NCBI GenBank assembly: GCA_903879915.1
Contig: CAIRNJ010000043.1
Coordinates: 15 to 64,014, forward strand
Reading direction: 5' to 3'
Length of the DNA: 64,000 nt
DNA from: an uncultured Elusimicrobia bacterium
GTDB taxonomy: Bacteria > Elusimicrobiota > Elusimicrobia > Elusimicrobiales > UBA9959
Shown here: one piece after another, positions 1 through 64,000 of the stretch
How positions within the stretch are numbered: the first letter of the stretch is position 1
How the letters are laid out: each line of letters begins with the position of its first letter
Notes under the pieces: model-generated
Databases searched by the model: none
The model's input: the letters and a program-made list of their open reading frames with translations, nothing else
Told to the model about the DNA's origin: nothing
Position numbers and translations under genes: made by a program

Positions 1-109
1 TGACGACCGTTGTTTTAGCCCCCTCCTTACCGCTGAGGGAAAGCGAGGCATTGATGGTACCGGAAAGCTTGTCAAGAGAGCGATTCATTGAAAAGCGCTT
101 CAACTCATC

Positions 110-178
110 ATCCGCATCGAGGAAGAGCTGGGCAAGAAAGCGCGCTACGCCAAGGACTTCGCTTTCAAGTTCAAATAA
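110..178 (+). CDS. eno: Enolase, C-terminal fragment only
   Basis: Manual translation IRIEEELGKKARYAKDFAFKFK* matches the enolase C-terminus (LLRIEEELG..A.Y). It lies directly upstream of ftsB, the common eno-ftsB order. An in-frame TGA at 89-91 blocks extension upstream. Confidence 0.75.
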   Translation: MRIEEELGKKARYAKDFAFKFK

Positions 179-190
179 CCGGCGAACAGG

Positions 191-269
191 AACCCCGCCG
201 TGTCCCCCCCCCCGCCGCGTACCCTCCAGGGGGGCGCGGCAACGGGGCGGATAGCGGCGGGTTTTTTTT
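191..269 (+). terminator. Long GC-rich hairpin with U-tract after eno
   Basis: cccgccg...gccgcg / cgcggc...cggcggg followed by a T run that ends at the ftsB ATG. Confidence 0.65.
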
Positions 270-560
270 ATGAAGAAACTGCGCTTCGGGATAAAACTAA
301 GATACGTGCTGGTGCTGGCCCTGGCGTTCATACTGCTGGGCAACAGGGGGCTGCGGAACCTCGTGGCGAGCTACCGCGAATACCGCACCCTTACGGCCAG
401 GAAACTGCAGCTCGAAGGACAGCGCGCCGAGCTGGCGAAGCAGCTTAAGGAAGTGGGCGCCAACCCCGCCGTGGAGCAGGCGGCGCGCAGGGAGCTCGGG
501 CTGATCAGGCCCGGCGAGACCGAATACCGTTTTCCCCCTCCCAAGGATTCCGACAAATGA
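270..560 (+). CDS. ftsB: Septum formation initiator FtsB/DivIC family
   Basis: N-terminal TM helix, coiled coil and the E..AR.ELGLI.PGE motif. Follows eno. Confidence 0.85.
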   Translation: MKKLRFGIKLRYVLVLALAFILLGNRGLRNLVASYREYRTLTARKLQLEGQRAELAKQLKEVGANPAVEQAARRELGLIRPGETEYRFPPPKDSDK

Positions 561-1189
561 AAAGCATGCAGTTCAAAGTGGGCCCGATGGATAACTTCTC
601 CTACGTCGTCTGGGACGAAAGCTCGGCCGAGGCCGCGCTGATAGACCCCGCGTGGGAGCCGGGAAAGCTGGAGGCCTTCCTGAAAAAAGAAAGGCTGGCG
701 CTGAAGATGGTGCTGCTGACGCACGCCCACCCGGACCACGTCAACGGCGTGAACTATTTCGCCGGAAAGAACTCCGGGCTGCCGGTATACCTTAACGCCG
801 AGGACCAGTTCATGCTGGAGGAACGCCCCGCGGGCCTGCGCGACGCGGCCGAAGGCGATAAGATACGGCTCGGCGCGGGCGTAATAACGGTGATGCGCAC
901 GGCGGGGCACACTCAGGGCTCGGTCTGCTACCTGGTGCCGGGCGCCGTGTTCTCCGGCGATACGCTGTTCGTGGGCGAGTGCGGCCGCGTGGACCTGCCG
1001 GGCTCGAGCCCCGAGGCCCTGTACAACAGCTTCGTGAGGCTGGCCGGCCTGCCCTCCGCCAACGCGCTGTACCCCGGCCATTCCTACAACGGGGACACCT
1101 CCACCATGGGCGTGCAGAAGGAATACAACCTGTATCTTAAGCTGGCCCTCCAGGGCCGCCGGGAAGACTTTCTCAAGGCGGTAAAATGA
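557..1189 (+). CDS. MBL-fold metallo-hydrolase (glyoxalase II-like)
   Basis: THAHPDH, GHT, GDTLF..CGR and PGH motifs. Confidence 0.9.
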   Translation: MKSMQFKVGPMDNFSYVVWDESSAEAALIDPAWEPGKLEAFLKKERLALKMVLLTHAHPDHVNGVNYFAGKNSGLPVYLNAEDQFMLEERPAGLRDAAEGDKIRLGAGVITVMRTAGHTQGSVCYLVPGAVFSGDTLFVGECGRVDLPGSSPEALYNSFVRLAGLPSANALYPGHSYNGDTSTMGVQKEYNLYLKLALQGRREDFLKAVK

Positions 1190-1848
1190 CGCGGCGCAAG
1201 CCGGCGCCGGGCGGCTGGGCGGCGGTCTCGGATTTCGACGGCACCATCACGCTGGCCGACGTGGGGGACTCGCTGCTGCTGCATTACGGCTGCGCGGACA
1301 GGGAAACCATAGAGAAGTCCTATTCGCTGAAGGTGCGCGTGGAGGACTTCATGAAGAAGGCCTTCGCCGGGGCGAAGCTTTCGGAGGCCGCCATAACACA
1401 ATTCGTCAGGCGCAGGGTCAAGGCCAGGCCCGGGTTCCGGAAGTTCGTGGCGTTCTGCGCGCTCAACCGCATACCTTTCGAAGTGGCCAGCGGCGGCGTG
1501 GACCTTTACGCGGACCCTTTTTTCAGGAAGCAGGGCGTGAGCGTGAAGGCCTTTTTCGGCAGGGCCCGCGTGACCCCGGCCGGGATAGTGATAACCTATC
1601 CCTTCCTCGGGCGCCTGGACCTCAGCGCTTTCAAGGCCGACCGGGTGCGCCGGCACAAGCGCGCGGGGCGCAGGGTGGTCTTTTTCGGCGACGGGCCCAA
1701 CGACCTGAAAGCGGCCGCGCTGGCCGACAAGGTTTACGCCGCGGGGCGGCTGCTCAGGCTCTGCCGTGAGCTCGGCATAGCCGCGGCCCCGCTGGCGGAT
1801 TTTTCCCGCGCCATAGCTTTCCTGAAAAAAGCGGCGCCGGCCGGCTGA
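1186..1848 (+). CDS. HAD-superfamily phosphatase, MtnX-like (subfamily IB)
   Basis: DFDGTIT, SGG and GDGPND motifs. Confidence 0.85.
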   Translation: MTRRKPAPGGWAAVSDFDGTITLADVGDSLLLHYGCADRETIEKSYSLKVRVEDFMKKAFAGAKLSEAAITQFVRRRVKARPGFRKFVAFCALNRIPFEVASGGVDLYADPFFRKQGVSVKAFFGRARVTPAGIVITYPFLGRLDLSAFKADRVRRHKRAGRRVVFFGDGPNDLKAAALADKVYAAGRLLRLCRELGIAAAPLADFSRAIAFLKKAAPAG

Positions 1849-1853
1849 CAACT

Positions 1854-2645
1854 ATGCATCCATTCATTTTCCAGATCGGGGCGTTCAAACTGCCGGCCTA
1901 CGGGCTGATGGTGGCGGCCGGCTACCTGTCCGCGATCTTCTATATTTTCAGCAAGGCGCAAAAGGCCGGTTTTAAACGGGAAGCGCTTTCCGATCTGATC
2001 TTTTACACCGTGCTGGGCGGCATGCTGGGCGCCAAGCTTTTCTACGCGGTCACCTACTGGCAGGACTTCGGCGGGAGCGTCGCGCAGAAACTGTACTACG
2101 TGCTGCGCACTTTCCAGTACGGGTTCGTTTTTTACGGCGGGCTGGCCGGCGGCACCGCGGCCTTCCTGCTCACCGCGCGCCGCAACCGCCTGCCGCTGCC
2201 GCGCGCGGCCGACCTCTTCGCGCCGGCGCTGGCCGTCGGCCACGCTTTCGGCCGGATAGGCTGTTTCCTGGCCGGCTGCTGCCACGGGCTCCCCGCCGGC
2301 GGCTGGCCGGGCGTCACGTTCACGGACCCGGTCTGCGAAGTGAACCCCGCCCTGCTGGGCGTACCGCTGCACCCCGTGCAGCTCTACGAGGCCGCCGGGA
2401 ACGTGCTGATCTTTGTTATGCTTAACAAAGCCCTGAACAGGGCGCTGGCCGGGCGCCTCCGGCCCGGAACGGTGATCTGCCTCTACGCGGTGCTGTACGG
2501 CGCGCTGCGTTTCGCGCTGGAATTCCTGCGCGGGGACGACCGCGGGGTCTCGACGCTGGGGCTGTCCCCCGGCCAGCTGATCTCCGCCGCGGTAGCGGCC
2601 GCCGCGGCGGCCTGCCTGGTAAAACTAAATTATGAAAAAAAATAA
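1854..2645 (+). CDS. lgt: Prolipoprotein diacylglyceryl transferase
   Basis: YG, FYGG, GRIGCFLAGCCHG, HPVQLYE and RF..EF.RGD motifs. Multiple TM segments. Confidence 0.92.
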   Translation: MHPFIFQIGAFKLPAYGLMVAAGYLSAIFYIFSKAQKAGFKREALSDLIFYTVLGGMLGAKLFYAVTYWQDFGGSVAQKLYYVLRTFQYGFVFYGGLAGGTAAFLLTARRNRLPLPRAADLFAPALAVGHAFGRIGCFLAGCCHGLPAGGWPGVTFTDPVCEVNPALLGVPLHPVQLYEAAGNVLIFVMLNKALNRALAGRLRPGTVICLYAVLYGALRFALEFLRGDDRGVSTLGLSPGQLISAAVAAAAAACLVKLNYEKK

Positions 2646-3552
2646 AATCACCTATTCAGGCCCCCCTTGCCGGCTTGATGTGTTCCTTACTGAAACCGGC
2701 GAGAACTTCACCAGGCCCTTCTCCAGGTCCCTGGTGCTGGAAGGACTGGTCACGGTCAACGGCGAGATCAGGAAGCCGTCGTACCAGCTCGACACGGGCG
2801 ATATCGTGGAGATAGGCGCCCCCGAGACCGGCCAGCGGCAGGACGGCTTCGAGGGACTGGTGATCTTCGAGGACAAAGCGCTGCTGGCGGTGGAAAAGCC
2901 GGCGGGCCTGGCCGTGCACCCGAATTCGGCGGCCTGGGAAACGAACCCTGCCGCCGCCCTGCTCGGCGAGCCCACGCTGGTTTCCCTGCTGTTCTCCGCG
3001 CGCCCGAAGATGGCCGGGACCGGCGTTACCAGGCTGGGCCTGGTGCACCGCCTCGACCGCGACACCAGCGGGCTGATGATACTGGCCAAGACCGCCGGGG
3101 CGCAGGAAGCGCTTACCGCGGGGTTCAGGGACCGCCTGATGGAGAAGACCTATCTGGGCGCCGTGGGCGGCATCCCGGAGGACCGGACCGGCGTGATAAA
3201 CGCCCCCATCGGCCGCGCCACGGGCTTTAAGAAGATCAAGGTCTGGGAATACGGCCGGGACGCCGTGACCGAATACAAGATAAAGGAAAAGGGCGCCGAT
3301 TGCGCCCTGCTCCAGATACACCCCATGACCGGCCGCACCAACCAGATAAGGATACACATGGAGTACCTGGGCCACCCGATAATAGGCGACAGGCTCTACG
3401 GCGGCCGCCCGGCGGCCCGCATGCTGCTGCATTCGACGCGCCTGGCCTTCGCCCACCCCGTGACCGGCAAAAAAACGGAACTGGAATCCCCGATGCCGGA
3501 GGATTTCAAGGCGGTGTGGAAAGAGTTCAAGAAGAAGAAACAGGCGGTCTAG
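2632..3552 (+). CDS. RluA-family pseudouridine synthase with S4 domain (RluD-like)
   Basis: N-terminal RLD S4 domain, KPAG, HRLDRDTSG, GRTNQIRIH and GD.LYG. Confidence 0.92.
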   Translation: MKKNKITYSGPPCRLDVFLTETGENFTRPFSRSLVLEGLVTVNGEIRKPSYQLDTGDIVEIGAPETGQRQDGFEGLVIFEDKALLAVEKPAGLAVHPNSAAWETNPAAALLGEPTLVSLLFSARPKMAGTGVTRLGLVHRLDRDTSGLMILAKTAGAQEALTAGFRDRLMEKTYLGAVGGIPEDRTGVINAPIGRATGFKKIKVWEYGRDAVTEYKIKEKGADCALLQIHPMTGRTNQIRIHMEYLGHPIIGDRLYGGRPAARMLLHSTRLAFAHPVTGKKTELESPMPEDFKAVWKEFKKKKQAV

Positions 3553-3580
3553 CAACGCCGCGTAAGGTTCGCGGCATGCT

Positions 3581-3616
3581 TCTGATCCCGGCCCCGGCAG
3601 CGGAGCCGGGATCAGA
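3581..3616. terminator. Hairpin between convergent genes
   Basis: tctgatcccggc...gccgggatcaga inverted repeat overlapping the GH57 stop codon. Confidence 0.55.
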
Positions 3617-5218
3617 ATTTTGAGACCGAAGCGAAGACGCGGAAGTCGAGGCGCGGGAAGAGATTGTTGCGCTGCTCCAGTTCGGAGAGCGCGGCCTCGT
3701 CCACTTTTTTCTCTATCACCTCGCCCAGCAGCTTGATGGCGGCCGCCGCGTGGTCCTCCAGGCGGCTCTTGGCGTACTGCGCGTGGGAACCGATGTAAAG
3801 CAGGAAAGCCCAGTCGGAGGACTGCGCCAGCAAAGTCTCGCGCGCGGCCTGGTTCAGCGCCCGGGCGTTCACGCCCGACAGGTCCTGGTTGCGGAAGCGG
3901 TTGGCCGTCTCTATCATCTTGTCGGTGGCCGCGTAGACCGCGTTATAAATGAAATCGTTGGACTCGTTCACCCACGGGTCGAAATAGCCGTTCTCGCCCC
4001 AGGAGGACATGCCCGGCGTGATCGCCCGCGGCTCCTGGCAGGAGTTAAGATATTCCGAGGGCGTAACGAACTGCAGCGGCAGGCGCTCGACCCGTATCTT
4101 GCGGATCACCGTCTCCAGGAAAGCCGGCCCCTCGAACCACCAGTGGCCGAACAGCTCGGCGTCGTAGCAGCTCACTATCAGCGGCCGCCCGCCGTGCGCG
4201 CTGTAGATCTCGTCCGTCTGCGCCATGCGGCGGGCCAGGAAATCCGCGGCGTGCGCCTCCACCCGCGCCAGGGCCAGGTCGGGGTCGTAGTACTCTTGGC
4301 CGCCAGGTCCACGCCCTGCCCCGTGATGCGGTAGTATTTAAGCCCCAGCGGGCGCCTGATGCCGTCGGAACCGAGGTAGGGCCGGATATCCTCGTACTCC
4401 CCGTCGTGCCCCAGGTCCCGGTAAAATTCCCTGTACGCGGGGTCGCCGGGGTAGCCGAACTTGGCGCTCCACACTTCGCGCGAGCTGGCCGCGTCCCTGG
4501 CAAAAAGCCCCAGGCCGTTGGTGGTGCGGTAGGGGGTGGAGACGCCGCCGGGGGCCGCGTCGCCCGCGAATTCCACGGCGTGGGACTCGGTGAAAGTGTA
4601 CGCGAACCCTGAAAGCTTCATGTAGGAGTTAAGGCGCGGCTCATAGCCGCACTCCGGCAGCCAGAAGCCGGCCGGCGGCCGGTTGAAGCGCTCCTGGTAA
4701 TCCTCCGCCGCCACGGCCAGCTGGGCCCGCACGGCCTCGGGCCTGGTCAGCAGCGGCAGCACGGCGTGCGTGGCGGCCGTGGTTATTATCTCTATCTGCC
4801 CGGCATGCTGCAGCGCCTTCAGCGGGGTGATGAGATCTCCGCTGTATTTATGCATCAGCGCGGCGGCGTCCTCGTAAAGTTTCTGGTAAAGCTTGACCGT
4901 TTTGAGCAGCGCCGGATCATCTTTGGCGCGCACCAGTTCTTTCTCGATAAGCTCCAGGCGCGACTCGAGGTACAGCGCCATCTTCTCCTCGAGCTCTTCG
5001 TTCTCGAGCATGGCCCCCAGCGTGGGCGAAATGGAAATGGCGATGCCCGGCCGGATACCTTCGGCGGCCAGGCGCTCGAGCGAAGAGATTATAGGGACGT
5101 AAGTTTCCGCCACGGCCTCGAAGAACCAGTTTTCTTCCAGGAAGCTGGAATCGGCGGGATGGTTCACGTACGGCAGGTGGGCGTGCAGCACGAACATCAA
5201 AGAGCCGCGCGCGCTCAT
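3612..5218 (-). pseudogene. GH57 1,4-alpha-glucan branching enzyme-like (DUF1957), split by a 1-bp frameshift near 4295
   Basis: ORF 4178-5218 has HAHLPYV, WLPECGY and GYPGDP.YREFY. ORF 3612-4262 has YDAELFGHWWFEG and LLAQSSDW. Adding one G (AAG AG TAC to AAG GAG TAC) fuses them as KEYYDP. Confidence 0.85.
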
Positions 5219-5604
5219 GGCAGCCCCCGTTTATGGAATTCCATGCTGGCGTAAGCGCGCTCTTCGGCCATTCCGGCCGCGGCCGGGGCCGCGGAGAAGT
5301 TGGACTCGAGAAGTTTTTCCCATTCCCCGCCGCGCTGCGCGTAAAGAGCGGCCGAGTAATTTTTCCCCTGCGCCGGCACGTCCAGATAAGCCCCGCCCGC
5401 GTCCCACGCGGCCTTGCGGGAGAAAGCCTGCGCCTTGTCCTCCTGGAAGAACAGCCGCAGTTCCACTTCCCCGGCCAGCGCGCCGGAGCGGAAAGCCTCC
5501 GCGCGCGAGGCTGAGAACAGCCACAGCACGAAGAAAGCGCCCGGGTTCTTAGGCAGCAGAACAAGGCGGTCTTCAGCTGGAAGCGTCTGCGACAGTTGCG
5601 GCAT
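5215..5604 (-). CDS. DUF4912-like protein
   Basis: LVLLPKNP...FVLW...YL.VP....Y.A.L.....LLESN pattern. Overlaps the GH57 start, a common pairing. Confidence 0.65.
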   Translation of the reverse strand: MPQLSQTLPAEDRLVLLPKNPGAFFVLWLFSASRAEAFRSGALAGEVELRLFFQEDKAQAFSRKAAWDAGGAYLDVPAQGKNYSAALYAQRGGEWEKLLESNFSAAPAAAGMAEERAYASMEFHKRGLP

Positions 5605-5719
5605 GTTATATACAATTTACTAAATTTTACCCGCGGTTAGATATATTTTTCAATCCATTTTTTATATCATAATAATCAGGCCCGCGCGCTACGCGGGCCG
5701 AGACGGCAAGGAGCCACCC

Positions 5720-6754
5720 ATGAAAGCGATTGTAAAAACCTCTCACGCCCCGGGCGCGGCATACCGCGACGCCGAGGTGCCGGTAATAAACAAGGACGAG
5801 CTGCTGATCCGCGTAACCTCCGCCTCGCTGAGTTCCGGCGACCTGGCCGCCTATAACTGGACCGACCCTTTGTTCCCCGCCCACCGCCTGCCCTTTGTCT
5901 TCGGCCAGGAATTCTGCGGCGAAGTGGTTGAAACGGGCTCGCTGGCCCGGGGCTTCGAGAAAGGCGATTTCGTTTCCGTGGAATCCCACATTTTCTGCGG
6001 CGTCTGCGGCCAGTGCCGCAACGACCAGCGCCATATCTGCCAGTACCTGCGCGTGATAGGCCGCGACACGCCCGGCGGGCTGGCCGAATACGCGGCGGTG
6101 CCGGCGCGCTGCGCCTGGAAGCACACCGACGACTCGCTCAAGGACATCGGCGCGCTGATGGGCGCGTTCGGCAGCTCCGTGCACGCGGTGCTGGCCGAAG
6201 ATATCGTGGGCCGGTCCATCGTGGTCTCGGGCTGCGCGCCCCAGGGCCTTTTCGCGGCCGGCATAGCCAGGGCCGGCGGGGCCAGGAAAATAATAGCGCT
6301 GGACCCCTCCCCCTACCGGCGCCGGCTGGCGCTGAAGATGGGCGCCGGGGCGGCCATCGATCCCGCCGACAAGAACTGCCTGAAAAAGATAGCCCGGACC
6401 TGCGGCGCCGAAGGCGCCGACACCGTGGTGGAAATGAGCGGCGGCGCGGCCGCCGTCGAGCTCGGGCTCAAAGCGCTGCGCCCCGGGGGCCGCTTCGTGG
6501 CGTTCGGGCTGCCGCTGACCAAGCTGAGCATAGACTACGCCGGCGACATCGTGCGCAGGGGCATCCGCCTCGAGGGCGTGGCCGGACGGGAGATCTTCAG
6601 GAGCTGGTATAAGATGGAAAGCCTGCTGAAATCGGGCGCGGTGGACCCCAGGCCCGCCGTCACCCATACCTTCAAGTTCAAGGATTTCCGGAAGGCTTTC
6701 GACCTGATAAATTCGAAAGAGCAGAAATGCGGAAAAGTGATACTGGTGCCGTAA
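5720..6754 (+). CDS. Threonine 3-dehydrogenase-like MDR protein with degenerate catalytic Zn site
   Basis: Tdh-like throughout (ESHIFCGVCGQCRNDQRHIC, EMSG, GREIF, THTF, CGKVIL). Sits upstream of kbl. Catalytic CGTD and GHE are replaced by SSGD and GQE. Confidence 0.85.
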   Translation: MKAIVKTSHAPGAAYRDAEVPVINKDELLIRVTSASLSSGDLAAYNWTDPLFPAHRLPFVFGQEFCGEVVETGSLARGFEKGDFVSVESHIFCGVCGQCRNDQRHICQYLRVIGRDTPGGLAEYAAVPARCAWKHTDDSLKDIGALMGAFGSSVHAVLAEDIVGRSIVVSGCAPQGLFAAGIARAGGARKIIALDPSPYRRRLALKMGAGAAIDPADKNCLKKIARTCGAEGADTVVEMSGGAAAVELGLKALRPGGRFVAFGLPLTKLSIDYAGDIVRRGIRLEGVAGREIFRSWYKMESLLKSGAVDPRPAVTHTFKFKDFRKAFDLINSKEQKCGKVILVP

Positions 6755-6797
6755 AGCCAGCCAGGGCGGCTAACGCTTCAGCAGGGAGAACAACACT

Positions 6798-7988
6798 ATG
6801 ACCTTTGACACCCTTAAATTCGCCGACGAGGAAGTTGCCGCGCTTAAAAAGGAGAACCGCTTCATAAAACCGCGCGTGCTGGAAAGCGCGCAGGCCCCTG
6901 TTTCCGTGATAGACGGGAAGAAAGTGGTCAACCTCACCTCCAACAATTATCTGGCCCTGGCCGACAACCAGAAGGTAAAGAAAGCCGCCATCGAAGCCAT
7001 CGAGAAATACGGCGTGGGCTCGGCCGCGGTGCGCACCATAATAGGCACCATGTCCCTGCACACCGAGCTCGAAAGGAAATTCGCCGAGTTCAAACACGCC
7101 GAGGCCTCCATCCTGTTCCAGTCCGGCTTCACCTCCAACGTGGCGGTGTGCCAGTCGCTGATGTCGTCGGAGACCGACCTGCTGATCTCCGACGAGCTCA
7201 ACCACGCCTCCATCATCGACGGCGCCCGCCTGGCCAAGGCCCCGCGCAAGATCTACCGGCACAAGGACGTCAAACACCTGGAGGAGATCCTCTCCGCCCC
7301 CGAAGCGCGAAGCGCGCGCCGCAAGATGGTGGTGACCGACGGCGTGTTCTCGATGGACGGCGACATAGCCAACCTCGACGAGATCGTGGCCGTGGCCCAC
7401 AAGTACGGCGCGTTCGTGATGGTGGACGACGCCCACGCCAGCGGCGTGATAGGCAAGGAAGGCCGCGGCACCGTGAGCCATTACGGGCTGGACGGGAAAG
7501 TGGAGATACAGATAGGCACGCTGTCCAAGGCCTTCGCGGCCGTGGGCGGCTACGCGGCCACAACACAGAGCCTGCGCGACTATATGGGTTCCGTGGCGCG
7601 GCCCTTCCTGTTCTCCAGCTCGCAGCCCCCGTCGGTGGCGGCCACCTGCCTGGCCGTGCTGGACATCCTGCTGACCGAGCCGCAGTACCTGAAGCGGCTG
7701 TGGGACAACACGGCTTTCTTCAAGGAAGAGATGAAAAAAGCCGGCTTCGACACCGGCAATTCGGTCACCCCCATAACGCCCGTGATGGTAGGCGACATGG
7801 ATAAAGCGAAGGCGCTGTCCAACCGGCTGTTCGAGGAAGGGGTGTTCGCGCTGCCGCTGGGCTTCCCCACGGTCCCGAAGGGCAAAGAGCGCCTGCGCAC
7901 CATAGTCACCGCCGGACACACCATCAAGGACCTCGAGTTCGCGGTGGAGAAGTTCGCCAAAGCAGGCAAAGAGCTGAACATCATTTAG
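6798..7988 (+). CDS. kbl: Glycine C-acetyltransferase (2-amino-3-ketobutyrate CoA ligase)
   Basis: SNNYL, NHASIIDG, DGVFSMDG, DDAH and GTLSKA (PLP Lys). Adjacent to the tdh-like gene. Confidence 0.9.
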   Translation: MTFDTLKFADEEVAALKKENRFIKPRVLESAQAPVSVIDGKKVVNLTSNNYLALADNQKVKKAAIEAIEKYGVGSAAVRTIIGTMSLHTELERKFAEFKHAEASILFQSGFTSNVAVCQSLMSSETDLLISDELNHASIIDGARLAKAPRKIYRHKDVKHLEEILSAPEARSARRKMVVTDGVFSMDGDIANLDEIVAVAHKYGAFVMVDDAHASGVIGKEGRGTVSHYGLDGKVEIQIGTLSKAFAAVGGYAATTQSLRDYMGSVARPFLFSSSQPPSVAATCLAVLDILLTEPQYLKRLWDNTAFFKEEMKKAGFDTGNSVTPITPVMVGDMDKAKALSNRLFEEGVFALPLGFPTVPKGKERLRTIVTAGHTIKDLEFAVEKFAKAGKELNII

Positions 7989-8007
7989 GGTCCGCGGAAT
8001 ATAAGCA

Positions 8008-8047
8008 CAGGCGGGGGAGCTGAAGTTTCAGCTCCCCCGCCTGATTT
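8008..8047. terminator. Hairpin terminator between convergent kbl and purH-like genes
   Basis: caggcgggggagctgaa gt ttcagctcccccgcctg, a near-perfect long inverted repeat. Confidence 0.8.
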
Positions 8048-8060
8048 TAAGGGGTTGCCA

Positions 8061-9563
8061 TCAGTGCCGGAAGTGGCGGATGCCCGCGAACAGCATGGCC
8101 GCGTTCTTCGAATCGCAGAGCTCGGCGCAGTCCGCGTCGTCCTGCCAGCCGCCCGGCTGTATCACCGCGGTCACACCGGCGGCCAGCGCGGCCTGCAGCG
8201 TCTTGAGCGGCAGCGCGGCGTCGGCGGCCATCACCAGCGGCCCGGGGCCGGGCAGGATGGTGCGCTTGTCGCGCAGTTTCCAGACCGCGCCGCGCACGGC
8301 GTCGTAGGTGGAGCTTTCGGCCGCGCTCACGGCGGAAACTGCGCCGCCCTCGGCCATCACCACGGCGTAGGTCTTCGCGTATTTCACGGCCTTCCAGGCC
8401 AGCCTTAGGGAACGCAGTTCCGCGTCCGAGGGCTTGCGGCGGGTGACGCAGGCCGGCTCGGCGGAGAACAGCGTATTGTCCTTGGCCTCTATCAGCAGGC
8501 CGCCGGCCACGGACCGTATCTCCACCTCGTGCGGCGACAGCACCGGCGCCGCCAGCGCCAACACGTGCAGCCCATCCTTCGCCCGCAGCAGTTTAAGGGC
8601 TTCGGGGCTGAAACCGGGCGCCACTACGCTTTCGATGAACGCGCCGGCAAGCTGCCGGGCGGTCTCGGCGTCGAGCTGCCGGTTGAAAGCGGCCGTCCCC
8701 CCCACCGCTCCGGCGGGGTCGGCCTTGAGCGCCCCGCGCAGACATTCCGCCTGCGTGCCGGCCGCGCACAGGCCGGTGGGCCGGTCGTGCTTCGAGATGA
8801 CGCAGACGGCCTCTGCAAATTCCATCGCCAGCTCGAAAGCCGTGTCCAGGTCGAGATAATGGTTCAGGTTCAGCTCGCCGCCGGAAAGTATTTTAGCGGC
8901 GTTAAGACCGCGCGGGCGGGCGCCGCTGAGAGCGTAGAACGCGGCCTTCTGGTGGCGGTTCTCGCCGTAAGCCAGGTCGGTCACCTTCTTAAGGCTCAGC
9001 ACCACCTCGTCGTTGAGCAGGTTCCCGGGCTCCGCGAGATACTGCGCCACGGTGGCGTCGTAGGCCGCCAGGCACTGCCAGGCGCGCGCCGCCAGCTGCT
9101 TCTTTATTTCGGGCTCAAGGCCGCCCGCTTCCTTCAAGGCGCGCAGCACAGGGCCGTAATCCACGGGGCTGGAGACGGTTATAACTTTATCGAAATCGCG
9201 GGCGGCGGCCCGGAGCACGGCCGAATTGGACTGGTCGAGATAGCTGGCGAGCTCCTCGATGGCGAATTCTTCCTGCCCCACGATATTGGCGATGGGGTAG
9301 AGGTTGGCCGCCACCACGTAAAAGGCCGGCAGCTCCACGCCGTTCTCTGAAACGCAGGGAAAGCGCCCGGACAGCGCCCTGAGCACGGCCGCGGGCACCG
9401 GCGGCGTATAGCGCACCTCTTCGGCCTCGATACCGGCCTCGGCCAGCAGCTTGAAGGTGGAGCCCGAAGCGTAGATCTCGAAGCCCAGTTCCTCCAGCCC
9501 CCGGGCGAAGTCCTCGAGGCCGGTCTTGTCGTAAACGCTAAGGTAAGCTGTCTTGTCGGGCAT
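8061..9563 (-). CDS. purH: PurH-like protein (AICAR transformylase/IMP cyclohydrolase), divergent
   Basis: SVYDKTG, NLYP, YGEN.HQ, KH, IQPGG and the terminal G.RHFRH are present. Several catalytic motifs are altered. Confidence 0.8.
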   Translation of the reverse strand: MPDKTAYLSVYDKTGLEDFARGLEELGFEIYASGSTFKLLAEAGIEAEEVRYTPPVPAAVLRALSGRFPCVSENGVELPAFYVVAANLYPIANIVGQEEFAIEELASYLDQSNSAVLRAAARDFDKVITVSSPVDYGPVLRALKEAGGLEPEIKKQLAARAWQCLAAYDATVAQYLAEPGNLLNDEVVLSLKKVTDLAYGENRHQKAAFYALSGARPRGLNAAKILSGGELNLNHYLDLDTAFELAMEFAEAVCVISKHDRPTGLCAAGTQAECLRGALKADPAGAVGGTAAFNRQLDAETARQLAGAFIESVVAPGFSPEALKLLRAKDGLHVLALAAPVLSPHEVEIRSVAGGLLIEAKDNTLFSAEPACVTRRKPSDAELRSLRLAWKAVKYAKTYAVVMAEGGAVSAVSAAESSTYDAVRGAVWKLRDKRTILPGPGPLVMAADAALPLKTLQAALAAGVTAVIQPGGWQDDADCAELCDSKNAAMLFAGIRHFRH

Positions 9564-9585
9564 GTTCGTTGCGCTGTCCGGCCGC

Positions 9586-12017
<2,432 letters not shown>

Positions 12018-12090
12018 AAAGACCTTGCATATATATTACTAAATTTATAAGCGCGAAGGACGGCCCGCGCGCCCGGGCTCGCTTATTCGT

Positions 12091-12119
12091 TTGCCATCCG
12101 ATATATTCTTTGATACACT
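12091..12119 (+). promoter_or_regulatory. Sigma70-type promoter of the SPFH gene
   Basis: TTGCCA-17 nt-TACACT, with TGn immediately before the -10. Confidence 0.65.
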
Positions 12120-12156
12120 TTAGACTGGCGGGAATCTAACGTTCACGGAGGTCAAA

Positions 12157-12906
12157 ATGTTCACAACACCCCTGATAATAATAATAGTGGTGATCCTGTT
12201 TTCCAGCATAAAGGTGCTGAACGAGTACGAGCGCGGCGTAACGCTGACGCTCGGCCGCTTCACCGGCGTAAAAGGCCCCGGGCTTATTTTCCTGATCCCC
12301 GGCGTGCAGCAGATGTTCCGCATGAGCACCCGCGTGGTGGTGCTCGACGTGCCCCCGCAGGACGTAATCACCCGCGACAACATCTCGGTGAAGGTCAACG
12401 CCGTGATCTATTTCCGCGTGATCGATCCCCAGGCCGCGGTGCTCAACGTCGAGAACTATATGTACGCCACCAGCCAGCTCGCCCAGACCACGCTCAGGAG
12501 CGTGCTCGGCCAGCAGGAGCTCGACGACCTGCTCGCCCAGCGCGACAAGATCAACAAGAACCTGCAGGAGATCCTGGACCTGCACACCGAGCCGTGGGGC
12601 ATTAAGATCTCCAGCGTCGAGGTCAAGAACGTGGACCTGCCGCAGGACATGCAGCGCGCCATCGCCCGCCAGGCCGAAGCCGAGCGCGAACGCCGCGCCA
12701 AGGTCATTCACGCCGAGGGCGAGTTCCAGGCCGCGCAGAAGCTCTCCGACGCCGCGCAGATCATGGCGATGAACCCCACTTCGATCCAGCTCAGGTACCT
12801 GCAGACCCTGACCGAGATCTCCACGGAGAAGAACTCGACGATAATCTTCCCCGTGCCGATGGACCTTATCAAGATGTTCATGGAGAACCGCAAGCCGCAG
12901 GCGTAA
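12157..12906 (+). CDS. SPFH/band 7 (slipin, stomatin-like) protein
   Basis: [41 protein letters not shown] and LRYLQTL. GGAGG RBS. Confidence 0.95.
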
Positions 12907-12924
12907 GAGCGCCCGCGGGCAGCG

Positions 12925-12959
12925 AGCCGGTCCGGCCTTAAAACCGGACCGGCTTTTTT
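12925..12959 (+). terminator. Intrinsic terminator
   Basis: agccggtccgg-loop-ccggaccggct followed by TTTTT. Confidence 0.8.
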
Positions 12960-12983
12960 CCCCCGCCCGCAGCGGCCCCGCCT

Positions 12984-14090
12984 ATGCCCGGACTTTACGT
13001 TCACATTCCCTTCTGCAGGCAGAAATGCGGCTACTGCGATTTCGCCTCCACGGCGGAACTGGCCGCGCCGGACGGGAGTTGCCGCGTGGCCGCCTACCTC
13101 GGGGCCCTGGAGGGAGAAGCGCGCGCCTACGCGCGCCTGGCCGGCTCCTTCGACACCCTTTACGTGGGAGGCGGAACCCCCAGCCTGCTGTCGGCCGCCC
13201 AGCTGGAGAAATTTTTCTCGATAATAAATTCCCTGACCGGCCCCGCCGGGAAGCTGGCGGAAGCCACGTTCGAAGCCAACCCCGAGAGCCTGGACGAAGA
13301 GAAAGCCGGCCTGTTCAGGCGCGCCGGCATAAACCGCGTCAGCCTGGGCCTGCAGGCGGCGCAGGACAGGCTGCTGCGCGGCCTGGGGCGCGTGGCCATG
13401 TCGGGCGACTTCGCCCGGGCCTACAAGGTGCTGCGCGCCGCGGGGTTCGAGAACATAAACGCCGACCTTATGTGCGGCCTGCCGGGACAGAGCCTGGTCG
13501 ATTTCACCGAGTCCCTGGACTGGCTGCTGGCCATGCGCCCGGAACACGTCTCGCTGTACGCGCTGGAAGTGCACGAGGGCACGCTTTTCTACAAGCAGGG
13601 AGTGAAAGAGGCGCCTGAAGCCGCCGCGGAAATGTACGAGGCCGCCGCGGCCGCGCTGGAAGCCGCCGGGCTCCTGCGCTACGAGATCTCTAATTTCGCG
13701 CGCGAAGGCCGCCGGTGCCGGCACAACCTGAATTACTGGGAACAGGGCAGTTACCTGGGGCTGGGCCCGGCCGCAGCCTCCTACCTGGACGGCGAGCGCC
13801 GGACCAACACCGGTGACCTGGAAACTTACCTGACCTCGGTAGCGGCGCAGGGGGTCCCGGCGGCCGGGTCCCGCGAAACCCTTACCGGGCGCGCCCGGCT
13901 GGCCGAGAAGATCATGCTGGGGCTGCGCAAAACGGACGGGGTGGAACTCGAAAGTGATATAATTACGGAGTTCAGCGGGGAAATAGACCGGCTGCTCGCC
14001 CAGGGCCTTATAGAGAAGAACGGCCGCACGATAAAGATAAAAAGCAGCCGGCTTTACCTGTCGAACGCCGTTTTCCGCGAGTTCGTGTAA
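12984..14090 (+). CDS. hemW: Radical SAM heme chaperone HemW (HemN-like)
   Basis: HIPFC...CGYCDF, GGGTPS, YEISNF and HNLNYW. Confidence 0.88.
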   Translation: MPGLYVHIPFCRQKCGYCDFASTAELAAPDGSCRVAAYLGALEGEARAYARLAGSFDTLYVGGGTPSLLSAAQLEKFFSIINSLTGPAGKLAEATFEANPESLDEEKAGLFRRAGINRVSLGLQAAQDRLLRGLGRVAMSGDFARAYKVLRAAGFENINADLMCGLPGQSLVDFTESLDWLLAMRPEHVSLYALEVHEGTLFYKQGVKEAPEAAAEMYEAAAAALEAAGLLRYEISNFAREGRRCRHNLNYWEQGSYLGLGPAAASYLDGERRTNTGDLETYLTSVAAQGVPAAGSRETLTGRARLAEKIMLGLRKTDGVELESDIITEFSGEIDRLLAQGLIEKNGRTIKIKSSRLYLSNAVFREFV

Positions 14091-14102
14091 GGAAAGTCAA
14101 AC

Positions 14103-16794
<2,692 letters not shown>

Positions 16795-16805
<11 letters not shown>

Positions 16806-17136
16806 GAAACATATGAACTTCCCATTCGACCTTCGCAGATTCTGGATACGGAAAGACCGGGAGCAGTACCTGCTTTCCGGGGCGATACTTACCGCCATAA
16901 TCTCCTCCTATGTCTCCGCCCACTGGCATTTCATGGACACGGTGGACGTATTGAGGAACATAAAGGTCTCCTCCCAGGGGTCGGACAAACCCCAGATCAA
17001 AAAGATACGCGAAGTGGAGTACATCGCCCCTAAGGTCAAAGGCGGGAACAGGAAATATTACCACATCGACCTGGAGAAGAATCCGGCGATGCCGCAGCTC
17101 GAAGAGACCGAGCCGGGGCCGGCTAAACCTAAATAA
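16795..17136 (+). CDS. Hypothetical small protein with one hydrophobic segment (true start may be the internal MNFPF)
   Basis: Fills the gap between valS and the next ORF with near-abutting stop/start. Host-like codons. Confidence 0.6.
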
Positions 17137-17137
17137 C

Positions 17138-17785
17138 ATGACTACAGGCGTTCGTTCCGCTAAAAAAATATTTTTACTGCCCCTGCTGGCGCTGACCCTG
17201 CCGGTGCTGGCGCAGCTCCCCTCCCTGCACGCCCAGGTGCCGCCGCCGGGGCAGGACGCCGCCTTCGACTATACCCCGGAGAAAGGCGAGCAGATAGAGG
17301 AGCCGGAAAGGCCCACCGTACGGATAAACCTCAACGACGTGGAAGTGATACGCCATCCGCAGATGGGAACTATCTTCATCTCGAAACACCGCTGGCGCAA
17401 CTGGGTGGAAAGGTCGCTGTACCTGATACTGGTGAACATCGCCCTGCTGGTCATACTGGGCTCGCTGCCGAAGAACGACGAGAACAATCTTATCGTTTCT
17501 TATTTCCTCTCGGGGATCAGCTTCATGCTCGCGTTCTGGATCTTCCTGTGCGCGCTGCTGCTTTTTAAATTCAGGTCCTTGACCGGCGTTTACGTGCTGC
17601 CGGTCTCGGCGGCCATGTGCGGGGCCACCTATTACCTGCTGCTGAAAGTGAAACAAGCGGACATCTCGCTGTCGGACCTGAAAGACTCCTTCAGGCAGCA
17701 GAACCGCGCGGGCAGCTCCGACCAGCGCCTGTCCTCGGTGGACGGCTCTCCCGGCGACTGGCCGGAACAGGATTTCCTTAAGTAA
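17138..17785 (+). CDS. Hypothetical membrane protein (signal-like N-terminus plus ~3 TM helices)
   Basis: Hydrophobic segments. Starts 1 nt after the previous stop. Confidence 0.7.
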   Translation: MTTGVRSAKKIFLLPLLALTLPVLAQLPSLHAQVPPPGQDAAFDYTPEKGEQIEEPERPTVRINLNDVEVIRHPQMGTIFISKHRWRNWVERSLYLILVNIALLVILGSLPKNDENNLIVSYFLSGISFMLAFWIFLCALLLFKFRSLTGVYVLPVSAAMCGATYYLLLKVKQADISLSDLKDSFRQQNRAGSSDQRLSSVDGSPGDWPEQDFLK

Positions 17786-17848
17786 TAAGCTGAGGCGCAG
17801 CGCGGCGGGAACAGGAAGCCCCGCCGCTATCCGCATTTTCCGCCGCGG

Positions 17849-18778
17849 TCAGAACCCTATGCGGAAACCGAAACGGTGCACGCTGCCCAGGTCCCCGAAA
17901 GGCAGGAAAGCGTAATCCACGTCCAGGCCGGCCACTTTTACGCCGAAGCCGAGGCTTAGCCCCGCTTCGGAGCCGAGGTTGGCGGTATCGTAGCCGAACT
18001 TATAGCCGCCGCGCAGGGCGAAGCTCGGGCGGACCCAGTATTCCGCGCCCACGGCCGGGTAGATCTTTTCGTCCAGCAGATATTCGCTGACCTCGCCGGC
18101 CACGTTCAGGGCCTTCGAAGCTTTATAGAGCAGGCCGGCCCTCAGACAGACGGGCAGCGGATCGGCCTCCTCCTCGAATTTCATTTTCGTGCCGAAGTTC
18201 TGCAAGGCCAGCGAAAGGTTGATCTTCGGAGTGGCGCGGTAAATGGCCCCGACGTCCGCCGCCAGCGCGACGGCCGATTTATCGTATATCGTCGAGCGGA
18301 CCACTTTCACGGCGAAGCCGCCGTCCAGGCGCGGCAGCGCGCCGGGCATGACGTCCTTAGCCGCGTAAGCCAGCGTAACGGCCATGTCGCTGGAACCGAA
18401 AGTGCCCAGCTCGGGCACGACGCCGGCCGAGTCCGAAAGCCCGCGCCTTTCGATCCCTCCGACCGTAAGGAAAGTCGCCCCGAACCCGAACCGGCGGCCG
18501 CCCGCCGTGCCCGCGTAGGAAAGGTTCCCCATCTTGGCGTCCTGCAGGTAGGTCGAGAAATCCAGCGCGGCGGCCCGCCCGTCGAACTGGGCGAGACCCG
18601 CCGGGTTTATGAAGACCGCGCCGGGATCGTCCGCCTGGGCGCTGAAAGCGCCGGCCATGCTTACCGCGCGCGGGCTCATGGCCACCTTCAGGAAGTTAGC
18701 CGCCGTGGTGCCGGCGCCGGAAGCGTAAGCCCCGGCCGGCAGGGACAGCGCGATAGAAAGAATAAATAGCTTTTTCAT
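17849..18778 (-). CDS. PorV/PorQ-family (FadL-like) outer-membrane protein
   Basis: Signal peptide, then FLK....PRA..MAGAF.A.ADD..A.F.NPAGL. Also D.G..Y, QNFG, G.G......DYAF.PFGDLG..HRF and a terminal Phe. Confidence 0.85.
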   Translation of the reverse strand: MKKLFILSIALSLPAGAYASGAGTTAANFLKVAMSPRAVSMAGAFSAQADDPGAVFINPAGLAQFDGRAAALDFSTYLQDAKMGNLSYAGTAGGRRFGFGATFLTVGGIERRGLSDSAGVVPELGTFGSSDMAVTLAYAAKDVMPGALPRLDGGFAVKVVRSTIYDKSAVALAADVGAIYRATPKINLSLALQNFGTKMKFEEEADPLPVCLRAGLLYKASKALNVAGEVSEYLLDEKIYPAVGAEYWVRPSFALRGGYKFGYDTANLGSEAGLSLGFGVKVAGLDVDYAFLPFGDLGSVHRFGFRIGF

Positions 18779-18819
18779 AAAATACCTCGGCCACTTAACG
18801 CCCGTCGGGCGTACTAGCT

Positions 18820-18880
18820 GAATTCGCCGCCTGGGCGCGGAAGCCGCGCTGAGCGGCTCCGCGTTCCCGCGGCGGAATTC
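18820..18880. promoter_or_regulatory. Long imperfect intergenic hairpin between the giant gene and the porV-like gene
   Basis: gaattcgccgc..gcgcggaagccgc / gcggctccgcg..gcggcggaattc, with no U-tract. Confidence 0.5.
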
Positions 18881-18901
18881 CCCTGCGCTGCACCGGCCTG
18901 A

Positions 18902-21900
18902 CTACTTTATTATCGCCATCTTATGGGCCTTGCTGCCCAGCTGTTTGCCGTCCAGGTAGGTCAGCATGAAGTAGACGCCGGAGGCGCATTTCGCCCCGTT
19001 GTCGTTCCTGCCGTCCCACTCGGAATAATATATCTCCCCTCCGGCCCTGACCCCGTCGGTTATAGTGCGCACCTTCTCGCCGGCCACGTTATAGATGACG
19101 AACTTCATGTTCCCCGACTTCCCGGCGGGCAGGTGATACTTTATCAGCGTGCCGTAGGTGGCGTACGGATTGGCTATCCCGGACGCGCCTCTGTCGGAGC
19201 TCAGCGCCACGCTCTTGCTCTTCAGGTCGAACGGGTTGGGCATGTTGTACACGACGAAGCCCGCGCCCGCATAGGCCACGCCCGTGGGCGGCATGGCCGT
19301 GAACACGGCGAAGCGCCCGCTCTGTGTGGTGCTCGCGGCGGAAGGCACGTAGCGGCCGTTTACGACCGCGCTCATCCCGAGGCGCTTGCGGCCCAGCGGG
19401 GTGTCAATGCCGCCGGTCCCCTCGTGCGCGCCGGTCAGGGCGGCCACATCTACGGACAGCACGCCCAGCACCGGGTCCAGGGTGTAGTCGCCGGGCACCT
19501 CCAGCCAGCCGCCGGTAGCGGCGTCGTACTGGTAGATGCGCAGGTTGCCGTTCTCCGGCGCCTTGTTCTTATCGTAGGTCAGCGTCAGCGTGAACGGCTT
19601 ATTGATCGAGGCGTTCTCGAGCTCCATGTTATAGACCTCGGAAGCCATCAGGTCCTGTATGGCCTGCGCCAGGTTCAGGTCGCCCTTGGCGGTCCTGATG
19701 GTGCGCACAGCGGGCAGCCCGCTGAAGAAGCCGCCCACCAGCCCGTCCGAGGCAGAGGCGCGGTATACCGAGGAGCGGTAGCCCGAAGTACCGCTGGCGG
19801 TGCCGCTGGAGGTAAGCGCGCCGGCGTCCAGCTCGATGCCGGAATAGTCCCCGTTCCCGGGGTCCATCTGCACGTCTCCGCCCTGTATGGCCTCCTCCTG
19901 TATGTACTGCTCGGCCCGGCCCTGGTCGACGGAGCTGTAGATCACGGCCTTCTCCATCGTGTTCGCGCCGTCGCCGGCCGAGACGTACACGGTGTAGTAC
20001 AGCTGCGTGAGCGACTCGGTGAAGCGGCCCAGGTAGGTGTTGTTGGGCCCGGGCATCAGCGCCACGGCCGCGGCGTTGACGGCGTCGTACACCGCGCCCT
20101 CGTTCACCGTACAGACAGGCATGGAGACCAGCTGCTTGGGCGAGATGATGGTGACGTCCACCTGGCCGGCCCCGGCCGGGGACTTGATCACCGTCACTTT
20201 TATCTGCGGCGCCACCTCGCACATGACTATGTCCGGCAGGTAAGTGACGCCTTCCGTCACCGCGTCGCCGGCCACGTCGAGCGTTGCGGGCAGCTTGCCA
20301 GGGTAGAAGGCAGTGACCTTGTAGTTGTGCCCCGGCACCACGCCGGAGAGGTCGTAATCGCCGTCGTCGTTGGTGGTGGCCTCTATCTTGGCCAGGTACT
20401 CCGACGGATGCAGGGTGTTATAGGTCTCGTCGTAGGCCACTACTGTGACCCCCGCCGCCGTGAGCGGCGCCGGGAACTTGCTCAGGTACACCTTGCCCGA
20501 CATGTTCGACTGCGACGGCGTCAGGTAGAAGTCCAGCCGCGCGGAATCGTCGCCGGTCGGGGAACCGGCCAGAGAGGTCTTCTGGCCCGCTTTCACGAAA
20601 CCGTCGCGCGTTACTTCCAGGCGGTAGATGCCCGACGGCAGGCCGCTGAACCTGAAGGAGCCGTCGCCGGCCGTAGTAGTGAACTTCTCCACGGTCCGGT
20701 GCTTCAGGTATACCACGGCGTTGTCCAGGCCGGAGCCGGTCACGGTGCTCTTCACCGTACCGTAAATATCCCCGGTGCGCACGGTCTGCTCGTCGAAGTT
20801 GAACGGATAGCTGCCGTTATACGAGGAGGCGAGCGGCAGGGTTATCTCCTTGGTCACGGGCGGATAGTTGGGGTTGGAGAATACCGCCGTATAGCGCCCG
20901 GCCGCCAGGCCGGACACCATGAACCGGACGGGATGCGCCGCGAAATACGCCCGCACCAGGGCCTTGTCCTTGGTCTGCAGCGCGGCCTCGAAGTCCGCGA
21001 ACTGCGCGCCGCCGGGCAGGCCCGCGGAATACCCGCGCAGGTCGCCGGCCGCGTCATAGACCATCACGGCGGGGATCACCGAGTATATCTCGCTGAAGTT
21101 GGAGAATACGCGGTCCAGGTCGGCGTCGGAATAGATCCGCTCGCCGAGCATGGTCCCCTCCAGCAGCTCCGCGCCGGGCGCGCCGCTCACGCTGACCGGC
21201 AGCGGCTGGGCGTCGGTGCCCAGCCCCGCCGCGCTGGTGGAGCGCTGCACGGAGAAGCCGCGCACCTTGGCTATAAAGGCGGCGAAGTGGTCGTAGCTGG
21301 CGGGACTCCCGGCGGGAGCGTACCGCGCGCCCATCGTCAGGTAGAAGTCGTACTTCCCGATAAGCATCACTTTGGGGTCCCAGGTCTGCGTCGTGGTGCT
21401 GTAGCTGAAGGCGAAAACATCGTCGCCGAACAGCAGTTCGGTGAGCTTCTTCTGGCTCATGGCCACGCCGGATTCCACCGGGATCATACGGTAGGTCCAG
21501 GCCGGGGTAGAGATGACCGGCAGCGTGGAGCCCGAGACCTGCGGCTGCACCACCAGGCCGTCGGCCAGCTTCAGCGTGACCTGCGTGACCTTGCCGGGCA
21601 CTACGGCCACGTTGGACACTGCCGGCGCGGCCCAGCGGAAGCCCAGTCCGTTGGGCTTCATGGTCACGGTGTACAGGCCGGGCGCCAGGTTGGGGAACTC
21701 GAAGGCGCCGTAATCGTCCACGCTCCAGGCCTCGTTCACGTCCACGTTCTGCCCGCGCAGCAGGATGTCCAGGCTGTGGGCCTGCTCCTCAGGCAGGTTC
21801 GCGGCCGGCTTGTAGCTGGAGCCGTCCGGCATTTTTACCACGCCTTTGAGCGAACCGGCCTTCGTCACCACGAAGTTCATCGTAAGCGAAAGCGTGGAGG

Positions 21901-24900
21901 TGGACTTGAAATCAGCCCTGTCGTCGAAGGCGCTGACCTCGGCCCACTCGCTGGCGGTAACGCGGGTGTAGTACACCATGCCCGTGGACAGTTTTATGCT
22001 GTAGGTGGCCACGTTCACGGTATAAGTGCCGCTCAGCACCGCGAAGCCCATGGACCTGTCGGCGCAGATGCCGCTGCACTCCTGCAGCGCCATCACCGTC
22101 ACCGGGGCCACGGTGCTTATCACCAGCGGGTTCACCGCGCTCACGGTGTAGGTGGTCACGAACGTCACTGAACCGCTGAGCGCGGCGTAGTCGTTCTGCT
22201 TCTGGGGCATGATGTTGAAGTTGATATCCCCGTAGCTCTGGCAGGCGCCGCCGGCGGCCGCCAGTTTCCAGTTCCTGCCGGCGGTGCAGCCGGAGTTGGG
22301 CAGCCCTGCGGCGCCGGCGCTGGAGATCACGATGCGCGCGTCGTCGGCGTCTACCGCCGTCAGGTCCTGGTAGTTGCCCTCGTTGAGGTCCAGCCATTTG
22401 CCGAAGAACGCCACGCTCATGCGCAGCTGTCCGTCGGGCAGGCCGTTGAGCGTGGCCGGGCTGAACAGGAACGAGCCGTCGGCGGCCGTTCTGGCCTTGG
22501 CGTCCGTGTACATTCCTTTCCCGTTCTTGTAGGTATCGGACCCGCTGTACCAGCCGTAGTCCCCTACCACCAGCACGTCGGCGTTGGGCACAGGAACGTC
22601 CCTGTAGCGTATCACGCCGCGCAGGGTATAGGTGGCTTCCTGCAGCTGGAATTCGCGGTAGACGGTGGCGCCCGTAGAGACGGAGATCCCCTCGTACAGG
22701 CCGCGGTTATAGCCGGCCTTCTGCGCGGACAGGCTGTATGCCGCCGCGGTGCTTACCACGTTATAGAAAGAGTACTTGCCGTTCACGTCGGTAAGCGTTT
22801 CGTAGACGTTGTAGTCGCAGCTGCCGCTCGCACAGGGCTCCGTGGAATTCCACACCCTTACGCGCGCCGCTTCAAGGGGCGCCAGCGTCCGGGCGTTCCT
22901 TACCACGCCCTCCACCGAAGGCAGCGTAGTGGAAGCGCCCACTTCGAAGCCGCCTGCGGACGAGCCCGTTATGGTGGACATATTGACCACGTACAGGGAA
23001 ACGGCCGGGAAAGCCGCGCCCATAGGAACGCCGCGGGCGAGGCTCCGGCTGGGAATGGTCACGCCCAGCGTGTACGCGCCAGGGGCCGCGGGCGGCACGT
23101 TGCTGACCGTGAAGGTAACACTGCTGGCGCCTACGGCCACCTGCGCTATACCGTATGCCGCCCTCTCGCCGGTCTGCGCGAAGAAGACCTCCGCCATAAC
23201 GTAATCTCCGGCCGTGGCGGAAGTGACCGTCACGGTAAGCGGATAATACGGGGAGGCGGCGGGCCGCGGAGACAGGATATACTGCTTGGTGGCGTCGGCG
23301 TTAAGCTGCACGAAGTAGCTGCCGTAGGGGTCCATCTGCTGGGCCATTATGCCGGGCGCGAAGCCCTGCTTGTCCAGCGCGATGAAGTACTGCTTGCCGG
23401 CGGGCACCTGCGCGGTGTAAACGCCCGACGAGTCGGTCACGCCTCTGCGTATACCGGAGGCGTCGATGCCGCCGGTCTGCGAGTAGGGGACGAGCGACAC
23501 GCCCACACCGGGCAAAGGAGTGGCAACCGCCGCGCTGGAAACCTTCACGGTCAGCACGGGGTTTACGGTCAGGGCGCTGCTCTGCTTGTAGCGGTACAGG
23601 CCGTAGTAGCCGTTGAACTTGCCGCTCACGGAGACGAAGCCCATGGTCCCCACCGCCAGGTCGAAGCCCTCGTCGGAATTTGCGATCGTGCTGTAGGCGT
23701 CGCCCGCGATGGCGCTGGTGTAGAATTCCTGGCTCCACAGTTCGGAACCGGACCTGGAATACTTGCGTATCCAGAGGTTCTTGCCCTGGTTGATGTCGTA
23801 GCGTTCCTGCGAGCCGGTCACATAAACGCTGCCGGTAGTGTCAAGCTCGATGCCGTAGGCGGCGTCGTTGGCGTTGCCGGGGCTGTTGTAGAGCACCGGG
23901 AACGCCCAGTCGGCGGCACTGAGGTCGGCCGAGCTCTTGATCACAATGGCGTCGTTGGCGGTATCTGCGCTGCGCAGTTCGCCCGCTGTATAAACATAAC
24001 CGGAGCTGTCCACTGCCACGTCATAGCCTGCGCCCGCCGCGGCGCCGCCGGTGACGGCGGTACCGAGCTGGCCTAGATCGGACGTGCGGAAATGCCCGGT
24101 CCACAGCTGGGGGCCGTTCACCGACTGATACGCGGAACCGGCCAGGTACAGGTCGGTCCCACGCACGGCTATGCCATAGGCCGCGTCCGGCCCGCTGCCG
24201 CTGCCGGAGAAGTTAGCCGACGAAAGGATGACGCCGGCGGTACTGAGCTTGGCCAGGAAGATATTATCGCCCTGCGCGGAGCCGGTATAGACCGAGCCCG
24301 CGGCGTATACGTTACCTGACGCGTCCAGCGCCACGCCGTAGCCGGTATCGTCCCCGTGGGCGAAGTCGTAAACGGTCTTCCACACCAGGCCGCTGGCGCC
24401 GAACTTCATGACAAAGAGATCCTTGCCGTCGGCAGCCGCGGGACCGCGTTCATAGCCGGTCAGATAGAGATATCCGTCGGCGTCCGCGGCCATCCTGTTG
24501 GCCCTGACGGCGAAGGATTCGCCGGGGGCGTAGTACTTGGTCCAGACCGGGGTGAAAGCGGAGTTGAACTTCTTTATGATCAGGCCGCCGCTGCCGTTCC
24601 AGTCCGTATCGGCCACCATGTAAAGGTTGCCGGAAGCGTCGCGCGCCGCGCCGGGAAACTCTTTCTCCCCGTCGTTGTAGCGCTGCCCGCCGCCCGTAAC
24701 GATCAGCTTGGCCTCGTTCGGATACATGGACATAGCCGAGAAAGCCGAGCCTTCCGCAGGGCGGGCCGAAGCGGCGCGCACGCCCACAGGCGTGAAGGTC
24801 CCGGCCGAAGTCGAAACCCACACCTTGAAGTATTGCGTTACGCTTTCCAGCCCGTAAACCACGCGGGCCACGCTCATGCCTTCGCGTATGTCCGCGTCGG

Positions 24901-27900
24901 CCGCGTAGCGCACTTGGGCGCCGGACGAGTTCCAGCCGCCGTCGTATGTGGAGTACTGTACGCTGAAGACCGAGCCGGCCGGCACGTCGTACTGGCTCAG
25001 CCACTCCAGCCGCACGGAACCCGGCACGCCGTACGGAGCGGCCAGCACGTTGAAGTCGGGCTCCGGGAAGTAGTAGAAGCCGGGCCTGCCGTCCAGGGAA
25101 ACGGCGGAATAGACCCGCCCCGAAGCGTCCACGGCCAGCGCGGAGGCATAGTCGTCCCCGGCGGAAAGGTTAAGCCCGCGGCTCCACTCGGGTTCCCCGG
25201 CCAGGGTGAATTTGCGGTAACTGCTTACCCTGCCCTGTCCCGAAGAGGTTTCGTAGCCGGCGGCGATCGCTCCGCTGGTGGTGAGTTCCACCGCGTAGGC
25301 CGCGTCGTCCAGGTTGTCCTTGCCGTTATAATACCTGTCCCAGACCAGCGCGCCGCCCAGCGTGAATTTGAGCAGCGCGGCATTGCCGGCTGCGCTCACG
25401 GAAGCCGTGGAACCGGCCACGTAAACGAAGCCGGTGGTGGTTACGGCAAGGCCGTAGCCCGTGTCGTTGCCGTTGCCGGCGGAATTGAACACTATCGGCG
25501 CTCCGGGCAAAGCGCTGGTCTTGTTAAGGCCCTGCACGATAATGTCCTTGTTGGCGGCGCCGTTGTCCACGGTGCCCGTAAGGTAAACCGCGCCGGTACC
25601 CACGGCTATGCCGTAGCCGAAGTCGTCACCGCCGCCGGAGCCGTTCTTCGAATAGGTCCACAGCAGCGCGGGATAAGTGGACGGGGAAATATCGTATTTC
25701 CGCGCCAGTATATCCAGGCCGGCGGAGGCGCTGGAAGCGACGCCCACCACATAGAGGGCGCTGCCCTCCACGGCGGCGCCGTAAAGCTCATCCATGCGGT
25801 TCAGGCCGGAAGCGTCGGCCGAGTAGGACCAGACCAGGTCCCCGGCGGCGTTCAGCTTGGCTATCCAAAGGTCCTTATCGGCCGCTAAATCCTCGTACCC
25901 GGCCGCGGCGGCGGAGTCGCTCGCAGGCCGCTGGCTGCCTACCAGGTAGAAGTTGCCGGCCGCGTCGCGGACCACTTTGGCCACGTAATAGGCCCGGTCG
26001 TCCTTATGGTTGAAGAACTTCGTCCATTCCAGGGACTGGCCGGTGTTGTACTTGCGCAGGCCGAACCCGGCCGAAGCGCCGTCCGCGTAGCCGCCGAAGG
26101 CGTGGTACACGTAGGCGCCGTCAACGGCTATGCCGCCGTCGGGCCCGTACAGGCCGCTCATGAACGAAAGGCGCTCGCGTCCGAAATCCTGCGTGTTATC
26201 GTAGGCGCTGGGCGTTTTCGCGAAAGTCTGCGCCTCGGGCAGGGCCGTGGTCAGGCCGCCGCTGGTTATCCAGACCTTGAACTTGTACAGGTTGCCGCGC
26301 GTTTCCGCGCCTTCCAGGCCGGGATAGCGCAGCACGGGCAGGCCGCCCACCGTCTGCGTCTGCACCGCGCCGGGATACAGAGGCCCGGTGCTTACTACGA
26401 TCTGCGCCGAGGCGCTGCTCCACACCGGAGCGGAAGCGGTGCTGTACTGTACGTAATAGGTGGAACCGGCCGGCAGGGCGGCAGGGTAGTTCCACATCAG
26501 GTCCGCCGAGCCCGTATAGGGGCCTTCGGCGGCGGTAAAGAACTGCGCGCTGGCCGACGAGCCCTGCGGCATGGAGTACACGCCGAAGGCGCCCGCGAAC
26601 ATGCCTGACACGTGCGCATAGTTATCGCTGGAGACGAATACGTCCAGGCCGGCGTCGTGGCTGTCGGAGCCGGAATCGTAAACGCGGCCGAACAGGAACT
26701 GGCCGCCTGGCCCGAACTTGACCAGCAGCATGTTATAGCCCTGCCGCAGGTTCCACATGTCGGTGTAGCCCGAAATGTAGATATTCCCGAAGCTGTCGAG
26801 GTCCAGCCCGGCGGGGATGTCGTCGGAATTAGACTGCGCGTTGTTATAGCGGGCGGGGCTGGAGAACATAGCCGCGCCGTAGGGGGTATACCTGTTCAGC
26901 CAGATATTTTCCCCCTGGTTGAGGTCGTAGCGCTGCTCGGAGCCCGTCACCACCAGATTGCCGTTCATGTCGGCTTTGACCGCCAGGGCGCGGGAATTCC
27001 CTCCGCCCGCGTTGGAATACTGCACGGGCCAGTTGCCGGGCACGGCGGTGGAAATGGCCGCGCCGGTATCTGCGAACTTGCGCAGCGTGCCGGTCAGCGG
27101 GTAGCTGCCGGAGGCGCCCGCCGCGTAAACATACTTCCTTCCGGCGGCGTCCAGCGTGAAGGCGAGGCCGTTCACTTCGTCGTAGAGGCCGGGGCCGGAA
27201 GAGACGTCCAGGCTCGCGGCCAGGGCTAACGACGAGGCGTCGAGCTTGCGCAGCCTTATGCGGCTGCCGCCGGTCTCGCCGGAGTATTCGGTGGCCGCAT
27301 AGACGGCGCCCGCGCCGAAGGCCAGCGCTTTGGCCGTTTCGCTGGAGACGATGGGAAAAACATTCAGCACGGAGCCGTCCGCGCCTATTTTCACCACCAG
27401 GGCGGAGTACTCCTGCTGTACGAGAGCGTATGCGTTGCCGGCTCCGTCTACGGCCAGGTCCCTGAGGACCATCGGCGTTGTGGAGTCGTAATAGAGCGAA
27501 TATCCGCCGGGCGCGTTGAGCGCGATGAAGGAATCGCCGTTGCTCTCGAACGAAACGGCGGAATACATGCCCGCGGACGACCGGGCGTACCTGGCCCGGC
27601 TTTCAAGCCTGACGGACATGGAAGCGCTGGTCCTGAGCGCGGCGTCCCGGTCTTTCGCTTCGGTCTCCGGGAAGTACATGCTGGCAGCGGGGTTGGAGAC
27701 CGCGGACGTGCTGGTGCCGTTGAACAGCCACGCGGCGAAATAATACGGGAACAGGCGCGCGTTGACGATCACGGGCTCCAGCCCGGTAATGTTATGGCTC
27801 CATTTCTCCCCGGCGGTCACGCCGGCGATAGTTCCGGTAACGGTCTGAGCGTCGTAGACGTTCGGGCCTGCGAGATCGGCCGGGTTGGTGCTGTAGCGGA

Positions 27901-30900
27901 TCACGTAATGCCCGAAGGAAATGTCCTGCGGATAGGTCCATGACAGGTTGACATGGCGCAGGTTGGCGCCGGGCTCGGATGACAGGTCGGTCAGGCGGGC
28001 CAGGAATTTCACCAGTTTGGGAGCCGACGCGACGGGGTAGATAGCCTGCTGCGCCATATCGCCGGTTATGTCGAACGCGGCGGAGGAAGGCACGACCACG
28101 TTGATATTATTCCCCTCGCCGGCGAGGGCCGGCGTCAGGGTGATAAAGGTGCCCAGCGGGTTAGTGTCTATGATCCCGTCAGTTACCGGCAGGTCCACGA
28201 ACGCGGCCGCCACGGCCGCGCTGGAAACAAGGTAGTCCCCTGAATCCCAGACGCCGTTGGCGTTAGAGTCGAGATATAGTCCCACCGAGGCTATGTCGGA
28301 ATAGCTGCCCGACGGGTTAACACCGACCTTTACGCCGCGGATATCGGTAGCGCCGGTATTGGTGCGCAGGGTCACACTGAGCGCCGCGGCTTCCTGGCCG
28401 GCCAGGTAATAGGCCGGCGAAACGTCCGCGGTGGAAACGGACACGACCGGCAGCCGCCCGGACATCGGGGCGAACCTGAAGGTGTGCATGTCGGATTCGG
28501 AATCGAACCCTCCACCCGTGACATAGCTGTAGCCTGTGGCCGTATCCAGGGCCAGGGCGAACGGCAGGTAATTCCGTGAGATCTCGGGGCTGCTGGGCGC
28601 GCTGGAAATGAAGACCAGGTTCGGGCTGTACTTCAGCAGCGCCGGGCGGTCAACGCCGCCGCCGCGGCCGGGGCCGAAGTTGCGGCCGTTCCGCGGCGCC
28701 GGGAGCAAGGAACCGCCGTCATTGTCTTTGCCGACCGTATAAACATAACCTGCGGAATCCAGCGCCACGTCGAAGCCCAGCTGGTAATTACCGCCGGGGA
28801 AAGACGCGCTGGCGAGCTGCCGCAGGTTCTGGGAATACCTTACGGTAAGTATATGGCGGGCTTCTTCGCTGCCTTCGGTGCCGGCCAGGTAAACGTCGTG
28901 CGTGGCCGGGTTGACGGCGAGCCGCGCCCATTTCAGGCTTTCTTCGACATAGGCCCCCGAGTAGGAGGCCGAAGAGACGAAAGCCAGGTTGGCCGCGTTG
29001 AACCTGACGGTCACGAAGTTAGTGGCGCCGGCCAGCAGCGAAATGCCGGACATGTAGACGGACCCGCTGTCGGCGGCTATCCCGGCCGCGGACGCGCCCG
29101 TTCCGGCGCTGAAAGCGGCGGTAGAAGGGCCGGTAAGGTTCGGGCCGAACTTGGCCAGGCGATATTCCAGACTGTTGTCGGAAGTGCCCGACAGGTACAC
29201 GCCGCCGGCCGCATCCAGGGCCAGCATCGGGCTGTGCACGCCGGCTATCGTTGCCGACGAGACAAAGCGGAGGCCGAGGTCATACTTAAGCGCGACCGAG
29301 TTGTTCGCGCCACCCACGCCGCCGGCCGCGTAAACGCCGTTGGCGTTGACCGCCACGCCCTGCAAGTACATGCCGCCGGCATTGACCACCGTGGCAGAAG
29401 CCGTCATCACGCCGGAGGAGTTGTACTTCACCAGCAGCGCCTGTTCTCTGCCGGCCACCGAGGAAACGGCAGTCACGTAGAGGTCGCCGTTGGCCGGGTT
29501 GCGGGCTATGGCGGTGCCCAGGTCATAATCGGGCCCGGAGTAAACCGCGCCGCCGGCCTGAGAGAAGTCGCCGCTGAAAGCGCCGGCTATCGCCTGCACC
29601 GGCCTGGGAGCGGAGGTGATGGGGTAGATCGCCTGCTCGTCCATCAGACCGCCGACGATGAAGGAGGATGTGGAGTCTACGGCCACGTTCACGCTGGCGC
29701 CCGCCGCCGAGAAATAGGGGGTCAGCGTTACGAAGCAGCCGCCGCCCGTGGGGTATATCATGCCTTCCGCTATCGGCAGGGTCACTGCCGCGGCATCGAC
29801 GGCCGCGCTGGAGACCAGCGGGTCAGAAGTATCCCAGAGACCATCGCCGTTGGCGTCGCTATACAGGCCCACCGCGGCGATCTTGCCGTAATCACCGTTC
29901 GGGTTCACGTGCACCCGGATACCGGAAAGAGTAGTTTCTCCGGAGACGGTGCGCAGGGTCAGCTCCAGCGCAGCGGTTTCCTTGCCGGCCAGGTAAAGCT
30001 CGGGCGAGACGTCCCGGGTGGAAACGCGCACGATGGGCATAGAGCCGCCCAGCGGGTCGAAGCGCACGGTGCGCATGTTCCACTTGGGAGAATCTTTATC
30101 GCCCACGCCGGCCCCGAAGTCGATGCCGGTCACGTAGCTCTTGCCCGTGGCGGTATCCACCGCCACGCTGACGGGAGCATAACTGGTGTCGAACCGCATG
30201 GCGGCGCTGGACAGCAGGACCAGCGCGGAATTATACTTGGTCAACGCCGCATAATTCAGGCCGTCGAAAAGATTGCCCAGAGTATAAACGTTGCCGTCAT
30301 CGTCGAGCGCTACGTCCATGCCGGTAGCGTCGGCGCGCGGAGAAGCGGCCGCCGACAATTGCCGCAGGTCGGCGGAATACCGCAGCGTCAGGATAGAGCT
30401 GTCGCCTTTAGTCCCGCTGGTGCCCGCAAAATACACCTCATGCGTGTTCGCGTTAACCGCCAGTTTCTCGCTGCCCAGGCTCATGCCGCTGAGATAAGCG
30501 TTTGCGTACGCCGCGGAGGAAAGGAAGGCCATGGACGAAGAGTCGAACCTGGCGGTCACGAAATACGAGGTCCCGGCTATCAGACTGTCGCCGGTGATAT
30601 AAACGTTCCCGCCGTCAACGGCTATGCCCCGGCCGCTGTCCACGCCGCCGGCGTTAAAGATGACAGGGGACCCCTGCTGCGCGAGGTCGGAGTCGTACTT
30701 CACGAACTTATAATCGTTCTGGCTGCCAAGTTCGCCCGTGTTGGAGCCGACCACATAAACATTGCCGTCGGTATCCAGCGCCAGGTCCATAGCGTGGTTC
30801 TCTCCGGGAAGCACCGCCGCGGAACTGAGCACCAGGTCATGGCTGTATTTCGCGGTAACGAAGCCCGCCGGGCCCTTGCCCGCCGCGTAGACGCCGCTGG

Positions 30901-33900
30901 CGTTGACCGCCACGCCGTCAAAAGACTCCGCACCGGCCAGCGCGGAGGAGGACACCATGATCCCGTCGAGGTCGTATTTGATTACGATCGCGCCGATGGA
31001 GGAGGACATGCCGACGGCGTACACATTGGAGCCGTAGACCGCGGCCCCGAGGCCCATGTCCATATATCCGCCGTCGAAATTGGCGCCTTCGGGAACTGAG
31101 AAATTACCGGAGAATACCGGCCCGGAAGGGCCGCTGCCGGTGGTGAAGCTGAAAGAGCTGAACACCATCATGCCGCCGCCGGAGTTAGTGAAGCTGGCGG
31201 CTTCAACGACATAAGTCGTCGCCGAGGATAAGTCGGCGTTAAAAAGCCCGATCCTGTAAGTACTGGTCGTATCCGCCAGCAGGCCGAAGCTGACGAACCG
31301 GCTCGTATGTTCTGTGCCGTTCGCCTTTTTAAACTTCAGGTTCGTTCCGATCGCGGAATTATCTGCGGGGAACACCGGCTCATTAAAGGTCAGGTCGATA
31401 GACCGTATGCCGCTGGAAACGTTGACCGCCTTATCCGCGGGAACGGAGTAAACGATATACGGAGGCAGGCCGCCGCCGAAATCCGACGGGGCGTAGCGCA
31501 CAATGCGCCAATCGTCGTTCTTCCCGTTGGAGGTGAATCCGCCGACGTAAAGATTATCCGAACCGTCCAGCGCGATATCCGTCGCGGCATCTTCATGGCC
31601 GTTGTCATACACCATAGACGAAACGAACACCAGATCCGGAGTGTACCTGGCTGTCAGGAAATCACGGTCGTTACCGTTATGTACATTGCCGGCGGCAAAA
31701 ACTTCTCCGGCGCTGTTTACCCCTACACCCTGCCAGCCGCTGTCCGCGCCGGCATCAAAAGCCACCGAGGATCTCAGCACCAGATCGCGGTCATACTTAA
31801 GCAGGGTCCCATGGCTGTAAGCCCCGCCGGTCTGCCCCGCCACATAAACACCAGTTTGGCCAAGGCTCAGGGACACCCTGTTTTCATCGGTAGCCTGGTT
31901 GCTGCTGAAGACCGCCGAGCTTATAAAGACCAGCTCCGGGTCGTATTTTAACGTAAGTATCTGGAAGCTGCCGGCAACGCTTGAGTATCCTACGGCGTAA
32001 ACGTTCCCGGTTTCATCGGTTCGTATTTCCATCCCTTTGTCGTAGCTTCCGCTTAAAGCTACGGAGGTTGCAAAATGCAGGTTGTCGTCGTATTTCAGTA
32101 TTACCAGGTCGCGGGATTCATCGCTGGGGTTTACGTGGCCGGTGACATAAACACCGCCGGACCTACTGACGGCGATATCGTTCGCGATGCAGTAACCGTA
32201 GCTGGAATACGTGGCGGAGGACTGAAGGAGCAAGTCTTTATTGTATTTCAGTATCACACATTTACCGTCATGGGCAGTGCCGTCATAGTTGCCGGCGACG
32301 AATATGCTGTCAGCGCCTACAGCTATGCCGTTAGCCTCGCTGGGATGTCCGCTCACGTTAAATGCCGCGGATGCCGCCATCAGGCCGTATTTGTCGTACT
32401 TAACGATGAAAGCCTCATCGTCGCCGAACGAAGAAGTGCCGGCCCCGTAAATAAACGGCCCGTTAAGCGCGGCGGTATCCACCGCCAGGCGGTGAGGGGC
32501 GTCATTTGCCCCCCCGTCGTAAACCGCTCCGCCCGTTTCCGAGAAATTACCGGTAAATATGACGCTGCTGTACGGGGAAAGCTCCATGTCGATGCCGCTC
32601 TGCTCCGGCAGCCCCGAATTGACGGTCAGCGGCCGCTCGCCGTAGAACTCGCCTTGGTCCAGCTTGTAATTGTCATTGGCATCGATCCACGCCTTGAGCG
32701 TATAATCCACGGAGCTGGAGGCTATCCAGGTGGTATACGCGCCGGTGGAAGACAGCGTCGCTTCGTTATAAGGCTGACCGGCCGCCGCGGACTCGGCCGC
32801 AAGGCGCACCTGGCCGTCCTGCGGCGCCAGAATAGTGCCGCTTACCAGGCCGAAATCACGCAGCGTGATATTGATGTTTTTCGCTGTGACGCCGGCCGCC
32901 AGGTACAATGGCTCGGACGCGAACTTGCCGCCGCCTGCCGACAGCGAATTGTACGCGCCGCCGGGCATGCCGGCGCTGTGTCCGCCTTCGCCCAGCCATA
33001 CCTGTACGTAGTAAGTGTTCGGAGTAGGGAGGCTGCTGAAACTGTAGCCGCCCGGCGTTTCAAGAGTCTGCGAACTGTATGTCAGGCTTTCCGGGTAAAT
33101 ATCATTCGCTATCGTAGAGATGGCGATATGGAACGCGCCCTGCTTTGAGCCTTCATAATATATATTACCTTGTATAGCGCCGGAATATTCAGGCACGTTA
33201 TTGTCGGCCGGGATAGCTTTCAGCTCCGGGACGTCCGCGCCGCCCCTCTTGGTCTTCCAGCCGGCCAGGGCGCCGCCGGCGCCGTCGGACACTATATCGA
33301 TGTTGAGGCAGTCGGGCGCTTCGCCCGCGGCATACCCGTCAGGATACGCTACGGCGCCGTTCCTGTACATTTTCTGGTAGCTGATCTGGTGAGAATTCCC
33401 GCCTTTGAAAGCCACCCACTGGCTCCAGGCGAAGTGATACGCGGAACCGTCATAGACGAGTCCCTGCGTGTTGTCGAGCGTCCGGCCTACCAGCTTTCCG
33501 TCCTGCGCCCAGCCGGCCGCGAACTCGGCCGCGGTGGCGGACGAGCGCACTATGCGCACCTCCGACTGGCCGTTCCAGCCGGTGGAATACAGCACGGCGA
33601 AACCGTCCTCGTCCCTCGCCACGTTGATCACATAATAAGCGGGATTTATATAAGAGGAAAGCCGCAGCGCGGAATTCCAGCCGGGATAGGGGTCGCCGTT
33701 GACGTCGAACCGCTCCGCGAACAGCGCCTGCGCGCCGCCCGTAGAACTGGTCCACACCACGTAAGCGCCGTTAAGTCCGTCGCTGACGCCTTCCACGTTG
33801 CCGCCTTCGTCGCTGCTGGTGGGCGCCGACAGGGCTTTATTGCTCCACGCCAGCGTTCCGTCCGCCGCTATCCTGAAGCCGTACAGCGCCGTCCTGCCGC

Positions 33901-36900
33901 CGCTGCCGCCGGCCCACACGAAGATCAGCGAGCCGGAACCGCCGTCGATGCCGCGCCCTTCGCCGATGGATTCTCCGACGGGCAGAGCGGTGCCGGTGGC
34001 CACGCTCACGCAGTCGCCCGGCGCGGGCCACTGGCACTGGCCGTCGTTGTCGATCTTCTGTACCGCCACAGCCATGCCGGCGGCCGAGGGATAACCGAAC
34101 AGCGCGAAGAAGCCGCCCTGCGCGTTGGCTGTGAATTCCCCGCCCTCTACGGCGCCGCTGGAGATCTGCCTGCCGCCGGTCCCCCACAGGTGGGCGCCGG
34201 CCGCGTTATACCGCTGCGCGCGCGCCGCGCCGCTGCCGTCAAACCAAGCCGCTATCACGCCGCCGGAACCGTCGGAGGCCGCGAAAAGCTCGCCGTTGTC
34301 TTTGATCGGATAATAAGCGGGAGTTATGGGCGTGGGGCCCCAGAGGGGCGTATTATCGGCGCCTACGCGTTCAACGAACATCTGGCGGAGGCCGCCCGCG
34401 CCCACCGTGCTGTCGTACACCATGTACGCGCCGCCCGCGCCGTCGGGGACCATCCGGAAACCGCTGGACCCGTCCGAGGCGCCTTTCGTCGCCGGGGCTA
34501 TCGGGTATATGGACTGCTCGGCCATGCCGGCGCCGAACGTGAACGCGTAATGAGAAAGGATCTCGAGGCCGATAGTTCCGCCGTTAGGCGTAACCGCGAC
34601 GAAATACGCGGCCGTCCGCGTGCTCACCGTCTCGTCGGGGAACGAGAACGAATGGTCCGTGACGCCGCATTCCAGCGTAGAGCTGGAAACCAGCCTGTCG
34701 CCGGCGTCCCACGTATCGTTCTGGTTCTGGTCGTGATACAAAGCTATGGCCCGGATACTGCACGAGTCACCGCCGGTGTTGACGCGCACGGCCATGCCGG
34801 AGAAGGTGGTTTCGCCCTGATCGGTGCGGGGCGTTATGGAAAGCGCGGCCGCCTCTTCGCCTTTCATGTAATACATCGGAGAAACGTCGCGGGTGGAAAG
34901 AGACACTACGGGCGGAGAGAAGCCCCCCAGCGGCGCGAAACGCACGGTGCGTATGTCCGCCGGGCGCAGTTTATCGTCGCTCATGCCGGTCACGTAACTG
35001 GTGCCGTCAGCGCTGTCGAGAGCGATGCCGGTCCCGAGGTAGCCGCCTCCGGCGGGCATGCTGGCGGCGCTGGAAAGGAAAACCAGCGCGGGGGTGTACT
35101 TCGCCACCAGCGCGTTGTCGTAGGAGCCGTCATAGTCTTTGCCCAGCGCGTAAACGTACCCGTCAGCGTCCAGGGTCACGTCCATGCCCAGGCCGTAATT
35201 GCCGCCGGGGAAGACGGCTGTGCCCAACTGGAGCAGGTCCCGGGAATAGCGTACCGTCAGCATCTGCCTGTTATCCTCACCGCCGCGCGTGGCGGCCAGA
35301 TAAACATCGTGCGTGGCCGGATTCACGGACAGCTTCCCGCTGCCGGGAAGACCGGAGTTATAATAAGCGTCGGTGTACGCCGCGGAAGAAAGGAACGCCA
35401 GGGCGGAATCGTACCTGGCGGTCACGAAAGAAGTGGCCCCGTCGATAAGGCTGGTGCCGGTCACATAGATATCGCCACCGTCCGCCGCTATGCCGCTGCC
35501 GCTGTCGGCGCCGCCGGCGTCGAAAGTGACCGGCAGACCGACCTGGTTCAGGTCAGCGTCGTATTTCACGAACTTATAATCGTTCTGGCTATCCGGCTCT
35601 CCGGCATTGGAACCGATCACATAAACGTTGCCTTCGGCGTCCAGCGCCAGGTCCTTGGCGTGGTTATCGCCGGGGAGAACCGCCACGGAACTGAGGCTCA
35701 GGTCGTAATCGTACTTCGCGGTCACAAAACCCGCGGGCCCCTTGCCCGCCAGATAAACGCCGTTGGCGTTAACGGCCACGGCGTCGAAAGATTCGGCGCC
35801 CTCAAAAGCGGAGGAGGATACGAAGGTCCCTTCGAGGTCGTACTTAATAACCACCGCGCCGCCGGGCGCGGACAGGCCGGCTACATAGACGCTGGAGCCG
35901 TAGAACGCGGCTCCTAACCCCATGTCCGTATCGCCGCCGTTGTAAACCGCGCCGCCGGGCTGGGAGAAATTGCCGGAGAAAGCGGAGGTGCTGTACTGGG
36001 CCAGTTCCAGGTCGATGCCGCTCTGTTCAAGCAGCTCGGAGTTGACCGCCAAAGATCTCTCGCCGTAGTACTCGCCGCCGTCCAGGTCGTGGTTCTCGTT
36101 CGCGTCTATCCAAGCCTTGAGGCTATAGCCCACGGAGCTGGACGCGATCCAGGTGGTATACGCGCCGGTGGAAGGCAGCGTCACCTCGTTGTACGGGTTG
36201 CCGGGCTCGAAGGGCGCTGCCACAAGGAGTACGGGGCCGTTCTGCGGCGCCAGGATAGTGCCGCTCACCTGGCCGAAATCGCGAAGCGTGATGTTGACGC
36301 TCTCCGCCGCGGCGCCGGCGGGCAGGTAAAGAGGCTCGGACATGAACTTGCCGCCGCCCGCTGACAGCGAATCGTACGCGCCGCCAGGCATACCCGCGGT
36401 GTGCCCGCCCGAACCCAGCCACGCCTGTATGTAATACGTGTTAGGAGTGAGCAGCCCGGTAAAACTGTAGCCGCCGGGAACTTCAAGCGTCTGAGAGCTG
36501 TAAGTCAGGTCTTCAGGATATATATCGCCGGCTATCGTCGAGATGGCGATATGGAACAGGCCCTGCTGCTGGCCTTCGTAATAGATATTGCCGGCTATGG
36601 TACCGGTATATTCGGGTACGCTGGTGCCCGCGGGGATCGCTCTCAATACGGGCAGGTCGGACCCGCCGGTCTTGGTCTTCCAGCCGGTCAGCGCGCCGCC
36701 GGCTCCGTCGGACACGATATCGATACGCAGGCAGTCGGGAGCCATGCCTGCCACATAGCCGTTAGTGAACGAAAATTTACCGCTCTTGTCCATCTTCTGG
36801 TAATCGATCTGGTGGAAATTGCCGGGAGGCAGCAGCGCCCACTGGTTCCAGGCGAAATGATACGCCGAGCCGTCATAGATCAGGCCCAGCGTGTCGTCTA

Positions 36901-39900
36901 CCGCCTGGCCGGCCAGTTTTCCGTCCAGCGCCCAGCCTGCAGAGAATGCGTCTGCGGTGGCGGACGAGCGCACTATGCGCACTTCGGCCTTGCCTTTGCC
37001 GCCGGTGGAATACAGCACCGCGAAACCGTCCTCGTCCCTCGCCAGGCTTATTTCATACCTGTTCCCGTCGATGGCGTTGACATAGGAAGAAAGCTGCAGC
37101 GCGTTATTCCAGCCGGGGTAAGGGTCGCCGTTGACGTCGAACCGCTCCCCGAACAGCGCCTGCGCGCCGCCCGTAGAACTGGTCCACACCACGTAAGCGC
37201 CGTTAAGTCCGTCGCTGATGCCTTCCACGTTTCCGCCTTCGTCGCTGCTGGTGGGCGCCGACAGGGTCTTGCTCCACGCCAGCGTTCCGTCCGCCGCTAT
37301 TTTGGAGCCGAACAGCGCCATCCTGCCGCCGTTGCCGCCGGCCCACACGAAGATCAGCGAGCCGGAACCGCCGTCGATGCCGCGGCCTTCGCCTACGGAG
37401 TCGCCGACGGACAGAGCGGTGCCCGTGGCCACGTTAACGCAGTCGCCCGGGGCGGGCCACTGGCACTGGCCGTCGTTGTCGATCTTCTGTACCGCCACCG
37501 CCATGCCGGTGGCCGAAGGATAGCCGAACAGCGCGAAGAGGCCGCCCTGCGCGTTGGCCGTGAATTCCCCGCCCTGGGTGGCGCCGCTGGAGATCTGCAG
37601 GCCGCCGGTCACCCACTGGTGGGCGCCGGACGCGTTATACCGCTGCGCGCGGGCCACGCTGTTGCCGTCGAACCACGCCGCTATCACGCCGCCGGAACCG
37701 TCGGCGGCCGCAAAGAGATCGCCGCTGTCTTTAACCGAACGATAGTAAGGGGTTATAGCCGTGGACCACAGGGGCGTGTTATCTGCGCCCACGCGCGCCA
37801 CGAACACCTGGCGGAGGCCGCCCTCGGCCACCGTGCTGTCGTAGACCATGTACGCGCCGCCCGCGCCGTCAGGCACCATCTTGAACATGCTGGAGCCCTG
37901 GCCGAAGCCTTTAGGCGCCGAAACTATAGGGTATACGGACTGGTCGGCCATGGCGGCGCCGAACTTGAAGGAGGCCCGGGAGTAGACCGCCACTTTCAGG
38001 CTGTCGCCGCCCGTGGGGGTAACGGTTATAAAATACGCGGTCTTCTGCGTGCCGACGGTTTCGCCGGGAACGAAGGTGACGTTCGCGGAGCAGTTCAGCG
38101 CGGCGCTGGAAACAAGCCGGTCGCCGGCGTTCCAGACATCGTTATGGTCCGTATCGTAATACAGCGCGGCGGCGCTGAAGGCGCAGGTGTTCCCGCCGGG
38201 ATTGAGCGCCACGGTCATGCTGGAGAACAGTGTCTCGCCCGAGTCGGTGTAAGGAGTAATGCTGAGCACGGCAGCCTCTTCGCCCTTCATAAAATACTCC
38301 GGAGAAATGTCGGCCGTGGAAAGATACACTACCGGCTCGACAGAACCGCCCAGCGGCTCAAAGCGCACGGTGCGCATGTTATACGAAGAAGGCACCTTAT
38401 CGGCACCAAAGTCAATTCCGGTCACATAGCTGTTGAGCGTGGCGGTATCTACTGCGATACTGGCGGGAACATACCCGGTAGCAAACCTCTGAGTGGCGCT
38501 GGACAGCAAAACCAGGCTGGGGTTGTATTTGAGCACCACCGCATAATTCTCACTGTCGACATCCTGATTTATGCCGAGCGTGTAAACGTTCCCGTAAGTG
38601 TCAAGAGCTATATCACCGCCCTCCGCATAGAAGTGGCGGAACACGGCCGTAGACAATTGCACCAGGTCCGGGGAATACTTTATCGTCAGGATATTCCCGT
38701 CAATTGTATCGGTCGGCGTGCCGTATGAGCCCGCGAAGTAAACTTCGTGCGTGACGGAATTAACGGCCAGCTTTTCGCCGCCCGGATTATCGGCGCCGGC
38801 ATAATCACTTACGTACGCAACGGAGGACAAGAACACCATCGACGAATTATACTTGGCCGTAATGAAATAGGTGGTCTGGCCGATAAGGCTGTCGCCCGTG
38901 ATGTAGATGTTCCCGCTGTCGACCGCTATGCCTTTGCCGCTGCCTGTGCCGCCGGCATTAAAGGCGACCGGCAAGCCCAGCTGATTCAGGTCCGCGTCGT
39001 ACTTCACGAACTTGTAACCTGTCTGGACGTCATTTGCGCCTACGACATAAACGTTGCCGTCAGTATCCAGCGTCAGGTCCCGCGCGTTGGACTCGCCGGG
39101 AAGGACGGCCGCGGAACTGAGTACCAGGTCATGGCTGTATTTCGCGGTAACGAAACCGCCTGCGCTCTTGCCGGCCGCATAGACGCCGTCGGCGTTCACG
39201 ACCACGGCGTTAAAAGACTCCAGTCCGGCCATAACCGCGGAAGACACGATGGTCCCCTCAAGATCGTATTTGAGCACTACGGCGCCGGACGGCGCGGACA
39301 CCCCGGCCGCATACACATTGGAACCGTAGAACGCTGCCCCAAAACCGCCATCCATATCTCCGCCGTCGTAAACCGCGCCGCCGGGCTCGGAGAAGCTGCC
39401 CATGAACGGCTGGGGCGCCGGCTGGCCGCCCAGCGGCTCAAAGCGCACGGTGCGCATGTCGAATTTGGCCTGGTTCTCCCAATTGCCGTCCGAAGCGTAC
39501 AGGCCCGTCATATAGGCGTAACCCGTGGCCGTAGCCAGCGCCACTCCCATCGAGTCATACCCGTAGGGCTGCACGCTGGCCGCACTGGAAAGGAAAACAA
39601 GGCCGGGATCGTATTTCAGCAGCGCGGCATAATCCTCGGCTCCGGAGTTGTACGAACCGGCGATATGGACGTTCCCTTCGGCATCTAGCGCCAGCCCGGT
39701 GGCCTGGGCATACCGCGAGGGGTTGGAGAAATGTCCGATCGCCTGCTGGGCCGCCAGGTCCCGGTCGTATTTAAGCGCCAGGACCGTGTCTTTGGCCGAA
39801 TTGCCGGCAAAATAAACGTCATGGGTGACCGGGTTCACGGCCAGTTTCTCGCCCACCGGGGAGTTCGCGTCCACGGACACCGGCCCGGTATAGGCGATGG

Positions 39901-42900
39901 ACGAGACGAGTACCATCGCGGAAGAGGCGAATTTGGCGGTCACGAAATAAGTAGTGCCGCTCTGCAGGCTGTCGCCGGTGACATAAATGTAACCGTCGTC
40001 ATAAGCGATGCCCTTGCCGCCGTCCACGCCGCCCGCGTCGAAGAGCACGGGCGCGCCCAGCTGGGCCAGGTCCGCGTTGTATTTCACGATCTTGTAGTCG
40101 TTCTGGCCGCCGGGTTCTCCGGCGTTGGAGCCGATCACGTAAACGTTGCCGTAGTTATCCAGCGTCAGATCCCTCGCATGAGTATCTCCGGTAAGGACCG
40201 CCGCGGAGCTGAGCACAAGACTGTGGTCGTATTTCGCGGTCACGAAACCGGTAGAACCCTTGCCCGCCGCGTAGACGCCGTTGTCGTTGACAGCCACGCC
40301 GTCGAACGATTCCAGCCCGGACAGAGTGGCGGAAGACACCATGTTGCCGGCCAGGTCGTATTTGATCACGACAGCGCCGGCAGGCACGGTCATCCCGGCT
40401 ACATATACATTCGCGCCGTAGAGGGCGGCCGCGAACCCAACATCCATATCCCCGCCGTCAAAATTCACGCCGGTACTTTCCGAGAAAGCGCCGGTAAACC
40501 CGTTCTCGGTAGTCGCCGGGAGCATCCGTTTCAGGCCCGGCAGATCGTCGCCGCCTATGCTCATTTTCCAGCCGGCCAGCGCGCCGCCCGTGCCGTCGGG
40601 CGCGATCGCGGAGTTCACGGGCGCCCGGAAAGTCCCGACCATAGAACCGTCCGCGTAGGCGTAATTCCCGGCCTTGTCCATTTTCTGATAGTAAACTTTA
40701 TATGCAGGCGGCTCCCAGGTGCTCCACACAAAATGGTAAGCGGAAGAGGAATAAATAAGAGTGGTAGGGGTCCAGCCAAAACTGCCGATACCGGCGAACT
40801 GCCCGTTCTGCGCCCAGCCGGGCGAAAATTCGGCCGCGGCGGATGACGCACGCACTATGCGTATCGCGTTGTTGCCGGTGGAATAAAGCACCGCGAAGCC
40901 GTCCTCGTCCTTCGCTATCTTCATACTGTACTCGTTCGTCGCCAGATAATCGGAAAGCTGCAAAGGAACGCTCCAGCCGGCGGAAGCGTCGCCGGCAGAA
41001 TCGAACCGCCCGGCAAAAAGCCCCTGCCCTCCGCCCATGGAACTCGTCCACACCAGGTAAACGCCGCCCGCGCCGTCGTTCATTCCTTCGACAGTGGCGC
41101 CCTCGTCGCCGCTGGACTGCGCCAGCAGCTTCTTGTTCCAGGCCAACGTGCCGTCCGCCGCCACTTTCGAGCCGAAAAGCGCCAGCCTGCCGCCGTTGTT
41201 GCCGGGCCAGGCGAACAGCAGGGAGCCGGAGCCGGCGTCTACGCCGCGGGCGTTGCCGTTGAAATCCCCGGTCGGAATAACTGTTCCGGTAGACTCGGTC
41301 ACGCAGTTCCCCGCGGACGGCCACATGCATATTCCGTAATTATTGACTTTCTGTACCGCCACCGTCATACTGTTGCCGGCCGGATAGCCTAACAGCGCGA
41401 AAAAGCCGCCCTCGGAGTTCTCATGGAATTCTCCGCCCAGAACGGCGGAACTGGAGATCTGCCTGCCGCCCGGGTCCCACTGCTCAGAGCCGTCCGGCGT
41501 ATAACGCTGCGCGTAAGCGATACCGTCGCCTTCGAACCACGCGGCGATGACGCCGCCGGCCCCGTCGGAGCCCGCGAAAATATCGCTGCTTTCCCCCGCG
41601 TAATAAGCCGAAGAAACGGCCACCGGGCCCCACAGAGGGGAATTATCGGCGTCCCGGCGCACCGCGAAGATCCTGCGCAGGCCGTCTTCGGCCACGGTGC
41701 TGTCGTAGACCAGATACGCCCCGCCCGCGTTGTCGGGCACCATCTGGAACTGCTTGGACCCGTCCACGCCGCCGCCGAGGCCGCCGCCGGGCGCGCTGCC
41801 GCTCGAGGTCAGGTTGATGCGCCTGGTCACGATATTGTCGGAGCTGGTGCCGGTCACGAAAACATCGGAGGAACTCAGCACCGCCATGGAGTCGCCGGAA
41901 AGCCCGGCGTAGACCGACTTCACGTTAAGGGCGGAGTCCAGACGGTAGGTGTTGGCATAGAACGAGACATAAGGCGTATGCGTATTGAAGTCAACGGCCA
42001 CCGCGCCGAACGCCCAGGCGCCGGGGAGCGTAGTGGAGGATTTGACCGTAAGGTCGACGGAGCTGTATTTCAGGAGCACGCCGTAGGCCACCGGGCCAGA
42101 AGAGGAAGTGCCCAGAACGTAAAGGTCGTTCGTAACGGGGTCGAGCGCCATGCCGCTGGACTGATTGCGTACTCCTCCGGAAAACGTGGTCGACGACTGC
42201 ATGCTCAGCGAATCGCTATATTTATAGGTGACGAAGAGCGGGATGGCGGTCATGGCGACCGATCCCTCCCGGTAGCCCAGGCCGACGAAAATACTGGCAG
42301 GGGTCCCGTCCAGAACGGCAATACTTTCCGAAGTATCAAAATAGCCGGAGGGATTGCGCACGACCACGGAACCCGCCGGGGACAGATCTCCCGTAAATCT
42401 GTACAGCGCGACGCCCGAGGCTCCGGTGTAAACGAGCGCGTACACATACTCCACCCCGCCCGAATAACCTACCGCGATGGCGCCGACGTTAGCGCTGGCC
42501 ACGGTCGCGGACGAGAGCAGGTTCAGGGCCGGATTATACTTCATGATGCGGCCGGCGCCGAAAGCCTGGCCGCTAACGAAAAGGTTCCCGGCCTGGTCCA
42601 CCGCCGCCCCTCCGGCATAATCCATGGCGGGCGTGCTCACGGCGGCCGAAGCCAGCTTCACGCCCATCATGTTGTACTTTATGACCGCCCAATCGTAACC
42701 GCCGGCGCCCTGGGAAGAAGAACCGACTACATAAAGGAAAGGCCCGCCGCCCGCGGTATGCGTGTCTATAACGACTTTTTTTACGCGGTCCGAACTGCCG
42801 CCGTCGTAAACCGCGCCGCCCGGCTGGGAGAAGTCGCCGGTGAACGAGGCTTGGGCAAGGGCCGTTCCGGAGGAGCCGGCGGCGAAAAGCGCCGCCCAGA

Positions 42901-45950: not shown

Positions 45951-46916
45951 ATGAGAACGAAGCCCGGTAACATCGAAACGTCCATGCTCGCCGTAAGCGA
46001 CGGCGTGCGCTCCGCCCTGGGCGCCATAGACCGGGAGATCTTCGATTTCAGGGAATTTCCCTCCCTTTTTCTGGGCAAAGCCGTAAGGGCGCGGTTTACG
46101 CTGCTGATGGGGCGCGCCCTCGGCCTGGACGCGGCGAAGGCCGAAAAGATCGCCGTAGCGGCCGAGCTGACGCATACCGCCTCTCTCCTGCACGACGACT
46201 GCATCGATACGGCGCGCAGCCGCCGCGGGCACCCCACGGTCAACGAAAAGCTGGGTGTGAACGCCGCTATCCTGGCGGGAGACCTGCTGATCTCCCTGGC
46301 TTTCGAACAGGCGGCCGGCGCCGCCCCCGGCCTGGCGCCGGAGCTGGTGCGCGCGGTTAGGAGCATGACCGAAGGCGCCCTGCTCGAGGAAAATACGCGC
46401 GGCAGCAGGGTTTCCGCCGAAACCGCCGCCCGCATAGTTACGCTGAAGACCGGATCGCTGTTCCGCTGGTGCGCCCTGGCGGCCGCGAACCTCGCCGTCC
46501 GGCCGGAGCTGCAGGAAGCCTGCGCGCGCATAGGGTCGGAGACCGGCTTCGCTTTCCAGGTCATAGACGACGTGCTGGATTTCGACGGAGACCCGGCCGA
46601 ATGCGGCAAAGAGATCTTGAAAGACGTTTCAGCGGGCAAATTCACGCTGCCGCTGATACTGGCGCTGAACGCGCCCGGGACCGGCGCCGGTGCGGAAGCG
46701 CTGCTGGCCGAGCTGAAAACAGGCCCCCCGGCCGACCTTGTCCCGGCCCTCGGCCTGGCCGCGCTGGTAAAGAGCGGCGGCTTCACCGCGGCCGCGCGCA
46801 ATTCCGCGCTGGAACGGATACTGGACCTTTTTCCGCTCATGGCCGCGCTGCCGGACAGGGACGGCGCGCAGGAACTGAAGCATTTCCTGCTGGCGCTCGC
46901 CGAGCGGAAAGCGTAG
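45951..46916 (+). CDS. Polyprenyl diphosphate synthase (HepT/IspB-like)
   Basis: ELTHTASLLHDDCID...RRG, KTG and FQVIDDVLD. Upstream TGcTAAAAT extended -10. Confidence 0.9.
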   Translation: MRTKPGNIETSMLAVSDGVRSALGAIDREIFDFREFPSLFLGKAVRARFTLLMGRALGLDAAKAEKIAVAAELTHTASLLHDDCIDTARSRRGHPTVNEKLGVNAAILAGDLLISLAFEQAAGAAPGLAPELVRAVRSMTEGALLEENTRGSRVSAETAARIVTLKTGSLFRWCALAAANLAVRPELQEACARIGSETGFAFQVIDDVLDFDGDPAECGKEILKDVSAGKFTLPLILALNAPGTGAGAEALLAELKTGPPADLVPALGLAALVKSGGFTAAARNSALERILDLFPLMAALPDRDGAQELKHFLLALAERKA

Positions 46917-46954
46917 CGGCCCGGCGGCAGGACCCGCTCCGGTTTGACCCCCGC

Positions 46955-47809
46955 ATGACCATAAAGAACTGGCTGATAGTCTTACGCGCGTATTCCTGGC
47001 CCGCCTCGCTGGTGCCGGTAGTGCTCGGTTCCGCGGTGGCCGCGCGCAGCGGCCGTTTTTCCTGGCTCGACCTGGCGCTCATAATGCCGGCCGCCCTGCT
47101 CATTCATTCCGCGGCGAACCTCGCCAACACGTATTTCGACTTCCGCAACGGGGTGGACAGGCCTGAAACCGCCGACGACAGGGGGCTCGTGGACAACATG
47201 CTCCCTCCCGCCCGCATGCTCCGGCTGGCGCTGGGCATGCTGGCGGCGGGCGCGGCCGCGGGCCTGCTGCTGGTGTTAAAGAATCACGTTCCCGCCATGC
47301 TGGCGCTGGGCGCCGCCGGCCTTGCGCTGGCCTGGTTCTATACCAGCGGCCCGGCGTATAAATACCGGAGGCTGGGGGACGCCGGCATTTTCCTGGCCTT
47401 CGGCCCGTGCATCGTTACAGGTACGGCGCTGATACAGACCGGCCGCTTTGTGCCGGAAGCGCTCTGGGCGTCCATACCGGTAGGCCTTCTGGTAACGGCC
47501 ATCCTGCACGCCAACAACATGCGCGACCTGCGCTCCGATTCCGCCGCGAATTTCCTCACGCTGGCGGCGACGCTGGGAACCGGCGGCGCGAAAAAATTCT
47601 ATTACGCCCTGATATTCACCCCCTATCTTTTTACTTTCACCTTCGGCAGCGCCTGGCCGGCGGCGCTGTGCGCGCTGTCAGTGCCCCTGGCGGTCAGGCT
47701 CGGGCGGCTGGCCGCCCGCGGCGAGTTTTCCCGGCTGGTGCCGGGAACCGCCGGGCTGGTGGCCGCATACGGCCTGCTGCTTTCGGCCGGGCTGCTCGCG
47801 GCCCCCTGA
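46955..47809 (+). CDS. menA: 1,4-dihydroxy-2-naphthoate prenyltransferase (UbiA family)
   Basis: ANTYFDF..GVD, YKY..LGD and ANNMRD...D motifs. Start taken at MTIKNW (46955), not the longer ORF. Confidence 0.85.
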   Translation: MTIKNWLIVLRAYSWPASLVPVVLGSAVAARSGRFSWLDLALIMPAALLIHSAANLANTYFDFRNGVDRPETADDRGLVDNMLPPARMLRLALGMLAAGAAAGLLLVLKNHVPAMLALGAAGLALAWFYTSGPAYKYRRLGDAGIFLAFGPCIVTGTALIQTGRFVPEALWASIPVGLLVTAILHANNMRDLRSDSAANFLTLAATLGTGGAKKFYYALIFTPYLFTFTFGSAWPAALCALSVPLAVRLGRLAARGEFSRLVPGTAGLVAAYGLLLSAGLLAAP

Positions 47810-47909
47810 GGCCGGCGCCGGCTTTCCCTTGTAAAACTGCTCGTTTTTTTATAAATTATAGACAGTCTGAATCGGTTTCAGGAAGAGATTCACGGAGGTT
47901 TCAGTTTAA

Positions 47910-48458
47910 ATGAGAAAATATTTTATCCTTCCGGCACTTGCGCTGCCGCTGCTTGCGGCGCTGCTGCTCTCGTCCTGCGCGGGGAAGAACACGAAGAAAG
48001 ACGGCTCCGCAACGGACAACATGACCGGCGACACGGCCACCATCCCTGCTCTCGAAGTACTCGAGAGCAGCGACGCCATGAAGACGGAAGGGGATATCCG
48101 GGGCGCGGAATTCCGTTCCGAGGAAAGTCTGAAGACCGTGACCTTCAATTACGACCGCTACGAGATCTCCGAAGAGAACCGCAAGATCCTGCAGGCCAAC
48201 GCCACCCTGCTGAAAGCGCGCAAAGAATGGGCCGTGCTGGTGGAAGGGCATTGCGACGAGCGCGGCACCACGGAATACAACCTGTCCCTGGGCCAGAAGA
48301 GGGCCAAGTCCGTGCGGGATTATTACGTGCGCCTGGGCGTACCGGAAAGCTCCCTCGGCACGATCTCCTACGGCGAGGAAATGCCGCTCTGCGTGGAATC
48401 CACCGACGCCTGCTGGGCGACCAACCGCCGGGCCGAAACCAAGATAAAGGTTCAATAA
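47910..48458 (+). CDS. pal: Peptidoglycan-associated lipoprotein
   Basis: Lipobox LSSC, EGHCDERGT.EYN.SLG..RA, SYGEE and NRR. Confidence 0.93.
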   Translation: MRKYFILPALALPLLAALLLSSCAGKNTKKDGSATDNMTGDTATIPALEVLESSDAMKTEGDIRGAEFRSEESLKTVTFNYDRYEISEENRKILQANATLLKARKEWAVLVEGHCDERGTTEYNLSLGQKRAKSVRDYYVRLGVPESSLGTISYGEEMPLCVESTDACWATNRRAETKIKVQ

Positions 48459-49220
48459 ATGCTCCGAGTAAAACCGTTATTCCTCCTCCCCGTCTGCCTG
48501 CTGGCGGCCGGCTGCGTAGCGACCCAGCAGGACATGCTGCAGATGCAGAGCCAGATGGACGACCTCAACAACAACCTCTCCAGCATGCAGAAGAACCAGG
48601 CCGAGCTGGCCGTAAAGATGGACGATCTTTCCAAGAACCTCAACATCTCGTCGGAGAACATGAAGGACATCTCCACCCAGATGGGCCGCCTGTCGGCCCG
48701 GCTCGACGAGCTGGACACCTCCATGAACAAGCGCGTCAACGCCATCGGCCAGACCATCCGCAAGCAGCAGGAGGACGTGGAAACGGCGCTGCTGCCGGCG
48801 AAGCTTTACAACGACGCCTACAACGCCTATCTCAGCAACAACTTCGACGGCGCCGCCGCGGGTTTCAGGAACTACCTGGCGAAATTCGCGTCAGGCGAAA
48901 TGGCCGAGAACGCGTACTATTTCCTCGGGGAGTCGCTTTACCTGAAAGAGCGCTGGCAGGACGCCGCGCTGGCGTACGCCAATGTGCTGGAAAAATTCCC
49001 CCGGTCGGGGCGGGTGCCCGCGGCGCGGCTTAAATACGCCCTGTCGCTGCTGAAGCTGCCGGAAGACAAGAAAAGCGAAGCCCTGAAATATCTCGAATCC
49101 GTCATCCGGGATTTCCCCAAATCGCAGGAAGCGGAAACGGCCAAAGACAACATCGACCGGCTTTCTCCGCCCAAGCAGGCTCCGCAGCCGGTGAAGAAGC
49201 ACGCCGCTAAAAAAGGATAA
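48459..49220 (+). CDS. cpoB: Tol-Pal protein CpoB/YbgF (lipoprotein, coiled coil plus TPR)
   Basis: Lipobox AAGC, coiled coil and TPR helices (NAYYFLGES). Directly after pal. Confidence 0.85.
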   Translation: MLRVKPLFLLPVCLLAAGCVATQQDMLQMQSQMDDLNNNLSSMQKNQAELAVKMDDLSKNLNISSENMKDISTQMGRLSARLDELDTSMNKRVNAIGQTIRKQQEDVETALLPAKLYNDAYNAYLSNNFDGAAAGFRNYLAKFASGEMAENAYYFLGESLYLKERWQDAALAYANVLEKFPRSGRVPAARLKYALSLLKLPEDKKSEALKYLESVIRDFPKSQEAETAKDNIDRLSPPKQAPQPVKKHAAKKG

Positions 49221-49229
49221 ACTCCACGC

Positions 49230-50513
49230 ATGAAAGCGCTCACGGCTCTGCTCCTGTTCGCGGCCGCACAACCGCTTGCGGCCGCCACCAATATTTATAT
49301 CGGCGTAGAGTCGGCGATAGAACTGAAGAAGGTCCCTGTCGCGCTTTCGCAGTTCCTTCCGCTGCGCGCGGACAAGCCGGCCGACCTTGACCTGGCGGAA
49401 TCTTTCCGCGACATCGTCCGTTCCGACCTGCTCTATTCGCGCTATTTCGACATAGAGGAAGACGCGCTTTCCCCGGCCAACCTCGACACCGGGCCGGAAG
49501 CGATGAGCTTCTGGAAAAATCTCGCCGGGCACCTGATCACCGGCAGGGGACAGGACGCCGGCTCGGTCTGGACCTTCAACGCCCGGCTGCACGACCTGAA
49601 TTCCGGCGCCATAGCGATGGAAAAGCACTACCAGGGGGAAAAGCGCGCCATGCGCCGGGCCGCCCACATGTTCTCCGACGACGTGATCCAGCGCCTGACC
49701 GGGCGCAAGGGCATAGCGCATTCCAAGCTCGTCTTCGCCAACAACGCCACGGGGCACAAAGAGATCTACATGGTGGATTACGACGGGGAGAATCTCACCA
49801 GGCTTACCACCGACAACAGCATAAACCTGCTGCCGCGCTGGTCGGCGGATTCCGAGCGCATCTATTATACGACCTACCGCTGGGGCAACCCGGACATGTT
49901 CGAAATAGACCTGAGAGCCGGCAAGATACGCCCCTTTACCACCTTCCAGGGCCTCAACATCCCGGGCGGCTTCTCGCCGGACGGCCTGACCATGGTGATG
50001 ACCCTCTCCAGAGGCGACGATCCGAACATCTACGCGCTGGACATCGTCACAAAAAAGCTCAAAGCGCTGATGAAGGGCTTCGGCGTCAGCACCTCCCCCT
50101 CGTGGTCGCCAGACGGGAAGGAAGTGGCTTTCGTCTCCGACCGGGCCGGGAACCCGCAGATCTACGTGCTTAACCTGGCCTCCGGTAAAACCCGCCGGCT
50201 GACCAAGATGAACTGGTGCGACTCCCCCTCGTGGTCCCCCTCCGGGGAATGGCTGATCTTCGCGGGCAGGGAATCCTCCAAGGAAAAGTTCAACATCTAC
50301 CGCTCCGACCTCACGGGCAGCCAGATCCGCCGCCTTACCGAGAAAGCCGGCGACAACGAGGACCCCTCCTGGTCGCCCGACGGCAGGTTCATAGCCTTTA
50401 CCTCCACCCGGCGCGGGCACAAGGAACTTTTCGTGATGGACGCCGACGGCAGCGCGCCGCACCCGCTGACGGACCTGCCCGGCAGCACCTTCACCCCCAA
50501 CTGGAGCCAGTAA
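49230..50513 (+). CDS. tolB: Tol-Pal beta-propeller protein TolB
   Basis: AAH.F.D, DYDG.N and repeated P.WSPDG (PD40) motifs. Confidence 0.92.
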   Translation: MKALTALLLFAAAQPLAAATNIYIGVESAIELKKVPVALSQFLPLRADKPADLDLAESFRDIVRSDLLYSRYFDIEEDALSPANLDTGPEAMSFWKNLAGHLITGRGQDAGSVWTFNARLHDLNSGAIAMEKHYQGEKRAMRRAAHMFSDDVIQRLTGRKGIAHSKLVFANNATGHKEIYMVDYDGENLTRLTTDNSINLLPRWSADSERIYYTTYRWGNPDMFEIDLRAGKIRPFTTFQGLNIPGGFSPDGLTMVMTLSRGDDPNIYALDIVTKKLKALMKGFGVSTSPSWSPDGKEVAFVSDRAGNPQIYVLNLASGKTRRLTKMNWCDSPSWSPSGEWLIFAGRESSKEKFNIYRSDLTGSQIRRLTEKAGDNEDPSWSPDGRFIAFTSTRRGHKELFVMDADGSAPHPLTDLPGSTFTPNWSQ

Positions 50514-50530
50514 CCCGGCAAAAGATATCC

Positions 50531-50583
50531 CGCAAAAAGGAACGCAGAGAAGATCTTAGTCTTCTCTGCGTTCCTTTTTTGCG
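50531..50583. terminator. Bidirectional intrinsic terminator
   Basis: aaaaaggaacgcagagaaga-loop-tcttctctgcgttcctttttt between convergent genes. Confidence 0.88.
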
Positions 50584-50621
50584 GCCGCCGCTGCGCGCAG
50601 CAGCGCTCCCGCGGTTATTTT

Positions 50622-51122
50622 TTACTTAGGGAAGAAGGAACGGGCCTTTTCCAGCAGGGAGCAGAAGAAACAGCCTTCGGGGGCGGCTGAGCGCGAGGGG
50701 TGGAATTTCAGGTCCTTGTCGGTCTTGAGGGCGGCCGCCAGCTTCCCGTCGAGCAGCGCCAGGAACTCGGTGCCCAGGCGCTTGCGGCGCTCGGAAAGCA
50801 TGCCGGGGTTCACCACGTTCTCCAGCGCGAAATACTCCTGACCGCAGAACGCCTGTATGTACGGGCTTTCCATGAACTCGGCCACGGCGTCCTCGTCGGA
50901 GAGGTTCTTAAGCTGCTTCACCGCCAGCAGGCCGCAGACCAGCCGGGAATCCTTCGCGGGCCGGCCGTAGCCGGCCGAGAAGTACCGGCCGTAGGCCTCG
51001 TCCAGCTCGCTCCAGGGCAGGGCCTCCGCCAGCTTCAGCCAGCGGTTGGAGGGCGCGAGCTTGCCGCCCAGGTGGAACAGTTTCCCGAACAAAGAAGGAT
51101 TGAATTTTTCAGAGCGGTACAT
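50622..51122 (-). CDS. Stand-alone IS5-family transposase N-terminal domain (DUF772/InsH-N-like), no DDE domain
   Basis: L...NRW.KLA..LPW.....Y...F....GRPA...RL..G.L..K....LSDE..V....E.PY.Q.FCG...F....L...RKRLG. Confidence 0.75.
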   Translation of the reverse strand: MYRSEKFNPSLFGKLFHLGGKLAPSNRWLKLAEALPWSELDEAYGRYFSAGYGRPAKDSRLVCGLLAVKQLKNLSDEDAVAEFMESPYIQAFCGQEYFALENVVNPGMLSERRKRLGTEFLALLDGKLAAALKTDKDLKFHPSRSAAPEGCFFCSLLEKARSFFPK

Positions 51123-51151
51123 AAAGTGATGACCGGCGGCCAGTTACTCCT

Positions 51152-51715
51152 CTATTTCTCAGGCTGGAAGCATTTGCGGCAGCGGGCCTCGTACTTGTCC
51201 CCGGCGCCTACCTCTATGCGCTTGCCGGAACTGGTGAGGCGCTGGCTGAAATGGGCGGGATTGCCGCAGACCATGCAGATGGCGAGGTTCTTGGTGACGA
51301 ACTCGGCCACGGCCATCAGCTTGGCCATGTTGACGAACGGCTCGCCGCGGTAGTCCTGGTCCAGGCCGGCGACGATGACCCTTTTACCGGAATCCGCCAG
51401 TTTGCCGCACACTTCCACCAGCTCTTCACCGAAGAAGTGAGCCTCGTCTATGCCCACCACCTGCGTGTCGCGCAGCACGTCCTTGAGTATTTCCTTGGCC
51501 GTCTTCACCGGGATGGCCGACAGCGTCACCTTGTCGTGCGAGACCAGGTGGTCCTTGGAATAGCGGATGTCGAGGTGAGAATTGAACACCTGAACCTTCT
51601 GCCTGGCGATGTTGGCCAGTTTCAGGCGCCGTATAAGCTCCTGGGTCTTGCCGGAGAACATGCTGCCGCACACCACCTCGATCCAGCCCGAAGAAGAAGA
51701 AACATTGAAGATCAT
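51152..51715 (-). CDS. tdk: Thymidine kinase
   Basis: GSMFSGKT, IDEAHF, AGLD.D..G.PF, C..CG and YEARCRKC. Confidence 0.95.
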   Translation of the reverse strand: MIFNVSSSSGWIEVVCGSMFSGKTQELIRRLKLANIARQKVQVFNSHLDIRYSKDHLVSHDKVTLSAIPVKTAKEILKDVLRDTQVVGIDEAHFFGEELVEVCGKLADSGKRVIVAGLDQDYRGEPFVNMAKLMAVAEFVTKNLAICMVCGNPAHFSQRLTSSGKRIEVGAGDKYEARCRKCFQPEK

Positions 51716-52668
51716 TTCGCCCCCTTATATTTTCCGGAGAAATAGTCCCAGGTAAGCTTGAGCCCCTCAGGGAAGCGGACCAGCGGCTTGTACTTCAGCA
51801 GCTTGCGCGCCAGGGAGATATCGGAATAAGTTTTGCGGATGTCCCCTTTGCGCTTGGGCGAGAAGGTCCTGGCGATCTTGTGCCCGGTAATCTTCTCGAG
51901 CTGGTCCGCGATGTCCAGCAGCGAGATGTTGGTGCCGGTGGCCACGTTGATGGTCCGGCCGGAAACGGCGGCGGGGGCCAGCGCGGCGCGGATATTGCCG
52001 TCCACCACGTTGCGCACGAAGGTGAAATCGCGGGACTGCCTGCCGTCCCAGTGGATCTCGAGGGGACGGCCCTGCATCACCAGTTCCATGAACCGGGGGA
52101 TCACGGCGGAGTAGACCGACTCCGGGTTCTGCCTGGGCCCGAACACGTTGAAATAGCGCAGCGCCACGGTTTCCAGTCCGTAGGTTTTGGCGTAGACATG
52201 GCAGTAGTGCTCGCCCGCCAGCTTGCTTACGGCGTAGGGCGAGACCGGCGCGGTGGGCAGGCTCTCTTTCTGCGGGAAGATATTGCATTCGCCGTAGGCC
52301 GAGCTCGTGGCCGCGTAGACGAACCGCTTCACGCCCGCGGCTTTGGCCGCCATCAGGGCATTGAGCGTCCCCGTGGCGTTGTTGTCGTTGGCGGCGCGCG
52401 GGTTGTCCACGGATTTGGGCACCGAACGGAACGCCGCCTGGTGCAGCACGTAGGTGACGCCCTTCATGGCCCTGGCCAGGTCTTTAGGCTCGCGCAGGTC
52501 GCCTTTCACCAGTTCGAATCTGCCCTTGAAGGGCTCGAGGTTCTCTTTCTTGCCCGTAGAGAAATTATCGAACACCCGCACGCGGTATTTCCTGCGCACA
52601 AGTTCCTCCACGATATTGGAGCCGATGAACCCGGCGCCCCCGGTGACCAGCCAAAGCGGTTTTGTCAT
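51712..52668 (-). CDS. NAD-dependent nucleotide-sugar epimerase (WbpP-like SDR)
   Basis: GGAGFIGS, SVPKSV, PYAVSK and LRYFNVFGPRQ. Confidence 0.9.
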   Translation of the reverse strand: MTKPLWLVTGGAGFIGSNIVEELVRRKYRVRVFDNFSTGKKENLEPFKGRFELVKGDLREPKDLARAMKGVTYVLHQAAFRSVPKSVDNPRAANDNNATGTLNALMAAKAAGVKRFVYAATSSAYGECNIFPQKESLPTAPVSPYAVSKLAGEHYCHVYAKTYGLETVALRYFNVFGPRQNPESVYSAVIPRFMELVMQGRPLEIHWDGRQSRDFTFVRNVVDGNIRAALAPAAVSGRTINVATGTNISLLDIADQLEKITGHKIARTFSPKRKGDIRKTYSDISLARKLLKYKPLVRFPEGLKLTWDYFSGKYKGAK

Positions 52669-52772
52669 ATGTTTTCTGAGCCTCTCTTAAGAAATACAGT
52701 TTAACATTTTGCGGCCCGCGCAAAAAAGTCCCGGCCCCGCGCCCCGGGGATCGGTCTTCGAGCTCCGGTCCC

Positions 52773-54854
52773 TTAATCCCTTACTTCCCCCGCCTGCCGC
52801 CACGGGTGCCAGAACGCGCGTGATTTCTCTTCGAGGTCGTCCTTGCGCTCCGGCTCGTTCATGCGCAGGGTCACATAGAAGAAGAATTCCCGCACCCCGC
52901 CGGAACGCTCCTTGAAGTTCCAGCGCGTGCGGAAATCGTGGAAATCGCGGTAAAGGGTTATTCCTTTCTCGAACAATTTAATATCGCTGAAATTAAAGCC
53001 GCCCTCCGAGATCAGCTGGCAGCGCAGCACCGTCTCGGCCCGCCAGGCCGAACCGCGCCAGGGGCGGAAGCCCAGAGTGTTGCTGACCACCCAGGCGTGG
53101 GGCGCGCTGCTGTAGTTTGCTATGCCCCCGCCGACGTACGTCTCCGTGTCGCCCACGTTGAGCTGGGCCACGAAACTGCGCGTCCCGGTGTGCAGGCTGT
53201 AAGTCTCCGCCGCGTAAATATCCATGTTCGGGCGCGGCGCGTAATACAGCTCGCCGGTCACCGGCGCCAGGCGCCGGGAGAAGGACGCCTCGTAATAATT
53301 GCGCAGATCGTAGGCGGTGGACAGCTTATAATACGAATTGGACCGCGGCATCACGAACAGCTGGGAGGAAACGGAGTTGATCTCCTGGCCCTTGTCCGCC
53401 GAGGCGCGGGCGTCCTGCCATTTATTGTCCCTGAGCCGCTGCTTGTACGAATACCCGAGGTCCAGCGAGCCCCAGACCCTGTCGTAGCGGAGGTTCGCTA
53501 CGGCGCCGTAGCGGCCGGTCCAGGTATCCGGCCGGCCCTGTTCGGTGGAAATGAACACCGACTGGTCGTAGAACACCGACGGGGAAAGCGTCACGCTGCG
53601 CGCCAGCGGCACCGCCCTGGAGACGGTCCACGCTCCGTTGCCGCGCCGCTGCGCGCTGGACTGCCCCTCGTCGCGCGCGTTCTCGAAATAGCCGCTGAAC
53701 GAATTCAGCACCGGCAGGCGCAGCACCTTGAAAGGGACCGTGTTAAAATCAAGGCGGGGAATGGAGCTGTTGGCCTTCCTGAACGCGCTAAGGTCGGCCG
53801 TGCGGGTCTCGCGCCCCGCGGCGCTGACGCGCGTGACCGTGGAATTGGTCTTTCTGGTGAAGGCGACGCTGGCCTGTTCGTCCGGGCTGACGGCGAAAGG
53901 GTTGCTGCGGAAAAAGTCGTTGTTCACCCTCGGGTCGGAAAGCAGCCTGAAATAGCCCTGGCTGTAATACTGCGAGGGGTCCGACTCGTTGAAGCGGTTC
54001 AGCAGGTGCCAGTAGCCGCCGCCGGCGCCCCATCTGTCCTTGTGCATGCCGTATTCGCGTATCCGGTAGAAGGAAGCGTTCGTGATGTTCTTCTCGGGCC
54101 GGCGGAAATCCGCTTCCCCGCCCATGCCCACGCCGCGCTTCCCGAAATAATCCAGGAAAACCTTGGCCCGCGTTTCCGTGTTGACGCGGTAAACGTAGCT
54201 GGACTTTATAAAGAAGCCGTTGCGCTGGTCATACCCGGGCCGGAAGATGCTCACGAAGGGGGTGCCGCCGCCGAAAGGCTTGTAAAGCACCGGGAAATAG
54301 AACACCGGGACCTTCCCGATGAACAGCACCGTGTTGTAAGCCAGGAAATAGCGCCCCGGCGCGAGGTAGATGCGGGAGGCGCGCAGATCGTAGTGAGGCG
54401 GGGCCTCGTCGCAGCTGGTCAGGCTGGCCTTTTTATAGGTATAGCTGTCATGGTCGAAATCCACCGACCTGCCGCGGAAGATGAAATTCCTGTAAGCGAA
54501 CCTGCCGTCGTTGATATGCCCCGTCTCGGCGCCGTAGTTCATGGCCCCGCTACGGCCGTAGGCTATGCCGGTGTCGTCGTCTATCACGAAATCCTCCGGC
54601 GAAACCACGGTCCGGCTGTCCATGTTGACCGTGAGATTTTTGGCGCGGATGAGCTTGACCGTCTTATCCTGCGCGGACACCTCCTCGAGCTTGACGTCGC
54701 CGCTGAGTTCGATCACCCTGGTATATTCGTTGAATTTAGCCTCTTGCGCCTCGAAGCGCACGCGGTGCGTTCCGGTGGACGCGGGCAGTTCGTACGCTGC
54801 GGCGGGCAGGGCCGCCGGCACGGATAAAAGCACGCAGCAGATCAGTTTTTTCAT
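52773..54854 (-). CDS. LPS-assembly protein LptD-like
   Basis: Signal peptide, OstA-like N-terminus, TSCD..PPHY...A..I, ..VPVFYFP and PGY....G.FIK, followed by barrel strands. Confidence 0.75.
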   Translation of the reverse strand: MKKLICCVLLSVPAALPAAAYELPASTGTHRVRFEAQEAKFNEYTRVIELSGDVKLEEVSAQDKTVKLIRAKNLTVNMDSRTVVSPEDFVIDDDTGIAYGRSGAMNYGAETGHINDGRFAYRNFIFRGRSVDFDHDSYTYKKASLTSCDEAPPHYDLRASRIYLAPGRYFLAYNTVLFIGKVPVFYFPVLYKPFGGGTPFVSIFRPGYDQRNGFFIKSSYVYRVNTETRAKVFLDYFGKRGVGMGGEADFRRPEKNITNASFYRIREYGMHKDRWGAGGGYWHLLNRFNESDPSQYYSQGYFRLLSDPRVNNDFFRSNPFAVSPDEQASVAFTRKTNSTVTRVSAAGRETRTADLSAFRKANSSIPRLDFNTVPFKVLRLPVLNSFSGYFENARDEGQSSAQRRGNGAWTVSRAVPLARSVTLSPSVFYDQSVFISTEQGRPDTWTGRYGAVANLRYDRVWGSLDLGYSYKQRLRDNKWQDARASADKGQEINSVSSQLFVMPRSNSYYKLSTAYDLRNYYEASFSRRLAPVTGELYYAPRPNMDIYAAETYSLHTGTRSFVAQLNVGDTETYVGGGIANYSSAPHAWVVSNTLGFRPWRGSAWRAETVLRCQLISEGGFNFSDIKLFEKGITLYRDFHDFRTRWNFKERSGGVREFFFYVTLRMNEPERKDDLEEKSRAFWHPWRQAGEVRD

Positions 54855-54903
54855 CCCTTCCAGTTACGCCTTCGGCGGGAGCTCTCCCGGCCCGGCCGCC
54901 GCG

Positions 54904-55854
54904 CTACGCCCGCTTGCGCGCCCGCTCCAGCCCGAACAGGGCCGCCCCGTGAGAACCGAGGTCGGGATCGTCCGACACCTTTATCTTCACCTCGGAGAAA
55001 GGGGTCTCGATCTGCTGACGGCCCAGCACCGCGTTCATGGCGGGCATGAACCATTTTTTCGCCTTGGAAACGCCGCCGGTCAGGATCACGTAATCCGGGT
55101 TGAGCAGCAGGATCATTCCGGCCAGGCCCCTGCCCAGCGCGTCGCCCATCTCCGCCCATACCTGCCGCGCCTGTTTGTTCCCGGCGGCGGCCGCATCGGT
55201 AAGACAGATAGTGTTGAACTTCAGATGCCCGGGCGAGCAGAACTTCCGCATGAATTCCTTCTCGTCGCTGATCAGCTCGCGGGCGCGCGCCATTATCGCA
55301 TAGCTGCCGCAGTAGGACTCGAGGCAGCCCCGGCCGCCGCAGTTGCAGGGACGGCCGTCGCGCTCTATCTTCAGGTGGCCGGCTTCCCCCGCCGACCCCG
55401 TGGCCCCGTGAAAAAGTTCGCCGTTAAGAATGATGCCGGTGCCTATGCCGGTCCCCAGCGTGAGGGCGATGGCGCTGATCTTTTTCCGCCCCAGTTCCAG
55501 CTCGAAAGCGCCCCAGGCTGCCATGTTGGCGTCGTTCTCCATAACGCAGGGCAGCCCGGTCAGCCGCTCCAGCGGGGCCGTCAGCTTAACGTTGCGCCAC
55601 GCCAGGTTGGGCGAAAAGCGTATTTTCCCGTTCTCCGGGTCCACGTCGCCGGCGGCGCCGATGCCTATCGAAACAAGCCGCTTGCCGTATTTGGCCCGGA
55701 GGTTGCGCACCACGGCGGACAGCCTGCGCACGAAGTCGGGCGCGCCTTTTTCAGCTTCCGTGCGGAACCGCTCCTGCGTTACCAGTTTTCCGGCCGCGTT
55801 CACAGCCACTATTTTCGTGTTCGTACCGCCGATATCGATGCCGAGTCCTATCAT
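54904..55854 (-). CDS. ROK-family sugar kinase (glucokinase-like)
   Basis: GIDIGGT, ENDAN, LGTGIG, GEAGH and C.CG..GCLE. Confidence 0.92.
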   Translation of the reverse strand: MIGLGIDIGGTNTKIVAVNAAGKLVTQERFRTEAEKGAPDFVRRLSAVVRNLRAKYGKRLVSIGIGAAGDVDPENGKIRFSPNLAWRNVKLTAPLERLTGLPCVMENDANMAAWGAFELELGRKKISAIALTLGTGIGTGIILNGELFHGATGSAGEAGHLKIERDGRPCNCGGRGCLESYCGSYAIMARARELISDEKEFMRKFCSPGHLKFNTICLTDAAAAGNKQARQVWAEMGDALGRGLAGMILLLNPDYVILTGGVSKAKKWFMPAMNAVLGRQQIETPFSEVKIKVSDDPDLGSHGAALFGLERARKRA

Positions 55855-55865
55855 AGTGCCTCCAG

Positions 55866-55950
55866 TCTAGAATCTAGAATCGAGAATCAGAGATCTGAGA
55901 GCCGGGGAAACTAACATTTTATTTTAGATCCTCGATCCTCGATTTTCCTG
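55866..55950. repeat. Two oppositely oriented degenerate 7-bp tandem arrays
   Basis: tctagaa-tctagaa-tcgagaa-tcagaga-tctgaga (55866-55900) and ttttaga-tcctcga-tcctcga-ttttcct (55922-55949). Confidence 0.7.
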
Positions 55951-57221
55951 CTTTCCTTTAATATCTCTATCGCCGCTCCGGCCAGGTAGAAAGAACCCAG
56001 CACCGCTACCGTCCCGGAACCGGCGGCGCTGGACAGCGCCGCGCCCAGGTCCTGCTGCACTTCCACTTCCGCGCCGGGATTTATGGCCGAAAGCTCGTCG
56101 GCCAGCGCGCACGGGTCGGCGGCCCTGGAAGACTCCGGCCTGGTAAAGACGAACCTGCCGGACAGCCCGGCCAGCGTTTCAAGTATCGCCCGGCGTTCCT
56201 TATCCTGAAGTATGCCGATCACGAAAGCGCAGGGCTTGCCCGCGAAAGGCGACGCCGCCCAGGTGCGGGCGAACGCGCGCGCGGCCTCCGGGTTATGGGC
56301 GCCGTCTACAATGAACAGCGCGCCGCCGAACTCCTGGCCGCCGCGCAGCGCCTGGAACCGCGCCGGCCAGCGCGCGGCGGCGAAGCCGGCGACCGCGTGG
56401 GCGCGCTGTATGGGCCAGCCCATGCCGCGCAGGAGCTCAAGGCCCTCCCACACCAGCGTGGCGTTGGAAACCTGCGCCTCTCCCATTATGCCGAAAGCCA
56501 GCTCTTCCCCGCTTTTTTTATGGCGCAGCGTCATCAGGCCGTTCTCCCAGTCGCGCGCGGCTATCTCGAAAACGGGGGCGAAAAAACGCGCCTGCGCGCC
56601 CTTCGCCTGAGCCTCGGCCAGGATGGGCGCCCGGACGGCCTCCGGCAGCAGCGGGGCCAGGCAGACCCCGCCTTTTTTAATTATCCCGGCCTTCTGCGCT
56701 GCGATCTCGGGCAGGGTCGAGCCCAGATATTTTTCATGGTCGAGGTCCACGGAAGTAATAACGCTCAGCTCAGGCTTCACCAGCACGTTGGTGGTGTCAA
56801 AACGCCCGCCTATGCCCACCTCTATCACCGCCAGGTCCGTTCTTTCGCGCTCGAAACACAGGAAAGCCATGCAGGTGAGCAGTTCGAAAAAACTCAGGTC
56901 GGGGCCGGCCCGGAAAACCTCGCCGAACAGCGCGGCGAACGCGCTTTCCGAGATATCCGCGCCGTTGAGCCGTATGCGCTCGGTCATCCGCACCAGGTGC
57001 GGCGAGGTGAAAAGCCCGGTCTTAAGGCCGGCCGCCAGCGCGGCGGCCTCGAACAGGGCGCAGACCGAGCCTTTGCCGTTGGTGCCGGTAACGTGCACCG
57101 TCCTGATGCGCTCGTGCGGGCTGCCCAGTTTTTCCAGGCAGGCGTACACGCGGGCCAGCCCGTCCTTCTTCACGAAGTCCTGGCGGGCCAGCAGCGTTTT
57201 TTTCGCTTCTTCAAAGGTCAT
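55911..57221 (-). CDS. folC: Folylpolyglutamate synthase/dihydrofolate synthase
   Basis: HVTGTNGKGS, TSPHL...ERI, EVGIGGRFDTTN, DH, KAGIIK and DGAHNP. Start at MTFEE (57221). Confidence 0.93.
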   Translation of the reverse strand: MTFEEAKKTLLARQDFVKKDGLARVYACLEKLGSPHERIRTVHVTGTNGKGSVCALFEAAALAAGLKTGLFTSPHLVRMTERIRLNGADISESAFAALFGEVFRAGPDLSFFELLTCMAFLCFERERTDLAVIEVGIGGRFDTTNVLVKPELSVITSVDLDHEKYLGSTLPEIAAQKAGIIKKGGVCLAPLLPEAVRAPILAEAQAKGAQARFFAPVFEIAARDWENGLMTLRHKKSGEELAFGIMGEAQVSNATLVWEGLELLRGMGWPIQRAHAVAGFAAARWPARFQALRGGQEFGGALFIVDGAHNPEAARAFARTWAASPFAGKPCAFVIGILQDKERRAILETLAGLSGRFVFTRPESSRAADPCALADELSAINPGAEVEVQQDLGAALSSAAGSGTVAVLGSFYLAGAAIEILKESRKIEDRGSKIKC

Positions 57222-57244
57222 TCGTTGCGCGTTCCGTGCCGGAG

Positions 57245-58501
57245 CTAAGCCTTTACCCGGGTCGCGTCCACGCCCAGGTCCTTCAGTTTGTGTTCCAGCT
57301 TCTCGTAGCCGCGGTCTATGTGGTAGATGCGCCGTATCACGGTGCGGCCCCTGGCCGCCGCGGCCGCCACCACCAGCGCCGCCCCGGCCCTGAGGTCGGA
57401 GGCCATCACCGGCGCGCCCAGCAGTTCCGCCACGCCGCGCACCACGGCCTTCTTGTCGGTCACCGTGATGTCCGCGCCCATGCGGACCAGCTCCGGCGCG
57501 TGCATGAAGCGGTTCTCGAAAATATGTTCGTGCACTTCGCTGACCCCCGCCGCGCGCGCCATGAAAGCCATCCACGGCGCCTGCAGGTCGGTGGGGAAAC
57601 CGGGATGCGGCTTGGTCGACACACTTACCGGCCTGGGCCGGCCGCGCACTGCTTCGACTTCGATGGAATCCTTATACGCCGTGATCTTTACACCGGCCTT
57701 CTTCATGCAGCGTATCAGCGCGTCAAGGTTCCTGGGGGCGGCGTTGAGCAGCTTTATCTTCCCCCCCGCGGCGGCACAGAGCAGCATGAAAGTGCCGGTC
57801 TCGATGCGGTCGGGCATCACGCTGTACTTCAGCCCTTTAAGCGCGGCCGCCCCGCGTATCTTTATCGTCGGGGTGCCGGCGCCCTCCACCGGCGCGCCCA
57901 TTTTCGTCAGGGCGGCGGCCAGATCCTCGATCTCGGGCTCCCGGGCGCAGTTCTCGAGCGTCGTCACGCCTTCGATAAGGGCCGCGCACATCATAAGGTT
58001 CTCGGTGGCGCCGACGCTGGGGAACCGGAACTTCACCGTGCCGGGCTTCAGCTTTTTAGCCGTCAGGATGACGTCGCCTTTTTCATACGAGACCTGCGCG
58101 CCCAATTTCTTAAAGCCTTCCAGGTGGATGTCTATCGGGCGCATGCCGATGGAGCAGCCGCCGGGCAGGGAGAACCGGGCTTTCTTAAAGCGGGCCAGCA
58201 GCGGGCCGGACACCAGCATGGAGGCGCGCATCTTGCGCACCAGGTCGTAGGGAGCGTGCAGCTTGAGCGCGCCGTGCTCTTCGGCCACGAAATTGCCGTA
58301 GCCGTAGAAGCAGTTCTTGCCCAGGTAGTTGAGCAGCTCGAAAGTGGACTTTATATCCATCAGCTCCGGCACGTTCTTTATCTCGCATTTTTCCTTCGTG
58401 AGCAGCGTGGCGGCGAGTATCGGCAGCGCCGCGTTCTTCGAGCCGCTGATCATCGTCTGCCCGGAGAGCGGCCGCCCGCCGCGAATTATAAAATTATCCA
58501 T
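57245..58501 (-). CDS. murA: UDP-N-acetylglucosamine 1-carboxyvinyltransferase
   Basis: SGSKNAALP, LPGGC.IG.RP, SVGATEN, PGFPTDLQ, DLRAGA and HIDRGYE. Confidence 0.97.
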   Translation of the reverse strand: MDNFIIRGGRPLSGQTMISGSKNAALPILAATLLTKEKCEIKNVPELMDIKSTFELLNYLGKNCFYGYGNFVAEEHGALKLHAPYDLVRKMRASMLVSGPLLARFKKARFSLPGGCSIGMRPIDIHLEGFKKLGAQVSYEKGDVILTAKKLKPGTVKFRFPSVGATENLMMCAALIEGVTTLENCAREPEIEDLAAALTKMGAPVEGAGTPTIKIRGAAALKGLKYSVMPDRIETGTFMLLCAAAGGKIKLLNAAPRNLDALIRCMKKAGVKITAYKDSIEVEAVRGRPRPVSVSTKPHPGFPTDLQAPWMAFMARAAGVSEVHEHIFENRFMHAPELVRMGADITVTDKKAVVRGVAELLGAPVMASDLRAGAALVVAAAAARGRTVIRRIYHIDRGYEKLEHKLKDLGVDATRVKA

Positions 58502-58537
58502 AAAAATTTTCCCGGTCCCCGCTCTTCTATTCTCGAG

Positions 58538-59413
58538 CTACTTCTTTATCCCGAACACGAACCGCTCCACGCCGTTAAGGTCCTTGAACAGCTTCTTGCC
58601 CGTCCAGGTCCTGTCAGGCATCAGGGACAGCAGCTTTTTCGCCTGCCCCCCGCCCACCTCCAGCAGCATGGCCCCGCCCTTCTTCAGGCGGCCCGGCGCC
58701 AGCGCCACCAGCATCCGCGCGATGTCGAGCCCGTCCCCGCCGCCGTCCAGGGCCATGTGCGGCTCGCTGAGCACTTCCGGCGACAGCCCGCCTATCACCC
58801 GTGTGGGGATATACGGCGGATTGGAGACGATCAGGTCGAACCGCCCCGTCATTCCCTCCAGCGTGCCCGTCCTGACGAAAGTTATCCTGTCCGCCAGCCC
58901 CAGCGCGGCGGCGTTCTCCCGGGCGCAGGCGATGGCCCGCGCCGATTTCTCGGCCGCGGTCACTTCAAGCGCCGGGAATTTACGGGCCAGCCAGAGCCCG
59001 ATGGCCCCGCTGCCCGCCCCGTAATCCAGCGCGGAGACGGCGCCTTTAAAAGGCTTCAGGAACTCCGCCGCCAGGCCGGCCAGTTCCTCGGTCTCGGGGC
59101 GCGGCACCAGCACCCGGCCGTCCACTTTTATCTTCAGCCCGCGGAAATTCTGCCAGCCCAGTATGTAGGCCAGCGGCAGGCCGCTCTCTTTAAGCGTCAG
59201 GGTCTCCTCGAAACGGCGCCGGGCGGCCGCGGGCACCGGCGCGGAAAGGTCGGCCAGCAGCGCCATCCGCTCCACGCCCAGCGCGGCGGCCAGCAGCCAC
59301 TGGGCGTTCAATTCGGGCTCCTCAACGCCGCGCGCGCGCAGGCGTGCCGCGGCGTCGGGCAGCAGCCGCCCGGAGAGCTTCCCGCTTTTCGCGGGCGCGC
59401 GTTCAGGTTTCAT
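58538..59413 (-). CDS. prmC: Release factor glutamine methyltransferase
   Basis: P.AYI.G, VLVPRPETE, G.GSGAI and SNPPY. Follows prfA. Confidence 0.93.
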   Translation of the reverse strand: MKPERAPAKSGKLSGRLLPDAAARLRARGVEEPELNAQWLLAAALGVERMALLADLSAPVPAAARRRFEETLTLKESGLPLAYILGWQNFRGLKIKVDGRVLVPRPETEELAGLAAEFLKPFKGAVSALDYGAGSGAIGLWLARKFPALEVTAAEKSARAIACARENAAALGLADRITFVRTGTLEGMTGRFDLIVSNPPYIPTRVIGGLSPEVLSEPHMALDGGGDGLDIARMLVALAPGRLKKGGAMLLEVGGGQAKKLLSLMPDRTWTGKKLFKDLNGVERFVFGIKK

Positions 59414-60461
59414 CGGCTCCTTTCCTGCCTATCTCGAGCTTCAGCTCCTCGAGCAGTTCGCGGATCCCGCCGTCCATGATGGCCTGCATGTTATGCCAGG
59501 AAACCTGTATCCGGTGGTCCGTAACGCGGTTCTGCGGAAAATTGTAGGTCCTTATTTTTTCGGAGCGGTCGCCGGTGCCCACCTGACTCTTGCGCGCTCC
59601 GGCGTTGGCCCTGGCCTGCGCCTCCTCGCTGACCTGGGTGAGCTTGGCGGCCAGCATGGCCATGGCCTTCATCTTGTTCTGGCCCTGGGAGCGTTCCTCC
59701 TGGCATTGCGTTATGATCCCGCTGGGGAGATGCGTTATGCGGATGGCGGTCTCCACCTTGTTCACGTTCTGGCCGCCCGCGCCGCCGGAGCGGAAGGTGT
59801 CCACCTTCAGGTCCTTGGCCTCTATCTTTATCTCGATCTCGTCCACCTCGTGCATGATGGCCACGGTGACGGTGGAGGTGTGGACGCGCCCGGAGGCCTC
59901 GGTCTGGGGCACGCGCTGCACCCGGTGCACGCCCCCCTCGTACTTCATCAGCGAGAAGACGTCCTGCCCGGAAATGTACAGCACGGCGTTCTTTATTCCC
60001 CTGGGCCCCGAGGAGGACATATCGCGCAGCTCCGCCTTCCAGCCCATGTTCTGGGCGAAGCGCGTGTACATGCGCAGCAGGTCGGCCGCGAACAGGGCGG
60101 ATTCGTCGCCGCCCACGCCGGCGCGTATTTCGAGGAAGATGTTCTTGGAGTCGGCGGGGTCGGGCGGGATCAGCAGCAGCCGCAGTTTTTTCTCGAGGGC
60201 GGAAACGGCGGCCTCGAGCGCCGGCATCTCCGCCTCGGCCATCCCGGCTATTTCACGGTCGGTGCTGGAAAGCATCTGGCGGGTCCCGTCCGCCTCTTTA
60301 ACGGCCTTTTCAAGGGCCGCGGCGGTGTCGAGCACCTGCCGGCAGGCGGCGTGCCGCCTCGAGAATTTTTCTATTTCCGCCGGCTCGAGCCCGCCGGACG
60401 AGAGCCGGGCCTGGGCTTCTGCGAATTCCAGTTTGACGGCTTTGAGTTCTTCTTCAAGCAT
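59403..60461 (-). CDS. prfA: Peptide chain release factor 1
   Basis: HRVQRVP.TE (PxT motif), GAGGQNVNK and RSEKIRTYNFPQ. Confidence 0.96.
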   Translation of the reverse strand: MLEEELKAVKLEFAEAQARLSSGGLEPAEIEKFSRRHAACRQVLDTAAALEKAVKEADGTRQMLSSTDREIAGMAEAEMPALEAAVSALEKKLRLLLIPPDPADSKNIFLEIRAGVGGDESALFAADLLRMYTRFAQNMGWKAELRDMSSSGPRGIKNAVLYISGQDVFSLMKYEGGVHRVQRVPQTEASGRVHTSTVTVAIMHEVDEIEIKIEAKDLKVDTFRSGGAGGQNVNKVETAIRITHLPSGIITQCQEERSQGQNKMKAMAMLAAKLTQVSEEAQARANAGARKSQVGTGDRSEKIRTYNFPQNRVTDHRIQVSWHNMQAIMDGGIRELLEELKLEIGRKGADET

Positions 60462-60495
60462 ATAGAGGCGTCAGAACAGCTTTCCCGCTTCGGCC

Positions 60496-60533
60496 AAAAA
60501 AAAGCAGGCGTTCCCTCTGCGGGGAACGCCTGC
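60496..60533 (-). terminator. Intrinsic terminator after rpmE
   Basis: Minus strand gcaggcgttccc-loop-gggaacgcctgc followed by T8. Confidence 0.85.
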
Positions 60534-60546
60534 CTGTGCCGCCGCG

Positions 60547-60912
60547 CTACTTTACTTCAGGCTTGGCTGCGGCCGGTTTCACTACCGGCTTGGCGGCCGT
60601 TTTCGCGTCCTTCTTGGCGGGCGCGGAAGAGAGTACTTTCTTCTTGGCCGTGTGGCGCGGGGTCACCGTTTTAATGGCGGCTTTCTTGGGAGCGCGCTCC
60701 AGCGTTTTGCCGCCGGTGGCGGAGAACTTCTTCTGGAATTTTTCGACGCGCCCGGCGGTGTCGGTGAAGCGCTGCTTGCCGGTATAGAAAGGGTGGCAGG
60801 CGGAGCAGATCTCGACTTTGATGACCGGCTTTATGGAGCGGGTCTTGAAAGCGTTGCCGCAGGCGCAGGTCACTTCGCAAACCTCGTATTTGGGATGGAT
60901 ATCGTTTTTCAT
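60547..60912 (-). CDS. rpmE: 50S ribosomal protein L31 (Zn-binding type) with a Lys/Ala/Pro-rich tail
   Basis: [24 protein letters not shown] and DTAGRVEKF. Confidence 0.95.
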
Positions 60913-60989
60913 ATGTTCTTTCCTCTGAAATCAAGCGTGTATTAATTAGATTATACAATAAAAAGAGCCCCGGGTCATTCGCGCAGCCG

Positions 60990-61907
60990 CTACTTCCGTC
61001 CGATCTTGGCCAGCGGGTTCACGGATTTGCCGGAGGGCGTGAGGATCTCGAAATGCAGATGCGGCCCCGTTGACATGCCGGTGGACCCCACCTTGCCCAG
61101 CAGCGTCTTCGATTTCTGCACCGTCTCGCCCTCTTTTACTTCCAGCTTGGACAGATGCCCGTAGCGGCACAGGGAGCCGTCCTTGTGGCGCACTTCCACG
61201 GTGTTGCCGTAGCCGCCTTTCCAGCCCGAGAAGGTGACGGTGCCCGACCTTGACGGGTAGACCGACGTGCCCAGCGGCATGGGGATATCGCAGCCGCTGT
61301 GGAAGATCCTGCGCTTAAGCACCGGGTGGTACCGCATCCCGAAACTCGAGCTTATCCGCCCGAAGCTCCTGAGCGGCATCCGGTACGTGTCCAGGTCCAC
61401 GTAGACCGCCGGCAGATAGATCCGGTCGCCCTTGCTGAACTTGTAGTTTATCAGCAGGGCCGAAGGCGGCAGTTCGTTGTCTTCGATGATCTCCGCCTTG
61501 AAAGCCCGCAGGTCGCGGCCCTTGGCCGCGTAGCGCGCGGCGATCCCGTTCAAGGTCTCCGCGGCGCCGGTGACCTCGTAAAGCAGGCCGTGGCCGTTAT
61601 GCACGCGGATGTAGCCGCCGCGCGACATGAAGATGAACTCGTTGGAATTGGTGCTCTGCAGCGAGCGCACGTCGGTGCCGAAAGCCGCGGCGATGGAGCG
61701 GACGTCGTCGCCCTTGGCGACCTTGTACCGCATATGTATCAGCCGCGGTATGGCCTTAAAAACCCCGGGCAGCGGGGCGGCCGGGCCCGGCGGCGTCAGC
61801 ACCGAGAACCGGGCGTAATAGGCCGGGGGTATCCCCGGGGTGGAAGCGGACACTAAAGCCGCTCCCCCCAGAAGCATCCCCGCGCCCAGTACGCGCCACG
61901 GGATCAT
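60990..61907 (-). CDS. M23 metallopeptidase with LysM-like domains
   Basis: Y.V.KGD....IA, ISS.FG.R.HP, H.G.D, YGH and STGPHLHFE. Confidence 0.88.
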   Translation of the reverse strand: MIPWRVLGAGMLLGGAALVSASTPGIPPAYYARFSVLTPPGPAAPLPGVFKAIPRLIHMRYKVAKGDDVRSIAAAFGTDVRSLQSTNSNEFIFMSRGGYIRVHNGHGLLYEVTGAAETLNGIAARYAAKGRDLRAFKAEIIEDNELPPSALLINYKFSKGDRIYLPAVYVDLDTYRMPLRSFGRISSSFGMRYHPVLKRRIFHSGCDIPMPLGTSVYPSRSGTVTFSGWKGGYGNTVEVRHKDGSLCRYGHLSKLEVKEGETVQKSKTLLGKVGSTGMSTGPHLHFEILTPSGKSVNPLAKIGRK

Positions 61908-63514
61908 TACCTATCCGACCCCATCTCCATCGAGCGGAGGAAGTCCTTGTTGGACTTGGTGACGGCCAGTTTGGAAACCAGCAGCTCCAGGGAATCTATG
62001 GGGGACAGCGGAGCCAGCACCTTGCGCAGGATCCAGACCTTGTTCAGCTCGTCCTCGCTCATCAGCAGCTCTTCCTTGCGGGTGGAGGTGCGGTTGATGT
62101 CGATGGCCGGGAACATGCGGCGGTCGGACAGCTTGCGGTCCAGGTAGATCTCCGAGTTGCCGGTGCCTTTGAATTCCTCGAAGATCACGTCGTCCATACG
62201 GCTGCCGGTCTCCACCAGCGCCGTGGCTATGATGGTCAGCGAACCTCCCTCTTCCATGTTGCGGGCCGCGCCGAAGAAGCGCTTGGGCCGCTGCAGGGAA
62301 GTGGATTCGAGACCGCCGGAAAGCACGCGGCCGGAGGACGGCGCCACGGTATTGTAGGCGCGCGCGAGGCGCGTTATCGAGTCCAGCAGGATAACGACGT
62401 CCTTGCCGTGCTCGGTCATGCGCTTAGCTTTTTCGAGGACGATCTCGGACACCTGCACGTGGCGGTCGGCCGGCTCGTCGAAAGTGGAGGCTATGACCTC
62501 GCCGCGCACCGAGCGCTTCATGTCGGTGACTTCCTCGGGCCGCTCGTCGATGAGCAGCACCAGCAGCTCGATCTCGGGGTGGTTGGTGGCCAGCGAATTG
62601 GCGATGCGCTGCAGGATCATGGTCTTGCCGGTCTTGGGCGCGGCCACGATCAGCTGGCGCTGCCCCTTGCCTACGGGGACGATAAGGTCGATCACGCGGC
62701 CGGTCATCTCGGTCTTGGCGGTCTCCAGCGTGAAGCGCTTGTTGGGGTGCAGCGGGGTGAGGTTGTCGAACAGCGGCCTGTGGCCTATCTTCTCGATCTC
62801 GAAGCCGTTGACCGTCTTCACCTGCAGCAGGGCGAAGAACCTTTCTCCGTCCTTGGGAGGCCGTATCAGGCCGTTGACGGAATCGCCTTTGCGCAGGCCC
62901 AGCTTCTTTATCTGGGAAGGAGAGACGTAAATATCCTCGTGGCTCGAGAGGTAATTGTATTCCTGGGAGCGCAGGAAGCCGAAGCCGTCCGGCAGTATTT
63001 CCAGCACGCCCACGCCCTGCACGATGCCGTTCTGCTTGGCCTGGGCCTCCATGATCTTGCCTATCAGTTCCTGCTTGCGCAGGCCCGACACGCCTTCAAG
63101 GTTGTACTGCTCCGCTATTTTCACCAGTTCGGCCACGGTCATCTTGGTCATCACCGTGATGTCCACTTTGGGCAGGTTCTGGTTATTGGGCGGGGGCTGG
63201 CCGCCGGTCTGGCCCTGGCCGCCGTTCTGAGGTCCGTTATTCTGCGCCTGGCCGGGCGCCCTGTTATTTTCCATTTGTTCGTTTCTCCTTGGGAATTCGT
63301 TCTGCGGCAGCGCGGCGCCTTCGTCCGTCACGGGCCCGTTGCCGTTCCCGTTGCCGTTGCCCGACGCCTGCGCCCGGGAGATCTCGGAGACGTGATCGCG
63401 CTGGCCGTCGGGCCGGCCGCCGTAATAGCGCCGCCCGCCGCCGCCCCCTCTTCTGGGGTGTCCGCCCTGCGCAGGCCTTGAATATCTCTCGTCCCGGTTC
63501 TGTGGATCGTTCAT
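61907..63514 (-). CDS. rho: Transcription termination factor Rho with N-terminal low-complexity extension
   Basis: [39 protein letters not shown] and EEFKGTGN. Start placed at MNDPQ, just after the coaE stop. Confidence 0.96.
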
Positions 63515-63516
63515 TG

Positions 63517-64000
63517 TTATTTTTCTCCGGCCGCTTTTAAAAAGCGGCATAACTGCCCTATCCTGGCTTTAAGCTCCCGCGGCGGCCCGCCGTTCTCCAG
63601 CGTTATGTCCGCCCGCGAGCGTTTTTCCTCCGCGCTCAGCTGCGCCGCCTTCCTGGCGGCGTACTGCGCCGGGGTCCAACCCCTGCGCCGCGCGCGCGCG
63701 CGCCGGTCGCGCTCGGGCGCGTCGACGCATACTGTAAACGTAAAACACTCCGCAAGCCCGGCTTCAAAAAGCAGGGGCGCTTCCACTACGACGATCTTTT
63801 TACGGGATTTCTTTATTAAAGAATTAATTCTCTTCAAAATCTCAGGATGGAGAAGGCTCTCAAGCCATTTTCGCTTTGCCGGTACGCCAAAAACTTCCGC
63901 GGCAAGCCGTTCTTTGTCCAGGAAACCGTTTGTAAGGATTATCTTACTACCGAACCTTGTTAAGATTCTATTATAACACGCGGGGGATGTCAACACCTGC
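63517..64000 (-). CDS. coaE: Dephospho-CoA kinase (5' end outside the window)
   Basis: LD...LA..VF......LE.LLHP, E.PLLFE and AQ.....K...AD....N.G. Confidence 0.88.
63965..63993 (-). promoter_or_regulatory. Sigma70-type promoter internal to coaE
   Basis: Minus strand TTGACA (63993-63988), 17 nt, TAGAAT (63970-63965). An overlapping TGtTATAAT is also present. Confidence 0.7.

Follow-up and report, generated by a model that had tools for sequence, protein, structure and literature searches.

A giant multi-propeller protein of an Elusimicrobia bacterium, putatively a surface adhesin anchored on an outer-membrane barrel encoded next to it

In the PorZ-PorQ and PorU-PorV pairs a barrel of the PorV/PorQ type holds a protein via the retained Ig-like C-terminal domain of the latter. 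Both pairs are named in passages of PMC12365241 as attachment sub-complexes of the Porphyromonas gingivalis type IX secretion system (T9SS). A comparable arrangement is that of SprB on SprF and of type B cargo on PorP-like barrels (passages of PMC9143113), and cognate shuttle genes adjoin the genes of type B substrates, as stated in a part of PMC12618676. MAIN (microbial GAIN-like) domains self-cleave at an HFS/HLS motif, according to an extract of bioRxiv 10.64898/2026.05.12.724683. Main-text passages of PMC11573180 and bioRxiv 10.1101/2023.11.21.568195 list the phylum of the Elusimicrobia as one that is especially prone to encode huge proteins, and these passages do not describe the giant protein analyzed here, its module grammar or its anchor.

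The protein is encoded in an uncultured Elusimicrobia bacterium (Elusimicrobiales; labelled G000; genome 99% complete) by one ATG-initiated frame that comprises 8,010 codons and is located at 18902..42934 on the minus strand of the window, i.e., the whole 64,000-nucleotide stretch of DNA that was analyzed. It is one real gene. Where public records name its homologues, these are called 'hypothetical protein'.

Architecture of the giant protein and its neighbours

The module copies were found by BLASTP of 300-aa chunks against the whole giant protein; "standard evidence" below means self-BLAST, module HMM and alignment. In the order of transcription, the features of the locus are as follows.

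44313..45758 (-), upstream gene of a 481-aa FecR-domain (LipL45-like) exported protein; PF04773, 64.9 bits; synteny in 6/6 relatives examined
43016..44266 (-), upstream gene of a 416-aa exported protein ending ...LEWEF; translation; synteny in 6/6 relatives examined
42845..42934 (-), start codon and signal-peptide-like N-terminus, aa 1-30 (MRKIKNIF...ALAQA); translation
41765..42844 (-), A1, SBBP-type propeller, aa 31-390; standard evidence
40499..41764 (-), B1, 8-bladed propeller type, aa 391-812; standard evidence, 54-55% identity to B2
39407..40498 (-), A2, aa 813-1176; standard evidence
38315..39406 (-), A3, aa 1177-1540; standard evidence
37901..38314 (-), C1, beta-sandwich, aa 1541-1678; standard evidence
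36620..37900 (-), B2, modelled copy, aa 1679-2105; AlphaFold2 and fold searches
35981..36619 (-), D1, aa 2106-2318; standard evidence, AlphaFold2 pLDDT <50
34895..35980 (-), A4, modelled copy, 7-bladed propeller, aa 2319-2680; AlphaFold2 and match to 7ron_A
34484..34894 (-), C2, modelled beta-sandwich, aa 2681-2817; pLDDT ~85, 7-9 strands
33200..34483 (-), B3, aa 2818-3245; standard evidence, 78-82% identity to B2
32558..33199 (-), D2, aa 3246-3459; standard evidence, 75% identity to D1
31466..32557 (-), A5, aa 3460-3823; standard evidence
31139..31465 (-), Big_5 bacterial Ig-like domain, aa 3824-3932; PF13205, E 4.4e-6, 27.8 bits vs cut-off 23.6
30035..31114 (-), A6, aa 3941-4300; standard evidence
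29579..30034 (-), C3, aa 4301-4452; standard evidence
28445..29578 (-), A7, aa 4453-4830; standard evidence
27995..28444 (-), C4, last head module, aa 4831-4980; standard evidence
23573..27994 (-), stalk part 1, aa 4981-6454, three units, each a ~100-aa beta domain and then an SBBP-type propeller; SBBP, LipL53-family model and A-HMM
19907..23572 (-), stalk part 2, beta-sandwich region with CarboxypepD_reg-like domains, aa 6455-7676; PF13620
19295..19906 (-), pre-tail domain, aa 7677-7880; hhalign probability 88-93%, E 4e-7, to the HFS/HLS-bearing domain of paralogues
18905..19294 (-), C-terminal sorting/docking domain, Ig-like, aa 7881-8010; FlgD_ig (PF13860), 32.8 bits vs cut-off 27
17849..18778 (-), downstream gene of a 309-aa PorV/PorQ-family outer-membrane barrel; NF033709, 156.6 bits vs cut-off 90

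Judged by eye, basic residues in the N-terminus are followed by hydrophobic ones, with ALAQA at its end, a pattern that suggests a putative Sec signal peptide; the same N-terminus is present in the relatives G002, G011, G103, G145, and P0002. Since the signal segment contains no Cys, the protein is not a lipoprotein.

The head spans ~4,950-4,980 aa and consists of 17 modules: seven copies of A (~360 aa, 27-69% mutual identity), three of B (~425 aa, 55-82%), four of C (~140-150 aa each), two of D (~213 aa, 63-72% identity in self-BLAST) and one Big_5 domain. The preliminary description, made from the sequence alone, had listed the same numbers of A, B, C, and D copies, and every one was recovered by self-BLASTP, with the nucleotide starts agreeing within a few codons with the residues found and the opening motifs present in every copy of the alignments; its Big_5-like Ig domain exceeds the Pfam cut-off. 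The order that it gave, A B A A C B D A C B D A [Big_5] A C A C and then the stalk, was returned exactly and with no further strong copies by a scan with module HMMs, which were built from the protein's own copies and are thus circular for this protein. Within this order the block A C B D occurs twice in tandem with a period of ~1,142 aa, and the head has grown by internal duplication, this block included.

The folds of the head modules were predicted on single copies. The AlphaFold2 model of B2, based on 36 sequences, is all-beta with ~30 strands (pLDDT 85.8, pTM 0.89), and the consensus of these sequences shows eight repeats of ~52 aa. All top Foldseek and VIA matches of B2 are propellers; the best are 7t1y_B (Z 25.5, rmsd 3.1, 312 aligned), the designed Ika8 (Z 24.4) and BamB (Z 23.4), where rows within 1 Z are tied, and the best group as a whole comprises Ika8, Cake8, BamB, and Fbw7-type propellers at Z 23-25.5. 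The natural ones among them (BamB, Fbw7-type) are 8-bladed. As modelled, module B is an 8-bladed propeller with a closed ring. B2 itself matches 0 Pfam families, and among the 36 aligned members 14 match DUF1491, eight match DUF4114 and one matches the WDR35 propeller model (E 6.5e-4). The B-type propeller belongs to a very large family, for which 63,003 cluster representatives were counted (E <= 0.001) and which is missed by the propeller models of Pfam. Among 78 complete frames of other phyla that carry it, 45 have a terminal tail of the type seen in the giant protein.

The model of A4 (pLDDT ~90, ~29 strands) is closest to the CylK propeller 7ron_A (Z 42.0, rmsd 2.3, 331 aligned), and 7-bladed WD40 and designer propellers come next (Z 30-34); in the '7-bladed designer protein' 7bid_A (Z 30.5) 259 of the 286 residues are aligned. 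In a sequence search of the PDB the A profile finds PknD/Pizza NHL propellers and CylK at E 1e-15 to 5e-10 (CylK 3.5e-12), and the SBBP model (PF06739) gives 54.8 bits for aa 1-4500 and 60.6 bits for aa 4001-8010 at a cut-off of 20.5. Module A, in the model of A4, has the fold of a 7-bladed propeller of the SBBP/NHL type, and module C is, in the model of C2, a beta-sandwich, with no Pfam or PDB match of C2 by sequence. The Atlas feature neighbours of D1 are CarboxypepD_reg/SdrD_B/SpaA clusters (0.85-0.91), which is a lead only.

The stalk units of part 1 start at aa 4981, 5465, and 5964 and are 25-40% alike in self-BLAST, hence the stalk, which had been called non-repetitive, is so only relatively. 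Its propellers match the A-HMM more weakly than the head copies of A (~aa 5158-5411, 5685-5944, and 6087-6378); SBBP matches lie in each third of stalk part 1, and the LipL53-family SBBP model NF047494 reaches E 2.2e-28 over three stretches, with 99 bits vs a cut-off of 400. Of the FN3-like plus propeller units proposed earlier, the three propellers are borne out by the SBBP and HMM matches and the FN3 label is not: the ~100-aa domains give sub-threshold hits only (Pur_ac_phosph_N E 0.08, fn3_SORL1 E 0.11, Tissue_fac E 0.11) and nothing in a PDB profile search. The predicted total of about 13 propellers stands as seven A, three B, and three stalk copies, the A and B folds being backed by the A4 and B2 models with Foldseek and the stalk three by Pfam, NCBIfam, and HMM matches only. 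The carboxypeptidase-regulatory-like domains foreseen for stalk part 2 were found as well: CarboxypepD_reg (PF13620) scores 102.2 bits over three stretches vs a cut-off of 32.3, and an additional hit at aa 6673-6765 has 34.2 bits; positions in stalk part 2 also include aa 7390-7453 and one other stretch, with a weak hit at aa 7518-7554. Large parts of aa 6455-7572, and about half of stalk part 2, have no family match in Pfam, NCBIfam, and PDB sequence searches. The same three kinds of search revealed no catalytic or toxin domain in the giant protein, in line with the preliminary description.

The C-terminal domain expected there is the FlgD_ig domain. Two other tail models stay below their cut-offs: Por_Secre_tail (TIGR04183), for T9SS type A, scores 16 bits vs 23, and CHU_C (PF13585), for type B, scores 17.4 bits vs 27. 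The neighbour matches PorV/PorQ models only. In the last 340 aa there is no HFS/HLS-type motif (H[FLIVMY][ST]); A-L-T aligns there with the HLS/HFS of the paralogues, and the three orthologues examined have G-L-S, S-L-D, and C-L-D. The motif is found 103-122 aa from the end in eight of the 15 tail-bearing frames of the genome.

Assembly and relatives

In a repeat-rich gene one may ask whether the order of modules is an artefact of assembly. B2 and B3 share a stretch of 300 nt that is 93% identical, short-read contigs end exactly at it, contigs from two runs show odd joints 41784->36304, and the interior of B2 (37180-37468) or B3 (33748-34039) is spanned by no contig among those listed. However, DNA identity is lower between the other repeats (60-86%), contigs of three other samples (one study) bridge 17/17 module boundaries with 0 mismatches, a strain of a second study, ~97% identical, bridges many of them, and the depth over the gene is even (~6-12x). 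The piece between the two breaks starts and ends within a B module, and therefore it can be placed in tandem only. Moreover, in the assembly of another species, G002, the modules follow one another as A B A A C B D A C B D A, as here, until the contig ends. With all boundaries bridged and this order repeated, an artefact is therefore very improbable.

Comparison of the homologues indicates that the heads of relatives vary in length and module content and that the stalk stays collinear, as expected from the earlier proposal of a variable head on a conserved anchor. The stalk is collinear over ~3,000 aa at 44-68% identity in seven complete homologues (identities itemised for six): aa 4981-8010 form one collinear HSP with G011, G103, and G145 (56-60%) and with P0002 (68%), and P0005 and P0006 are 44-46% identical over ~2,850-2,950 aa. 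The head, in turn, measures 4,980 aa here vs ~1,410-2,625 aa in the other complete homologues, and its modules read (b) A A' B A A C in G011, A A' B C in G103 and G145, A A x A x A C in P0002, x A C A in P0005, and A A' A A x in P0006. A C module lies directly before the stalk also in G011, G103, G145, and P0002, and the tree joins A7 to the final A of the G011 head (98/99 support). The head modules of G000 and G002 share 86-96% identity, compared with 98.3% and 98.7% for the two upstream genes. Strong B-bearing homologues were found in seven of the 201 Elusimicrobiales genomes searched, G000 included.

The barrel partner

A homologue of the downstream barrel gene directly follows the giant gene in G011, G103, G145, and G089, and partly in G026. 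The whole cassette, FecR-like / 416-aa / giant / PorV-like, is kept in 5/5 relatives whose 3' end was examined, including two other genera at 30-33% identity. The 416-aa protein has no Pfam or NCBIfam match, and its end, LEWEF, looks like that of an outer-membrane barrel. In the genome, NF033709 has 24 matches, 18 of them over the cut-off (two in one frame, passing only when summed); a PorV-like frame comes directly after 12 of the 15 tail-bearing frames, the tails of which lie 0-14 aa from the stop in all 15.

The complex of tail and barrel was modelled with alignments made for this analysis and scored 0.94 (best of three controls, 0.01), a value that may also reflect resemblance to solved PorV-cargo complexes and not true binding. 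Of 80 solved complexes 58 reached the mark used for such models, as did two of 110 mismatched pairs; at least 90% of contacts are shared among the three runs, with a partner pLDDT of at least 84. The predicted binding of the tail to the downstream barrel is thus supported by the model.

The secretion machinery was searched for in the same genome. The SprA model gives 74 bits vs a cut-off of 200 in a 1,837-aa frame, the PorU model finds tail parts only, with no PorU-type sortase, and GldM and SprA_N give no match, with controls equally silent; no T9SS core component above cut-off was found among these in the genome.

Proposed role and comparison with known systems

The giant protein is most likely a multivalent surface adhesin, putatively docked to its own outer-membrane barrel. 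In the proposed mechanism, the tail would dock into the PorV/PorQ-family barrel encoded immediately downstream, and this docking would keep the protein on the outer membrane, like PorZ on PorQ or SprB on SprF. The stalk would position the head at a distance from the cell, and the head propellers may form a multivalent, fast-evolving binding array with ligands on particles or other cells. To this explanation as a whole (a real gene, its architecture, duplication in the head, anchoring to the barrel, and the binding array), and jointly with it to the protein being an exported cell-surface protein of the Elusimicrobiales bacterium, we assign a probability of roughly 0.6. If it holds, ten propellers in the head and three in the stalk form an array at the surface, rebuilt in its head part among close relatives, from which one can begin to ask how free-living Elusimicrobia make contact with their environment. 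The B-type propeller adds a very large family that is missing from the Pfam propeller models, and the proposed anchoring, one barrel per cargo, lies outside the phyla known for type IX secretion.

Other roles have to be weighed against this one. The protein could be a structural surface coat, S-layer-like or an envelope scaffold, whose domains build a lattice or spacer round the cell, and its very large size, the presence of only beta-rich structural domains without an enzyme domain, the dedicated membrane anchor and the many tail-bearing cargo proteins of the genome would agree with that; yet the distribution of B-bearing homologues (7/201 genomes) is patchy for a core envelope component, and a head that varies about three-fold in length and content among close relatives and diverges faster than the neighbour genes fits a ligand-facing role better, so that a coat seems unlikely. 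Little probability is also given to a released or shed protein, whose tail would be a removed secretion signal, as in type A cargo, and which would act off the cell or linked to LPS. The tail does resemble T9SS type A / FlgD_ig Ig-like tails, and the self-cleavage motif of MAIN domains occurs in about half of the genome's tail-bearing frames, but it is absent from the giant protein and from the orthologues that share its stalk, a PorU-type sortase was not found in the genome, a barrel gene adjoins the cargo (12/15), and the complex model suggests retention.

Propellers occur in enzymes too, and the enzyme CylK is the closest solved structure to module A, which is a point against the adhesin. 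A surface array of propeller enzymes (hydrolase, lyase or CylK-like alkylase) would draw on this match of Z 42.0 and on the sialidases, glycoside hydrolases, and polysaccharide lyases in the Foldseek lists of A and B. However, identity to CylK is 16-18% and the match is limited to the CylK propeller (chain residues 249-655), no hydrolase or lyase family was detected by sequence in Pfam and NCBIfam, and B matches WD40, lectin, and BamB propellers, which are not enzymes, about equally well. This makes an enzyme array highly improbable. A broader and decidedly tentative idea goes beyond the docked adhesin: the locus could belong to an undescribed surface display of Elusimicrobiota, with an own PorV-like barrel per cargo, possibly a very divergent SprA-like pore and no canonical type IX system, in which the rapidly reshuffled head of two propeller classes would serve as a programmable multivalent receptor for other cells (partners, hosts, prey), and loss of the motif would make the attachment permanent and not releasable.

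Among described systems, surveyed giant prokaryotic proteins resemble the giant protein in exceeding 5,000 aa and in combining repeated beta-propellers with adhesion-type domains (main-text passages of PMC11573180 and bioRxiv 10.1101/2023.11.21.568195). SBBP proteins, e.g., the Leptospira LipL53-family lipoproteins (NF047494), are alike in that the A and stalk propellers match PF06739 and the LipL53 model matches in part; however, that match stays below its cut-off (99 vs 400 bits), and the giant protein has ten SBBP propellers per chain and is not a lipoprotein. The C-terminal propeller of CylK (7ron) is the nearest solved fold to A and is matched by sequence as well (E 3.5e-12), but at 18% identity, and the N-terminal domain of CylK is absent here. 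Like MAIN domains (bioRxiv 10.64898/2026.05.12.724683), the pre-tail domain sits between ectodomain and anchor. It is related to the putatively self-cleaving domain of paralogues, which carries HFS/HLS at the place expected, but lacks His-Phe-Ser itself (A-L-T instead).

SprB-SprF of Flavobacterium johnsoniae and type B cargo share with this locus a giant surface adhesin (putative here), a C-terminal docking domain and an adjacent barrel gene (passages of PMC9143113 and PMC12618676), and type B cargo with PorP/SprF-like barrels, in the same passages, also forms many cargo-barrel pairs per genome. In contrast to SprB-SprF, the barrel is here of the PorV/PorQ type (NF033709), CHU_C failed, SprB repeats are lacking and the phylum is Elusimicrobiota. 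The proposed anchoring resembles PorZ-PorQ and PorU-PorV, where an Ig-like C-terminal domain likewise sits on a PorV/PorQ-type barrel, here according to the complex model. Unlike PorZ-PorQ and PorU-PorV, each cargo has its own barrel gene (12/15 pairs), and the cargo is not a component of the secretion machine but an 8,010-aa multi-propeller protein.

Gene, module order and assembly of the head

The giant protein is encoded by a single open frame of 8,010 codons with an ATG start (18902-42934, minus strand), the G+C content of which is ~60-65% throughout, the flanks being alike. A look for transcripts listed no RNA data set that covers it. The gene lies on contig C43 of the source genome (G000; 3.37 Mb, 112 contigs, 99% complete) in a chromosomal neighbourhood of valyl-tRNA synthetase, NAD-dependent DNA ligase, PurH and a HemN-like radical SAM enzyme. 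According to a survey, Elusimicrobia are among the phyla rich in proteins >5,000 aa (PMC11573180; bioRxiv 10.1101/2023.11.21.568195). The source genome holds a second giant frame, of 5,692 aa, with a tail of the same kind at its end (G000:C58:2872-3162, minus strand).

The head (aa 1-4980) precedes the stalk (aa 4981-8010). Uncut self-BLAST gave the identity hit alone, and the module copies were found by BLASTP of 300-aa chunks against the whole protein, which recovered every copy that the preliminary description had counted.

Module copies in the head of the giant protein (copies recovered of copies described; start positions; length; identity)
Module A: 7 of 7; aa 31, 813, 1177, 2319, 3460, 3941, 4453; ~360 aa; 27-69% between copies
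Module B: 3 of 3; aa 391, 1679, 2818; ~425 aa; 55-82% between copies
Module C: 4 of 4; ~aa 1541, 2681, 4301, 4831; ~140-150 aa; 39-55% to C1
Module D: 2 of 2; aa 2106, 3246; ~213 aa; 63-72% between copies

Module HMMs, which were built from the protein's own copies and are thus circular for it and informative for relatives only, tile the head gap-free as A B A A C B D A C B D A, Big_5, A C A C, the very order read earlier from the sequence. The array contains a tandem repeat with a period of ~1,142 aa (A starts at 1177, 2319 and 3460), in which the B and D parts are most alike (72-82%) and the A and C parts are 55-58% identical.

The DNA identity between repeats is 60-86%, with the exception of one 300-nt B2/B3 stretch (93%). 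Logan contigs of three further samples from one study, and of one sample from a second study, were aligned to 26500-43200, where their depth is even; they bridge 17 of 17 boundaries between consecutive modules as well as the head-stalk boundary, with at least 31 nt per side and 0 mismatches. Two intervals, 33748-34039 and 37180-37468, are spanned by none among the pieces listed (32 of 111); the piece that lies between these breaks has both its ends within a B module and therefore can only sit in tandem. The giant protein is a real gene and the order of its modules is real. Contigs of two sequencing runs (X3 and X4) carry a joint 41784->36304 with 14 extra letters (sites 36304-36321 and 41767-41784), and loose ends of 255 nt occur at both sites; the joint may reflect a co-occurring strain with a different arrangement, or a related gene.

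A conserved stalk with a variable head

Strong B-bearing giant frames are present in 7 of the 201 Elusimicrobiales genomes searched, the source genome included. At E <= 1e-10 any match occurs in 13 of them, the other six showing ~100-aa matches in frames of 460-560 aa. The stalk search added three homologues (P0002, P0005 and P0006). PF22904, listed for homologues of the giant protein, had no match in the source genome at E <= 0.1.

Orthologues of the giant protein (length; stalk identity to the source protein; head; x, stretch matching none of the four module HMMs)
Source protein (G000): 8,010 aa; reference; 4,980 aa, A B A A C B D A C B D A Big_5 A C A C
Relative G002: 3,685 aa, ends at contig end; stalk not reached; order as in the source protein up to the twelfth module
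Homologue P0002: 5,444 aa; 68%; A A x A x A C
Relative G011: 5,701 aa; 60%; (b) A A' B A A C
Relatives G103, G145: 4,569, 4,571 aa; 56-57%; A A' B C
Homologue P0005: 4,426 aa; 46%; x A C A
Homologue P0006: 4,899 aa; 44%; A A' A A x

The stalk aligns with those of P0002, G011, G103 and G145 in a single collinear HSP each, while head lengths and module sets differ, so that the variable head on a conserved anchor, proposed in the preliminary description, is borne out by the orthologues. With the proteins of two other genera (G026 and G089; 6,765-6,776 aa) the overlap is confined to the final ~130 aa and to scattered modules. The head of P0002 has a ~380-aa repeated domain without counterpart in the source protein (aa 761-1150 and 1513-1886), and aa 1-412 of P0005, a module type likewise absent there, look by eye like a parallel beta-helix from the repeat pattern.

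A tree of A modules was made from 23 copies (HMM hits over >250 model positions and >50 bits; weak stalk copies and partial copies were left out). Each copy of the source protein has its G002 orthologue as tree partner, and A7 groups with the final head A of G011; because of these pairings the head expansions predate the split of the two genomes, and the A-C pair next to the stalk is an old one. Between the source genome and G002 the head modules are 86-96% identical and two upstream genes 98.3% and 98.7%, a comparison that covers two genes and is not statistical and that suggests a head diverging faster than the upstream genes. As to its role, the balance tips slightly towards multivalent binding.

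The stalk begins with three units (aa 4981-6454), each composed of a ~100-aa beta domain with an SBBP-type propeller after it. These had been described as FN3-like plus propeller; the propeller part holds through SBBP-type matches, support for the FN3 label stays below threshold, and the FN3-like domains had no match in a PDB profile search. Carboxypeptidase-regulatory-like domains had also been described, and aa 6455-7676 do contain CarboxypepD_reg-type sandwiches with long match-free stretches between them. A hidden catalytic domain was sought in aa 6455-7880, where the search returned only a carboxypeptidase D regulatory domain, at E 0.3.

Predicted folds of the head modules and the spread of module B

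Structure models of B2 and A4, together with Foldseek and fold searches, show that modules A and B fold as propellers, as the preliminary description had supposed. Module B has 0 matches in Pfam and NCBIfam and 0 PDB sequence matches. The B2 model was computed from 36 sequences (3 paralogues, 2 G002 copies, 4 Elusimicrobiales relatives and 27 distant relatives from other phyla) and is all-beta, with pLDDT 85.8 and pTM 0.89; the alignment consensus has eight ~52-aa repeats. Its fold matches in Foldseek and in a wide VIA search are propellers only, the best being 7t1y_B (Z 25.5, rmsd 3.1, 312 aligned), the designed Ika8 (Z 24.4) and BamB (Z 23.4).

Module A matches the SBBP repeat above cut-off, and its profile finds PknD/Pizza NHL propellers and CylK in the PDB (E 1e-15 to 5e-10). 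D1-A4-C2 was modelled as one piece from 21 sequences, with pLDDT ~90 in the A part, ~85 in the C part and <50 in the D part (range 25-52, shallow alignment). The A4 model lies on the CylK propeller with Z 42.0 and rmsd 2.3 over 331 residues; the next structural matches are 7-bladed propellers at Z 30-34, well under CylK. Module C is modelled as a beta-sandwich of 7-9 strands, the Atlas neighbours of which are unnamed clusters. Modules C and D have 0 Pfam matches at E <= 1, and their best PDB profile E-values (0.13 and 0.82) give nothing usable; the language-model neighbours of D are prealbumin-like CarboxypepD_reg/SdrD_B domains, below the Atlas recognition mark. The integrin headpiece matches A plus C at Z 29-31, with an rmsd of 6-8 Å that is too loose for a common arrangement to be claimed.

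At E <= 0.001 the B profile retrieves 63,003 cluster representatives, and at E <= 1e-30 it still retrieves 14,248; 314 of 508 matches of the B pattern in genome_contigs, from many phyla, were confirmed by tblastn. Judged by sequence, the predicted B propeller (36620-37900 and relatives L019-L092) is a very large family that no Pfam propeller model covers. In its distant members the blade motif of the 8-bladed propeller reads DGxGG..W.D.R....DIYAQR. The 74 loci from other phyla hold 78 B-bearing frames with a complete 3' end, 45 of which (41 loci) end in a tail seen by the narrow tail HMM; no PorV-like frame was found within the 3-kb flanks of these complete frames.

The tail, its barrel and the secretion machinery

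Features around the C-terminal end and upstream of the giant gene
17849-18778, minus strand: barrel gene of the PorV/PorQ family, directly downstream of the giant gene (156.6 bits, cut-off 90)
19295-19906, minus strand: pre-tail domain, aa 7677-7880
43016-44266, minus strand: upstream exported protein of 416 aa

The tail (aa 7881-8010) is Ig-like and passes the FlgD_ig model. G011, G103 and G145 retain the cassette of FecR-like protein, 416-aa protein, giant protein, PorV-like protein and 220-aa protein, with 66-72% identity for the first four, so the PorV-family neighbour stands in conserved synteny. G089 and G026 retain the FecR-like, 416-aa and PorV-like genes at 30-33% identity, the barrel being partial in G026. 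In every relative examined the 416-aa gene stands between the FecR-like and giant genes; its product has 0 Pfam and 0 NCBIfam matches and ends in ...LEWEF, typical of outer-membrane barrels. Immediately upstream of the cassette in G103 (L093 2946-6662) and G145 (L095 2939-6599) there are PorV-like, 416-aa and FecR-like paralogues, in that order, with 27-33% identity, and paralogous cassettes thus appear to be arrayed in these genomes.

In the source genome there are 24 matches to the PorV family and 10 FlgD_ig tails. An HMM of the giant protein's own tail finds 15 frames with a tail 0-14 aa from the stop, and according to the tail and barrel HMMs 12 of them have one of 22 PorV-like frames immediately behind them, in the same orientation (contigs C4, C6, C24, C37, C41, C43, C55, C58, C59, C61, C62 and C92; e.g., G000:C41:22674-29590). 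The pairing in this genome is a one-cargo-one-barrel rule. A complex model of tail and barrel, made from purpose-built alignments, scored 0.94 (best of 3 controls, 0.01), with at least 90% contact agreement across three runs and partner pLDDT of at least 84; 58 of 80 solved complexes reach the mark it passed, as do 2 of 110 mismatched pairs. Such a pass may reflect likeness to solved complexes of like kind rather than binding. Docking of the tail in the downstream PorV-family barrel is the reading we prefer, with a probability of about 0.7.

Microbial GAIN-like (MAIN) domains are reported to cut themselves at His-Phe↓Ser (bioRxiv 10.64898/2026.05.12.724683). HFS or HLS stands 103-122 aa from the end in 8 of the 15 tail-bearing frames (contigs C24, C37, C41, C4, C92, C61, C59 and C55), and no motif of this type is present within the last 340 aa of the giant protein. 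Its pre-tail domain aligns to the paralogue domain (hhalign probability 88-93%, E 4e-7) with A-L-T opposite H-L/F-S. The motif is kept in G089 (H-L-S) and G026 (H-M-S), and G-L-S, S-L-D and C-L-D occupy its position in the three stalk-sharing orthologues read. The paralogue domain is a putative MAIN domain, and chances are about even that self-cleavage was lost in the giant protein's lineage.

The SprA/Sov translocon model TIGR04189 finds a remote match in a 1,837-aa frame (G000:C91:33586-35055, minus strand; 74 bits, cut-off 200, E 3.7e-21), which makes this frame a possible candidate for a divergent pore for tail-bearing cargo. PorU was not found in the source genome; the GldM and SprA_N models have no match there and none in control genomes either. 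The literature found on Elusimicrobia and T9SS, PorV or giant proteins, supplements aside, holds nothing on this protein or on type IX-like anchoring in the phylum. Among the closest known systems to the giant protein and its barrel are the PorZ-PorQ and PorU-PorV pairs. SprB-SprF and type B cargo with PorP-like barrels also belong among them (PMC9143113, PMC12618676). The giant protein's tail fails the curated T9SS type A and type B models, and with it the protein fails the sequence tests for both cargo types; by analogy, it would work like type A or type B cargo without being a member of either.
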